Shown: in pieces, positions 1-33,061 of the stretch | Layout: each line of letters begins with the position of its first letter | Position numbering within the stretch: the stretch's first letter is position 1 | IMG/VR virus record: IMGVR_UViG_3300044821_000201 | Source: a virus | Length of the DNA: 33,061 bases | Reading direction: 5' to 3' (one strand) | Made by a program: the position numbers and the translations under genes | Notes under the pieces: generated by a model | Told to the model about the DNA's origin: nothing | The model's database searches: none | Seen by the model: only the letters and a program-made list of their open reading frames with translations

Positions 1-8285: not shown

Positions 8286-8550
8286 AACGAACCATGGGCC
8301 GTGCCTTGTCTGCGGGCGCCCCATCCTGTATCTGACGGCCAGATTCTGTAGTCCTGGCTGCAACCTTGACTTCCTGACGAACGGTGTCAGCGTCCGGGAA
8401 GAGCCCGTCCCTTCCGACCCGACGCCCGTCGGGGAGCCGGAACCGGCCGTGGGACCGGAACCGGCCGTCGAGCCCGAGCCAACGGGCTTCATGTCCTTGA
8501 CTCCTCCGCCTGACGAGCCGCCTGTGAAGCGACGTCGGATCTACTTCTAG
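8278..8550 (+). CDS. small Zn-ribbon protein with PEPAVGPEPAV repeats
   Basis: GTG start overlapping upstream stop; CxxC...CxxC; Pro/Glu repeat. Confidence 0.4.
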   Translation: MGKTNHGPCLVCGRPILYLTARFCSPGCNLDFLTNGVSVREEPVPSDPTPVGEPEPAVGPEPAVEPEPTGFMSLTPPPDEPPVKRRRIYF

Positions 8551-8969
8551 TCGGACGGGATTGGGATCATCTCGAGCGGCATCCGCATCTTGAAAACGAT
8601 GCACCCCTCGTCCTTGGTCACCCACTCCCACCGCCAGTCCTCCTCCATGTAGCCGTTGCGGAAGCACCACTCCATGAGGAAGAACTGCGACACCTTCGCG
8701 AGCGACCGGTTCTCACGGGCCTTCTTCAGGCCCCTGACAAGGTGCTCGATAAGCGGGTCCGACACCGCCCGCAGGACGGCCCTTGGGTCCTCCGTCCCGT
8801 TCCGGTAGACGCCCATCATGCATATGGCCGTGACCGCCTCTACCTCGGCCGGGTCCGCTTTTTCGCCCTCCGGGACCATCTGGGCGATCATGTTCTTGGC
8901 CACCTCTGCCATCAGCGTCGGCAATCCGGTCTGCATTGGTGTACTGTACGGACCAACATGGCAGAACAC
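8547..8969 (-). CDS. hypothetical protein (alternative ATG start at 8936)
   Basis: Protein-like composition (W, M, F, N present), minus strand. Confidence 0.45.
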   Translation of the reverse strand: MFCHVGPYSTPMQTGLPTLMAEVAKNMIAQMVPEGEKADPAEVEAVTAICMMGVYRNGTEDPRAVLRAVSDPLIEHLVRGLKKARENRSLAKVSQFFLMEWCFRNGYMEEDWRWEWVTKDEGCIVFKMRMPLEMIPIPSD

Positions 8970-9299
8970 TTGATTAAGTCACTCGGTCACGGTGTGTACC
9001 ACGTCGGGGCGGATGACGTCGCGGCCGCGAGGAATGTCGCGGAGCAGATCGGGGTTACCCTGGAGGTCTGGTCGGACCCGGAGGAGGCCGGATCCCACAC
9101 GGCCGTGCTCGAGTCCGGTTTCAACACCTCCCGGTACGAGGGGTCGGTCGCGACCGACCCCGAGGTCGCCGCCTCCGTGAGACGGGCTGTGGCGTGCTCG
9201 CCACCCGGCTCCCTGGCGCGATCTCGTCTGCGCTCCGTCTCGGAAGCATGCGTCGTCTTGTTCGGGGGGACCTACGATGCGTCGACCCTCGAGCCCTGA
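8958..9299 (+). CDS. hypothetical protein
   Basis: In-frame ATG at 8958 within ORF 8742-9299; the upstream part overlaps the minus-strand gene. Confidence 0.4.
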   Translation: MAEHLIKSLGHGVYHVGADDVAAARNVAEQIGVTLEVWSDPEEAGSHTAVLESGFNTSRYEGSVATDPEVAASVRRAVACSPPGSLARSRLRSVSEACVVLFGGTYDASTLEP

Positions 9300-9443
9300 C
9301 CCGCGGATCCAGTATGCCCTGTCGGAGGCGAACGTCGCGTTCGTCAGGAGAGAGGACCGTCACCGTGTTGATCCGATGGCGATCATGTTGTTCCTCATGT
9401 CAGGTCTAGCCCTGCTTACCTACATGATGCATGCCTGAAAAGT

Positions 9444-9477
9444 AAAACGTCAAATGTGGCCGTTTGCCACATTTAGG
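9444..9477 (+). terminator. palindromic hairpin aaatgtggc-cgttt-gccacattt followed by T6 run; terminator or operator
   Basis: Read directly in AT-richer intergenic region 9300-9500. Confidence 0.35.
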
Positions 9478-9499
9478 TCCTTTTTTAGTCGTGCTCTCT

Positions 9500-9805
9500 A
9501 TGGACGATGCCTCCATAGAGAGGATGGCGACCCGTATCGCCGGCGGGACCGCGCCGGAGTCGGACCCGCTGTTCGAGCTCGAGAGGCTGATTGCCGAGTG
9601 CAGGGGTGGTATGGCGTCCGTCGTGGCAGGCGTCAGCGAGGGGAGGCTGTCCGAAGAGTCCATGTCGAGGCTCTGGCGTTCCCTTAACGACAGGGCCCGC
9701 GGGGCCTGTGAGAGCCTAAGGTCTTGCAAGAGCGAGATCGAAGCCGTGCTTCCCAGAACCAAGCCGGGATGGGAGCCGGCGCCAGTGGAGAGTGCCCCGC
9801 GATGA
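9500..9805 (+). CDS. hypothetical protein
   Basis: ATG at 9500 after the hairpin/T-run; antisense ORF 9406-9762 is Ser-rich junk. Confidence 0.4.
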   Translation: MDDASIERMATRIAGGTAPESDPLFELERLIAECRGGMASVVAGVSEGRLSEESMSRLWRSLNDRARGACESLRSCKSEIEAVLPRTKPGWEPAPVESAPR

Positions 9806-10125
9806 CGTATCCCAGCGAGTTCGTGGAAAAGGTCTGCTCAGAGTACGGGTCAGCGGAGATCCGGGCCGCGGCCGAGACCGGAAGGTACGGGCTCGGAATC
9901 CACCTCTCGCGCGGGGCGGTCATGATGATGTCCCCGGAGGACATCGTGGCGTCCATAGAGGCTGGCGACTGTGCCCAGGTGAGGGACGACGCCGCCCGGG
10001 CCGTGCGTCGTCGGCAGCTCCACGCTGAATGGATGAGGATAATCCTTAGGAGCCTTTCTTCCCCATCCTCTCACCCTTCGCTCCCAAAGCGCTCTCGCCC
10101 CCAATGGTCTGAGGTCACTCCGTAG
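9802..10125 (+). CDS. hypothetical protein
   Basis: ATGA overlap with upstream gene. Confidence 0.4.
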   Translation: MTYPSEFVEKVCSEYGSAEIRAAAETGRYGLGIHLSRGAVMMMSPEDIVASIEAGDCAQVRDDAARAVRRRQLHAEWMRIILRSLSSPSSHPSLPKRSRPQWSEVTP

Positions 10126-10154
10126 ATCCACGCGGTATGAGCTTAAGGTGACCG

Positions 10155-10481
10155 ATGAGAGACGAGAAGCCAACGAGGAAAGACCGCATCGTCCTACTCG
10201 GACCTGTTGGGCCCGACCGAAGCTTTCCGGCCCTGCGTTTGAGCGCTGATAAGTCCGTCGTTGGGATCATGACACCGGTCGTTGACGGTCAGTCGCTCGG
10301 AGAACAGGATGTGCTGAGTCTGGAGCCTCTCAGCGGGACCGGCGTGTATGAGGCGACGGTCCTCTACGAGGGTCGCCCGTCGCCGCACGCGGGGCCTGCC
10401 ATGGTGAACAGCCGGGAGTTCCGGTCCGGGTGGGACGCCGTGTTCGGCGGAGCCCCCTCCAAGCGCGTCGTGGCGAACTGA
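10155..10481 (+). CDS. hypothetical protein
   Basis: ORF with GC3 bias. Confidence 0.4.
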   Translation: MRDEKPTRKDRIVLLGPVGPDRSFPALRLSADKSVVGIMTPVVDGQSLGEQDVLSLEPLSGTGVYEATVLYEGRPSPHAGPAMVNSREFRSGWDAVFGGAPSKRVVAN

Positions 10482-10536
10482 CGTAGGCCGACGAAAACCT
10501 GGTGTTATCACTTCCCCGTGATTGTAACATCGGACC

Positions 10537-11025
10537 ATGGACTTAGTCGAATACCGGCTCACGGGGAGGCCTTTCCAGTACGGTCCGGGACGCCCGATGA
10601 CGGGCGAGGAGCGAGCCTTCATGGAGGGGCTCTTGGGCACGTACTGGAAGCCGATGGCGATGGACTTCGGGCGGACGGGAAAGTACCCGGAGGGAGTTCT
10701 CACCCACGCTGAGGTGGAACGCCTCAGCAACGTCATCCGGCAGTGCCGGCTCCCGACCACCATCGGGTCAGGGATGTTCAGCCTCCCTGGCTACTCGCTC
10801 GTAGTCTACGACTCCCCGGAGCCGAAGGGTATGCTCGTGGAGAAGCCGGAGATTCTTTTCGTCCTCATGAACACCCACATGGAGTGGGGTCAGGAAGAGC
10901 GTGGGACGAGCCATCAGAGGTCATGGATCTTCTTCACAGGTTTCACGCACTCGCCAGACAACCTGACTCTTCTCGACTATTACGGGATCGAGAAGCCGGA
11001 GTCCCGCGAGAAATATGATTATTGA
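10537..11025 (+). CDS. hypothetical protein
   Basis: Diverse composition (W, Y, F, M, H). Confidence 0.45.
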   Translation: MDLVEYRLTGRPFQYGPGRPMTGEERAFMEGLLGTYWKPMAMDFGRTGKYPEGVLTHAEVERLSNVIRQCRLPTTIGSGMFSLPGYSLVVYDSPEPKGMLVEKPEILFVLMNTHMEWGQEERGTSHQRSWIFFTGFTHSPDNLTLLDYYGIEKPESREKYDY

Positions 11026-11192
11026 CATGAAGTCTCTCCTGATCCCGAATGTCGACGGCTTACTGGACATTTTGTCCTCTGCCGGCGGCCTTCGGGTGTC
11101 GGCCAAGCCGTAGACTGTCGGGACTTCCTCGTATTAGGGCTGTGGACAGCAACCCGAAGAGACCTCTCCGGCCGAGAGGGCCGATACCCGAA

Positions 11193-12917
11193 ATGCCAGA
11201 GGTCCCGGAGTCCGTTCCAAGCAAAGCCGTAACGGAGAAGACTGCCCCCATCCAATACATTCCGGGGCAGCACGTCAGAATCCGCTCTAGCGGGAAGACT
11301 GGCGATGCCTCTACCCCAGCGTACAGGGAGGGCATCCATGACTCGATCAAGAAGAGTTTGGTCGCGGGCCGTCAGCTGATCTCCCCTTATCTGGTTCTCC
11401 GCGTCATGATGTCCGACGGCTTCGACTTCGTCGTCGGGTCAGGGCCGAAAGGGATGATCGACGTCATGGATGAGGTGATCGCGGCCGCGCCGGAGTTCGA
11501 CCTGGAGCCGTTGTCCGTGAAGTTGTTCGGTACCACGGAGGTAATATATAAGCCCAGGGGGCTCCCCCTCGAGGACGCCCTGAAGAAGGAGTGTCCCGAC
11601 ATCTTCGACAGGATTCAGATAGTCGGACCAACCTCATACGTCATCCTGAACGACCTCGACTTCGCCCGTAAGAAGACCCTGGAGGCGAAGGTTGCGAAGA
11701 CGCAGGCAAACCTGCTGAAGGTCAGGTCTATGATGTCCATGGCGGACCGCATAGTCCCGCTCGTCCAGGATAAGGAGTATGTTACCCTCGTCGAGATCGC
11801 CGCCCAGCTCGCGGGGACCGACGATGAGAGGGCTGACCCGAACGGGAAGTTCCGGAAGCAGATAGCCGAGATCCTGAAGGAGCTCGAGTTCACCGCAGAC
11901 ACCATGGAGGTCGGCGGGAAGAGAACGAAGGTTTTCAGGGCCCCGTTCGCCGAGACGGGACAACCGCCGCTGCCGGCCGAGCCGGAGGAGACGACGGGAA
12001 TGAAAGAGCAGACCGAAGAGGATATTCAGGAGGAGACAATCCCTCTCTCGGAGACTCCGCAAAATCCGCAAGATATGGTCGAGGACGAGAGTGTCCCGTT
12101 GGACCGGAAGGAGCTGCCCGCGGACTGGAAAGTGAAGGTTCAGACTTTCCTGCAGGGTTCCTTGTCCCGGTCCTACATGTCGCTCGAGGAGCTTATCCTT
12201 AGGGCCGTGGGGAAGATCCCGCAGGAGCTCGGTGTGTCGAGCCGCATTCAGGTGTCGAAGTACATGTCTTCTCTCGGCCTGGACTCTACTGTGATCGACG
12301 AGAGAAAGGTATTCCATCCTGAGGGGAACGCTCCCTCCGAGGAGGAGCTGCGCTCCCATTTTTCCCAGTTGGATCGTGAAATCATGGAAGTCTTGGACAT
12401 CAAGGTGTCTGACGCTCCGCCGTGGATGAACGAGTCCCAGAGGGTGAACCTCTCGTACCTGGAGCATGCGTCACTTCTTCTGTGCGAGGAGGGGACCCAC
12501 ACGAGGTCCGGCCTCTTCCCGGGTCACCCGAGCGTCGACTGGCAGCGCAGGGCCATGGGCGTGTTCCAGTCTTACGGGCTCGTCTCCGTCCACGGGAGCG
12601 CCTTCTTTACCACGTACTCCGGGGTGCAGCCCGCCATCGAGCAGGCGCTGGACAGGGACTTTCTCCTCGGCATATTCTGGAAGCGAGAGACCATCCGGAA
12701 CGAGGAGGTCGAGGAAGAGAAGCCCGAGCCCGAGAAAGCCGAACCCGAGCCCGAGAAGGCCCTGTCCGAGGCTGCGAAGGATGACGGGGAGGAGACCGAT
12801 CTCATCAAGATGGTGCAAGACATGTTCGAAGCCTTGAAGAACCATGCCGAGGAGATACGCAAGTTGAAGAAGCGGGTGAAGCAGCTTGAGGGCGGAAAGG
12901 GTCTGACCGATGCTTGA
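11193..12917 (+). CDS. large hypothetical protein with acidic PE-rich linker and C-terminal coiled coil
   Basis: Long GC3-rich ORF. ORF track starts at 11049, but the first 48 aa are Arg/Pro junk, so ATG 11193 is preferred. Tandem EKPEPEKAEPEPEKA near the C-terminus. Confidence 0.5.
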   Translation: MPEVPESVPSKAVTEKTAPIQYIPGQHVRIRSSGKTGDASTPAYREGIHDSIKKSLVAGRQLISPYLVLRVMMSDGFDFVVGSGPKGMIDVMDEVIAAAPEFDLEPLSVKLFGTTEVIYKPRGLPLEDALKKECPDIFDRIQIVGPTSYVILNDLDFARKKTLEAKVAKTQANLLKVRSMMSMADRIVPLVQDKEYVTLVEIAAQLAGTDDERADPNGKFRKQIAEILKELEFTADTMEVGGKRTKVFRAPFAETGQPPLPAEPEETTGMKEQTEEDIQEETIPLSETPQNPQDMVEDESVPLDRKELPADWKVKVQTFLQGSLSRSYMSLEELILRAVGKIPQELGVSSRIQVSKYMSSLGLDSTVIDERKVFHPEGNAPSEEELRSHFSQLDREIMEVLDIKVSDAPPWMNESQRVNLSYLEHASLLLCEEGTHTRSGLFPGHPSVDWQRRAMGVFQSYGLVSVHGSAFFTTYSGVQPAIEQALDRDFLLGIFWKRETIRNEEVEEEKPEPEKAEPEPEKALSEAAKDDGEETDLIKMVQDMFEALKNHAEEIRKLKKRVKQLEGGKGLTDA

Positions 12918-13695
12918 CGCCGATTCCGCTGTTGAGGCGTGGGCCAAGGCGAAGACGCACCGGGAGAAGGCGGCCGCGGAGAAGTCTCTCCGGGACCATA
13001 TGAAGGTCAAGTCCCGAGATCTGACCGTCCTCCTGTCCGGAGCCTCGACCTATGAGCTCCAGGCGAGGAGCCAGTTCATCCTTTCCGGGTCCGAGTATAT
13101 TTGGTCCCTTCTTGACGACGAGGAGGTCCAGATATCGGTGGCCAGGAGGATCCTCGTGTCCGCCAGGACGATGTCAAAGTCCACCGGAAGAAATTTGGAC
13201 GACGTCCTCCGGGAGGTGTACCTCGACTCCCAGAGGGAGGCCGGCCCGAAGGCCGAGTCCATCTCTTCGAAGAAGTGGGAGCTCCTCCGGGAGACTGTGT
13301 CGTCCATCGTCTCGAGCGAACTTGACGGGCTGCACGATATTGAGCGCCGGGCAGCTCTGGACGAGGCCCTGATAGAGATCGACGTGCTCGTCCGTCAGCT
13401 CAAGGCGAAGATCCGCTCCCGGCTCAAGAAGGGCCTGCCCAAATCCTGGGAGGCTGTCTCCGAGAGGAACGAGCGCCGCGAGTTCTGTGCCGACATGCGG
13501 GAGCTCGGTATGGACCCGCCGAGGTCCGGGAGGCTCCCAAACATGGACGAGGTGAGAAGGACCCACCGGCGTGTGGCGGCGGACCATCATCCTGACCGGA
13601 GGAAGGATCAGGGGGCTAAAGACAAGTTTCAACGTGTAAACGAGGCCTACCAGCGTATACTAGCCTACGTAGGATCGAAGAAAGGAACCGAATGA
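12910..13695 (+). CDS. J-domain (DnaJ-like) protein with C-terminal J-domain
   Basis: C-terminus ...RRTHRRVAADHHPDRRKDQGAKDKFQRVNEAYQRILAY carries the HPD motif; ATG overlaps the upstream stop. Confidence 0.7.
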   Translation: MLDADSAVEAWAKAKTHREKAAAEKSLRDHMKVKSRDLTVLLSGASTYELQARSQFILSGSEYIWSLLDDEEVQISVARRILVSARTMSKSTGRNLDDVLREVYLDSQREAGPKAESISSKKWELLRETVSSIVSSELDGLHDIERRAALDEALIEIDVLVRQLKAKIRSRLKKGLPKSWEAVSERNERREFCADMRELGMDPPRSGRLPNMDEVRRTHRRVAADHHPDRRKDQGAKDKFQRVNEAYQRILAYVGSKKGTE

Positions 13696-14213
13696 GCAAC
13701 AGTGTAAAGTACGTGACCCCGACGGAGCCGATGACGAGCTCGGCCCGAGCAGCCCATTATCTCGTCTTCTGTCACAAGCAGCGCCAAGGAGAGCGTATCT
13801 CGTGGCGCGAGATCGCCCGGGTTGTCGACAATCTTCAACATCTTCCGACCAAAGCGAACACGAAGGTCGTGTCGCTCTTCCGAAGCTCCCACCACGTGGG
13901 GCGCGTCATGCGCGAGACGTACGAGCTCGACATCGAGTCGAACGGCGATGGGGTCCGCATCTTGGACCACGTCCATGACGTCGTCAAGTCGAGCGTGGCG
14001 AAGGCGGCGAAAGAGCTAGACCTCAAGCGTAAAAAGCTCGACGACCGTCTCACCCTCGTGAACAAGAAGCGCGGGCAGTTCAAAGACAATGAAGAGGGGC
14101 GGGCTCTCAAGCGCTTCGTCGACCGAGCCTCTGCCGCGACAAAGAGCGTGCGCAACCAGCTTCCGAGCGCGAACGAGATCAAGGGCCTCCTCGTCTCCGG
14201 GGATGATGACTGA
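13692..14213 (+). CDS. hypothetical protein
   Basis: ATGA overlap; protein-like composition. Confidence 0.5.
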   Translation: MSNSVKYVTPTEPMTSSARAAHYLVFCHKQRQGERISWREIARVVDNLQHLPTKANTKVVSLFRSSHHVGRVMRETYELDIESNGDGVRILDHVHDVVKSSVAKAAKELDLKRKKLDDRLTLVNKKRGQFKDNEEGRALKRFVDRASAATKSVRNQLPSANEIKGLLVSGDDD

Positions 14214-14562
14214 GTCCCAGGCTCCCCTCGACTTCGGGTCCGCGCACCTGCGGGACCTCCGTGTCTACCTCTTGAGGAAGGTCCTCGAGCGGTACGGGCA
14301 CGGGGACCTGCGCACGTCTCCCGCACCGGGCCGCGAGTATGCCCTGAAGGCTGTGGCCGAGGAGTCGGGAGGAAAGCTTCTGAGCTACGCCTGCGACGTC
14401 TGGTCGGTCCCGCTCGGCGAGCTCGCGAGGCGGGCAGGCGTGGAGCAGACTGTAATATCTTCCTACGTCATGGGAATGCGCCCCATGGACTGGCCCCAGA
14501 CGAAGGCCTTGTCGAACGCCCTCCACGACATGGTCGCGGAGCGGGCCCGGAAGAGCCCGTGA
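14203..14562 (+). CDS. hypothetical protein
   Basis: ATGATG start overlapping the upstream 3' end by 11 nt. Confidence 0.45.
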   Translation: MMTESQAPLDFGSAHLRDLRVYLLRKVLERYGHGDLRTSPAPGREYALKAVAEESGGKLLSYACDVWSVPLGELARRAGVEQTVISSYVMGMRPMDWPQTKALSNALHDMVAERARKSP

Positions 14563-14747
14563 AAGCCAAGGACGGGTTCAGGTACGGGCAGCAGGTCGCG
14601 TTCCGCGACAAGCGCGGCATTGTCCTCGGCCGTCCGCGGGACGTCAAGGGTAAGTATCTGATAGGCTGTAACGACGGAGTGAAGAGGATGATCCTGGCCA
14701 GCGAGATGACGCCCGTCATGGCCGGAACAGAGAAGAAGAATGGCTGA
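14559..14747 (+). CDS. hypothetical small protein
   Basis: GTGA overlap. Confidence 0.4.
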   Translation: MKAKDGFRYGQQVAFRDKRGIVLGRPRDVKGKYLIGCNDGVKRMILASEMTPVMAGTEKKNG

Positions 14748-15054
14748 CCAGAGACAGATGTTGATAGCGCTCCTCGGGGATGACCGGCTCCAGGACAAGG
14801 AGAGAACGGCGTTCGAGGACATGTCGAGCGGGCTCGAGCTGAGCCCGAAGGCGAAGCTCACCAAGGCCCAGTTCGACTGGGTTGAGCGCAGGTTCCGGGA
14901 GCTCGAGCTCGACGCGGGCGAGTCGCTCAACCTTCACAGCGAGGGGCGCGTGCCAGACGGCCGGATCCACGGCGTCGCGCCGGTTGTGTTTCCCTGGGAG
15001 AACGGCGGGCCTATGTCGAGGCCACTCGGGCCGCCCGGAAGGAAGAAGATATGA
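14740..15054 (+). CDS. hypothetical protein
   Basis: Overlapping start. Confidence 0.45.
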   Translation: MADQRQMLIALLGDDRLQDKERTAFEDMSSGLELSPKAKLTKAQFDWVERRFRELELDAGESLNLHSEGRVPDGRIHGVAPVVFPWENGGPMSRPLGPPGRKKI

Positions 15055-15284
15055 GCCAGGACGACGTAAAGACCGTCAAGTTCGCCATCACCCTCTTGGG
15101 CTCGATGGACAAGGTCGACTTCGTCGACGCGGCGGACCGGCTCGAGAAGGACATGGCGCACCTGGACACAGGGTCGAGGCAATGGGCCCGAAGACTGGCA
15201 GTGGAGAAGTCATGCGGTATGAAGCATACAGACGAAATCAACGACTGGCTCGCGAAGGAGAAGGAGCGGGAGTCCCGGAAGTGA
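15051..15284 (+). CDS. hypothetical protein
   Basis: ATGA overlap. Confidence 0.45.
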   Translation: MSQDDVKTVKFAITLLGSMDKVDFVDAADRLEKDMAHLDTGSRQWARRLAVEKSCGMKHTDEINDWLAKEKERESRK

Positions 15285-15517
15285 AGACCGGGCCGCGCGG
15301 GAAGCGTCAGGCGATAGTCGGTGAAGAGCTTATTCGGCTCAAGGACGGGCAGGCTTACCTTTTCGAGAAGCTGGCCTGCGGCCACTTCATGAAGGGTGTC
15401 TATAACCGGCACGGCGAATCTTGCTCGGCGGGCGAGATGGCCGTGAAGTCCAGGATATGCCGCCAGTGTCTGAACGGGGAGCCCGCGGTCCCTCCGGGGG
15501 AGACCGTCGAGCCGTGA
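15281..15517 (+). CDS. hypothetical small Cys/His protein
   Basis: GTGA overlap; CGH...C..C..C. Confidence 0.4.
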   Translation: MKTGPRGKRQAIVGEELIRLKDGQAYLFEKLACGHFMKGVYNRHGESCSAGEMAVKSRICRQCLNGEPAVPPGETVEP

Positions 15518-15885
15518 TAGAGATTCGGGCGAACCGGGATCTCGACCCTATGATCCAGAACGAGTTTGTCCGTCGAATGGCCGTCCTTCACATGAAGACT
15601 GAGGCCCCCTTCCGGAAGGGGTCCCCAGACCATGTTGGGCACAATCGTCCCCCCAGCAAGGATGAGGAGTCAGAGCTTTTGGAGTTCGCCCGGAAAAACG
15701 ATCTCTTCGGAAAGTTCGACGTCGTGACCGACCGTGTCTTCAATGAAAGGATATCCGCCGGAGGCATGTACGACCTCACGGAGAGGACGGAGAGGACGGA
15801 GAGGACGGAGTTCTATCTTTTTAGGCGACGAGATGTACCATATCTCATGTCACTGAAGACCGCCATGGAAGTAATGGAGACATGA
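15514..15885 (+). CDS. hypothetical protein with TERTERTERTE repeat and C-terminal ...AMEVMET tag
   Basis: GTGA overlap; 9-bp x3 tandem repeat inside; recurrent C-terminal motif. Confidence 0.45.
   Translation: MIEIRANRDLDPMIQNEFVRRMAVLHMKTEAPFRKGSPDHVGHNRPPSKDEESELLEFARKNDLFGKFDVVTDRVFNERISAGGMYDLTERTERTERTEFYLFRRRDVPYLMSLKTAMEVMET
15781..15810 (+). repeat. tandem repeat (gagaggacg)x3 encoding TERTERTERTE
   Basis: Seen directly. Confidence 0.85.
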
Positions 15886-16187
15886 CGATCCATCCGAGAC
15901 TGCTTGAGGCCGAGCAGGAGGTGATCACCGCCAAGGACGTCGTCCGGACGCTCCAGGGCCGGAGGGACGCCCTCGCGCACGATCTCCTCAATGAGGCCCT
16001 CGGGACAAACCATAAGCCGTACGAGGTCGAGCATGGGACGTGGAAATGTCCGGAGGACATGCTAGAGGGCGGCACTGAGCCGGATCCCGGACCTGTCAGC
16101 CCGACGGGCCGGTGCGTGTACGTCCCGAAGGATGACCCGATGCGGGATGACTGCTTGTTCTGTCACGGGCCGGACGAGCGCAAATGA
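15882..16187 (+). CDS. hypothetical protein
   Basis: ATGA overlap. Confidence 0.45.
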   Translation: MTIHPRLLEAEQEVITAKDVVRTLQGRRDALAHDLLNEALGTNHKPYEVEHGTWKCPEDMLEGGTEPDPGPVSPTGRCVYVPKDDPMRDDCLFCHGPDERK

Positions 16188-16552
16188 ATCGCTTTCTGCT
16201 TCTCGCTTTCCTCTTGGTCCTGCCATGTTGCGAGAAAGATGTCAAGAAGCCGGTCATGGACATTGTCTGCCCGGACGGCGTTGGCAGATGCGCCCACGGC
16301 TCGGAGTGCACACCGGACAGCAAGTTCTGCACAAGCCACGTTTTCTGGTGCCAAGACAGGGTCCACTGGTGCGGGGACGGGGCCGTGTGTTCCCCGGACA
16401 ACGCCCAGTGTGTGCACGAGCTTACCTGGTGCCCGGACGGAATCCATTGGTGCTCCGGTGGCCAGAGATGCTCCTTCGACAGCCGGCATTGCGGGGACCA
16501 CAGCGCCGACGACGGTGTGGACATCTCGACCTTCATTCTGTTCACTCAGTGA
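16184..16552 (+). CDS. secreted/lipoprotein-like Cys-rich protein with three W-C-x-D-G-x-x-W-C repeat modules
   Basis: Hydrophobic N-terminus LLLAFLLVLPCC. Three approx 30-aa Cys-rich repeats. Confidence 0.55.
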   Translation: MNRFLLLAFLLVLPCCEKDVKKPVMDIVCPDGVGRCAHGSECTPDSKFCTSHVFWCQDRVHWCGDGAVCSPDNAQCVHELTWCPDGIHWCSGGQRCSFDSRHCGDHSADDGVDISTFILFTQ

Positions 16553-16569
16553 AACGAAGTACTTGCGCG

Positions 16570-16598
16570 ACGACGAAGGTCGTGCTATACTACGCCTA
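16570..16598 (+). promoter_or_regulatory. sigma-70-like promoter TTGCGC-N17-TATACT upstream of the tRNA array
   Basis: -35 at 16570-16575, 17-nt spacer, -10 at 16593-16598, in an AT-richer stretch after the 16552 stop. Confidence 0.4.
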
Positions 16599-16779
16599 GA
16601 GGTTTACTTTCTCATGCACCGAACACATAAAGAGATATCATCGCGGAGGCCCGAAGCGGTCTCGGCGCTATGGTGTGCCTTTACGGCGACGGGCAAAGCC
16701 GGTAGCGATCATACCATGTCCGCCTCCATTCCCTCGGCCCGCAAGCCGCAGCTCGGAAATCAAGGGGTGGACACAGACT

Positions 16780-16855
16780 AGGCGGCATCAACGCCATACT
16801 CACCGAGAAGTGAGACCCTGATGCCGCCCCAGAAAGAGATTTCCCGGGCGGCATC
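16780..16855 (+). repeat. GGCGGCATCA 10-mer present three times (one copy inverted, forming a 10-bp stem with a ~29-nt loop; the third copy precedes a T5 run)
   Basis: Copies at 16780-16789, reverse-complemented at 16819-16828, and 16846-16855. Confidence 0.6.
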
Positions 16856-16881
16856 AGCGTTTTTGGACGCTGGAGCAGAAC

Positions 16882-16968
16882 GCGGCGTGAAAGCGGAGGT
16901 GGTCCTCCCACTCGGCTGTAAACCGAGCGCCCTCGGGCAAGAGGTTCGATTCCTTCCACGCCGCACCA
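16882..16968 (+). tRNA. tRNA-Tyr(GTA)
   Basis: 8-bp acceptor gcggcgtg/cacgccgc. Anticodon arm ctcgg-cuGUAaa-ccgag. Long variable arm. T-loop TTCGATT. ACCA 3' end encoded. D-arm atypical. Confidence 0.6.
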
Positions 16969-17020
16969 GATGTTTCACGAAGAAAGGAAGTACGGAAAGA
17001 AAACCGCGGCTCGCTGAAAG

Positions 17021-17093
17021 CGGGTCCGAGGTGTTGTGGCGGCATGCTGGGCTTTTACCCCACGCGGCGCGGGTTCGAACCCCGCCGGACTCA
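17021..17093 (+). tRNA. tRNA-Lys(TTT)-like
   Basis: Acceptor gggtccg/cggactc (one G-U). T-arm gcggg-TTCGAAC-cccgc. Anticodon loop cuUUUac on a 4-bp stem with C-C at 27:43. Weak D-stem gtgt/gcat. Confidence 0.4.
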
Positions 17094-17104
17094 TTCTCTC
17101 TTTC

Positions 17105-17175
17105 GCGCTTGTAGCTCATTGGTCGAGCCGACGGTTCTTACCCGTCAGGACGAGGTTCGATCCCTCGCAGGCGCA
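17105..17175 (+). tRNA. tRNA-Lys(CTT)
   Basis: Acceptor gcgcttg/caggcgc. D-arm TAGCTCATTGGTCGAGC. Anticodon arm gacgg-uuCUUac-ccgtc. T-loop TTCGATC. Confidence 0.65.
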
Positions 17176-17176
17176 C

Positions 17177-17250
17177 TCCGGGATCGTCTAACGGCAGGAC
17201 AACGAGCTCTGACCTCGTGAAAGTTGGTTCGAATCCAGCTCCCGGAACCA
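17177..17250 (+). tRNA. tRNA-Gln(CTG)
   Basis: Acceptor tccggga/tcccgga. D-stem gtc/gac. Anticodon arm acgag-cuCUGac-ctcgt. T-loop TTCGAAT. ACCA encoded. Begins 1 nt after the previous tRNA. Confidence 0.65.
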
Positions 17251-17370
17251 AGGCCCTCGATAGGGGGCCCTGACCTTTGACAACCTAAAAGCGGCGTGCC
17301 GGTGAGCAAAGCGTTCACGGAGGGCTCCCGCTCGTACGAGGGGGTGGCCACCAGCCGCCCCCGTTCTCAT

Positions 17371-17442
17371 TCCGTCCTAGCACAATGGCCGTGCGCTCGC
17401 CTGTTAAGCGAGATTATCCTGGTTCGAGTCCGGGGGACGGAG
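17371..17442 (+). tRNA. tRNA-Asn(GTT)
   Basis: Acceptor tccgtcc/ggacgga. D-stem gcac/gtgc. Anticodon arm ctcgc-cuGUUaa-gcgag. T-loop TTCGAGT. Confidence 0.65.
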
Positions 17443-17449
17443 CAAGAAA

Positions 17450-17517
17450 GCCGGCTCGGTCATGGGACCACCATCTTTTGTAATGATGTCAGGACGGTTC
17501 GATCCCGTCAGTCGGCT
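17450..17517 (+). tRNA. tRNA-Thr(TGT), compressed D-arm
   Basis: Acceptor gccggct/agtcggc. T-arm gacgg-TTCGATC-ccgtc. Anticodon loop uuUGUaa on catc/gatg stem with U-U at 31:39. 68 nt. Confidence 0.4.
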
Positions 17518-17560
17518 CCGTCCCCCGGCAGACGGGGCGAAAGACATAGTCTGCCTCCAG

Positions 17561-17632
17561 GGCCCATTCGACCACTGGCTAAGTCGGCGGTCTTTCCAAC
17601 CGCAGAACGGGGATCGATACCCCGATGGGTCA
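17561..17632 (+). tRNA. tRNA-Glu(TTC)
   Basis: Acceptor ggcccat/atgggtc. D-stem gac/gtc. Anticodon arm gcggt-cuUUCca-accgc. Unusual T-loop ATCGATA in cgggg/ccccg stem. Confidence 0.5.
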
Positions 17633-17674
17633 CCGCGCGGGCACAAGCCAACCGCTTTAAAAACTCGCACCGAC

Positions 17675-17747
17675 TAATCAATCTGTCTCGAAAGCTAACC
17701 TGGTGGAAGCATCCGGCTGAAAACCGGAGGGTGTCGGTTCGATCCCG
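17675..17747 (+). tRNA. tRNA-Phe(GAA)
   Basis: Acceptor gtctcga/tcgagac. Anticodon arm tccgg-cuGAAaa-ccgga. T-arm gtcgg-TTCGATC-ccgac. Confidence 0.7.
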
Positions 17748-18433
17748 ACTCGAGACACAGAGTATCTTGAGTGTCCTTTCAAGTGTTTTCTGACGGCGTT
17801 GTCGGAAACCCCGAGAAAAGTGCCTGCTCCCCTGAAACCGAGTTCGCGGACCATACTAACGAGGTGATCGCGGCTTGGCCATACCACTTTGAATTTTGTA
17901 CCGACTTTCGATATGTGATCACAGGCCACACACGACTTAGCACTTTTACTTATGGCCGCTCCGCATAGGCAGTGTTTTCTGATTTTCTTCTTTTTTCCGC
18001 GGGAATAGGTCGGTGTCTGAGAGTGACAATTTGGACATAACAGACGAAGATTTGACAGTAGGTAATTTCTCCTGTCGCCGTCCACATGGTCGAGTTGGAG
18101 GGTTATTTTCTGACCCATCCAATCAACTAACTTGCATTTACTGCATTCATTCGGCAAAATCCCGGCCTTCACCAGCCTATTTTTGATACTACTGCTCCCA
18201 TTCGAATCTTTACAGAGGAGTTCGGAAAGAGGTCTCGGCCGTGATAATGTCTGGACGTACGGCAATAGATGTGATGTATTCAGTCCGAGCCTTAATATGT
18301 GCCTATCCAGGCTTCGAAAATTTCCAGCGCCATGAGAACTCAAACCGAGTTTTCTTATTGTTTCGGCCTTAGAGAGACTCGTCGATAGAGCGATCCTTAA
18401 CTGATGGTCAGTCCATTTTCTTATGGGCATCAT
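17678..18433 (-). CDS. HNH homing endonuclease (N-terminal HNH, C-terminal Zn-finger/HTH-like DNA-binding region, I-HmuI-like layout)
   Basis: Motif DHVDGDRRNYLLSNLRLLCPNCHSQT. Low-GC island. The 3' end overlaps tRNA-Phe on the opposite strand; C-terminal ...RVGIEPTPSGF is the reverse-strand translation of the tRNA T-arm. Confidence 0.8.
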   Translation of the reverse strand: MMPIRKWTDHQLRIALSTSLSKAETIRKLGLSSHGAGNFRSLDRHILRLGLNTSHLLPYVQTLSRPRPLSELLCKDSNGSSSIKNRLVKAGILPNECSKCKLVDWMGQKITLQLDHVDGDRRNYLLSNLRLLCPNCHSQTPTYSRGKKKKIRKHCLCGAAISKSAKSCVACDHISKVGTKFKVVWPSRDHLVSMVRELGFRGAGTFLGVSDNAVRKHLKGHSRYSVSRVGIEPTPSGFQPDASTRLAFETD

Positions 18434-18464
18434 AGAACGTTACCGTTTCAACTGGTTCGACGTT

Positions 18465-18538
18465 CGGAGTGCGGGCTCAAGGCGGGCCGCCTGATTTGGG
18501 ATCAGGATATCAGGTGAGTTCGATTCTCACCACTCCGA
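18465..18538 (+). tRNA. tRNA-Pro(TGG)
   Basis: Acceptor cggagtg/cactccg. Anticodon arm cctga-uuUGGga-tcagg. T-arm gtgag-TTCGATT-ctcac. Confidence 0.55.
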
Positions 18539-18543
18539 CGAAC

Positions 18544-18615
18544 GGGTTCCTAGTGTAGTGGTCTGCACAGCTGATTGTGGCTCAGCTAGTCCGGGTCCGA
18601 TTCCCGGGGTTCCCT
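18544..18615 (+). tRNA. tRNA-His(GTG)-like, defective acceptor stem
   Basis: Anticodon arm gctga-uuGUGgc-tcagc. D-stem gtg/cac. T-arm ccggg-TCCGATT-cccgg. Acceptor gggttcc/ggttccc has tandem U-U mismatches and no G-1. Confidence 0.35.
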
Positions 18616-18619
18616 CAAC

Positions 18620-18689
18620 GCTCCCGCCGGCGGATCCGGTGGACCCTTTCCTAAAGGGACTTACGAAGGCTCGACCCCTTCCGGGAGCG
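18620..18689 (+). tRNA. tRNA-Arg(CCT)
   Basis: Acceptor gctcccg/cgggagc shared with other Arg tRNAs. Anticodon loop uuCCUaa on a 4-bp stem. Atypical T-loop CTCGACC (stem gaagg/ccttc). 70 nt. Confidence 0.45.
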
Positions 18690-18761
18690 CAAAAGACGGC
18701 TGGATCTTCCTAACGGGTCGCACCCGGAGGTGCCGGTGGACCGGCAAACAAATCAGCCCAT

Positions 18762-18833
18762 GCCTCGTGAGCCAGCAAGTGTGGGCACCCGCCTGTCGAG
18801 CGGAGGAGAGGGGAGCGTTACCCCTACGGGGCG
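18762..18833 (+). tRNA. tRNA-Asp(GTC) with noncanonical T-loop AGCGTTA
   Basis: Acceptor gcctcgt/acggggc. Anticodon loop cuGUCga. T-arm agggg-AGCGTTA-cccct. Confidence 0.45.
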
Positions 18834-18837
18834 CTAT

Positions 18838-18909
18838 AGGTCTGAGGCTTAGGTAGCCGGCGAGACTCCAAATCTCGCGACGACGTGGTTCGATTCCACG
18901 CAGACCTGC
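18838..18909 (+). tRNA. tRNA-Trp(CCA)
   Basis: Acceptor aggtctg/cagacct. Anticodon arm cgaga-cuCCAaa-tctcg. T-arm cgtgg-TTCGATT-ccacg. Confidence 0.6.
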
Positions 18910-18923
18910 AGGAAGAGCATAAC

Positions 18924-18994
18924 GGGGATGGACGCGGAAGGCCGCTGGCTTCTCCTGCAAAGAAGCCGTCAGGGAGCGTTACCCTGCATCTCCA
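18924..18994 (+). tRNA. tRNA-Ala(TGC)-like with noncanonical T-loop AGCGTTA
   Basis: Acceptor ggggatg/catctcc with G3-U70. Anticodon arm cttct-ccUGCaa-agaag. T-arm caggg-AGCGTTA-ccctg. Confidence 0.45.
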
Positions 18995-19000
18995 CGAAAC

Positions 19001-19071
19001 GCCGTCTCAGCACGATGGTCGTGCTCTCCCCTGGTATGGGAGCGGATCGGGTTCGACTCCCGAAGGCGGCT
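19001..19071 (+). tRNA. tRNA-Thr(GGT)
   Basis: Acceptor gccgtct/aggcggc. D-arm gcac-gatggtc-gtgc. Anticodon arm ctccc-cuGGUau-gggag. T-arm tcggg-TTCGACT-cccga. Confidence 0.65.
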
Positions 19072-19122
19072 CCGGCGGTCCCGAAAGCCTCGCTCCGGCG
19101 ACGGCGAGTAGGGACGGCCAAT

Positions 19123-19193
19123 GCGACCTTGGCCGAATGGTTAGGCCTCTGCCTTCCAAGCAGAAGAAGCGGGTTCGATTCCCGCAGGTCGCT
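19123..19193 (+). tRNA. tRNA-Gly(TCC)
   Basis: Acceptor gcgacct/aggtcgc. Anticodon arm tctgc-cuUCCaa-gcaga. T-arm gcggg-TTCGATT-cccgc. Confidence 0.65.
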
Positions 19194-19205
19194 CTCCGCC
19201 ATGAG

Positions 19206-19278
19206 CGCGGGCAAGGCCGACTGGTGAGGCGGAAATCTGCCAAGTTTTCACAGGAGGGTCCGATCCCCTCTGCCCGCT
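19206..19278 (+). tRNA. tRNA-Gly(GCC)
   Basis: Acceptor gcgggca/tgcccgc. Anticodon arm gaaat-cuGCCaa-gtttt. T-arm gaggg-TCCGATC-ccctc. Confidence 0.55.
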
Positions 19279-19285
19279 CCGAGAC

Positions 19286-19357
19286 GACGCGCAGCACTGG
19301 CCCGTGCTGAGAGGTCTGCAAAACCGCTACGGCCCGGTCCGATTCCGGGGCGCGTCT
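19286..19357 (+). tRNA. tRNA-Cys(GCA)
   Basis: Acceptor gacgcgc/gcgcgtc. D-stem gcac/gtgc. Anticodon arm gaggt-cuGCAaa-accgc. T-arm cccgg-TCCGATT-ccggg. Confidence 0.55.
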
Positions 19358-19364
19358 CCGACAT

Positions 19365-19432
19365 GCTCCCGCCGTTGGACGGCGATGGGTCTTCTAAGCC
19401 CGCTCGGCCAGGTTCGAATCCTGGCGGGAGCG
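19365..19432 (+). tRNA. tRNA-Arg(TCT), reduced D-arm
   Basis: Acceptor gctcccg/cgggagc. Anticodon arm tgggt-cuUCUaa-gcccg. T-arm ccagg-TTCGAAT-cctgg. 68 nt. Confidence 0.45.
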
Positions 19433-19443
19433 CGACACGACAC

Positions 19444-19515
19444 GCCCCGTTCGACTACTGGCTAGGTCGGGACCCTCTCAAGGTCCAGGAACCGGATCGA
19501 TACCGGTACGGGGTG
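19444..19515 (+). tRNA. tRNA-Glu(CTC)
   Basis: Acceptor gccccgt/acggggt. D-stem gac/gtc. Anticodon arm ggacc-cuCUCaa-ggtcc. T-loop ATCGATA (as in tRNA-Glu(TTC)). Confidence 0.55.
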
Positions 19516-19533
19516 CCGCACTGCACGAGAAAC

Positions 19534-19604
19534 GTCCCCGCCTAGGGATTTAGGCATTGACGCTACGAACGTCGACTGCGCAGGCTCGACTCCTGCCGGG
19601 GACT
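19534..19604 (+). tRNA. tRNA-Arg(ACG)
   Basis: Acceptor gtccccg/cggggac. Anticodon arm tgacg-cuACGaa-cgtcg. T-arm gcagg-CTCGACT-cctgc. D-stem ccta/tagg abuts the acceptor stem. Confidence 0.5.
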
Positions 19605-19615
19605 CCGACACACAA

Positions 19616-19684
19616 GCTCTCGCCGGCGGATCCGGCCCTGCCCCTCCGAAGGGCGGACATGCTGTTCGACTCAGCACGGGAGCG
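19616..19684 (+). tRNA. tRNA-Arg(CCG)
   Basis: Acceptor gctctcg/cgggagc. Anticodon arm tgccc-cuCCGaa-gggcg. T-arm tgctg-TTCGACT-cagca. 69 nt. Confidence 0.5.
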
Positions 19685-19685
19685 C

Positions 19686-19759
19686 TGCGGGCGAGTGAAA
19701 CGGTTTACACACTGGGCTCATAACCCACGTAACAGCTGGTTCGACTCCAGTGCCCGCTA
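19686..19759 (+). tRNA. tRNA-Met(CAT), initiator-like
   Basis: Anticodon arm tggg-cuCAUaa-ccca with three consecutive G-C pairs (initiator hallmark). Acceptor tgcgggc/gcccgct with 1:72 mismatch. T-arm gctgg-TTCGACT-ccagt. Confidence 0.5.
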
Positions 19760-19760
19760 C

Positions 19761-19829
19761 GGTGGCAACGCAAGGCGCGACGCGGCTCTCATAAGGCCGG
19801 CGGCTGTGGTTCAAGTCCACGTGCCACCA
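19761..19829 (+). tRNA. tRNA-Met or Ile2 (CAT), elongator type
   Basis: Acceptor ggtggca/tgccacc. Anticodon arm cggct-cuCAUaa-ggccg. T-arm tgtgg-TTCAAGT-ccacg. Short D-arm. 69 nt. Confidence 0.5.
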
Positions 19830-19830
19830 C

Positions 19831-19902
19831 TCCAGGGTGGTGTAGCGGAAGCATGCAGGCCTTTGAAGCCTTGCGACCCGCGTTCGAATCGCGGACCTGG
19901 AA
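19831..19902 (+). tRNA. tRNA-Gln(TTG)
   Basis: Acceptor tccaggg/acctgga (G-A at 7:66). D-stem gtgt/gcat. Anticodon loop cuUUGaa. T-arm ccgcg-TTCGAAT-cgcgg. Confidence 0.5.
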
Positions 19903-19906
19903 CTAT

Positions 19907-19978
19907 CGGAGACAACGCTCAGGGTGGGCGGCGCCGTTCGGGGCGGTGTGTTGGCGGGTTCGATCCCCGCGTCTCCGA
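19907..19978 (+). tRNA. tRNA-Pro(CGG)
   Basis: Acceptor cggagac/gtctccg. Anticodon arm cgccg-uuCGGgg-cggtg. T-arm gcggg-TTCGATC-cccgc. Confidence 0.6.
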
Positions 19979-19984
19979 CGACTC

Positions 19985-20058
19985 GCTGGACGAGAGCAGC
20001 AAGAGAAGCCGGCGGTCTTACAAGCCGCAGTCGCCCGGAGCGTTACCGGGGTCCAGCA
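19985..20058 (+). tRNA. tRNA-Val(TAC) with noncanonical T-loop AGCGTTA
   Basis: Acceptor gctggac/gtccagc. Anticodon arm gcggt-cuUACaa-gccgc. T-arm cccgg-AGCGTTA-ccggg. Weak D-arm. Confidence 0.45.
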
Positions 20059-20062
20059 CGAC

Positions 20063-20144
20063 GTCCGCTTGGTGGAATTGGCATACACAGCCGACTTAAA
20101 ACCGGCCGCCCTCGGGCATCCCGGATCGTTGCCGGGAGCGGACA
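20063..20144 (+). tRNA. tRNA-Leu(TAA)
   Basis: Acceptor gtccgct/agcggac. Anticodon loop cuUAAaa (A-C at 31:39). Long variable arm cgccctcgggcat. T-arm cccgg-ATCGTTG-ccggg. Confidence 0.5.
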
Positions 20145-20148
20145 CCGA

Positions 20149-20220
20149 CTGCCTCAACGCTCTGGTTGAGCTGCGGGGGCTTATATCTCTTGCGGGCCGG
20201 TCCGATTCCGGCGGGGCGGA
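20149..20220 (+). tRNA. tRNA-Ile(TAT)-like, probably degenerate
   Basis: Acceptor ctgcctc/ggggcgg (two G-U). D-stem gctc/gagc. T-arm gccgg-TCCGATT-ccggc. Anticodon arm ggggg-cuUAUau-ctctt is G-U rich. Confidence 0.3.
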
Positions 20221-20233
20221 CGGAGAGACTTAC

Positions 20234-20305
20234 GGAGCTGGACGGTCTGGTTGACCTTTGTCGCCTGATAAGCGACCCGGCCGTGTTCGAATCACGGCAG
20301 CTCCA
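20234..20305 (+). tRNA. tRNA-Ile(GAT)
   Basis: Acceptor ggagctg/cagctcc. D-stem ggtc/gacc. Anticodon arm gtcgc-cuGAUaa-gcgac. T-arm ccgtg-TTCGAAT-cacgg. Confidence 0.6.
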
Positions 20306-20309
20306 CTAC

Positions 20310-20385
20310 GCAGGATGAGCCAGCAAGCGAAGGCGCCAGCTCGACAAGCTGGAATAGCTGGGAGCGTTACCCAGATCCTGTACCA
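20310..20385 (+). tRNA. tRNA-Val(GAC) with noncanonical T-loop AGCGTTA
   Basis: Acceptor gcaggat/atcctgt. Anticodon arm ccagc-ucGACaa-gctgg (C33). T-arm ctggg-AGCGTTA-cccag. ACCA encoded. Confidence 0.45.
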
Positions 20386-20386
20386 T

Positions 20387-20469
20387 GCGCTCGTGGCGTA
20401 ATAGAAGCCGCGCTACGTTCAGACCGTAGTGGTCGCGAGACCGTCAAGGTGCAAGTCCTTGCGAGCGCA
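20387..20469 (+). tRNA. tRNA-Leu(CAG)
   Basis: Acceptor gcgctcg/cgagcgc. Anticodon arm ctacg-uuCAGac-cgtag. Long variable arm tggtcgcgagaccgt. T-arm caagg-TGCAAGT-ccttg. Confidence 0.55.
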
Positions 20470-20478
20470 CGAACATAT

Positions 20479-20561
20479 CCCGACGTGGAGGAAAAGCAGA
20501 CTCGACATCCTGAGAAGGTGTTGGCCGCAAGGCCGTGCACGTGCAATTCGTGTCGTCGGGA
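20479..20561 (+). tRNA. tRNA-Leu(GAG)
   Basis: Acceptor cccgacg/cgtcggg. Anticodon arm acatc-cuGAGaa-ggtgt. Long variable arm tggccgcaaggccgt. T-arm gcacg-TGCAATT-cgtgt. Confidence 0.55.
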
Positions 20562-20565
20562 CTAT

Positions 20566-20654
20566 GCACATATGGCGAAATGCAAACGCATCTGATTCAA
20601 AACCAGACGGGGGTTAAACCCCCCTTGCCGGTTCAATCCCGGCTATGTGCACCA
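20566..20654 (+). tRNA. tRNA-Leu(CAA)
   Basis: Acceptor gcacata/tatgtgc. D-stem gcg/cgc. Anticodon loop uuCAAaa (A-C at 31:39). Variable arm with ggggg/ccccc stem. T-arm gccgg-TTCAATC-ccggc. ACCA encoded. Confidence 0.6.
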
Positions 20655-20828
20655 TGTTTCATCCAATAGCCCGGAGGTGGTGTTTCTATCCCCCTTGATT
20701 TACATCGCTTCTTTACCCCTGAAGAACTGACTCCTAAATTTTTCGCTATGGTTGTGGTCGGTTCTTTGAACAACATCAGTTGTAAGACCTCATCGGTCGG
20801 CCATGAAGTTTGTTTAAGGACCCTGAAT

Positions 20829-21347
20829 ATGTCTCACACGAGGACCCTTCTTCTCTCCCCCTGGTACGTCCCGATCAAGGTCCTGCGGTGGCAGGACGCA
20901 GTGAAGATGCGCTATGAGGGCACGGCCGAGGTGGTCGTGGAGTACGACGACGAGATCTCGTCCCCGTCAGTGACGTGGAGAATGCCGGCGGTCATGCGGC
21001 TGCGCAGGATGCCGAGCTCGCAGAAGCGCGGCGTGAAGTTCTCGCGCCTCAACGTGTACCAGAGGGACGGACATAGGTGCCAGTACTGCGGCGAGCGGTT
21101 CCCCCTCTCTTCCCTGTCCTACGACCACGTCGTACCCCGGGCCGCCGGCGGCCGGACGGACTGGACGAACATCGTCACCGCCTGCAAGCCGTGCAACACG
21201 AGGAAGGCGGACAAGAGCTGTGACGACTCGGGGATGTTCCCCCTCCGGCCGCCGGTGAGGCCGAGGTCGCTCCCGATGTCGGGGCCGGCCATCGATCCCG
21301 CCAGCGCCCCCGAGGAGTGGCTCGGGTTCGTCCGCGACCTGGTTTAG
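20829..21347 (+). CDS. HNH endonuclease
   Basis: Motif CQYCGERFPLSSLSYDHVVPRAAGGRTDWTNIVTACKPCNTRKAD. ATG at 20829 preferred over the ORF-track start at 20748. Low-GC leader. Confidence 0.8.
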   Translation: MSHTRTLLLSPWYVPIKVLRWQDAVKMRYEGTAEVVVEYDDEISSPSVTWRMPAVMRLRRMPSSQKRGVKFSRLNVYQRDGHRCQYCGERFPLSSLSYDHVVPRAAGGRTDWTNIVTACKPCNTRKADKSCDDSGMFPLRPPVRPRSLPMSGPAIDPASAPEEWLGFVRDLV

Positions 21348-21444
21348 AGCTACGCACGGAAGATGGACCGGCCAGGGGTCGGCGTCGCTTGGAAAGCGAA
21401 TGGAACCCGTAAGGGTTTGGGTTTCGAGTACCTCGTCTTCCGCA

Positions 21445-21523
21445 GAGGGTCTGGGCATGGCGCCAAACGGACCTTGAAAGTCCGCACATCTTATGATGAG
21501 CGTTCGATTCGCTGACCCTCTGC
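21445..21523 (+). tRNA. tRNA-Ser(TGA)
   Basis: Acceptor agagggt/accctct. Anticodon arm cggac-cuUGAaa-gtccg. Variable arm with catc/gatg stem. T-arm gagcg-TTCGATT-cgctg. Confidence 0.55.
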
Positions 21524-21540
21524 CGATGTCCCCATTCCCG

Positions 21541-21621
21541 GAAGGTGAATCCGCAGGGCGCGGAGCCCGGCTCGAAACCGGTGCGCACTTCACGGTGTGG
21601 CCTTCGATTGGTCCGCCTTCC
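21541..21621 (+). tRNA. tRNA-Ser(CGA)-like
   Basis: Acceptor gaaggtg/cgccttc. D-stem tccg/cgga. Anticodon loop cuCGAaa. ~15-nt variable arm. T-loop TTCGATT in a 4-bp stem (register irregular). Confidence 0.4.
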
Positions 21622-21630
21622 TCAACGACT

Positions 21631-21712
21631 GGAAACTGATTCCCCTGTGGAGGGGAGCGTGTTTGCTAAACACTGCGCGCGAAAGCGTGACGTTCGACTC
21701 GTCCTGTTTCCG
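21631..21712 (+). tRNA. tRNA-Ser(GCT)
   Basis: Acceptor ggaaact/tgtttcc (6 bp). D-stem cccc/gggg. Anticodon arm gtgt-uuGCUaa-acac. Variable arm cgc-GAAA-gcg. T-arm tgacg-TTCGACT-cgtcc. Confidence 0.5.
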
Positions 21713-21717
21713 CCTTC

Positions 21718-21785
21718 GCCGCCGTCTCTCGGAGAGCGTGCCCTTTCGTAATGGGTCCGGTCCGGTTCGACTCCGGACGGCGGCT
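21718..21785 (+). tRNA. tRNA-Thr(CGT), reduced D-arm
   Basis: Acceptor gccgccg/cggcggc. Anticodon loop uuCGUaa on a 4-bp stem. T-arm tccgg-TTCGACT-ccgga. 68 nt. Confidence 0.4.
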
Positions 21786-21888
21786 CTCGTCCACGTTCGG
21801 CCGTATGGTCTGACATGAAGTCGACCGAGAGAGACCAGGTCTACCAGCCCGACTGTTCCTGCCGTCCCGTCGTCGGGTTAGACGGGAG

Positions 21889-22224
21889 GTGGCCTTGGGG
21901 AGCGTCGTTGACGACATAAGACGGTCCGTGGGGGATGACATGACGTCCGATCCGGAGGACCCTCACAGGTGGACATTCGACTGCGGGATGATTCTCGGAC
22001 GAGAAGGTGTCATAGTCAACATGAAAGTATGGTGGTTCTGCCAGCTTTGCAAGACGAACGTCAGGGCCTCCTCCGAGGTGACCAGACGTCCGCATAGCAT
22101 GAACGTCGCCTACGACAAGATGGCTGCCCTTTCCACGCTCCGTGCTAGGGCTAATGCTGAAAGAGCTTCAGTCCATCCGCGCTGCTCCGAGATCCGGCTC
22201 ATCAAGCACGTGATGGAATCCTAG
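21889..22224 (+). CDS. hypothetical protein ending ...LIKHVMES
   Basis: ORF with recurrent C-terminal motif; N-terminal start uncertain. Confidence 0.4.
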   Translation: MALGSVVDDIRRSVGDDMTSDPEDPHRWTFDCGMILGREGVIVNMKVWWFCQLCKTNVRASSEVTRRPHSMNVAYDKMAALSTLRARANAERASVHPRCSEIRLIKHVMES

Positions 22225-22442
22225 CCCCTCGCCGCGGACCTCATCGCCTGCGGGATCAGGTCGGCCGCGATCCAGGTGTCCTCCTTGCACTCGGGGCACG
22301 TGAACGAGTAAGCGTTCCCGTCGCGCGGGTCGGCCTGGAACTTCAGGTCCTTGCCGCTCACCTCGAGGGTCGCCCGGCAGCTAGAACACTCGAAGCGCTC
22401 TGTTTTCTTCTTCCCGGACTTCGGGCTCTTGATCACCTTCAT
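22221..22442 (-). CDS. small zinc-ribbon protein (2x CxxC)
   Basis: FECSSCR...FTCPECK; convergent with upstream gene. Confidence 0.4.
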   Translation of the reverse strand: MKVIKSPKSGKKKTERFECSSCRATLEVSGKDLKFQADPRDGNAYSFTCPECKEDTWIAADLIPQAMRSAARG

Positions 22443-22998
22443 GGAATCTCCACACGGTCCAGGCTAAGGTCCAAATCTTGCGTCGAGCCGGTTCGGTTCC
22501 GGCGGACCCTGCGGATCACGGGCCGGACCTCTCGTCCGGGTCCCGCTCCCGCTTCGGGAGGATCATCCTCATGGCCATGACCGTCGCCGCTAGCGGGACT
22601 GTCACGGCGACGGAGAGGGCGGCGGAAGACACGAGTACGGCCCCGTAAAGGAAAAACCTGGTGGCCCTCTGAGCCTTCGTCCTGACTTCCACGCCCCACT
22701 CTACACGCCGGCGCAGCTCTCGAGGAGAGCCCGGTCCGTTGATCGAGAACGAGATTGGTTCGAATCCCGTCGATGACGCCGTCCTTGATGAGCGGGACAA
22801 GAGAAAAGTGAGAGGCCGTCCCCGTGCGAGCGCCGATTTCAAGTAGGCACGTCCGCAAGGACGGCCTCCTGACACCGGCCGGGTGATCGCCGGCGAGGAC
22901 AGGAGGGATGCCGGGGAAGGTCCGGCCGCCCGGGGACGGCCTCTCACTAACGTCCCCATCGTCTGGGAGCCAGGACGCTTTCTCTCATCGGCTCTGTA

Positions 22999-23340
22999 AT
23001 GTCCTTGATGTCCATGGTTATCCTCTACATCCGGCCGGAGGAAGGACCCCAGTCGGAGGTCCGGGCGTCCCGGGAAGCGAGTGAGGACGTCATGAAGGTC
23101 GAGGTCTTCAGGGGCGGGGAGGCGATAATCAAGCTGCTTGCCTGGTTCAGGAACGGGATGTGGACGCTCATGGACGACGGGGCGCTCGTGAAGAACGCCC
23201 CGACGGAGAGGGTGGCCGCGGTCCTGCAGGAACATATGGCCGAGAGGGGCGTCCGGGTTCCGAGGGACGAGCTTGTGGCGTCCCTCTCCCCCCTTTCAAT
23301 GGACGATGCGGCCGTCTTCCTCGAGGTCATGGAGTCTTGA
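22999..23340 (+). CDS. hypothetical protein ending ...AVFLEVMES
   Basis: ORF with recurrent C-terminal motif. Confidence 0.4.
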   Translation: MSLMSMVILYIRPEEGPQSEVRASREASEDVMKVEVFRGGEAIIKLLAWFRNGMWTLMDDGALVKNAPTERVAAVLQEHMAERGVRVPRDELVASLSPLSMDDAAVFLEVMES

Positions 23341-23456
23341 TCCTCCTCTCCTTTCCCGTCGTCGACGAGATATCTTCCACGGACCCGGTCACACTAGTGC
23401 TCGAGTACGAGCACGGGTCCTGCTGGCTCGAGGTCCTGAGGCTTGGCGTTCGCCTG

Positions 23457-23711
23457 ATGTCCAGGGGTAGCATCGTCTGGGATGACGGACAATGGTGTCG
23501 CCGCGGCACAAACCCGGAGCCGAAGGACACTAACATGTACGAGCTTACGAACGAGCCCATGTCGTCCGAGGAGGTCGCGGACCTGATATTCCGGGAGCTC
23601 CTGGTCGAGCCCTCGCTGGCGGGCCAGGTGCCAAGGTCTGCGATCCGGGCCGCCCTGGACGAGAGGCGGATGTCGGAGCTCTCCCTGGCGCTCGAGGTCC
23701 TCGAGTCCTAG
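23457..23711 (+). CDS. hypothetical protein ending ...LALEVLES
   Basis: In-frame ATG at 23457 after the upstream stop (a GTG/ATG further upstream is possible); variant of the C-terminal motif. Confidence 0.35.
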   Translation: MSRGSIVWDDGQWCRRGTNPEPKDTNMYELTNEPMSSEEVADLIFRELLVEPSLAGQVPRSAIRAALDERRMSELSLALEVLES

Positions 23712-24415
23712 CAGCCGTTCCACTGCATGCCGTGCAGGAAGCCGTGCCATCCCGTCACCATGATGGACCCGGCGCCGGCCGCGCACGTGTGGCCGCCCTT
23801 CCCGACGTGAAGGTTCCCCTCCTCCGGGCTCCCGGTCACGGTCCAGCAGCGGTGCGCCCTGTCCTCCTTCATCGTGCAGTTCGACGCCCGGCTCGAGATG
23901 TCCCAGCCCTCGCCGTTCGGGCAGACGCCGTGCAGGTGGACCCCGTCGCAGTTGTCCCAGTAGGGGCAGTCGCCGGGGTCGTGCCAGTTCAGCCTGAAGA
24001 CGTCCCCCGGCTCCGGCCTCCCCGACGGGGAGTCGTAGAGCCTGGAGGTGAAGACCTGACGATGGACGTAGGGGCCCGTATCGCCGAGCGATCTCGGAGG
24101 CCCGTCCTCCGCGGGGACAGCGACGCCGCAGTGGGCGCATGCCTGGGGGTAGGCCTCCCGCGGGTGCTCCTCGTCGCGGTCCGGGGTCTTCTCCGTCGAC
24201 CCGATAATGTACGCCGTCTCCCGGAGAAAGGACCTCGCCTCGTGCGAGCCCGTCCCGCCCTTCCCGTACGCGTTCTTGCAGTCGTTCAGGTACTCCCGCC
24301 TCGGGTGTCCCTCGGGGCACTGGCTGCAGGGGTCCATTGCCTTGATGGCCACCATGTCCCAGTAGACACGGAGCTCGTAGCGCGTCCCGATCTCGAGTAT
24401 ATGCCTGGCTCTCAT
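23708..24415 (-). CDS. hypothetical Cys/His/Trp-rich protein
   Basis: Diverse composition unlike the overlapping Arg/Pro-rich alternate frames; co-directional with the sigma factor gene. Confidence 0.5.
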   Translation of the reverse strand: MRARHILEIGTRYELRVYWDMVAIKAMDPCSQCPEGHPRREYLNDCKNAYGKGGTGSHEARSFLRETAYIIGSTEKTPDRDEEHPREAYPQACAHCGVAVPAEDGPPRSLGDTGPYVHRQVFTSRLYDSPSGRPEPGDVFRLNWHDPGDCPYWDNCDGVHLHGVCPNGEGWDISSRASNCTMKEDRAHRCWTVTGSPEEGNLHVGKGGHTCAAGAGSIMVTGWHGFLHGMQWNGC

Positions 24416-24463
24416 GGGAGGAAGTCCGATTAACGTTTTTAACCTGGCTGAAAGATCACGCCG

Positions 24464-25033
24464 TCACAGCAGGTTTGGGACGACCCCCCTGAGCTTTTCT
24501 ATCGCTGCCGAACGTATTTGGGACACCCTCGCCCCGCTGACCCCAAGTTCTTTCCCGATATCTCTTAACTTTTCACCGCGGATATAATGGCCGAAGACGA
24601 TCCGCTTTTCCGTCCAGTTCAGGACTTCGTCCATGGACGTCATCAGGATCCGGATCCAGGTACTTCTATACACTTCTTCCTCAACGTTGGAAGAAGAGGC
24701 AAAACTTTCTTTCTCCATGTCGTCGATGCCGACGAAGACCGGGGCGCGATCGCCTCCTTTGACCGAGGAACGGAAACGGCGTGGTAGCCAGTCCTGGGCG
24801 CGCAGCTCGTCTACGATAGAGCCTCTTATCCTTACTAGTGCGTAGTGCTCAAACCCTGGCCCGGCCTCGGGATGGAACCTGATGGCGTCCCAAAGCCCGG
24901 ACATCGCGGCCGCCAAAAGATCGTCAACACTGACGTGGGATGGCACACGTCGTTTGAAGGCTTTGGCAACGCGCTTCGCCATCGGCGAGTACCGCCTCAG
25001 GAGGTCCATCACGTTCTGATCCATACTGATCAA
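24464..25033 (-). CDS. RNA polymerase sigma factor, sigma-70 family (FliA/SigF-like group)
   Basis: Region 2 DDLLAAAMSGLWDAIRFHPEAGPGFEHYALVRIRGSIVDELR. Region 4 HTH GEKLRDIGKELGVSGARVSQIRSAAIEKLR. Confidence 0.9.
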   Translation of the reverse strand: MISMDQNVMDLLRRYSPMAKRVAKAFKRRVPSHVSVDDLLAAAMSGLWDAIRFHPEAGPGFEHYALVRIRGSIVDELRAQDWLPRRFRSSVKGGDRAPVFVGIDDMEKESFASSSNVEEEVYRSTWIRILMTSMDEVLNWTEKRIVFGHYIRGEKLRDIGKELGVSGARVSQIRSAAIEKLRGVVPNLL

Positions 25034-25173
25034 GATAGCACCCCCATAGGTTTAAAACAATGTGCGTAAACCCTTTCCCCTCAAGAGGGTAGGTTGAAAA
25101 TTAGTCAGGGTGGCCGTGGAGTCCACACTGCCCGACATCCGGAGCTCCAGGATGGCGGAGTGTAGTCTCCGAC

Positions 25174-25449
25174 GTGAGCGGCGCGAAGGTCCACATTGTG
25201 ATCCACGACAACAACGGTGGATGGTCCGGGAATCTCATGCCGGGCGTGGACACGAACGTTCGGCCGTTCTTCGGGCATGTGCTCGGGAATCCGGGGGTCA
25301 GTGCCGTTGGCAAGACTGAGGCTGAGGTTCTCGAAAAGATCAAGGACTCCTTGCTCTTGGCGGTGGACCGGGATCACCCGGTGACGAGAAAGATGGTCGA
25401 GCTCGATCTCGGGGACCACATGCTGGCTCACGACGTGATGAACGGATAA
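25174..25449 (+). CDS. hypothetical protein ending ...LAHDVMNG
   Basis: ORF with GC3 bias. Confidence 0.4.
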   Translation: MSGAKVHIVIHDNNGGWSGNLMPGVDTNVRPFFGHVLGNPGVSAVGKTEAEVLEKIKDSLLLAVDRDHPVTRKMVELDLGDHMLAHDVMNG

Positions 25450-25450
25450 T

Positions 25451-25756
25451 ATGTTCCCTTCAGACCTTCGATTGTGGTTCATATTATGTCGGAAAAGTCT
25501 GCCGAAGGAAAACGTAGAGTGCCTCATGCTCACGAACGAACTCAAGGAAGCTTTCAATATACATATGAGGAGATCACAGGACGAGAGCTTCACAATCTTC
25601 GACGAGCTCTCTGGCCGGGAGATCCGCGTTAAGAAAGAGCTCCTTCTGAAGCGATGCACGGCGTGCGACGAACTCGTGTCCCCGGCCCTGATGAGCAAGC
25701 ACTGCGCGGACAGCGGTGACACCCCGCACCTCGCGCTGGAGGTCATGACTTCCTGA
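25451..25756 (+). CDS. hypothetical protein ending ...LALEVMTS
   Basis: ORF; C-terminal motif variant. Confidence 0.4.
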   Translation: MFPSDLRLWFILCRKSLPKENVECLMLTNELKEAFNIHMRRSQDESFTIFDELSGREIRVKKELLLKRCTACDELVSPALMSKHCADSGDTPHLALEVMTS

Positions 25757-25787
25757 AGCATGCAGTATGAATGTATAGTATAAGAAC

Positions 25788-25861
25788 CCGCCGATAGCTC
25801 AGTGGTAACGAGCAGGGTTCTTATAAAGCTCAGGTCGATGGTTCAATTCCATCTCGGCGGA
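25788..25861 (+). tRNA. tRNA-Ile(TAT)
   Basis: Acceptor ccgccga/tcggcgg. Canonical D-arm TAGCTCAGTGGTAACGAGC. Anticodon arm gggtt-cuUAUaa-agctc. T-arm gatgg-TTCAATT-ccatc. Confidence 0.65.
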
Positions 25862-26684
25862 CAGTGTTAAGGAAGTGTGAGAATTCACGCTCCACAAAAG
25901 CCGGATCAGCTCTTCCGGGATCGTCGATTACATACGATTCATACCCGTATGTCTTAATCTCCTTCATCTTAATCCTGTCACGGTTCTGTACCTGAAGAAC
26001 GGAGTGCTTTGACTTTATCTTTCTCCGGTGCCATGGTCCGTTCCATAAGATGGCCATCTTCAGATCATGAATGATGACGTCCGCGTCCCACCCGTTGAAG
26101 ATCGGGGCGTTGGTCTGGACGTTGTCGAAATGTGCTAAGCACATATCTGCGAACAAGATTTTATTCCTCGAACGAGAGACACTTTGCATTCGCCCGATTC
26201 TTGAGAAAATTTCCTTCTTGCACGGGACACAGAACTTTCTTGAAGAATTTCTTTTGGTCTCGAAAGCAGTCCCGCACCGGCATGTTCGTTGAACAATCTC
26301 GTTCTGCCTTGCTTTCTTACAAGCGTCACATTTGACGGCCGGGGAAAACTTTGAATGTTTAGACGCTTTCCCGCATGTTATGCACCCGATATCTTTCGTC
26401 CCGCTTTTGTCCTTGGACTTGTTGGTGTGAGAGACTGAACAGTTAAGAGAACAGAAATCGTTTCTTCCTTCCTCCATCTCGGAGACATGCTTCATGAAGG
26501 TTATTCCACATTTGAAGCAGAGTATCATTATTTTGGTTACAGCGTCGTTCCCCCTGCAGGCATTACTGCAGAAGTACCTTTCGGAACGTCCTTGTTTTAC
26601 TGCATAGTCTATCTCGGCCTTTCTTCGGACAAACGAGCGCGTGCAGAAAGAACAGGTCAGACTGACGACAGTATTCATGTTCAA
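25830..26684 (-). CDS. Zn-finger-repeat (C-x2-C...FCSxxC x4-5) endonuclease-like protein, probable homing endonuclease
   Basis: Low-GC island. Repeated CxxC...FCSxxC modules shared with the HNH protein at 27313. The 3' end overlaps tRNA-Ile(TAT); C-terminal ...RRDGIEPST is the reverse translation of the tRNA T-arm. Confidence 0.55.
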   Translation of the reverse strand: MNMNTVVSLTCSFCTRSFVRRKAEIDYAVKQGRSERYFCSNACRGNDAVTKIMILCFKCGITFMKHVSEMEEGRNDFCSLNCSVSHTNKSKDKSGTKDIGCITCGKASKHSKFSPAVKCDACKKARQNEIVQRTCRCGTAFETKRNSSRKFCVPCKKEIFSRIGRMQSVSRSRNKILFADMCLAHFDNVQTNAPIFNGWDADVIIHDLKMAILWNGPWHRRKIKSKHSVLQVQNRDRIKMKEIKTYGYESYVIDDPGRADPAFVEREFSHFLNTVRRDGIEPST

Positions 26685-26743
26685 ATAGATGATAGAAAGT
26701 TCAAATCGGAATCAGCTCACTGTAATATGAAGGAGGAGAACAT

Positions 26744-27037
26744 ATGAACAAGACTCAACTGGTGCAGGCGATCGTGGAGATAACGAGCCTCTCGAAGGCG
26801 CAGACGGCCGACACGCTGGACGCGCTCGCCATCGTGGCCGAGAAGTCCCTAAAATCGGACGGGGAGTTCGCCGTCCCGGGGGTCGCGCGCCTGAAGGTGA
26901 AGGACGTCCCGGCCAAGCCGGAGCGCGTCGGCCTCAACCCGTTCACCAAGCTCCAGCAGACCTTTCCGGCCAAGCCGGCGTCGAAGGGCGTCAAGGCCTT
27001 CCCGGCCGCCTCCCTGAAGAAGTCGCTGTCGGAGTGA
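26744..27037 (+). CDS. HU/IHF-family DNA-binding protein
   Basis: MNKTQLVQAIVE... and GLNPFT (compare HU GRNPQT). 97 aa. Strong SD GGAGGAG 7 nt upstream. Confidence 0.85.
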   Translation: MNKTQLVQAIVEITSLSKAQTADTLDALAIVAEKSLKSDGEFAVPGVARLKVKDVPAKPERVGLNPFTKLQQTFPAKPASKGVKAFPAASLKKSLSE

Positions 27038-27213
27038 AGACGGTGAACCTGCACCTCGACGGCGGGAACTACGGCCGAGAGGAGCTCTTCCGTCTCGTGG
27101 AAGGCCGCGAGCACGCCCTGATCTCCGGGTGCGCGCACTGCGGCCGCCCGCTCGGCAGGGTCGGCGACGTGTCGACGCCGGCTGCGTCCCGTGCATTGCG
27201 CGGGACGTCATGA
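27034..27213 (+). CDS. possible small Cys/His protein (59 aa)
   Basis: GTGA overlap with HU stop; below the 60-aa cutoff of the ORF track; weak. Confidence 0.25.
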   Translation: MKTVNLHLDGGNYGREELFRLVEGREHALISGCAHCGRPLGRVGDVSTPAASRALRGTS

Positions 27214-27222
27214 ACAGATAAC

Positions 27223-27294
27223 GGGCTCGTCGTCCAATCGGGAGGACCGCGCTTTCGCAAAGCGCAAACGGAGGTTCGAATCCTCCCGAGTCCA
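27223..27294 (+). tRNA. tRNA-Ala(CGC)
   Basis: Acceptor gggctcg/cgagtcc with G3-U70. D-stem gtcc/ggac. Anticodon arm gcgct-uuCGCaa-agcgc. T-arm ggagg-TTCGAAT-cctcc. Confidence 0.7.
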
Positions 27295-27312
27295 CACTGG
27301 TAGAATACGGGA

Positions 27313-27930
27313 ATGGAGCAATTCCTTCTTCCACCCACCACGTCTACCAGCTACGACGGCCGACAAAGGAAGGTATTCCCGAAACCGTGTGAGCAATGTC
27401 AGACTGTGTTCTGGGCTCCGAAGCATGTGCTCGGAAAGCGTCGACATTGCTCGCTCCAATGCTTCCGCGACTCCAGGAAGAAGAGGGTCAAACTCGTTTG
27501 CGCCTTTTGCGAAACGAGTTTCGAGAGGGTCCTCAACAAAGCGGATAGCCCGAAAGGCGAACACAGGTTCTGCAGTCGCTTCTGCAAAGACAAGGCGCAG
27601 ACAACAGAAGTCGGCTTGATAACGTACCTACACTACAAAGACGGCGTCGCCAACTACAGGGAGAGGGCGCTCCGCATCCACGGGAAAATATGTAAGAGAT
27701 GCGGATACGACGAAGACGAGAGGATGCTCGACGCCCACCATGTGAACGGGGACAGAACGGACCCGAGTCCTGAGAACCTCCGGGTACTTTGCGTCTGGTG
27801 TCACGCCCTGAAGACCAGAGGTGTGGAGGAGCACGAACGGGTTCCTAGTTCAATCGGGAGAACGGCGGTCCTGCAAACCGCAGACGGAGGGTTCGACTCC
27901 CCCGGGATCCACGAAGAGACGGGGTCTTAG
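27313..27930 (+). CDS. HNH endonuclease with N-terminal CxxC...HCSxxC Zn-finger repeats
   Basis: Motif CKRCGYDEDERMLDAHHVNGDRTDPSPENLRVLCVWCHALKT. The 3' end reads through tRNA-Ala(TGC) on the same strand. Confidence 0.8.
   Translation: MEQFLLPPTTSTSYDGRQRKVFPKPCEQCQTVFWAPKHVLGKRRHCSLQCFRDSRKKRVKLVCAFCETSFERVLNKADSPKGEHRFCSRFCKDKAQTTEVGLITYLHYKDGVANYRERALRIHGKICKRCGYDEDERMLDAHHVNGDRTDPSPENLRVLCVWCHALKTRGVEEHERVPSSIGRTAVLQTADGGFDSPGIHEETGS
27839..27911 (+). tRNA. tRNA-Ala(TGC)
   Basis: Acceptor gggttcc/gggatcc with G3-U70. D-arm TAGTTCAATCGGGAGAAC. Anticodon arm gcggt-ccUGCaa-accgc. T-arm gaggg-TTCGACT-ccccc. Confidence 0.6.
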
Positions 27931-27997
27931 CTCATTTGGGTAGAGCGCTTCGCTGGCAGCGAAGAGGCGGCGGGTTCGACTCCCGCAGACTCCACCA
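27921..27997 (+). tRNA. tRNA-Ala(GGC)
   Basis: Acceptor ggggtct/agactcc with G3-U70. D-arm TAGCTCATTTGGGTAGAGC. Anticodon arm cttcg-cuGGCag-cgaag. T-arm gcggg-TTCGACT-cccgc. ACCA encoded. Confidence 0.7.
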
Positions 27998-28051
27998 TGA
28001 AACCAAAGAGAACTCGTACTTCACGGGGCTAATTACAGCGTAAGCTCGTCC

Positions 28052-28453
28052 ATGGACGAGGAGCGAGAGGAGTGCGAGAGGCGCTGGTGGTTCATGTCGT
28101 ACCACGGGGTCCCGGACGGCGGGTCGCCCCTCCCGTGTCTCCCGTCCGCCCCGGGCGCCGTTCCGGATCGGGCCAGGCTCCGGCACTTCCGCGAGCACGG
28201 GAAGGACGAGCACCACGACCCGGCCCGCGCCATGGCCCCGTACGCCCTCATCCTCCAGATGATGATCGAGGACCTGGGCTCCTCGGACCTCCGGTCCGCC
28301 AGGGTGTCCTTCGGGGACGCGCTCGTGGCGGCCTGCTCGAGGCTCAACATCGACCACGTGGCGCTCCCCAAGGACATCCAGGGCGTGCTCCTCCGGAGCG
28401 CCTTCACCATGATAACGAGCGGCGGCATTCCGGGCGCCCCGGAGGCCGGATGA
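28052..28453 (+). CDS. hypothetical protein
   Basis: Protein-like composition; the overlapping frame 28072-28533 is Arg/Pro junk. Confidence 0.45.
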   Translation: MDEEREECERRWWFMSYHGVPDGGSPLPCLPSAPGAVPDRARLRHFREHGKDEHHDPARAMAPYALILQMMIEDLGSSDLRSARVSFGDALVAACSRLNIDHVALPKDIQGVLLRSAFTMITSGGIPGAPEAG

Positions 28454-28456
28454 CAC

Positions 28457-28527
28457 GCCGGCTTAGCACTGGGGAGTGTTCCCGTTTTGTACTCGGGACC
28501 AAGCGGGTTCGACTCCCGTGGCCGGCT
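28457..28527 (+). tRNA. tRNA-Thr(TGT), second copy
   Basis: Acceptor gccggct/ggccggc. D-stem gcac/gtgt. Anticodon loop uuUGUac with U-U at 31:39. T-arm gcggg-TTCGACT-cccgt. Confidence 0.45.
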
Positions 28528-28529
28528 CC

Positions 28530-28838
28530 GTGACGACCTACGACTACGTCTTCAGGGCCGCGGCCGGCATGTACATCGCCCTCTGGGTCATCCGCCTGGC
28601 CAGGGCCGGAGTCCGTCCTTACGTGGCCGTCCCCATAATCGCGGCCATGACCTGGAGCCTGTTCTCCCGGGCCCAGGGCTCAAACTACGTCTTCATAGCC
28701 TGCATGCTCGCCGCCCACGTCTCCATGAGGGGAGGCGGCCGCGGGGGAGGGCTCGGCAAGAAGCTCGCCGCGAGGTGGGACTCCCTGACAGACGTCGTCC
28801 GTTCATCGTTCGGCCGCGACGCCGCGGCCTCATCGTAG
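28530..28838 (+). CDS. small integral membrane protein (3 predicted TM helices)
   Basis: GTG at 28530 just after the tRNA. Hydrophobic segments MYIALWVIRLA, YVAVPIIAAMTWSLF, YVFIACMLAAHV. Confidence 0.4.
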   Translation: MTTYDYVFRAAAGMYIALWVIRLARAGVRPYVAVPIIAAMTWSLFSRAQGSNYVFIACMLAAHVSMRGGGRGGGLGKKLAARWDSLTDVVRSSFGRDAAASS

Positions 28839-28843
28839 ATTAC

Positions 28844-28914
28844 GCCCCCATAGCTCAGTGGTAGAGCTCCGGCATGGTAAGCCGAAGACCCGGGTCCGAT
28901 TCCCGGTGTGGGCT
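28844..28914 (+). tRNA. tRNA-Thr(GGT), second copy
   Basis: Acceptor gccccca/tgtgggc (one mismatch). D-arm TAGCTCAGTGGTAGAGC. Anticodon loop auGGUaa. T-arm ccggg-TCCGATT-cccgg. Confidence 0.5.
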
Positions 28915-28923
28915 CCGTTGTGT

Positions 28924-28994
28924 GCGGGATTGACGTATTGGCTGCGTCTCAGCCTTCCAAGCTGATGAAGCCGGTTCGATTCCGGCATTCCGCT
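28924..28994 (+). tRNA. tRNA-Gly(TCC), second copy
   Basis: Acceptor gcgggat/attccgc. Anticodon arm tcagc-cuUCCaa-gctga. T-arm gccgg-TTCGATT-ccggc. Confidence 0.6.
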
Positions 28995-29001
28995 CTCGTT
29001 C

Positions 29002-29073
29002 GCGACGTTAGTCTAGAGGTCAGGCACTTCCTTGCCAAGGAAGATCACGCGAGTTCGAATCTCGCACGTCGCT
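29002..29073 (+). tRNA. tRNA-Gly(GCC), second copy
   Basis: Acceptor gcgacgt/acgtcgc. Anticodon arm cttcc-uuGCCaa-ggaag. T-arm gcgag-TTCGAAT-ctcgc. Fits canonical numbering. Confidence 0.7.
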
Positions 29074-29090
29074 CCGTACATTCTCCGCGC

Positions 29091-29164
29091 GCGGGTGTAG
29101 CTCAGTGGCAGAGCAGACGGTTCCCATCCTTCAGACAGGGTTTCGATTACCCTCACCCGCTCCA
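29091..29164 (+). tRNA. tRNA-Gly(CCC)
   Basis: Acceptor gcgggtg/cacccgc. D-arm TAGCTCAGTGGCAGAGC. Anticodon loop uuCCCau. T-arm agggt-TTCGATT-accct. CCA encoded. Confidence 0.65.
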
Positions 29165-29165
29165 T

Positions 29166-29236
29166 GTCGACGTGTCCGAATGGCTAGGTGCGGGATTGCA
29201 ACCCCCGTCATGCGGGTTCGATTCCTGCCGTCGACT
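29166..29236 (+). tRNA. tRNA-Cys(GCA), second copy
   Basis: Acceptor gtcgacg/cgtcgac. Anticodon arm cggga-uuGCAac-ccccg. T-arm gcggg-TTCGATT-cctgc. The alternative reading as Ala(TGC) is rejected because there is no G3-U70. Confidence 0.5.
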
Positions 29237-29239
29237 CCG

Positions 29240-29593
29240 ATGAAAACAATGGTCCTACCTCCGGTGAACGATGTTGAGCTCCTCCTCGAGGCCGCGCGCG
29301 ACGCCGTGCCGTCCGTCATGGACCCGCACCCTTGCGCGACCAGCTGTCTCAGGGTCGGCGGGCCGTGCGAGATCCTCCCTAGCGGGAAGTGCGCGGAGTG
29401 CAGCCATGGGCCAACGACCTGCCGCCCGAGGGCGCTCCGCGAGCTCGTCGAGGGAAGGCCGGAGCTCCTGGTCGCCCTGTGCGAGGGCTTCCTCCTGCTC
29501 CGGCGTACGATGGATCACCCGGCTGTCATGGCCGCCGCCCACGCCGCCGCGACCGAGCCCCACAGGACCGTCCTGGCCAAGGAGAAACGCTGA
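29240..29593 (+). CDS. hypothetical Cys-rich protein
   Basis: ATG right after the tRNA-Cys; CATSC...CEILPSGKCAECSHGPTTC. Confidence 0.45.
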   Translation: MKTMVLPPVNDVELLLEAARDAVPSVMDPHPCATSCLRVGGPCEILPSGKCAECSHGPTTCRPRALRELVEGRPELLVALCEGFLLLRRTMDHPAVMAAAHAAATEPHRTVLAKEKR

Positions 29594-29862
29594 TGCCGTA
29601 CGACTACAAGGAACTCCGTCCGAGGATCTTCACCGAGGAGGGGCAGGTCAGGTTCCTCGCCGTCAGGGACCGGGCGCGCGACCTCCTCATGGCCCACGGC
29701 CAGGCGACCCTCGAGCAGCTGATCAACGGGTTCGGCGGAACGAACTGGGACCAGATCGCCTGCGTGGACCGGATGGTCGAGCTCGGCGAGCTCCGGCTGG
29801 TCTCCAAGGGGGAGTCCACCAACTACGACCTCTATCGCGGTAGATGGTCCCAGCCGCGCTGA
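29593..29862 (+). CDS. hypothetical protein
   Basis: TGATG overlap with upstream gene. Confidence 0.45.
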   Translation: MPYDYKELRPRIFTEEGQVRFLAVRDRARDLLMAHGQATLEQLINGFGGTNWDQIACVDRMVELGELRLVSKGESTNYDLYRGRWSQPR

Positions 29863-29863
29863 G

Positions 29864-30577
29864 TCAGGCCCCGCGGGACGCCGCGTACGCCGCCCTCAGT
29901 CGCCTGTAGTCCTCCGCCGGGGCGCCGGCCGACGTGCTCTTGTCCGCCTCCCGGATGGCGTCGTCCAAGGCCATACCGCGCCGCACGAGGTAGCTCGTGT
30001 GCAGAGCCCCGGTCCTGTCGGCCCCGAGCGTGCAGTGGACGTACACGGCCTTCGGCCTGGACGCCGGCGCGGACACCAGGCTCCAGACCAGGCTCACGAG
30101 CCCGGACAGGTCCCACCCGGGGCTCCCGAGGAAGGTCGCGACGTCGCCCCCCTCGGGGAGCCCCTCTATGGGCCACCAGTAGAATGTGGCGGGGACGATG
30201 CCGTCCACGGTCCGGAGCGCGGTCTGGTTCCCGACCCTCGGGTCGTACCCGCTCTGCGCGTAGGGGGGCCAATACCTCTCGCCCGGGGCCTCCAGGCCGA
30301 ACGCGTTCATCTCCGGCTGAAGCATGTAGCGTTCGCCCACACAGTCGATGAGCGATATGTCGACGAGGTCGTAGAAGCTGAGGTCGAAGCGAGCTGACGC
30401 CGAGATCTCGCCGTAGGCGAAGTGCCACGGGTCCCCGGCGAGGGGCATGCATCCGCGGATGAGAACGTTCTTGCCGACCTGGTCGACCTTCCTCACGCGC
30501 TCGGGCAGCCACACCTGTCTGGTCATGCCGGGCGGCGGGATTAAAGGCCGCCGCTGGCGGGGGACCGGTACCGTCAT
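29864..30577 (-). CDS. protein-tyrosine / dual-specificity phosphatase (CX5R active site)
   Basis: P-loop VHCTLGADRTGALHTSYLV matches the (I/V)HCxxGxxR(S/T)G signature; 237 aa. Confidence 0.8.
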   Translation of the reverse strand: MTVPVPRQRRPLIPPPGMTRQVWLPERVRKVDQVGKNVLIRGCMPLAGDPWHFAYGEISASARFDLSFYDLVDISLIDCVGERYMLQPEMNAFGLEAPGERYWPPYAQSGYDPRVGNQTALRTVDGIVPATFYWWPIEGLPEGGDVATFLGSPGWDLSGLVSLVWSLVSAPASRPKAVYVHCTLGADRTGALHTSYLVRRGMALDDAIREADKSTSAGAPAEDYRRLRAAYAASRGA

Positions 30578-30579
30578 CC

Positions 30580-31164
30580 ATGAGGATGAAGACGGACCTG
30601 AGGGAAATGCTGATCCAGGACAATCTCGGCGTGTCCTCCCCCATCTACGACGTCGACGGCGCAGACTACTACGTGATCGGCGCGTCCGGGTTCCCGCAGA
30701 AGGTCATGGGGAATGGGCCGGTCAATGTCCCCCTTCATCCTATGGGCGAACTCAGCGTCGAAGATTCAATAGCGTCATGTATTCTGGCGGCCTGCAAGGA
30801 CCAGGAGTTCCTTCTGGCCGAACATCTGAGGCAGCGCCCGCAAGAGATGAGGCATATTGTTTGGGATGAGTTCGCCAAAAGGGATGTTCCACCGGGCTCG
30901 ATCCTCGTGTCGGCGCTCACGGCCGTGACCATGGGCGAGCTCATGCCGGGCAGCATTTTCGTCCACAGGTCGGTCCCCCATGGGATGGCCGTCTTATGCG
31001 GGGAGCCGCAGTACGTTGGGGCGTACTGCTATGACGACGTCCGCCTCAAGTTCGGGGTGTTCGTCAACGGGAACAATGTTTTCCCGGTGATCGTCCTCGG
31101 GTCGACGGACGTTGACATGGCGCGATCCAGGTATATGGACGTAGTGGAGGTCATGGAGGCGTAG
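30580..31164 (+). CDS. hypothetical protein ending ...MDVVEVMEA
   Basis: ORF; C-terminal motif variant. Confidence 0.45.
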   Translation: MRMKTDLREMLIQDNLGVSSPIYDVDGADYYVIGASGFPQKVMGNGPVNVPLHPMGELSVEDSIASCILAACKDQEFLLAEHLRQRPQEMRHIVWDEFAKRDVPPGSILVSALTAVTMGELMPGSIFVHRSVPHGMAVLCGEPQYVGAYCYDDVRLKFGVFVNGNNVFPVIVLGSTDVDMARSRYMDVVEVMEA

Positions 31165-31193
31165 ATAAGGCCTTCTATGGTGTAGGCTTTCGC

Positions 31194-31406
31194 ATGGGGA
31201 AAGTGTTAGAAGAGTGCAGGTGCGTCCCGGGAGAGGTCTGCTGTCAGAGGGCGACGGACGCCTCGAGGAGAATGCGCGATCTCTTCCCTCTCGCCCTGAA
31301 GGACGGGGACTGGACGGAGTTCGACGATCTGCGGGCCTGGCTCCTCGTCCACCATTTCCCGGAGATGTCCGAGGGCCGGAAGACCGGGACGTTCCGCGCT
31401 GTCTGA
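31194..31406 (+). CDS. hypothetical small Cys-containing protein
   Basis: ORF only. Confidence 0.35.
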   Translation: MGKVLEECRCVPGEVCCQRATDASRRMRDLFPLALKDGDWTEFDDLRAWLLVHHFPEMSEGRKTGTFRAV

Positions 31407-31431
31407 TCCGGCGTAAGGTCTCCCCGAAGAG

Positions 31432-33061: not shown

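What the first reader, a model, noticed from the sequence alone, without database searches (positions are those of the whole stretch)
16882..29236. Near-complete private tRNA repertoire (~48 genes, all 20 amino acids) in tightly packed arrays
Manual cloverleaf folding gives about 34 tRNAs at 16882-20654, many separated by only 1-10 nt. A further 4 lie at 21445-21785 and 10 at 25788-29236. The Arg set is complete (CCT, TCT, ACG, CCG), as is the Ala set (TGC, GGC, CGC) and the Gly set (TCC, GCC, CCC). There are four or five Leu and three Ser isoacceptors, an initiator-like CAT plus an elongator CAT, and a tRNA-Ile(TAT) that decodes AUA without lysidine. CCA is encoded in only a subset (Tyr, Gln-CTG, Val-GAC, Leu-CAA, Ala-GGC, Gly-CCC). 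A repertoire of this size is typical of huge phages and giant viruses and suggests translational autonomy or counter-defence against host tRNA-cleaving systems.
Basis: partly seen in the sequence, partly recalled or inferred. Interest (0 to 1): 0.7.

Follow-up and report, generated by a model that had tools for sequence, protein, structure and literature searches.

The report
Near-complete tRNA gene set in phage
A fragment of a large uncultured bacteriophage carries 49 real tRNA genes covering all 20 amino acids, which is a known habit of huge phages; four of them have an unusual, virus-enriched "elbow" that standard tRNA finders and genome annotations miss.

Summary
The + strand of 16882-29238 holds 49 tRNA genes (34 + 5 + 10) with 41 anticodons for all 20 amino acids. 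A tRNA-Pro-like gene lies at 32431 and a tmRNA at 4688. ARAGORN at its default threshold. Rfam's tRNA model reaches its threshold for only 23. A covariance model built only from tRNAs outside the window finds 45 of the 49 at E<=0.002, all on the + strand, with nothing else better than E=0.36. The four Ser tRNAs are supported by covariation with a relative's Ser block.

The element is a fragment of a large phage. Its marker protein has relatives only in IMG/VR contigs and in 462-735 kb huge phages, and one relative keeps the same array layout. Large phage tRNA sets are already known (up to 67 genes), so the array is a new member of a known kind.

The less ordinary part is that Asp-GTC, Ala-TGC, Val-TAC and Val-GAC have a D-loop AGCAAG and a T-loop AGCGTTA. 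This alternative elbow recurs across viral contigs, is rare in cellular genomes, shows 18:55 and 17:59 covariation, and is unannotated in a RefSeq cyanophage.

The parts
4688..5054 (+). tmRNA, tag peptide ANDNNTVHALAA
   Evidence: ARAGORN. Rfam RF00023 77.8 bits, full length.
5703..6128 (+). RRM-type RNA-binding protein (141 aa)
   Evidence: Pfam RRM_1 2e-21. NCBIfam Rbp_regulator 1e-26, below cut-off.
6937..7338 (+). Peptidyl-tRNA hydrolase, PTH2 type (133 aa)
   Evidence: Pfam PTH2 9e-23. phrog_1866 2e-16.
7341..8285 (+). HDIG-domain protein resembling only the C-terminal half of an actinobacterial CCA-adding enzyme. The start codon is uncertain.
   Evidence: TIGR02692 5e-32, profile positions 253-456 of 466, far below cut-off. 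HDIG 2e-8. Pfam HD.
16882..16964 (+). tRNA-Tyr(GTA), long variable arm, CCA encoded
   Evidence: R1 20.2 bits, E 3.5e-4. Rfam tRNA-Sec model 44.2 bits. ARAGORN 86.8.
17022..17092 (+). tRNA-Lys(TTT)
   Evidence: ARAGORN 110.3. Rfam 45. R1 46.6 bits.
17105..17174 (+). tRNA-Lys(CTT)
   Evidence: ARAGORN 119.8. Rfam 56.1. R1 56.6.
17177..17246 (+). tRNA-Gln(CTG), CCA encoded
   Evidence: ARAGORN 111.6. Rfam 54.4. R1 55.6.
17371..17441 (+). tRNA-Asn(GTT)
   Evidence: ARAGORN 119.0. Rfam 55.9. R1 62.1.
17450..17516 (+). tRNA-Thr(TGT)
   Evidence: ARAGORN 106.6. No Rfam hit. R1 25.4.
17561..17631 (+). tRNA-Glu(TTC), T-loop ATCGATA, C37
   Evidence: ARAGORN 107.9. No Rfam hit. R1 51.3.
17685..17756 (+). 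tRNA-Phe(GAA)
   Evidence: ARAGORN 105.9. Rfam 58.8. R1 60.0.
17678..18433 (-). HNH endonuclease gene in a low-GC island that splits the array. Its ORF end overlaps tRNA-Phe on the opposite strand.
   Evidence: phrog_10822 4e-42. Pfam HNH_3 weak.
18465..18537 (+). tRNA-Pro(TGG)
   Evidence: ARAGORN 106.3. Rfam 26.7, below the gathering score. R1 44.5.
18544..18614 (+). tRNA-His(GTG), two U-U mismatches in the acceptor stem
   Evidence: ARAGORN 115.7. Rfam 47.6. R1 52.2.
18620..18688 (+). tRNA-Arg(CCT), T-loop CTCGACC
   Evidence: Missed by ARAGORN and Rfam. Scanner score 17. R1 23.3 bits, E 4e-5.
18762..18832 (+). tRNA-Asp(GTC), alternative elbow (D-loop AGCAAGTGTG, T-loop AGCGTTA)
   Evidence: ARAGORN 95.2, below threshold. 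No Rfam hit. R1 35.0.
18838..18907 (+). tRNA-Trp(CCA)
   Evidence: ARAGORN 113.3. Rfam 32.9. R1 30.7.
18924..18993 (+). tRNA-Ala(TGC), alternative elbow (T-loop AGCGTTA), G3:U70, C33
   Evidence: ARAGORN 92.9, below threshold. No Rfam hit. R1 22.5.
19001..19070 (+). tRNA-Thr(GGT)
   Evidence: ARAGORN 117.1. No RF00005 hit. R1 53.0.
19123..19192 (+). tRNA-Gly(TCC)
   Evidence: ARAGORN 122.2. Rfam 66.3. R1 71.3.
19207..19277 (+). tRNA-Gly(GCC)
   Evidence: ARAGORN 106.9. Rfam 40.5. R1 40.8.
19286..19356 (+). tRNA-Cys(GCA)
   Evidence: ARAGORN 100.2. R1 20.4 bits, E 3e-4.
19365..19431 (+). tRNA-Arg(TCT)
   Evidence: ARAGORN mis-parses it as Pro-tgg 19341-19433. Scanner score 19.5. R1 32.0.
19444..19514 (+). 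tRNA-Glu(CTC), T-loop ATCGATA
   Evidence: ARAGORN 110.4. No Rfam hit. R1 55.1.
19534..19603 (+). tRNA-Arg(ACG), T-loop CTCGACT
   Evidence: Missed by ARAGORN and Rfam. Scanner score 16.5. R1 27.5.
19616..19683 (+). tRNA-Arg(CCG)
   Evidence: ARAGORN 109.9. R1 22.9.
19686..19758 (+). tRNA-Met(CAT), initiator-like (U1-U72 mismatch, three G:C pairs next to the anticodon loop)
   Evidence: ARAGORN 100.3. Rfam 40.5. R1 42.0. Sequence.
19761..19828 (+). tRNA-Met(CAT), elongator-like
   Evidence: ARAGORN 101.1. R1 29.2.
19831..19901 (+). tRNA-Gln(TTG)
   Evidence: ARAGORN 111.8. Rfam 45.4. R1 47.3.
19907..19977 (+). tRNA-Pro(CGG)
   Evidence: ARAGORN 100.4. R1 38.2.
19985..20057 (+). tRNA-Val(TAC), alternative elbow (D-loop AGCAAGAGAA, T-loop AGCGTTA)
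   Evidence: Missed by ARAGORN and Rfam. Scanner score 18. R1 39.6.
20063..20143 (+). tRNA-Leu(TAA), T-loop ATCGTTG
   Evidence: ARAGORN 110.7. R1 32.7.
20149..20219 (+). tRNA-Ile(TAT), copy 1
   Evidence: ARAGORN 101.6. R1 17.7 bits, E 0.002. This is the weakest type-I member.
20234..20304 (+). tRNA-Ile(GAT)
   Evidence: ARAGORN 110.6. R1 36.1.
20310..20381 (+). tRNA-Val(GAC), alternative elbow (D-loop AGCAAGCGAA, T-loop AGCGTTA), C33, CCA encoded
   Evidence: ARAGORN 93.1, below threshold. No Rfam hit. R1 36.5.
20387..20468 (+). tRNA-Leu(CAG), T-loop TGCAAGT (G55) with an A18-type D-loop
   Evidence: ARAGORN 111.8. Rfam 44.3. R1 33.7.
20479..20560 (+). tRNA-Leu(GAG), T-loop TGCAATT (G55) with an A18-type D-loop
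   Evidence: ARAGORN 108.6. R1 25.8.
20566..20650 (+). tRNA-Leu(CAA), CCA encoded
   Evidence: ARAGORN 110.9. Rfam 51. R1 27.7.
20748..21347 (+). HNH endonuclease gene between the main block and the Ser block, with an ortholog at the same position in the relative
   Evidence: Pfam HNH_5 3e-15. phrog_16726 8e-28. 44.7% identity over 132 aa to L251.
   Evidence: ARAGORN 98.8, below threshold. Covariation with the relative's Ser tRNAs. C74.
21444..21521 (+). tRNA-Ser(TGA)
   Evidence: ARAGORN 103.7..
21540..21621 (+). tRNA-Ser(CGA)
   Evidence: ARAGORN 88.8, below threshold..
21631..21711 (+). tRNA-Ser(GCT)
   Evidence: ARAGORN 97.7, below threshold..
21718..21784 (+). tRNA-Thr(CGT)
   Evidence: ARAGORN 95.7, below threshold. 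R1 28.1.
25788..25860 (+). tRNA-Ile(TAT), copy 2
   Evidence: ARAGORN 117.1. Rfam 60. R1 62.6.
27223..27293 (+). tRNA-Ala(CGC), G3:U70
   Evidence: ARAGORN 114.1. Rfam 59.4. R1 63.5.
27839..27910 (+). tRNA-Ala(TGC), copy 2, G3:U70, C33
   Evidence: ARAGORN 113.4. Rfam 50.8. R1 55.0.
27921..27993 (+). tRNA-Ala(GGC), G3:U70, CCA encoded
   Evidence: ARAGORN 121.8. Rfam 62.5. R1 67.6.
28457..28526 (+). tRNA-Thr(TGT), copy 2. ARAGORN's relaxed run calls it Gln-ttg; the acceptor stem and discriminator match the other Thr genes.
   Evidence: Rfam 38. R1 42.8..
28844..28913 (+). tRNA-Thr(GGT), copy 2
   Evidence: ARAGORN 110.9. Rfam 58.8. R1 57.9.
28924..28993 (+). tRNA-Gly(TCC), copy 2
   Evidence: ARAGORN 116. 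Rfam 55. R1 59.3.
29002..29072 (+). tRNA-Gly(GCC), copy 2
   Evidence: ARAGORN 117.1. Rfam 58. R1 61.7.
29091..29160 (+). tRNA-Gly(CCC), CCA encoded
   Evidence: ARAGORN 113.4. Rfam 57.1. R1 53.0.
29166..29235 (+). tRNA-Cys(GCA), copy 2
   Evidence: ARAGORN 108.3. Rfam 45.9. R1 45.2.
   Evidence: Rfam 39.4. R1 33.9 bits with alignment.

Best explanation
This is the tRNA island of a large, uncultured tailed phage from a lineage linked to the 'huge phages'. It holds 49 same-strand tRNA genes in three blocks, interrupted by HNH endonuclease genes and small ORFs. A tmRNA, a PTH2 peptidyl-tRNA hydrolase, an HDIG protein and an RRM protein lie upstream.

Shown here:
- The genes fold as cloverleaves.
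- They carry identity marks that are consistent within each isotype.
- Together they read essentially every sense codon the element uses.
- The block layout is conserved in a distant relative.

Inferred:
- The blocks are transcribed as multi-tRNA precursors.
- Host RNase P cuts the 5' ends. Spacers as short as 2 nt leave N73-C74 on the upstream tRNA.
- The 3' ends are trimmed and completed by a CCA-adding enzyme.
- Host synthetases charge the tRNAs.

The most likely benefit is a replacement tRNA pool. It would keep phage translation going when host tRNAs are depleted, cleaved or poorly matched to phage codons. Four members, plus two Leu tRNAs in part, use an alternative D-loop/T-loop elbow (A18:G55, A54:U58, 17:59 pair). 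That elbow may also make them independent of, or invisible to, factors that read the canonical T-loop.
For: The genes are real:
- ARAGORN makes 37 calls.
- Model R1, built without any window sequence, finds 45 in-range hits at E<=0.002, all on the + strand, with a clean gap to noise.
- The loop-agnostic scanner gives 40 hits versus 0 in both controls.
- The Ser tRNAs show covariation in 25 of 28 pairs.
- Most candidates fold as cloverleaves even as an unconstrained MFE structure.
- C74 follows 48 of 49 genes.

Identity marks: G3:U70 in 4 of 4 Ala; U73 in 5 of 5 Gly and 2 of 2 Cys; A73 in all Leu, Ile, Val, Ala, Lys, Phe and Met; C1:G72 in both Pro.

Coverage: 41 anticodons read 58-60 of 61 sense codons. 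Only CUA, at 1.7 per thousand, is left unread.

Phage origin:
- Relatives of the MVP-like protein occur only in IMG/VR contigs and in 462-735 kb uncultured phages.
- The relative L003/L251 has about 40 tRNAs in the same block-HNH-Ser layout, with an orthologous HNH gene.
- Phage-type replication genes lie in the relatives' flanks.
- The HNH genes match PHROG families.
- The plasmid collection has no relative.

Published context: up to 67 tRNAs plus tmRNAs in huge phages (PMC7162821); the tRNA-depletion and nuclease-evasion hypothesis (PMC10264068; PMC11555353).

Alternative elbow:
- The 11-mer GGAGCGTTACC occurs 4 times on the + strand against 0.57 expected.
- 56 of 120 viral pattern hits are cloverleaves, against 4 of 122 in cellular genomes.
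- G55 goes with loss of the GG motif in the D-loop, Fisher p=1.6e-21.
- 17:59 covaries as A:U or U:A, 25 of 25 against 15 of 16, p=2.5e-10.
Against: - There are no expression, processing or charging data.
- The host is unknown, so neither codon compensation nor nuclease evasion can be tested.
- The window contains no phage structural gene. Phage origin rests on relatives and on one shared marker protein.
- 26 of 49 genes fall below Rfam's tRNA gathering score.
- Some genes have odd features: U-U mismatches in the His acceptor stem, C33 in Val-GAC and both Ala-TGC, C37 in Glu-TTC, and only 17.7 bits for Ile-TAT copy 1. A minority may therefore be impaired or non-functional.
- The consensus promoter and terminator scan shows nothing above chance, so the transcription units are unknown.
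- Only MVP-like and HNH proteins are shared with the relatives' loci.
Confidence: 0.75

Rival explanations
1. Codon compensation only. The tRNAs exist to supply codons that the phage uses but the host decodes poorly, and they play no role against host defences or tRNA depletion.
For: For a 62% GC genome the element uses AGG (28% of Arg codons), AUA (17% of Ile) and GGG (37% of Gly) heavily. It carries Arg-CCT plus Arg-TCT, two Ile-TAT genes and Gly-CCC.
Against: The set is nearly complete and includes tRNAs for the commonest codons (GAC, GAG, AAG, CTC, GCC), which any host should decode well. Published analysis of tRNA-rich mycobacteriophages found little support for compensation (PMC10264068). 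Host codon usage is unknown.
Confidence: 0.3
2. The window is not from a phage. It is a tRNA array unit on a bacterial chromosome or megaplasmid.
For: The window has no capsid, tail or terminase gene. It carries cell-like genes: HU, a response-regulator receiver domain, a DnaJ domain and an RRM protein. Some large plasmids are reported to carry similar translation gene suites (PMC7162821).
Against: The plasmid collection has no homolog of the marker protein and no array-level DNA match. The marker's only relatives are viral contigs and huge phages. The syntenic relative sits on viral contigs of about 150 kb beside phage-type replication genes. The alternative-elbow tRNAs are strongly virus-enriched.
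Confidence: 0.06
3. A large share of the loci are decaying pseudogenes or tRNA-like remnants, so the working repertoire is much smaller than 49.
For: 26 of 49 fall below the Rfam gathering score, and 12 are missed or mis-parsed by default ARAGORN. T-loops depart from TTC in about 15 genes. Three genes have C33 and one has C37. The gene at 32431 has a 6-nt anticodon loop.
Against: All stems are kept. The loop deviations follow covariation rules seen across unrelated phages. Identity marks and C74 are kept in the low scorers too. A phage-trained model scores them well above noise. The Ser block and the alternative-elbow class are conserved in distant relatives.
Confidence: 0.12
4. The alternative-elbow RNAs are not decoding tRNAs. 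They are tRNA-like decoys, primers or targets, for example baits for host nucleases.
For: They lack U54 and U55, which are near-universal in elongator tRNAs. None has been shown to be charged.
Against: They have normal acceptor, anticodon and T stems, 7-nt anticodon loops and isotype-appropriate discriminators. The Ala member has G3:U70. Many copies elsewhere encode CCA. In this window they are the only Asp and Val tRNAs, so the set covers all 20 amino acids only if they decode.
Confidence: 0.1

Closest known systems
tRNA repertoires of huge phages (Al-Shayeb et al. 2020, PMC7162821)
   Same: Dozens of tRNAs (up to 67 reported) together with tmRNA and other translation-related genes on uncultured phage genomes. 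The window's MVP-like protein has 43-46% identical relatives in the 735 kb and 462 kb genomes LR756501 and LR756500.
   Different: No DNA-level similarity. In those two genomes no tRNAs lie within 20 kb of the MVP-like gene. The window is only 33 kb, so its genome size is unknown. No aminoacyl-tRNA synthetase is seen here.
IMG/VR contigs IMGVR_UViG_3300035152_000026 and IMGVR_UViG_3300034782_000041 (L003, L004, L251)
   Same: The MVP-like gene lies upstream. About 40 same-strand tRNAs are arranged as a main block ending in Leu-TAA and Leu-CAA, then an orthologous HNH gene, then a Ser block. The contig contains one AGCGTTA-elbow tRNA.
   Different: Only about 40% protein identity. There are fewer tRNAs, and the alternative-elbow member there is Phe-GAA rather than Asp, Ala or Val. 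No tmRNA or PTH2 homolog was found in the stretch fetched.
Cluster C1 mycobacteriophages (Bxz1-like; for example LordLeafolot, 32 tRNAs plus one tmRNA, PMC13014143)
   Same: A high-GC phage with more than 30 tRNAs and a tmRNA.
   Different: No sequence similarity in the phage collection. This set is larger and more complete.
Canonical bacterial tRNA elbow (G18:Psi55, G19:C56, T54:A58; review PMC4810234)
   Same: C56 and a D-loop G aligned with G19 are kept. The loops have the same lengths and the overall cloverleaf is the same.
   Different: In the alternative class position 18 is A, 55 is G, and 54 and 58 are swapped to A and U. D-loop position 17 also covaries with T-loop position 59 as a Watson-Crick pair.

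Membership tests
tRNA (canonical cloverleaf; Rfam RF00005) | Four-arm cloverleaf with 7/3-4/5/5 bp stems | tested here: met
   Loop-agnostic scanner. Model R1 finds 45 of 49 at E<=0.002. Covariation supports the four Ser tRNAs. MFE folds agree.
tRNA (canonical cloverleaf; Rfam RF00005) | 7-nt anticodon loop with U33 and a purine at 37 | tested here: met
   Met in 45 of 49. The exceptions are C33 in Val-GAC and both Ala-TGC, and C37 in Glu-TTC. The extra gene at 32431 has a 6-nt loop.
tRNA (canonical cloverleaf; Rfam RF00005) | T-loop T54-Psi55-C56 with G18 G19 in the D-loop | tested here: not met
   C56 is invariant, but about 15 of 49 have non-TTC T-loops: AGCGTTA x4, TGCAAGT/TGCAATT, ATCG... 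x3, CTCG... x2 and TCCG... x5. The G55 members have AG instead of GG in the D-loop.
tRNA (canonical cloverleaf; Rfam RF00005) | Score at or above the Rfam gathering threshold (29 bits) | tested here: inconclusive
   23 of 49 reach it. Only 13 of 39 in the first two blocks do so, even with lax filters. tRNAscan-SE was not available.
tRNA (canonical cloverleaf; Rfam RF00005) | Isotype identity elements consistent with the anticodon | tested here: met
   G3:U70 in 4 of 4 Ala. U73 in all Gly and Cys. A73 in all Leu, Ile, Val, Ala, Lys, Phe and Met. C1:G72 in both Pro. Long variable arm in Tyr, Leu and Ser. His lacks C73 and a G-1.
Huge/jumbo-phage tRNA island | Located on a phage genome | tested here: inconclusive
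   The window has no structural genes. Relatives are viral contigs and huge phages. The HNH genes match PHROG families. No plasmid relatives.
Huge/jumbo-phage tRNA island | Genome larger than 200 kb | not testable with these tools
   The window is 33 kb. The only source record found is a 3 kb Logan contig. The closest relatives are contigs of about 147-150 kb.
Huge/jumbo-phage tRNA island | Dozens of clustered same-strand tRNAs with other translation-related genes | tested here: met
   49 tRNAs, a tmRNA, PTH2, an HDIG protein and an RRM protein.
Huge/jumbo-phage tRNA island | tRNAs distinct from those of the host | not testable with these tools
   The host is not identified.
tmRNA (RF00023) | Full-length match with a tag reading frame ending in ALAA | tested here: met
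   77.8 bits against a 47-bit threshold, model positions 1-374. Tag ANDNNTVHALAA.
Bacterial or plasmid tRNA array unit | Embedded in a bacterial chromosome or plasmid backbone | tested here: not met
   No plasmid homolog of the marker protein and no array-level DNA match. No housekeeping or plasmid genes were seen among the ORFs scanned.
Class II CCA-adding enzyme (for ORF 7341-8285) | N-terminal nucleotidyltransferase head and neck | tested here: not met
   Only profile positions 253-456 of 466 of TIGR02692 are matched, at 111 bits against a 439-bit cut-off. PTH2 occupies the upstream frame.

The most novel reading that the evidence does not exclude
Asp-GTC, Ala-TGC, Val-TAC and Val-GAC belong to an undescribed, virus-specific structural class of tRNA. 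Its elbow is rebuilt with a D-loop AGC(A/U)AGNGAA and a T-loop AGCGU(U/A)A. A18:G55 replaces G18:Psi55, A54:U58 replaces T54:A58, and there is an extra 17:59 Watson-Crick pair. The class spans at least ten anticodons seen in viral contigs (Asn, Val, Cys, His, Ile x2, Glu, Phe, Pro, Asp). ARAGORN at default settings and Rfam miss it, and it is unannotated in RefSeq cyanophage genomes. It may let phage tRNAs work without host T-loop modification enzymes or escape factors that recognise the canonical elbow.
Probability: 0.45. Interest if true: 0.75.

Novelty: new member of a known kind. Interest (0 to 1): 0.55.

Why it matters
The array is another well-documented example that large phages can carry an almost full decoding set: 41 anticodons in about 12 kb. 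It is useful for comparative work but not surprising.

The practical lesson is about annotation. Standard tools recovered only 47-75% of the genes here. The misses are not random. They fall on tRNAs whose D-loop and T-loop co-vary in a way that recurs across unrelated viral contigs and in cultured cyanophages, where such a gene is unannotated. If that class is truly undescribed, two things follow. Phage tRNA counts and claims about missing isoacceptors are systematically too low. It would also be a natural experiment in rebuilding the tRNA elbow, with possible links to evasion of host tRNA-targeting immunity or independence from TrmA and TruB.

Tried and rejected
- **Known phage relatives.** Megablast and blastn of the array against 50,697 phage records gave no relative. 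tblastn of the 622-aa ORF, blastn of the PTH2-HD region and blastn of the tmRNA also found nothing, and the 622-aa ORF matched nothing in IMG/VR.
- **Source record.** The exact-protein look-up returned only a 3 kb Logan contig from SRR35360341, so neither the source genome nor the host was identified.
- **Promoters and terminators.** The consensus scan found nothing above the shuffled expectation.
- **Huge-phage synteny.** LR756501 and LR756500 have no tRNAs within 20 kb of their MVP-like gene, so synteny with those genomes was rejected.
- **HD protein as a CCA-adding enzyme.** Rejected because only the C-terminal HDIG half matches.
- **Recent duplication as the source of redundancy.** Rejected. 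No two tRNAs are more than 78% identical, and same-anticodon pairs are 56-73% identical.
- **Chance as the explanation for the AGCGTTA pattern.** Rejected for viral contigs, where match lengths peak at 50 nt and 56 of 120 hits are cloverleaves. Accepted for most hits in cellular genomes, where lengths are flat and 4 of 122 are cloverleaves.
- **More cultured examples.** A long-variable-arm Cys-GCA of the class had no match in cultured phages. An Asn-GTT member gave only a partial hit under a 'hypothetical protein' in an Acinetobacter phage.
- **Literature.** Searches for a description of the alternative elbow found none. The library lacks most subscription journals, so this is weak evidence of novelty.
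- **Gaps in the array.** The 124-nt gap at 17247-17370 and the 73-nt gap at 18689-18761 gave no tRNA-like hit with any method.

Full report

Yes. ARAGORN at default settings tRNAs, all on the + strand between 17022 and 29238, plus a tmRNA at 4688-5054. Lowering its threshold adds + strand candidates that sit exactly in the gaps of the array: Tyr-GTA, Asp-GTC, Ala-TGC, Val-GAC, three more Ser, Thr-CGT and a second Thr-TGT.

Rfam's general tRNA model is much less sensitive here. It gives 19 in-range hits at the gathering score on the whole window and 23 with laxer filters. Even when given only the array, it reaches threshold for 13 of the 39 genes in the first two blocks. It misses textbook cloverleaves such as Thr-GGT at 19001.

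- A cloverleaf scanner that ignores loop sequence gave 40 hits on the + strand at score >=17. It gave none on the - strand and none in three shuffles. It also recovered Arg-CCT, Arg-TCT, Arg-ACG and Val-TAC, which ARAGORN and Rfam miss or mis-parse.
- I built covariance model R1 from 110 phage tRNAs taken only from other loci and ran it over the whole window with filters off. It gave 46 hits at E<=0.002, every one on the + strand and every one at the curated coordinates. The next hit had E=0.36.

The four Ser tRNAs score weakly with this type-I model. Aligned with the four Ser tRNAs of a relative, they give a type-II cloverleaf in which 25 of 28 pairs show compensatory changes. The base after the discriminator is C in 48 of 49 genes (p=3e-24). 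That independently fixes all the 3' ends.

**2. The final count**

That makes 49 genes, 41 distinct anticodons and all 20 amino acids. A fiftieth, odd gene lies at 32431-32502.

Each specific claim holds.

- The four Arg, three Ala and three Gly anticodons are present.
- There are two Ile-TAT genes.
- One CAT tRNA has a U1-U72 mismatch and three G:C pairs next to the anticodon loop, which is initiator-like. A second CAT tRNA lacks these features.
- A full CCA is encoded in exactly Tyr, Gln-CTG, Val-GAC, Leu-CAA, Ala-GGC and Gly-CCC.
- Leu has four isoacceptors. Ser has four, not three.

**3. Are they likely to work?**

Most candidates form a cloverleaf even as an unconstrained MFE fold. Identity marks fit the anticodons.

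- All four Ala have G3:U70, including the odd-elbow one.
- All Gly and Cys have U73.
- All Leu, Ile, Val, Ala, Lys, Phe and Met have A73.
- Both Pro have C1:G72.
- Tyr has a long variable arm.

Several of these (long-arm Tyr, U73 in Gly and Cys) are, from my own knowledge of tRNA identity rules, bacterial traits.

No two genes are more than 78% identical, and same-anticodon pairs are 56-73% identical. The redundancy is therefore old or independently acquired, not recent duplication. The third block scores higher than the first with Rfam.

A few features are unusual, and some genes may be impaired:

- two U-U mismatches in the His acceptor stem;
- C33 in Val-GAC and in both Ala-TGC genes;
- C37 in Glu-TTC.

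**4. Decoding capacity**

I used 31 ORFs with a clear GC3 coding signature, 5,823 codons in total. The set reads 58 of 61 sense codons by simple wobble. It reads 60 if the lone Pro-UGG reads all four CCN codons. Only CUA is left unread, at 1.7 per thousand. The element uses AGG (28% of Arg), AUA (17% of Ile), GGG (37% of Gly) and CUC (51% of Leu) heavily.

**5. What is the element?**

There is no DNA-level relative among 50,697 phage records. The 875-aa protein at 363-2990 has major-vault-protein shoulder and repeat domains. It has 40-46% identical relatives in five IMG/VR contigs. Among deposited phages it matches only LR756501/LR756503 (735,411 bp) and LR756500 (462,018 bp). A 735 kb genome is the largest reported in the huge-phage study, PMC7162821.

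The closest IMG/VR relative is represented by two near-identical contigs of about 147-150 kb. It carries about 40 tRNAs downstream of that gene. The layout is the same: a main block ending in Leu-TAA and Leu-CAA, an HNH gene 44.7% identical to the window's, then a Ser block. Phage-type replication genes (Sak4-like, exonuclease, helicase, primase) flank the relatives. The plasmid collection has nothing comparable.

I therefore file the window as a fragment of a large phage. The window itself has no structural gene, and its genome size and host are unknown.

**6. Context**

Several translation-related genes lie upstream of the array on the same strand:

- a full-length tmRNA with tag ANDNNTVHALAA;
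- an RRM protein and a PTH2-type peptidyl-tRNA hydrolase;
- an HDIG protein that matches only the C-terminal half of an actinobacterial CCA-adding enzyme, so it is not a complete CCA-adding enzyme.

Two HNH genes split the array. An HU-like gene lies between the blocks.

**7. How it most likely works**

Shown here:

- All genes are in the same orientation.
- 35 of 48 spacers are 20 nt or shorter, and five are just 2 nt and read N73-C.
- C74 is near-universal and CC follows 20 genes, but a full CCA follows only 6.

Inferred:

- The genes are transcribed as multi-tRNA precursors.
- RNase P cuts at each 5' end.
- The 3' ends are trimmed and completed by a CCA-adding enzyme.
- Host synthetases charge the tRNAs; no synthetase is present in the window.

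No promoter or terminator signal rose above chance.

The benefit is most likely a replacement tRNA pool that keeps phage translation running when host tRNAs are depleted or cleaved. That is the hypothesis of PMC10264068 and PMC11555353. Codon compensation for AGG and AUA may add to it. Neither idea can be tested without the host.

**8. The unexpected part: an alternative tRNA elbow**

Asp-GTC, Ala-TGC (18924), Val-TAC and Val-GAC share the T-arm GGAGCGTTACC. It occurs 4 times on the + strand against 0.57 expected. Their T-loop is AGCGTTA instead of TTCRANY. Three of them have the D-loop AGCAAGNG and the Ala member has GGAAGG; none has the canonical GG dinucleotide at the elbow position. These are the genes that standard tools miss.

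Match lengths pile up at 50 nt. 56 of the 120 are well-formed cloverleaves. Their anticodons include GTT, TAC, GCA, GTG, GAT, TTC, GAA, TAT and TGG, and many have an encoded CCA. In 596 Gb of bacterial and archaeal genomes the first 122 matches have a flat length distribution. Only 4 are cloverleaves, at least two of them on short or unplaced MAG contigs.

I then scanned 1.26 Mb of fetched loci without regard to loop sequence and excluded the genes retrieved by the pattern itself.

- T-loops with U55 go with a GG-containing D-loop in 251 of 261 cases.
- T-loops with G55 do so in only 8 of 33; 24 of them have AG instead (Fisher p=1.6e-21).

MAFFT places that AG under the canonical GG, so position 18 is A while G19 is kept. 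C56 is nearly invariant, and positions 54 and 58 are swapped to A and U in the AGCGTTA class.

A further pair covaries. In scans that left T-loop position 59 free, AGCAAG D-loops go with T59 in 25 of 25 unique cloverleaves. AGCTAG D-loops go with A59 in 15 of 16 (p=2.5e-10). Matches that are not cloverleaves show a roughly even base there. Both states occur within the Val-TAC, Cys-GCA, Ile-GAT, Glu-TTC and His-GTG groups. One Val-TAC is a single-step intermediate. The switch has therefore happened more than once.

The relative L003 has one such tRNA, but it is Phe-GAA. Cultured Synechococcus phages (S-N03, MA10, MA01, ME01, MC09) carry a Val-TAC of the class. In RefSeq NC_070959.1 it lies at 100780-100851, in an unannotated gap beside an annotated tRNA-Asn. 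ARAGORN misses it, and model R1 scores it 31.4 bits.

Leu-CAG and Leu-GAG in the window also follow the A18/G55 rule.

I found no paper describing this class, and Rfam has no model that hits it. The paper library is incomplete, so novelty is uncertain.

**9. Verdict**

Large phage tRNA sets with a tmRNA are already known (up to 67 tRNAs, PMC7162821; 32 tRNAs plus a tmRNA in a C1 mycobacteriophage, PMC13014143). The array is therefore a new member of a known kind. The alternative-elbow tRNAs are the part most worth following up.

Noticed in passing
window 363-2990 (+): An 875-aa protein with major-vault-protein shoulder and repeat domains (MVP_shoulder 6e-24, Vault_3 5e-8). Its relatives are found only in IMG/VR viral contigs and in the 735 kb and 462 kb uncultured huge phages. 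There is no PHROG or NCBIfam family for it and no plasmid homolog. A vault-like protein conserved in large phages is unexplained.
   Followed up: partly
window 4688-5054 (+): A full-length one-piece tmRNA (tag ANDNNTVHALAA) in a local low-GC pocket (53% against about 63%). It has no blastn relative among deposited phages.
   Followed up: partly
window 6937-8285 (+): A PTH2-type peptidyl-tRNA hydrolase, a type I know mainly from archaea and eukaryotes. It is followed directly by an HDIG protein that matches only the C-terminal half of an actinobacterial CCA-adding enzyme. This could be a tRNA 3'-end repair or recycling pair; no function was tested.
   Followed up: partly
window 32431-32502 (+): A tRNA-Pro(CGG)-like gene (C1:G72, A73; Rfam 39.4 bits; R1 33.9 bits) whose anticodon loop has 6 nt (UUCGGA) instead of 7. 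It also has an A-C mismatch in the acceptor stem. It could be a pseudogene, or a tRNA with altered reading-frame behaviour.
   Followed up: partly
NC_070959.1 100780-100851 (L129 2501-2572); also MT162466, PP110483-PP110486: Cultured Synechococcus phages S-N03, MA10, MA01, ME01 and MC09 carry an alternative-elbow tRNA-Val(TAC) (D-loop AGCTAGTGAA, T-loop AGCGTAA). It is not annotated in GenBank or RefSeq, and ARAGORN misses it.
   Followed up: yes
window, position +2 after each tRNA acceptor end: C74 is encoded after 48 of 49 tRNAs (all but Lys-TTT), CC after 20 and a full CCA after 6. All five 2-nt spacers read N73-C. This suggests that 3' processing keeps C74 and relies on CCA completion.
   Followed up: partly
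window 18924, 20310, 27839 (C33); 17561 (C37): Anticodon-loop deviations: C33 in place of the near-universal U33 in Val-GAC and both Ala-TGC genes, and a pyrimidine at position 37 in Glu-TTC. This resembles the published idea that phage tRNAs vary their anticodon loops to escape nucleases. Not tested.
   Followed up: no
window 17760-18460 and 25000-27000: Two low-GC islands (about 45-53%) inside the tRNA region. The first is a - strand HNH gene (phrog_10822). The second holds a 284-aa - strand ORF (25830-26684) with only a weak zinc-finger match, next to Ile-TAT copy 2. These may be mobile insertions.
   Followed up: partly
window 19341-19433: ARAGORN's default call 'tRNA-Pro(tgg), 93 nt' overlaps tRNA-Cys. 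It is a mis-parse of tRNA-Arg(TCT) at 19365-19431.
   Followed up: yes
window 3730-4137, 12910-13695, 26744-27037, 29864-30577(-): Cell-like accessory genes lie around the array: a stand-alone response-regulator receiver domain, a protein with a C-terminal DnaJ domain, an HU-like DNA-binding protein and a dual-specificity-phosphatase-like protein.
   Followed up: no
window 17247-17370 and 18689-18761: Two spacers long enough to hold a tRNA (124 nt and 73 nt) show no tRNA-like signal with any method. The first contains a GC-rich hairpin at 17340-17362.
   Followed up: partly
L283, L284, L273, L309 and other IMG/VR contigs: An alternative-elbow tRNA-Cys(GCA) family with a long (about 19-nt) variable arm, which is unusual for tRNA-Cys. 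It has no match in cultured phages.
   Followed up: partly

What the first reader, a model, noticed from the sequence alone, without database searches (positions are those of the whole stretch)
17450..21785. Systematic architectural oddities across the tRNA array
Both Glu tRNAs have T-loop ATCGATA. Arg(CCT) and Arg(ACG) have CTCGACC and CTCGACT, lacking T54. Leu(TAA) has ATCGTTG. Three of the four Arg tRNAs share acceptor gctcccg/cgggagc (Arg(CCG) has a one-base variant gctctcg), and three of them are 68-70 nt with compressed or abutting D-stems. Thr(TGT) occurs twice with a U31-U39 mismatch, and Leu(TAA) and Leu(CAA) have A31-C39. Several anticodon loops have C33 or C32-C33 (ccUGCaa, ucGACaa). 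The His-like tRNA has tandem U-U mismatches in the acceptor stem and no G-1. One Ile(TAT)-like copy has an almost all G-U anticodon stem. Either many of these are pseudogenes, or the element encodes minimalist, structurally divergent tRNAs. Divergent tRNAs could evade host anticodon nucleases or tRNA-targeting defences while still being charged.
Basis: partly seen in the sequence, partly recalled or inferred. Interest (0 to 1): 0.55.

Follow-up and report, generated by a model that had tools for sequence, protein, structure and literature searches.

The report
Mobile tRNA array with rewired elbows
A probable giant phage of myxobacteria carries a mobile block of 39 tRNA genes, and most of them break supposedly universal tRNA rules in conserved, mutually compensating ways, so they look like working unconventional tRNAs and not dead copies.

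Summary
Window 16884-21785 holds 39 same-strand tRNA-like genes covering all 20 amino acids. Only 13 reach the Rfam tRNA threshold, and ARAGORN misses four entirely.

These genes are not decaying. Related arrays share the gene order and an HNH homing endonuclease. They occur on related large contigs that are probably phage and in Myxococcota genome assemblies. Across them the deviations recur by tRNA family, and stems keep pairing through compensatory changes (91% of double changes).

Three covariations involve "universal" tertiary nucleotides in 840 distinct array tRNAs:
- U55→G always comes with G18→A (39 of 39).
- U58 always comes with A54 (19 of 19).
- A54/A58 comes with A60 (17 of 18), the eukaryotic-initiator type of elbow.

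All four Arg tRNAs have a compact core that keeps the ArgRS element A20. Its closest known analogue is mitochondrial tRNASer(UCN).

The array belongs to the known HNH-linked "L-array" kind. The elbow rewiring looks undescribed. Evasion of tRNA-targeting nucleases is plausible but untested. Compensated drift is the main rival.

The parts
16884..21785 (+). Whole tRNA array. It holds 39 tRNA-like genes in one orientation covering all 20 amino acids, interrupted only by two homing-endonuclease genes. The finding's range 17450-21785 is a subset.
   Evidence: ARAGORN default and -ps85, manual and grammar calls, table.
16884..16963 (+). Tyr(GTA), a weak call (ARAGORN 86.8) with a long variable arm.
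   Evidence: Only a tRNA-Sec model hit of 23 bits.
17022..17093 (+). Lys(TTT), canonical T-loop.
   Evidence: Rfam 45 bits.
17105..17175 (+). Lys(CTT), canonical.
   Evidence: Rfam 56.1 bits.
17177..17250 (+). Gln(CTG), canonical, CCA encoded.
   Evidence: Rfam 54.4 bits.
17371..17442 (+). Asn(GTT), canonical.
   Evidence: Rfam 55.9 bits.
17450..17517 (+). Thr(TGT), 68 nt, compact core with 1 nt between the acceptor and a 4-bp D stem and a 4-nt D loop, plus U31.U39.
   Evidence: No RF00005 hit at E<=10.
17561..17632 (+). Glu(TTC), T-loop ATCGATA (A54, A58, A60).
   Evidence: Identical in L007. L008 differs by a compensatory G-C to A-U change in the anticodon stem.
17685..17757 (+). Phe(GAA), canonical. 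Its L010 homologue has G18 to A together with T-loop CGCGAAA.
   Evidence: Rfam 58.8 bits.
17678..18433 (-). Low-GC homing-endonuclease ORF (251 aa) inserted between the Phe and Pro tRNAs. There is no room for it at the same place in L007.
   Evidence: PADLOC HEase 9e-19, weak Pfam HNH_3, GC dip, L007 gap of only 196 nt.
18465..18538 (+). Pro(TGG), 7-nt variable region.
   Evidence: Rfam 26.7 bits, below threshold.
18544..18615 (+). His(GTG), tandem U.U in the acceptor stem, C at -1, U73, T-loop TCCGATT (C55). 100% identical in L010.
18620..18689 (+). Arg(CCT), 70 nt. The D hairpin CCGG-CGGAT-CCGG abuts the acceptor. 6-bp anticodon stem with an A.A mismatch, T-loop CTCGACC (C54).
   Evidence: Not called by ARAGORN. 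Grammar scan, RNAfold centroid.
18762..18833 (+). Asp(GTC), T-loop AGCGTTA (A54, G55, U58), D loop agcaAGtgtg (A18), G73.
18838..18908 (+). Trp(CCA), compact core (1-nt linker, 6-bp anticodon stem).
   Evidence: Rfam 32.9 bits.
18924..18994 (+). Ala(TGC), T-loop AGCGTTA, D loop AAGG, C33 (ccTGCaa), G3:U70 kept. 100% identical in L010.
19001..19071 (+). Thr(GGT).
   Evidence: ARAGORN 117. No RF00005 hit.
19123..19193 (+). Gly(TCC), canonical.
   Evidence: Rfam 66.3 bits.
19207..19278 (+). Gly(GCC), T-loop TCCGATC (C55).
   Evidence: Rfam 40.5 bits.
19286..19357 (+). Cys(GCA), compact core, T-loop TCCGATT (C55), U73.
   Evidence: Only a tRNA-Sec model hit of 27.7 bits.
19365..19432 (+). Arg(TCT), 68 nt, D hairpin CCGT-TGG-ACGG abutting the acceptor. 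ARAGORN miscalls the region as a 93-nt 'Pro(tgg)' at 19341-19433.
   Evidence: The RNAfold MFE is not a cloverleaf.
19444..19515 (+). Glu(CTC), T-loop ATCGATA (A54, A58, A60).
19534..19604 (+). Arg(ACG), 71 nt, D hairpin CCTA-GGGATT-TAGG abutting the acceptor, 6-bp anticodon stem, T-loop CTCGACT (C54).
   Evidence: Not called by ARAGORN.. The RNAfold MFE is a cloverleaf.
19616..19684 (+). Arg(CCG), 69 nt, D hairpin CCGG-CGGAT-CCGG, 6-bp anticodon stem, 3-nt variable loop.
19687..19758 (+). Met(CAT) with GGG/CCC in the anticodon stem (initiator-like stem).
   Evidence: Rfam 40.5 bits.
19761..19829 (+). Met/Ile2(CAT), 69 nt, compact.
   Evidence: ARAGORN 101. Its best Rfam hit is the mascRNA model at 21 bits.
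19831..19902 (+). Gln(TTG), canonical.
   Evidence: Rfam 45.4 bits.
19907..19978 (+). Pro(CGG).
   Evidence: ARAGORN 100. Only a tRNA-Sec model hit of 23 bits.
19985..20058 (+). Val(TAC), T-loop AGCGTTA, D region gcagcaAGagaa with only about 2 bp of D stem. The weakest candidate and possibly defective.
   Evidence: Not called by ARAGORN..
20063..20144 (+). Leu(TAA), T-loop ATCGTTG (A54:U58), A31.C39.
20149..20220 (+). Ile(TAT), T-loop TCCGATT (C55), 6-bp anticodon stem with 3 G.U pairs.
   Evidence: Stem covaries in L007 and L010.
20234..20305 (+). Ile(GAT).
   Evidence: ARAGORN 110.6. No RF00005 hit.
20310..20385 (+). Val(GAC), T-loop AGCGTTA, D loop agcaAGcgaa (A18), C33 (tcGACaa), CCA encoded.
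20387..20469 (+). Leu(CAG), T-loop TGCAAGT (G55), D loop aatAGaag (A18).
   Evidence: Rfam 44.3 bits.
20479..20561 (+). Leu(GAG), T-loop TGCAATT (G55), D loop gaaaAGcaga (A18).
20566..20654 (+). Leu(CAA), A31.C39, D loop without GG, CCA encoded. Last gene before the HNH, as in relatives and in Virus Rctr197k.
   Evidence: Rfam 51 bits.
20829..21347 (+). HNH endonuclease (172 aa; the longest ORF starts at 20748). It marks this array family.
   Evidence: Pfam HNH/HNH_5 about 1e-15. 510 homologues. It lies next to tRNA arrays in most of 80 loci from genome assemblies, nearly all Myxococcota.
21358..21442 (+). Ser(GGA), long variable arm, 8-bp acceptor call.
   Evidence: ARAGORN -ps85 98.8.
21444..21522 (+). 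Ser(TGA).
   Evidence: ARAGORN 103.7.
21540..21622 (+). Ser(CGA), weak call.
   Evidence: ARAGORN -ps85 88.8. Syntenic Ser(CGA) scores 109-110 in L008 and L010.
21631..21712 (+). Ser(GCT).
   Evidence: ARAGORN -ps85 97.7.
21718..21785 (+). Thr(CGT), 68 nt, compact core, U31.U39.
   Evidence: ARAGORN -ps85 95.7. The mismatch recurs in 6 of 29 array Thr(CGT), with C.C in 5 more.
28457..28529 (+). Second Thr(TGT) copy with U31.U39, outside the array. Same acceptor gccggct as the copy at 17450.
   Evidence: ARAGORN -ps85 calls it 'Gln(ttg)'. Re-registered by hand: the TGT register gives 4 G-C pairs plus the U.U mismatch.
27839..27912 (+). Ala(TGC) in the second, otherwise canonical tRNA cluster. 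It also has C33 (ccTGCaa).
   Evidence: Rfam 50.8 bits.

Best explanation
The region is a long, horizontally mobile tRNA gene array linked to a homing endonuclease, the kind called an 'L-array'. It sits on what is most likely a large phage of Myxococcota (probably Polyangia), next to a tmRNA, a PTH2 peptidyl-tRNA hydrolase and an HD protein resembling part of the CCA-adding enzyme.

Its 39 genes encode a nearly self-sufficient set of working tRNAs. Many have swapped 'universal' features for alternative solutions that preserve the structure:
- G18:U55 replaced by A18:G55.
- T54:A58 replaced by A54:U58, by the initiator-like A54/A58/A60, or by C54.
- U55 replaced by C55.
- U33 replaced by C33.
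- A compact core resembling mt-tRNASer(UCN), with no 8-9 linker, a 4-6-nt D loop, a 6-bp anticodon stem and a 3-4-nt variable loop.

Proposed working:
1. The array is transcribed as precursor RNA and cut by host RNase P and 3' processing enzymes.
2. CCA is added enzymatically, since only 3 of the 39 genes encode it.
3. Host synthetases charge the tRNAs through retained identity elements.
4. The tRNAs sustain translation of phage mRNAs when host tRNAs are depleted or cleaved.
5. The tRNAs lack the nucleotides that every host tRNA shares (U33, T54-Psi55, G18, U8). They are therefore poor substrates for nucleases or enzymes that read those nucleotides.

Shown here: the array, its family membership, conservation, stem covariation and tertiary covariation. 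Inferred: expression, charging and use in translation (about 0.75 for most genes). Speculative: that escape from tRNA-targeting factors is the selective reason (about 0.35).
For: Family and mobility.
- The same gene order (Tyr-Lys-Lys-Gln-Asn-Thr-Glu-Phe-Pro-His-Arg-Asp-Trp-Ala-Thr-Gly-Gly-Cys-Arg-Glu-Arg-Arg-Met-Met-Gln-Pro-Val-Leu-Ile-Ile-Val-Leu-Leu-Leu-HNH-Ser x4-Thr) is found in L007, L008, L010, L012 and L013. A truncated version sits in the chromosomal-looking L014.
- The HNH lies next to arrays in most of 80 loci from genome assemblies, nearly all Myxococcota.
- L-arrays linked to an HNH are described in PMC8421152.

Function versus decay.
- For the 22 ARAGORN-called genes without an Rfam hit, 74% of changed pairs stay paired against a 42% null, and 954 of 1048 double changes keep pairing. 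This matches the Rfam-positive genes.
- RNAalifold on 31 compact Arg tRNAs gives a cloverleaf with compensatory changes in 19 of 20 pairs.
- The D stem that abuts the acceptor shows cg/ta/gc/at replacements, and the D loop keeps GGA.

Tertiary covariation in 840 distinct array tRNAs.
- 54/58 is T/A in 790, A/T in 19, A/A in 18 and C/A in 11.
- All 39 tRNAs with G55 have AG in place of G18G19, across roughly 20 anticodon families. By contrast 764 of 782 tRNAs with U55 have GG. Fisher's exact test gives 2e-34, and aligned homologues with the same anticodon show repeated independent double switches.
- A54/A58 goes with A60 in 17 of 18 tRNAs, against 7 of 790 canonical ones (1e-28).

Other support.
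- Identity elements and discriminators are retained.
- By analogy, 23 of 26 tRNAs of the Anabaena L-array are expressed and aminoacylated.
- tRNases that read universal T-loop nucleotides exist: CdiA-CT E479 cuts at the conserved T-Psi step of the T loop.
- The phage-tRNA anti-defence concept is published.
Against: - There are no expression, processing or charging data for this element.
- No sigma-70-like promoter was found on the array strand.
- Only a minority of the tRNAs carry a rewired T loop: 15 of 39 in the window and about 20% in the phage group. A nuclease aimed at T54-Psi55 would still destroy most of the set.
- The variants are scattered over different tRNA families in different relatives. 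That pattern is what compensated drift plus cassette exchange would also give.
- No tRNA nuclease or defence gene was found in the window, and the host tRNAs are unknown.
- Some genes look weak: Val(TAC), Tyr, Ser(CGA), and His without G-1/C73.
- The covariation counts rest on ARAGORN calls, which favour cloverleaves, and the comparisons are not phylogenetically independent.
- The phage identity of the window itself rests on relatives. No capsid or terminase gene was seen in the window.
Confidence: 0.5

Rival explanations
1. The tRNAs are functional, but the oddities are neutral. The array is supernumerary, briefly or rarely expressed, and constantly reshuffled by homing endonucleases. Selection on modification sites and fine structure is therefore relaxed. 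Slightly deleterious changes fix and are then compensated, as in mitochondrial tRNAs. No role in defence escape is needed.
For: - Variants are scattered over many families and differ between near-identical genomes. Array flanks are 99% identical to L006 and L007, while the array interior is 77-88% identical.
- Several different 'solutions' coexist.
- There is a gradient of T-loop deviance: 4% in Myxococcaceae-type arrays, 15% in Polyangia-type arrays and 20% in phage-type arrays.
- L-arrays are reported as cryptic and supernumerary.
- The compact cores resemble eroded mitochondrial tRNAs.
Against: - Some variants are strongly conserved over deep divergence. Examples are the A54/A60 elbow of Glu tRNAs, C54 in Arg(CCT), C33 in Val tRNAs even in a Mycolicibacterium plasmid and in Rctr197k, and the His and Ala(TGC) copies that are 100% identical in L010.
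- Stems are as well maintained as in the canonical members.
- Drift does not explain why the changes concentrate on the few nucleotides that are universal recognition points.
Confidence: 0.3
2. Many of the deviant loci are pseudogenes, that is, decaying duplicates kept only because they sit in a transcribed block.
For: - 26 of 39 genes fall below the Rfam tRNA threshold, and most of these are not reported at all at E<=10.
- ARAGORN misses 4 genes and only at a lowered threshold.
- Val(TAC) has almost no D stem, and the MFE folds of Arg(TCT), Thr(CGT) and Glu(TTC) are not cloverleaves.
- 3 of 26 genes in the Anabaena array are pseudogenes.
Against: - Compensatory stem changes and tertiary covariation.
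- Retained identity elements.
- The deviant genes are the only source in the element for six amino acids.
- Gene order and anticodon set are conserved across distant relatives.
Confidence: 0.08
3. The tRNA-like genes mainly serve roles outside translation, for example as decoys that soak up tRNA-targeting nucleases, or as homing and recombination targets for the embedded endonucleases.
For: - Two homing endonucleases sit inside the array.
- The T4 endonuclease SegB cuts within tRNA genes, as cited in PMC8421152.
- The array is a recombination hot spot.
Against: Decoys or homing sites would not need a complete anticodon set, retained synthetase identity elements, or conserved anticodon loops.
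Confidence: 0.05
4. The deviant tRNAs are tuned to partner enzymes encoded by the element itself (processing, CCA repair, modification or synthetases). They would form a partly orthogonal translation sub-system.
For: - Adjacent genes include a tmRNA, PTH2, an RRM protein and an HD protein resembling part of the CCA-adding enzyme. Relatives carry a full CCA-adding enzyme and an RlaP-like nucleotidyltransferase.
Against: - No synthetase or tRNA-modification gene was seen in the 33-kb window.
- The same array type sits in Myxococcota genome assemblies without these neighbours.
Confidence: 0.05

Closest known systems
L-arrays, or 'tRNA array units'. Examples are the Anabaena PCC 7120 trn operon, arrays on Mycobacterium plasmids and in mycobacteriophages, and Acidithiobacillus ICEs (Santamaria-Gomez 2021 PMC8421152; Tran 2016 PMC4758250; Morgado 2018 PMC5966550).
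   Same: - Dozens of same-strand tRNA genes with tiny spacers, in a non-periodic order.
- Spread by horizontal transfer between chromosomes, plasmids and phages.
- An HNH homing endonuclease is linked to the array.
- The tRNAs are supernumerary.
- The Leu(CAA)-HNH junction and Val(TAC) with C33 are shared with Virus Rctr197k; Val(TAC) with C33 also occurs in a Mycolicibacterium plasmid array.
   Different: - The extent of structural deviance. T loops are non-canonical in 20% of the phage group, against 1 of 30 in the Mycolicibacterium plasmid array and none of 11 good calls in Rctr197k.
- Here the HNH sits inside the array, before the Ser block, and not upstream of it.
- The cited L-array paper does not mention T-loop or D-loop features.
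Phage tRNAs proposed or shown to defeat tRNA-targeting defences. Examples are mycobacteriophage cluster C1 anticodon-loop variants (PMC10264068), T5 tRNAs against retron and PARIS systems (PMC11555353, PMC11464382).
   Same: - A large tRNA complement on a large phage.
- Deviations from consensus in the anticodon loop (C33, 31-39 mismatches) that could block cleavage.
   Different: - Those cases concern anticodon loops only.
- Here the main deviations are in the D/T elbow and the core.
- No cognate nuclease is known and nothing was tested.
Type I mitochondrial tRNASer(UCN) and tRNAPyl, the compact-core tRNAs (Krahn 2020, PMC7609411).
   Same: - 0-1 nt between the acceptor and D stems.
- A D loop of 4-6 nt, a 6-bp anticodon stem and a 3-4-nt variable loop.
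- G18G19 and a 7-nt T loop with C56 are kept, as in mt-tRNASer(UCN).
   Different: - The tRNAs are bacterial or phage-borne and serve Arg, Thr, Trp, Cys and Met.
- The Arg versions have no linker nucleotide at all.
- The resemblance is by architecture only. No homology is implied and no structure is known.
The eukaryotic initiator tRNA elbow (A20, A54, m1A58, A60; PMC10602860).
   Same: T loops AUCGAUA, AUCGAAA, AUCGACA and AUCAACA carry A54, A58 and A60 together, in 17 of 18 cases. AUCGAAA is the initiator T-loop sequence as I recall it from my own knowledge.
   Different: - The tRNAs here are elongators (Glu, His, Tyr, Asp, Ser, Trp, Pro) in bacteria and phages.
- A20 was not established.
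- No link to initiation.
Staphylococcal non-proteinogenic tRNAGly (PMC4574755).
   Same: Bacterial tRNAs that lack the canonical G18G19 and U55C56 yet are charged.
   Different: They have U18U19 or C18U19 and lose C56. Here G19:C56 is kept in 834 of 840 tRNAs and only 18:55 is swapped.

Membership tests
L-array / tRNA array unit | At least 20 tRNA genes at a density of at least 2 per kb (Tran 2016 definition). | tested here: met
   39 genes in 4.9 kb, about 8 per kb, including two endonuclease inserts.
L-array / tRNA array unit | Same orientation, short intergenic distances, non-periodic order. | tested here: met
   All genes are on the + strand. Most spacers are 0-15 nt, a few are 40-145 nt, and the two endonuclease inserts are about 700 nt each. 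The anticodon order does not repeat.
L-array / tRNA array unit | A linked HNH homing endonuclease. | tested here: met
   HNH at 20829-21347. Its homologues flank arrays in most of 80 loci from genome assemblies, nearly all Myxococcota, in a Nostoc plasmid, a Mycolicibacterium plasmid and Virus Rctr197k.
L-array / tRNA array unit | Horizontal spread, meaning the same array in unrelated replicons. | tested here: met
   The syntenic array occurs on phage-like contigs (L007, L008, L010, L012, L013), in a chromosomal-looking context (L014) and in complete Archangium and Myxococcus chromosomes.
L-array / tRNA array unit | The tRNAs are expressed and aminoacylated under some condition. | not testable with these tools
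   Only an analogy is available: 23 of 26 in Anabaena.
Canonical bacterial tRNA (Rfam RF00005) | Covariance-model score at or above the gathering threshold of 29 bits. | tested here: not met
   Met by 13 of 39. Pro(TGG) reaches 26.7 bits. The other 25 get no RF00005 hit at E<=10, even in 0.4-1 kb searches.
Canonical bacterial tRNA (Rfam RF00005) | Cloverleaf with a 7-bp acceptor stem, a 5-bp T stem, a 7-nt T loop and a 7-nt anticodon loop. | tested here: met
   ARAGORN or the grammar scan gives this for 38 of 39 (Tyr gets a 6-nt T loop). RNAfold alone recovers a cloverleaf-type fold for 11 of the 14 tested.
Canonical bacterial tRNA (Rfam RF00005) | Universal tertiary nucleotides U8, G18, G19, U33, T54, U55, C56 and A58. 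| tested here: not met
   C56 is kept, and G19 appears to be. In the window, 15 of 39 deviate at positions 54, 55 or 58, 6 have A18, the array Ala(TGC) and Val(GAC) have C33, and all 4 Arg lack positions 8-9.
Compact-core tRNA (type I mt-tRNASer(UCN) / tRNAPyl architecture) | At most 1 nt between the acceptor and D stems, a small D loop, a 6-bp anticodon stem and a variable loop of about 3 nt. | tested here: met
   All four window Arg tRNAs, and 37 distinct zero-linker Arg tRNAs in relatives. The 1-nt-linker versions are Thr, Trp and Cys. The resemblance is architectural only.
Compact-core tRNA (type I mt-tRNASer(UCN) / tRNAPyl architecture) | An L-shaped fold with a compact core, shown by a solved structure. 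| not testable with these tools
   No structure exists, and the tools here do not predict RNA 3D structure.
Initiator-type elbow | A54 with A58 and A60 in the T loop. | tested here: met
   17 of 18 A54/A58 tRNAs have A60, against 7 of 790 canonical ones. Both window Glu tRNAs belong to this class.
Initiator-type elbow | A20 in the D loop and an initiator function. | tested here: inconclusive
   The D-loop register is ambiguous. The anticodons are those of elongators (Glu, His, Tyr, Asp), so there is no initiator function.
Nuclease-refractory phage tRNAs (van den Berg 2023) | Anticodon-loop differences from the host tRNA at known cleavage sites. | tested here: inconclusive
   C33 occurs in 69 of 837 array tRNAs, and 31-39 mismatches are family-specific. 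The host tRNAs and host nucleases are unknown.
tRNA pseudogenes | Loss of pairing and of conservation relative to functional paralogues. | tested here: not met
   Pairing is retained as well as in the Rfam-positive genes. Tertiary changes are compensated. Individual exceptions are possible, such as Val(TAC).

The most novel reading that the evidence does not exclude
Mobile tRNA arrays of Myxococcota and their large phages hold a natural repertoire of alternative tRNA elbows and cores: A18:G55, A54:U58, the A54/A58/A60 elbow in elongators, C55, C33, and Arg tRNAs with no 8-9 linker. On this reading they are selected because they remove the nucleotides that every cellular tRNA shares. The tRNAs would then be invisible to T-loop-directed, D-loop-directed or U33-directed nucleases and modification enzymes while still being charged and decoded. 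The A18:G55 swap would be a previously unrecognised isosteric replacement of one of the most conserved tertiary pairs in biology.
Probability: 0.3. Interest if true: 0.8.

Novelty: new variant of a known kind. Interest (0 to 1): 0.62.

Why it matters
G18:Psi55, T54:A58 and U33 are treated as near-invariant in elongator tRNAs. RNase P, the CCA-adding enzyme, TrmA, TruB, T-boxes and several toxins read them.

A natural data set in which these positions change only in specific pairs or triplets gives direct, testable rules for what the tRNA elbow tolerates. In 840 distinct array tRNAs there are 39 with A18:G55, 19 with A54:U58 and 17 with A54/A58/A60.

It also supplies ready-made scaffolds for orthogonal tRNAs. 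It extends the 'phage tRNAs versus tRNA-targeting immunity' idea from the anticodon loop to the body of the tRNA.

There is a practical lesson too. Standard covariance models miss two thirds of this array, so tRNA complements of such elements are badly under-annotated.

Tried and rejected
- Megablast of the array and tblastn of the 622-aa neighbour against GenBank phages found no match.
- An exact-protein look-up with my start codon found nothing. It worked with the database's shorter form, P0001.
- Viral-contig scans with the 622-aa protein or its alignment found nothing.
- The single metagenome scan gave one 5.6-kb contig with no array.
- PHROGs on 20 window ORFs gave only a PTH2 family and a DnaJ-domain hit, so the phage assignment of the window itself rests on relatives.
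- PADLOC found no defence or nuclease gene apart from the homing endonuclease.
- The promoter scan found nothing on the array strand.
- Staphylococcal non-proteinogenic tRNAGly was considered as a precedent for the G55 class. I rejected it because those tRNAs have U18U19 or C18U19 and lose C56.
- Myxococcus phage Mx1 was considered as the closest cultured relative. It has the HNH between two Leu tRNAs but no large array.
- ARAGORN's 93-nt 'Pro(tgg)' at 19341-19433 is rejected as a miscall that overlaps Cys and Arg(TCT).
- A literature search for A18/G55 or for phage tRNA elbow variants found no description. This is weak evidence of novelty, because the library holds only open-access papers.

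Full report
**1. What is in the window**

ARAGORN at default settings finds a tmRNA (4688-5054) and 37 tRNAs, all on the + strand.

Between 16884 and 21785 the genes are almost contiguous. Lowering the ARAGORN threshold fills most gaps: Tyr, Asp, Ala(TGC), Val(GAC), three Ser and Thr(CGT). Four more tRNA-like genes are never called. These are Arg(CCT) 18620-18689, Arg(TCT) 19365-19432, Arg(ACG) 19534-19604 and Val(TAC) 19985-20058. I recovered them with a cloverleaf grammar scan and RNAfold.

The array therefore has 39 genes covering all 20 amino acids. It is interrupted only by a low-GC homing-endonuclease ORF (17678-18433, minus strand; PADLOC HEase 9e-19) and an HNH endonuclease (20829-21347).

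Only 13 of the 39 reach the Rfam tRNA gathering score. Most of the rest get no RF00005 hit even at E<=10 in searches of 0.4-1 kb.

**2. Checking the individual claims**

Almost all of them hold.
- The T loops are as stated: ATCGATA in both Glu, CTCGACC in Arg(CCT), CTCGACT in Arg(ACG) and ATCGTTG in Leu(TAA).
- All four Arg tRNAs are compact, at 68-71 nt.
- U31.U39 occurs in three Thr tRNAs.
- A31.C39 occurs in Leu(TAA) and Leu(CAA).
- C33 occurs in Ala(TGC) and Val(GAC).
- His has tandem U.U pairs and no G-1.
- The only overstatement is 'almost all G-U' for Ile(TAT). Its stem has 3 G.U pairs out of 6.
- The second Thr(TGT) lies outside the stated range, at 28457-28529.
- Unconstrained RNAfold gives the same cloverleaf-type arms and T loops for 11 of 14 deviant genes. 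The oddities are therefore not hand-folding errors.

Four genes (Asp, Ala(TGC), Val(TAC), Val(GAC)) share the T arm GAGCGTTAC, which occurs 4 times against 0.16 expected. This gives a T loop AGCGUUA. Two Leu genes have UGCAAGU or UGCAAUU.

**3. What the element is**

The window has about 62% GC. It gives no nucleotide match, and its 622-aa protein no protein match, in GenBank phages, and almost no PHROG hits.

Upstream of the array lie the following genes:
- a major-vault-protein-like gene;
- a response-regulator receiver;
- the tmRNA;
- an RRM protein;
- a PTH2 peptidyl-tRNA hydrolase;
- an HD protein matching only the C-terminal half of a CCA-adding enzyme;
- a DnaJ-domain protein.

Homologues of the vault-like protein sit on IMG/VR viral contigs of up to 150 kb. 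Two near-identical ones carry a large tRNA array.

Homologues of a 622-aa neighbour led to four further contigs: L006 and L007 (35 and 63 kb), and L008 and L010 (156-160 kb). All have the same gene order as the window. Related contigs encode phage-type helicase, primase, exonuclease and nucleotidyltransferase.

I conclude that this is probably a large phage. No capsid or terminase gene was seen in the window itself.

**4. The array is a member of a widespread mobile family**

The HNH inside the array has 510 homologues. Contigs fetched through it (L012-L014) and 80 loci from genome assemblies (L015-L094) are nearly all Myxococcota. They include Polyangiaceae MAGs at 50-75% identity and complete Archangium and Myxococcus chromosomes at 41-47%. 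Most carry a tRNA array next to the HNH.

The order Tyr-Lys-Lys-Gln-Asn-Thr-Glu-Phe-Pro-His-Arg-Asp-Trp-Ala-Thr-Gly-Gly-Cys-Arg-Glu-Arg-Arg-Met-Met-Gln-Pro-Val-Leu-Ile-Ile-Val-Leu-Leu-Leu-HNH-Ser-Ser-Ser-Ser-Thr is shared by the window, L007, L008, L010, L012 and L013. A truncated version is present in L014, whose flanks look chromosomal.

More distant HNH homologues flank arrays in a Nostoc plasmid, a Mycolicibacterium plasmid and Virus Rctr197k (...Leu(CAA)-HNH-phosphatase).

This matches the published 'L-array': long, non-periodic, horizontally transferred, and linked to an HNH homing endonuclease, in bacteria and phages (Santamaria-Gomez 2021). In Anabaena, 23 of 26 such tRNAs are expressed and aminoacylated.

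The array is also a recombination hot spot. L006 and L007 are 99.0-99.8% identical to the window on both sides, but only 77-88% identical or unalignable inside the array. Conversely, the odd His and Ala(TGC) genes are 100% identical in L010, whose flanks are about 75% identical.

**5. Are the deviant genes alive?**

I compared the 22 ARAGORN-called window genes that lack an Rfam hit with same-anticodon homologues in the other arrays. Of 1640 base-pair instances with a change, 74% remain paired, against a 42% null. Of 1048 double changes, 954 keep pairing. The 13 Rfam-positive genes give 80% and 93%.

RNAalifold on 31 compact Arg tRNAs returns a cloverleaf in which 19 of 20 pairs show compensatory changes.

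Identity elements persist:
- G3:U70 in Ala.
- GGA (G18 G19 A20) in the 3-7-nt D loop (mostly 4-5 nt) of essentially all compact Arg tRNAs, together with C35.
- Discriminators U73 for Cys and Gly, A73 for Leu, Val, Ile, Phe, Lys, Pro and Ala, and G73 for Asp, three of the four Ser, Trp and Asn.

The identity rules themselves are from my own knowledge of E. coli tRNA identity.

The deviant genes are also the only copies in the element for Arg, Glu, Asp, Val, Ser and Tyr. Wholesale pseudogenisation is therefore unlikely. Single casualties, such as Val(TAC) with a D stem of about 2 bp, remain possible.

**6. Compensated changes at 'universal' tertiary positions**

This is the most interesting result. 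I pooled 840 distinct array tRNAs from 54 loci.
- **C56:** present in 834.
- **54/58:** T/A in 790, A/T in 19, A/A in 18, C/A in 11, and almost nothing else. U58 therefore occurs only with A54.
- **Position 55:** U in 782, G in 39, C in 18.
- **G55 with A18:** every one of the 39 G55 tRNAs has AG where G18G19 should be. Thirty have no GG at all and nine read AGG. By contrast 764 of 782 U55 tRNAs have GG (Fisher 2e-34). The G55/A18 tRNAs belong to roughly 20 anticodon families.
- **Repeated independent switches:** alignments to the nearest U55 homologue with the same anticodon show the same double switch again and again. One example is Gln(TTG), with ccaacAGcagg/TGCGAAT against ccaatGGcagg/TTCGAGT at 82% identity. 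Others are Ala(CGC), Leu(CAA), Leu(TAG), Gly(GCC), Asn and Gln(CTG) in cultured Myxococcus eversor. A Nostoc plasmid L-array has one case as well.
- **A54/A58 with A60:** this class has A60 in 17 of 18, against 7 of 790 canonical tRNAs (1e-28). That trio defines the special elbow of eukaryotic initiator tRNA (PMC10602860). Here it appears in elongators: Glu, His, Tyr, Asp, Ser, Trp and Pro. Both window Glu tRNAs belong to it.
- **C55:** this variant needs no change at position 18 (18 of 18 keep GG).
- **Window counts:** 15 of 39 genes deviate at 54, 55 or 58, and all six G55 genes have A18.

I found no description of A18:G55 or of phage tRNA elbow variants in the searchable literature. That library is limited to open-access papers.

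**7. The compact core**

Forty-one distinct Arg tRNAs from 24 sources (23 loci and the window) fit one plan:
- a 7-bp acceptor stem;
- then, in 37 of them, a 4-bp D stem with no linker at all (1 nt in the other four). Pair types at the four positions include cg/ta/gc, gc/cg/ta/at and gc/at/ta/cg, so the stem covaries;
- a short D loop, mostly of the form nGGAn;
- about 2 nt, then a 6-bp anticodon stem;
- a 3-4-nt variable loop (occasionally 5 nt) and a normal T arm.

The zero-linker Arg tRNAs are 68-73 nt long in total.

Thr, Trp, Cys, Met and some Ala tRNAs use the same plan with one linker nucleotide.

The nearest known architectures are mammalian mt-tRNASer(UCN) and tRNAPyl (Krahn 2020).

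Across the family there is a graded series, from canonical 75-77-nt Arg tRNAs in Archangium and Myxococcus chromosomes to these compact forms in the Polyangia and phage group.

**8. Anticodon-arm oddities are family traits**

C33 occurs in 69 of 837 array tRNAs. It is concentrated in Val (17 of 35), Gly(GCC), His, Leu(GAG) and Asp. Val(TAC) with C33 is shared even with the Mycolicibacterium plasmid and Rctr197k.

U31.U39 or C31.C39 recurs in Thr(CGT), Thr(TGT) and Trp. A31.C39 recurs in Leu(TAA).

Of 26 array His tRNAs, 24 have C73 and 13 encode G-1. The window/L010 copy is an outlier. It has C at -1 and U73, unless it is read in a register with G-1:C73 and a 4-bp T stem.

**9. Mechanism**

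Shown: a mobile, HNH-linked array of structurally constrained tRNA genes with alternative, compensated cores.

Inferred: the array is transcribed and processed by host enzymes. CCA is added enzymatically, because only 3 of 39 genes encode it. Relatives carry their own CCA-adding enzyme. Host synthetases charge the tRNAs, which are then used during infection.

The reason for the rewiring is open.
- My preferred reading is that losing U33, T54, Psi55, G18 and U8 makes the tRNAs poor substrates for factors that recognise what all host tRNAs share. I give that selective reason about 0.35 as a sub-claim; the overall explanation, including function, carries confidence 0.5. A tRNase that cuts at the conserved T-Psi step of the T loop exists, and tRNA-targeting immunity countered by phage tRNAs is established.
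- Against it, only about 20% of the phage-group tRNAs have a changed T loop, the variants are scattered, and no nuclease is known here.
- The main rival (0.30) is compensated drift under relaxed constraint in a supernumerary, recombining array. T-loop deviance rises from 4% to 15% to 20% going from Myxococcaceae-type to Polyangia-type to phage-type arrays. This fits either view.

**10. Verdict**

The array itself is a new member of a known kind, an L-array on a large phage. The conserved rewiring of universal tertiary pairs and the linker-less Arg tRNAs amount to a new variant worth experimental follow-up.

Noticed in passing
window 363-2990 (+): An 875-aa protein resembles the major vault protein (Pfam MVP_shoulder 6e-24, Vault_3). 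It is conserved at 41-45% identity on IMG/VR viral contigs L001-L005, and vault-like genes (Pfam MVP_shoulder) also precede the same gene order in L008 and L010. The cultured Myxococcus phage Mx1 carries a TROVE/Ro60-like protein near its HNH. Vault or Ro-type ribonucleoprotein components on myxophages are unexplained.
   Followed up: partly
window 4688-8285: A 'translation-care' module lies upstream of the array. It holds the tmRNA (tag ANDNNTVHALAA), an RRM_1 protein (5703-6128), a PTH2-type peptidyl-tRNA hydrolase (6937-7338), and a 316-aa HD protein (7335-8285). The HD protein matches only the C-terminal half of the actinobacterial CCA-adding enzyme and has no polymerase head. Relatives L012 and L013 have a full CCA-adding enzyme plus an RlaP-like nucleotidyltransferase.
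   Followed up: partly
window 16864-20828 compared with L006/L007: The array is a recombination hot spot. Flanks are 99.0-99.8% identical to L006 and L007, but the array interior is 77-88% identical or unalignable, with individual tRNA 'cassettes' replaced. The His and Ala(TGC) genes are instead 100% identical to those of L010, whose flanks are about 75% identical.
   Followed up: partly
window 17678-18433 (-): A low-GC homing-endonuclease ORF (PADLOC HEase 9e-19) is inserted between the Phe and Pro tRNAs. L007 has only a 196-nt gap at the same place.
   Followed up: yes
window 32431-32505; L010 17620-17692: The window tRNA scores 39 bits with Rfam, but ARAGORN reads a 6-nt anticodon loop (ttcgga). 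L010 has an array tRNA with an 8-nt anticodon loop (ctaaccgg), which might be a four-base anticodon or a frameshift-suppressor-like tRNA.
   Followed up: no
L003 21638-21712 and 22016-22090; L007 15538-15612; L069 6893-6967; L082; L096; L098: Leu tRNAs of 73-76 nt without the long variable arm (class-I-like tRNALeu) recur in these arrays. They include complete Archangium and Myxococcus chromosomes, a Nostoc plasmid and Virus Rctr197k.
   Followed up: no
window 25788-29238: A second, looser cluster of tRNAs (10 ARAGORN default calls) scores normally with Rfam (46-62 bits). It repeats the order Thr(GGT)-Gly(TCC)-Gly(GCC)-[Gly(CCC)]-Cys seen at 19001-19357. One of its genes, Thr(GGT) 28844, has C55, and Ala(TGC) 27839 has C33.
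   Followed up: no
window 17251-17370 and 18690-18761: These are two spacers inside the array with no callable tRNA. The first has two strong hairpins, one of them terminator-like (17340-17362 followed by a T-rich run). In L006 and L007 the same position holds an insert of about 940 bp, with a called ORF in L006. The second spacer may be a tRNA remnant (it contains cttcctaa).
   Followed up: no
window 19687-19758: This Met(CAT) has the initiator-type GGG/CCC anticodon stem but a paired 1-72 (G1-C72) and U73. The syntenic L010 gene (18154-18234) has the classical CGCGGGG...CCCCGCAAC initiator ends.
   Followed up: no
window 19761-19828 and 19371-19431: The compact tRNAs give their best Rfam match, below threshold, to the mascRNA/menRNA tRNA-like model (21 and 16 bits) and not to the tRNA model.
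   Followed up: no

Follow-up and report, generated by a model that had tools for sequence, protein, structure and literature searches.

Bacterial-type elongator tRNAs are regarded as having U54, U55 and A58 almost without exception. According to a recent paper, m5U54 and pseudouridine 55 are present in all elongator tRNAs (10.1101/2023.11.11.566336). Outside tRNA, T-loops follow the pattern YGNRA and have an intercalating adenosine; one in rRNA has the sequence GGAAG (10.1101/2022.12.26.521914). The D-arm of tRNA-Sec has a 6-bp stem, a 4-nt loop and a 16:59 contact (PMC7609411), and the non-proteinogenic tRNA-Gly of S. aureus, which has a role in cell-wall synthesis, carries U18U19 or C18U19 and has lost the 19:56 pair (PMC4574755). 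Here we analyze four loci, t1 to t4, in a 33,061-nucleotide stretch of viral DNA (IMG/VR record IMGVR_UViG_3300044821_000201; hereafter, the window) that, judging from comparison of sequences, are likely to be functional elongator tRNA genes of a distinct structural class with a rebuilt, self-consistent elbow. We denote this class A; searches of the literature on phage tRNA T-loops, the loop sequence, G55 with A18, and Verrucomicrobia TruB yielded no description of it.

The sequence-only reading of the window had noted a fourfold recurrence of GGAGCGTTACC, and exactly four copies are present, all on the plus strand, at 18812, 18973, 20037 and 20361 (the positions given originally, 18809, 18970, 20034 and 20358, mark where the 5-bp stems begin, not GGAGCGTTACC itself). 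When up to one mismatch is allowed, GGAGCGTTACC occurs 5 times, against a mean of 0.57 in dinucleotide shuffles, and 0 of 100 shuffles reach 5. The T stems, said to covary, were verified in all four cases (agggg/cccct, caggg/ccctg, cccgg/ccggg and ctggg/cccag). The placement of each as the T-arm of a full cloverleaf was borne out as well: the minimum-free-energy folds of 4/4 loci are cloverleaves, and a separate cloverleaf scan returned identical parses, which agree with the proposed identities Asp-GTC, Ala-TGC with G3:U70, Val-TAC and Val-GAC.

The tRNA-Asp gene t1 (18762..18833, plus strand; anticodon GTC at 18795-18797, discriminator G73) has an acceptor stem formed by 18762-18768 with 18826-18832, G8 A9, a D-arm at 18771-18786 that reads GCC-AGCAAGTGTG-GGC, and a T-arm at 18809-18825 with the loop AGCGTTA. 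The same loop is found in the T-arms of the two tRNA-Val genes, t3 (19985..20058, plus strand; anticodon TAC at 20019-20021, A73, T-arm at 20034-20050) and t4 (20310..20385, plus strand; anticodon GAC at 20343-20345, C33, A73 at 20382, encoded CCA at 20383-20385, T-arm at 20358-20374). The D-arm of t4 is GCC-AGCAAGCGAA-GGC, and that of t3, likewise of class A, is interrupted by a bulge of one base, G-a-GC-AGCAAGAGAA-GCC. Common to t1, t3 and t4 is a non-canonical D-arm that was absent from the sequence-only reading, namely, G8 A9 followed by nnn-AGCAAGnGnn-nnn. The tRNA-Ala gene t2 (18924..18994, plus strand; anticodon TGC at 18956-18958, G3:U70, A73; T-arm at 18970-18986, loop AGCGTTA) has a compact core that consists of a 3-nt linker, the D hairpin GCGG-AAGG-CCGC with a 4-bp stem, an 8-bp anticodon stem, C33 and a 1-nt variable region. 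Across the four genes, the variable regions range from 1 to 5 nt.

The sequence common to all four loci comprises 13 nt and parts of the D-arm, so the loci are not units of a longer repeat. We see next to no chance that the hairpins are terminators or other repeat units between tRNA genes: they are GC-rich, 5 bp long, share the same loop and number four within 1.6 kb, as might be expected of such elements, but no T-run follows any of the four loci, the shared segment is just those 13 nt, and each hairpin sits within a complete cloverleaf, the other three arms of which covary too.

Among the conserved bases U8, A14, G18 G19, T54 Psi55 C56 and A58, only G19 and C56 are retained in the four loci, which carry G8, A18 G19 and A54 G55 C56 G57 U58. 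The claim that the T54-Psi55-C56/A58 signature is missing thus holds for T54, U55 and A58 but fails for C56, which stays; given that C56 is retained, the G19:C56 corner pair survives. The G53:C61 pair that closes the T-loop is also kept in all four. Other departures from standard tRNA are C33 in t2 and t4, the D-stem bulge in t3, and the 8-bp anticodon stem and 1-nt variable region in t2.

In sequence comparison, class A is an ordinary 7/5 cloverleaf, and each of its stems shows compensatory changes. The D-arm consists of three Watson-Crick pairs, A.A, G.A (or G.U), and a C:G pair next to the A-A-G-N tetraloop that it closes; the D-arm of the Ala type, represented here by t2, has four pairs and an AAGG loop. 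The T-loop consensus is N54-G55-C56-G57-N58-U59-A60. In an alignment of 32 class-A sequences, stem pairing extends to 97.8% of the cells, compared with 58% in shuffles, 20 of the 23 pairs have changed on both sides, and RNAalifold independently gives the cloverleaf together with the tetraloop-closing pair.

The tertiary contacts, deduced from covariation in a set of sequences that came in part from pattern searches in which some loop bases were fixed, include one between the first tetraloop base (17) and T-loop base 59, which is A:U in 26 of the 32 aligned sequences and U:A in 6, with 0 mismatches. A scan for A17 combined with a base other than U59 produced no match, and a scan for bases other than A17 produced six tRNA loci, with U17 in 6/6 and A59 in 5/6. 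In an unbiased sample, the support for this contact is weaker: 17:59 is Watson-Crick in 24 of 38 tRNAs with A54:U58 versus 114 of 352 canonical tRNAs. A18 goes together with G55 in class A, whereas ordinary tRNAs have G18 with U55; among 430 bystander tRNAs, the 18:55 combination is G:U in 340, A:G in 61 and something else in 8. Similarly, 54:58 is A:U or G:G in class A and U:A in ordinary tRNAs, with G:G found in 22 of the 25 matches that lack A54.

A swapped 15:48 Levitt pair, joining C at D-loop position 3 to the last variable-loop base, was considered and partly set aside. In RNAalifold and the wider set, D-loop position 3 pairs with position 8 and closes the tetraloop, with the variable-loop base as a third partner, each of the two readings resting on just three independent changes. 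The tetraloop-closing pair and the last variable-loop base occur as CG/G in 63 cases, UA/A in 2 and GC/C in 1, and a scan for class-A genes with a base other than C at D-loop position 3 found none.

It had been proposed that the products of these genes either need an unusual tertiary fold or form a separate family of tRNA-like RNAs; a distinct class is indeed apparent, but its fold is probably not exotic. In the likeliest interpretation, the T-loop still fits the general five-nucleotide motif, in the flavor, typical for rRNA and riboswitches, whose second base is G and which takes up an adenine by intercalation: position 2 is G, position 4 is G, and two bases, U-A, come after the five. Positions 1 and 5 of the motif, usually joined in a non-canonical Y.A pair, covary in class A; they are A...U here and G...G in sister genes, and A.U lies outside the described consensus (10.1101/2022.12.26.521914). 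The T-loop would then fold as this motif, with A18 of the partner D-loop intercalating between positions 4 and 5, and if the motif fold is kept, the L-shape and the flat outer face of G19:C56 would be preserved.

These genes largely escape standard detection. ARAGORN reported 0 of the 4 loci in the window, and the Rfam tRNA model RF00005 matched none of the four even at E<=10. Infernal-type scoring, which the sequence-only reading had suggested, separates the two models: RF00005 rejects the four loci, and a class-A covariance model, R1, scores all of them (t1, 73.9; t2, 33.7; t3, 72.7; t4, 83.2 bits; t3 was outside the R1 training set, and its D-stem bulge is displayed in the R1 alignment). 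The only match to models of tmRNA was partial (12-13 bits) and covered the T-arm and acceptor stem of t2; a tmRNA tRNA-like domain was rejected as an identity for t2, given its full anticodon arm and the presence of a standard tmRNA elsewhere in the window. ARAGORN places the latter at 4688-5054. Beyond the window, ARAGORN reports 1 of the 17 class-A genes in genome loci and none in the viral loci checked, and GenBank leaves the class-A gene unannotated in six phage records. Since class-A genes are missed by ARAGORN, the Rfam model and the checked GenBank records, phage tRNA repertoires are under-counted.

Searching other phages for AGCGTTA T-loops, as had been recommended for huge-phage genomes, revealed the same design in about 100 viral contigs. 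The strict pattern is found in 53 IMG/VR stretches, and the G54:G58 flavor adds 24. A BLAST match in Acinetobacter phage DLP3 (loop ATCGTTA) was left out of the count because it has no convincing acceptor stem. The gene is carried by six records of isolated Synechococcus phages (S-N03 and relatives), and class-A Val-TAC is present in many viral contigs as well as in S-N03, where the locus is MT162466.1:100779-100851. Among 185,579 species genomes, the class-A pattern matches 17 contigs. One of these contigs, 551 kb long and from the isolate Verrucomicrobia bacterium LW23, has a class-A tRNA-Cys that adjoins purL; this chromosomal tRNA-Cys of Verrucomicrobiota looks like the housekeeping gene.

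Each type in the window has relatives elsewhere. A counterpart of t1, also Asp-GTC and G73, is part of L204, an unrelated tRNA array from a metagenome. The t2 type, with its 4-bp D stem, AAGG, AGCGTTA, G3:U70 and A73, occurs also in L133, L198 and L200, and the D stems covary. Orthologues of t4, class-A Val-GAC genes in syntenic arrays, are found on Polyangiaceae MAG contigs (L136, L137 and L145), and the nearest relatives of t4 are class-A Val genes of other genomes, not t1. Altogether, class A spans at least 10 amino-acid specificities, and the GC content of the carrier loci, across unrelated phages, ranges from 34% to 70%. Because their stems have diverged, the relatives are not one recently spread mobile sequence.

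These comparisons bear on whether t1 to t4 are tRNA pseudogenes in decay, or copies from recent internal duplication, that happen to have a mutated T-loop in common. Rejection by ARAGORN and the Rfam tRNA model, the bulged D stem of t3 and the odd core of t2 could all be taken as signs of decay. An identical loop with covarying stems, however, recurs in unrelated phages over the above GC range and in bacteria, the discriminators fit, the loops covary with one another, and t4 resembles Val genes from other genomes more than it does t1; we regard decay or duplication as very improbable. The original argument that the structure is selected rather than decaying is thus upheld, by compensatory stem and loop contacts and by conservation across unrelated phages and bacterial chromosomes.

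The four genes belong to a first tRNA array (16882..21785, plus strand, delineated from ARAGORN, the cloverleaf scan and sequence reading), where they are spaced 4-6 nt from neighboring genes, as is the rest of the array. Together with the first array, a second one (25788-29238) completes coverage of the 20 amino acids, for a total of at least 49 tRNAs in the window by the same three approaches. The genes t1, t3 and t4 are the sole Asp and Val tRNAs of the window, which, without class-A genes, would falsely seem devoid of tRNAs for these two amino acids. An origin of the window from a huge phage is plausible. Megablast of the tRNA array against 50,697 phage records gave no match, a PHROGs search gave a single match with no function assigned, and Pfam searches of the neighboring ORFs detected nothing tRNA-related beyond an HD-domain protein.

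Identity elements are those expected of tRNAs with the respective anticodons. The discriminator fits the anticodon in 42 of 42 unique class-A genes (Asn G73, 7/7; His C73, 4/4; Val A73, 12/12; Cys U73, 14/14; Asp, G73), and the Ala-type relatives always have G3:U70 and A73. Position 33, a near-universal U in tRNAs, is U in t1 and t3 and C in t2 and t4; C33 recurs in relatives, namely, the Val-GAC gene of L136 and several Ile-GAT genes. A canonical tRNA with the same anticodon is present at the locus of only 2 of the 63 unique class-A genes.

It seems unlikely, on balance, that the products are aminoacylatable tRNA-like molecules excluded from translation, serving as non-ribosomal aminoacyl donors or nuclease decoys after the model of S. 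aureus tRNA-Gly. There is precedent in that the staphylococcal non-proteinogenic tRNA-Gly lacks G18 G19 and U55 C56 (PMC4574755), phages are known to use tRNAs against tRNA nucleases (PMC10264068, PMC12445682), and C33 in t2 and t4 is odd for a decoding tRNA. Yet t1, t3 and t4 are the only suppliers of Asp and Val in a complete set, class-A genes scarcely ever duplicate a canonical gene that has their anticodon, the tRNA-Cys of Verrucomicrobiota chromosomes seems to be the housekeeping gene, G19:C56 is retained, unlike in the staphylococcal species, and the T stems, as read from the sequences, lack a common weak-EF-Tu pattern.

If t1 to t4 are elongator tRNAs, as we favor, the RNAs would be cut from the array transcript, with CCA added where it is not encoded, would be charged by host synthetases via ordinary identity elements, and would then decode on the ribosome. 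They would be unable to carry m5U54 or pseudouridine 55. A plausible, hypothetical benefit would be folding that is independent of TrmA and TruB, or an elbow unseen by host factors that read the canonical one. The alternative elbow is confined to 4 of the roughly 49 tRNAs of the window, so whatever advantage it gives does not extend to tRNAs in general. Tentatively, class A might embody a second stable solution of the elbow, in which a D tetraloop docks in a riboswitch- or rRNA-type T-loop without m5U54 or pseudouridine 55, deployed by phages for independence of TrmA and TruB or for evasion of host factors or defense nucleases; we consider this combined scenario possible but doubtful.

A conserved class with A54, G55 and U58 and a compensating D-arm implies that the elbow can be solved in another way, and class-A tRNAs offer a natural test of what TrmA, TruB, RNase P, the CCA-adding enzyme, EF-Tu and the ribosome need from it. 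Isolated cyanophages hold such a tRNA-Val, unannotated. An alternative elbow that is self-contained might also serve as a scaffold in the design of engineered or orthogonal tRNAs.

Compared with the canonical bacterial elongator tRNA (RF00005), class A has the same 7-bp acceptor, 5-bp T stem, 5-bp anticodon stem with a 7-nt loop, short variable loop, G53:C61, G19:C56, standard discriminator and G3:U70 elements, and position in arrays. It differs in having G8 for U8 and A18 for G18, in lacking U54, U55 and A58 (positions 54, 55 and 58 are A or G, G, and U or G, respectively), and in a long D hairpin with a 4-nt loop and an extra Watson-Crick pair to base 59. Like the T-loop motif of riboswitches, RNase P and rRNA, that of class A has G as its second base and a purine as its fourth, is followed by two bulged bases and receives an adenine from the partner loop, and its GGCGG flavor resembles the rRNA GGAAG loop (10.1101/2022.12.26.521914). 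In contrast to the general motif, the class-A version belongs to the T-arm of a tRNA, where a D-arm tetraloop would dock into it, and AGCGU has A...U at positions 1 and 5.

The long D stem, the four-base D-loop with its first base contacting 59, and the retained G19:C56 are shared with tRNA-Sec, which differs in its 8/5 or 9/4 arrangement, long variable arm, UCA anticodon and canonical T-loop; class A is 7/5, with short variable loops, sense anticodons and two purine-purine mismatch layers in the D stem. The t2 type is akin to tRNA-Pyl and mitochondrial tRNA-Ser(UCN) in its small D-loop, lengthened anticodon stem, very short variable region and absence of G18 G19 and T-Psi-C (PMC7609411), but is set apart from them by Ala identity (G3:U70, A73, TGC), the AGCGUUA T-loop, the AAGG D-loop and the linker length. 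Unlike the S. aureus non-proteinogenic tRNA-Gly, class-A tRNAs keep G19:C56, carry compensating changes and fill decoding slots that would otherwise be empty.

The 11-mer GGAGCGTTACC occurs in exactly four copies in the window, all on the plus strand (18812, 18973, 20037 and 20361), and five times when up to one mismatch is allowed, compared to a mean of 0.57 in shuffled sequence, with none of 100 shuffles reaching five. Each exact copy is the middle of a 5-bp hairpin with the loop AGCGTTA, and the stems differ between copies, as listed in the sequence-only reading. Folded in isolation, all four regions adopt a cloverleaf as the minimum-free-energy structure, and a purpose-written simple cloverleaf scanner returns identical parses, which bears out the proposed T-arm position and the Asp, Ala, Val and Val identities. 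The four plus-strand tRNA loci are t1 (18762-18833; Asp-GTC, discriminator G), t2 (18924-18994; Ala-TGC with G3:U70, discriminator A), t3 (19985-20058; Val-TAC, discriminator A) and t4 (20310-20382; Val-GAC, discriminator A, with an encoded CCA next to it). An alternative raised at the outset was that the loci are repeat units of something else, such as terminators; however, t1-t4 have in common only a 13-nt core and parts of the D-arm, which rules them out as copies of a longer repeat, and a T-run 3' of the hairpin is absent at all four loci. The T-loop had been described as lacking the T54-Psi55-C56/A58 signature; T54, U55 and A58 are indeed missing, but C56 is retained.

The same design recurs in other genomes. 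We scanned IMG/VR for AGCAAG followed by GGAGCGTTACC at 30-55 nt; among the matches listed, total lengths form a sharp peak at 49-51 nt, and the listed matches of this length are cloverleaf tRNAs within phage tRNA arrays. The strict fixed-length pattern identified 53 stretches in IMG/VR, and a sister flavour with the T-loop GGCGGTA yielded 24 further matches. A Val-TAC copy is present in six records of isolated Synechococcus phages (S-N03, with two entries, MA10, MA01, ME01 and MC09), with no annotation at the locus in any of them. In 185,579 species genomes, only 17 contigs match the strict pattern, every time within a tRNA cluster: ten of these are tRNA-Cys in Verrucomicrobiota, and three are Polyangiaceae MAG contigs, the arrays of which resemble the window and include a t4 counterpart. 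In the Verrucomicrobiota isolate LW23, the tRNA-Cys of class A (the t1/t3/t4 type, with a long D-arm capped by an A-A-G-N tetraloop) adjoins purL on a 551-kb contig, a chromosomal setting. Counterparts were detected for each locus, namely, an Asp gene on the metagenome contig L204 for t1, Ala-type genes in L133, L198 and L200 for t2, many Val-TAC genes for t3, and Val-GAC genes in L136, L137 and L145 for t4. In the chromosomal tRNA clusters of Verrucomicrobia bacterium LW23 (L135, QAZA01000056.1) and a Methylacidiphilales MAG (L147), Cys (class A), His (TGCAAAT or TGCGAAT) and Gly-GCC (AGCGTAA, with TAG in the D-loop) all combine G55 with A18. These sequences suggest that the alternative elbow (the elbow being the corner where the D-loop meets the T-loop) is common in cellular tRNAs of Verrucomicrobiota. 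In contig L025 (2227-2317), a class-A D-arm and an AGCGTTA T-loop accompany a 19-nt variable arm and the anticodon GAT; therefore, the class-A architecture also exists outside tRNAs with short variable loops.

These genes escape standard detection. ARAGORN reports 37 tRNAs and one tmRNA in the window, with none of t1-t4 among them, and Infernal-type scoring, which the sequence-only reading had proposed as a check, gives the same result, the four loci being unreported by the Rfam tRNA model at E<=1 for the array and at E<=10 for inputs of 246 or 413 bases. Of the 17 genome copies of the class, ARAGORN picked up one; it picked up none of the viral copies that were checked. The class exposes a blind spot both in GenBank annotation and in the two tRNA detectors applied.

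Several lines of evidence indicate that the four loci look like working tRNAs, and tRNA function is the best reading of their sequences. The discriminator fits the anticodon in all 42 unique class-A genes (G in 7 Asn, C in 4 His, A in 12 Val and U in 14 Cys genes; A in Ile, Pro and Glu, and G in Asp), and half of these genes encode CCA. In an alignment of 32 class-A sequences, 97.8% of the cells are paired (58% after shuffling; 31-41% when partner columns are shifted by 1-3), and both sides change in 20 of the 23 pairs, in agreement with the earlier argument for a selected structure as opposed to decay; RNAalifold independently recovered the cloverleaf. The covariance model built from this alignment assigns 83.2 bits to t4, 73.9 to t1, 72.7 to t3 (which was outside the training set) and 33.7 to t2, the best canonical tRNA of the window scoring 31 bits. 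The nearest relatives of t4 are class-A Val genes in other genomes, not t1, and therefore the class-A genes are old amino-acid-specific lineages. Of 63 unique class-A genes, just 2 have a canonical tRNA with the identical anticodon at their locus.

The elbow of these tRNAs appears to be rewired rather than broken, with the D-arm changing jointly with the T-loop. G8 A9 forms the linker of t1, t3, t4 and their relatives, and the class-A D-arm consists of three Watson-Crick pairs, A.A, G.A or G.U, C:G and the loop A-A-G-N, in this order; in the Ala type (t2), an AAGG cap sits on four pairs. In the alignment (n=32), tetraloop base 1 and base 59 form A:U in 26 cases and U:A in 6, with no mismatches. 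A targeted scan for non-A at tetraloop base 1 identified six tRNA loci, all with U (A59 in five, U59 in one), and the converse scan, for A at this base with non-U59, gave no matches. Among bystander tRNAs, a set not selected on the 17/59 bases, 17:59 is a Watson-Crick pair in 24 of 38 with A54:U58 vs 114 of 352 canonical ones, and 18:55 is G:U in 340 of 430, A:G in 61, G:G in 6 (all six can alternatively be read as AG followed by G) and A:U in 2. G19:C56 is invariant; position 54, when not A, is G, in which case 22 of 25 matches have G58. The pair closing the tetraloop and the last variable base, which together resemble the canonical 13:22:46 triple, are CG/G in 63 cases, UA/A in 2 and GC/C in 1, a co-variation based on just three independent changes. 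Milder elbow variants are found in the same array: Leu-CAG (20387-20469) and Leu-GAG (20479-20561) have the T-loops TGCAAGT and TGCAATT, AG in the D-loop and A18:G55 with normal T54/A58; two Glu genes (17561-17632 and 19444-19515) have ATCGATA (A54...A58); and Leu-TAA (20063-20144) has ATCGTTG, with A54:U58 plus U55.

The T-loop of tRNA is of the UUCRA flavour, with G18 as the intercalating base, whereas non-tRNA T-loops follow the consensus YGNRA (UGNRA 88.7%, CGNRA 10.9%), with an adenosine almost always intercalating between positions 4 and 5 and two bulged bases after the motif; one rRNA variant is GGAAG (10.1101/2022.12.26.521914). The A18:G55 co-variation is exactly this difference. In these tRNAs, the motif appears to be present in its non-tRNA flavour. 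GGCGG loops conform to the rRNA-like variant; the AGCGU loop seen in the window, with A...U at positions 1/5, falls outside the published consensus. The unusual tertiary fold or distinct tRNA-like family previously envisaged gains support, although the fold is probably another T-loop flavour and not exotic. Under this flavour, the L-shape would be ordinary and the flat outer face of G19:C56, the stacking surface for RNase P, the ribosome and further partners (PMC4810234, PMC3664808), would be preserved, with the additional 17:59 pair conferring extra stability. Neither m5U54 nor Psi55 is possible in such tRNAs, and we speculate that the selected benefit is independence from TrmA/TruB or invisibility to readers of the canonical elbow; the literature on phage tRNAs and defence (PMC10264068, PMC12445682, PMC13056530) discusses anticodon-arm changes only. 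C33 replaces the near-universal U33 in t2 (18954-18960), t4 (20341-20347) and another Ala-TGC of the window (27839-27911), and recurs in unrelated arrays (Val-GAC of L136; Ile-GAT of L006, L077, L131 and L133), the anticodon loops being CCTGCAA, TCGACAA and CCGATAA; it may be linked to the altered anticodon loops with which phage tRNAs escape nucleases.

The tRNA genes of the window form two arrays (about 16.9-21.8 kb and 25.8-29.2 kb), which we inventoried using ARAGORN, our scanner and direct reading of the sequence. Eight genes missed or miscalled by ARAGORN were found by the latter two approaches: Tyr-GTA (16882-16964), Arg-CCT (18620-18689), Arg-TCT (~19365-19433, called as Pro at 19341-19433), Arg-ACG (~19534-19604), Ser-GGA (21359-21441), Ser-CGA (21540-21622), Thr-CGT (21718-21785) and Thr-TGT (28457-28527); unusual D-arms or T-loops with C54 (CTCGACC, CTCGACT) are seen in several of them. 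With these additions, the tRNA count of the window rises to at least 49, and all 20 amino acids are covered. Only 4 of about 49 have the alternative elbow, and t1, t3 and t4 are the sole suppliers of Asp and Val; t1-t4 are spaced 4-6 nt from their neighbours, as elsewhere in the array. A block is duplicated between the arrays (28844-29238 and 19001-19357), with the same order, Thr-GGT, Gly-TCC, Gly-GCC, (Gly-CCC), Cys-GCA, and diverged sequences. HNH endonuclease genes, common insertions in phage tRNA regions, lie within the first array (17678-18433, minus strand; 20748-21347, plus strand). A tmRNA gene (4688-5054, plus; tag peptide ANDNNTVHALAA) adjoins the arrays, and the ORFs mostly lack matches. 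This content is in keeping with a large phage or a comparable mobile element, but no structural phage gene lies in the window. Unusual for a phage-like element is an 875-aa ORF (363-2990, plus) with matches to vault repeats and to the shoulder domain of the major vault protein (E 6e-24 for the latter). Upstream of the array, plus-strand genes encode an RRM-domain protein (5703-6128; E 2e-21), a DnaJ-domain protein (12910-13695) and a 418-aa HD-domain protein (7029-8285) that could be a divergent tRNA nucleotidyltransferase, with no polymerase domain detected in it.

The class contradicts a textbook near-universal, and the loop-loop co-variation indicates a concrete alternative elbow. We found no description of it in the open-access full-text literature, which does not prove that the class is new; natural non-canonical tRNAs were reviewed in 2020 with no mention of this class or of phage tRNAs (PMC7609411). 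Several tertiary bases that define canonical tRNA are absent from t1-t4. tRNA-Sec has a 6-layer D stem, a 4-base D-loop and a 16:59 contact in common with the class, from which it differs in its 8/5 arrangement, long variable arm and anticodon (PMC7609411); the compact core of tRNA-Pyl and mitochondrial tRNA-Ser(UCN) is common to t2 only. Staphylococcal non-proteinogenic tRNA-Gly likewise lacks canonical elbow bases, in its case G18 G19 and U55 C56, but differs in having lost the 19:56 pair and in its role in cell-wall synthesis (PMC4574755).
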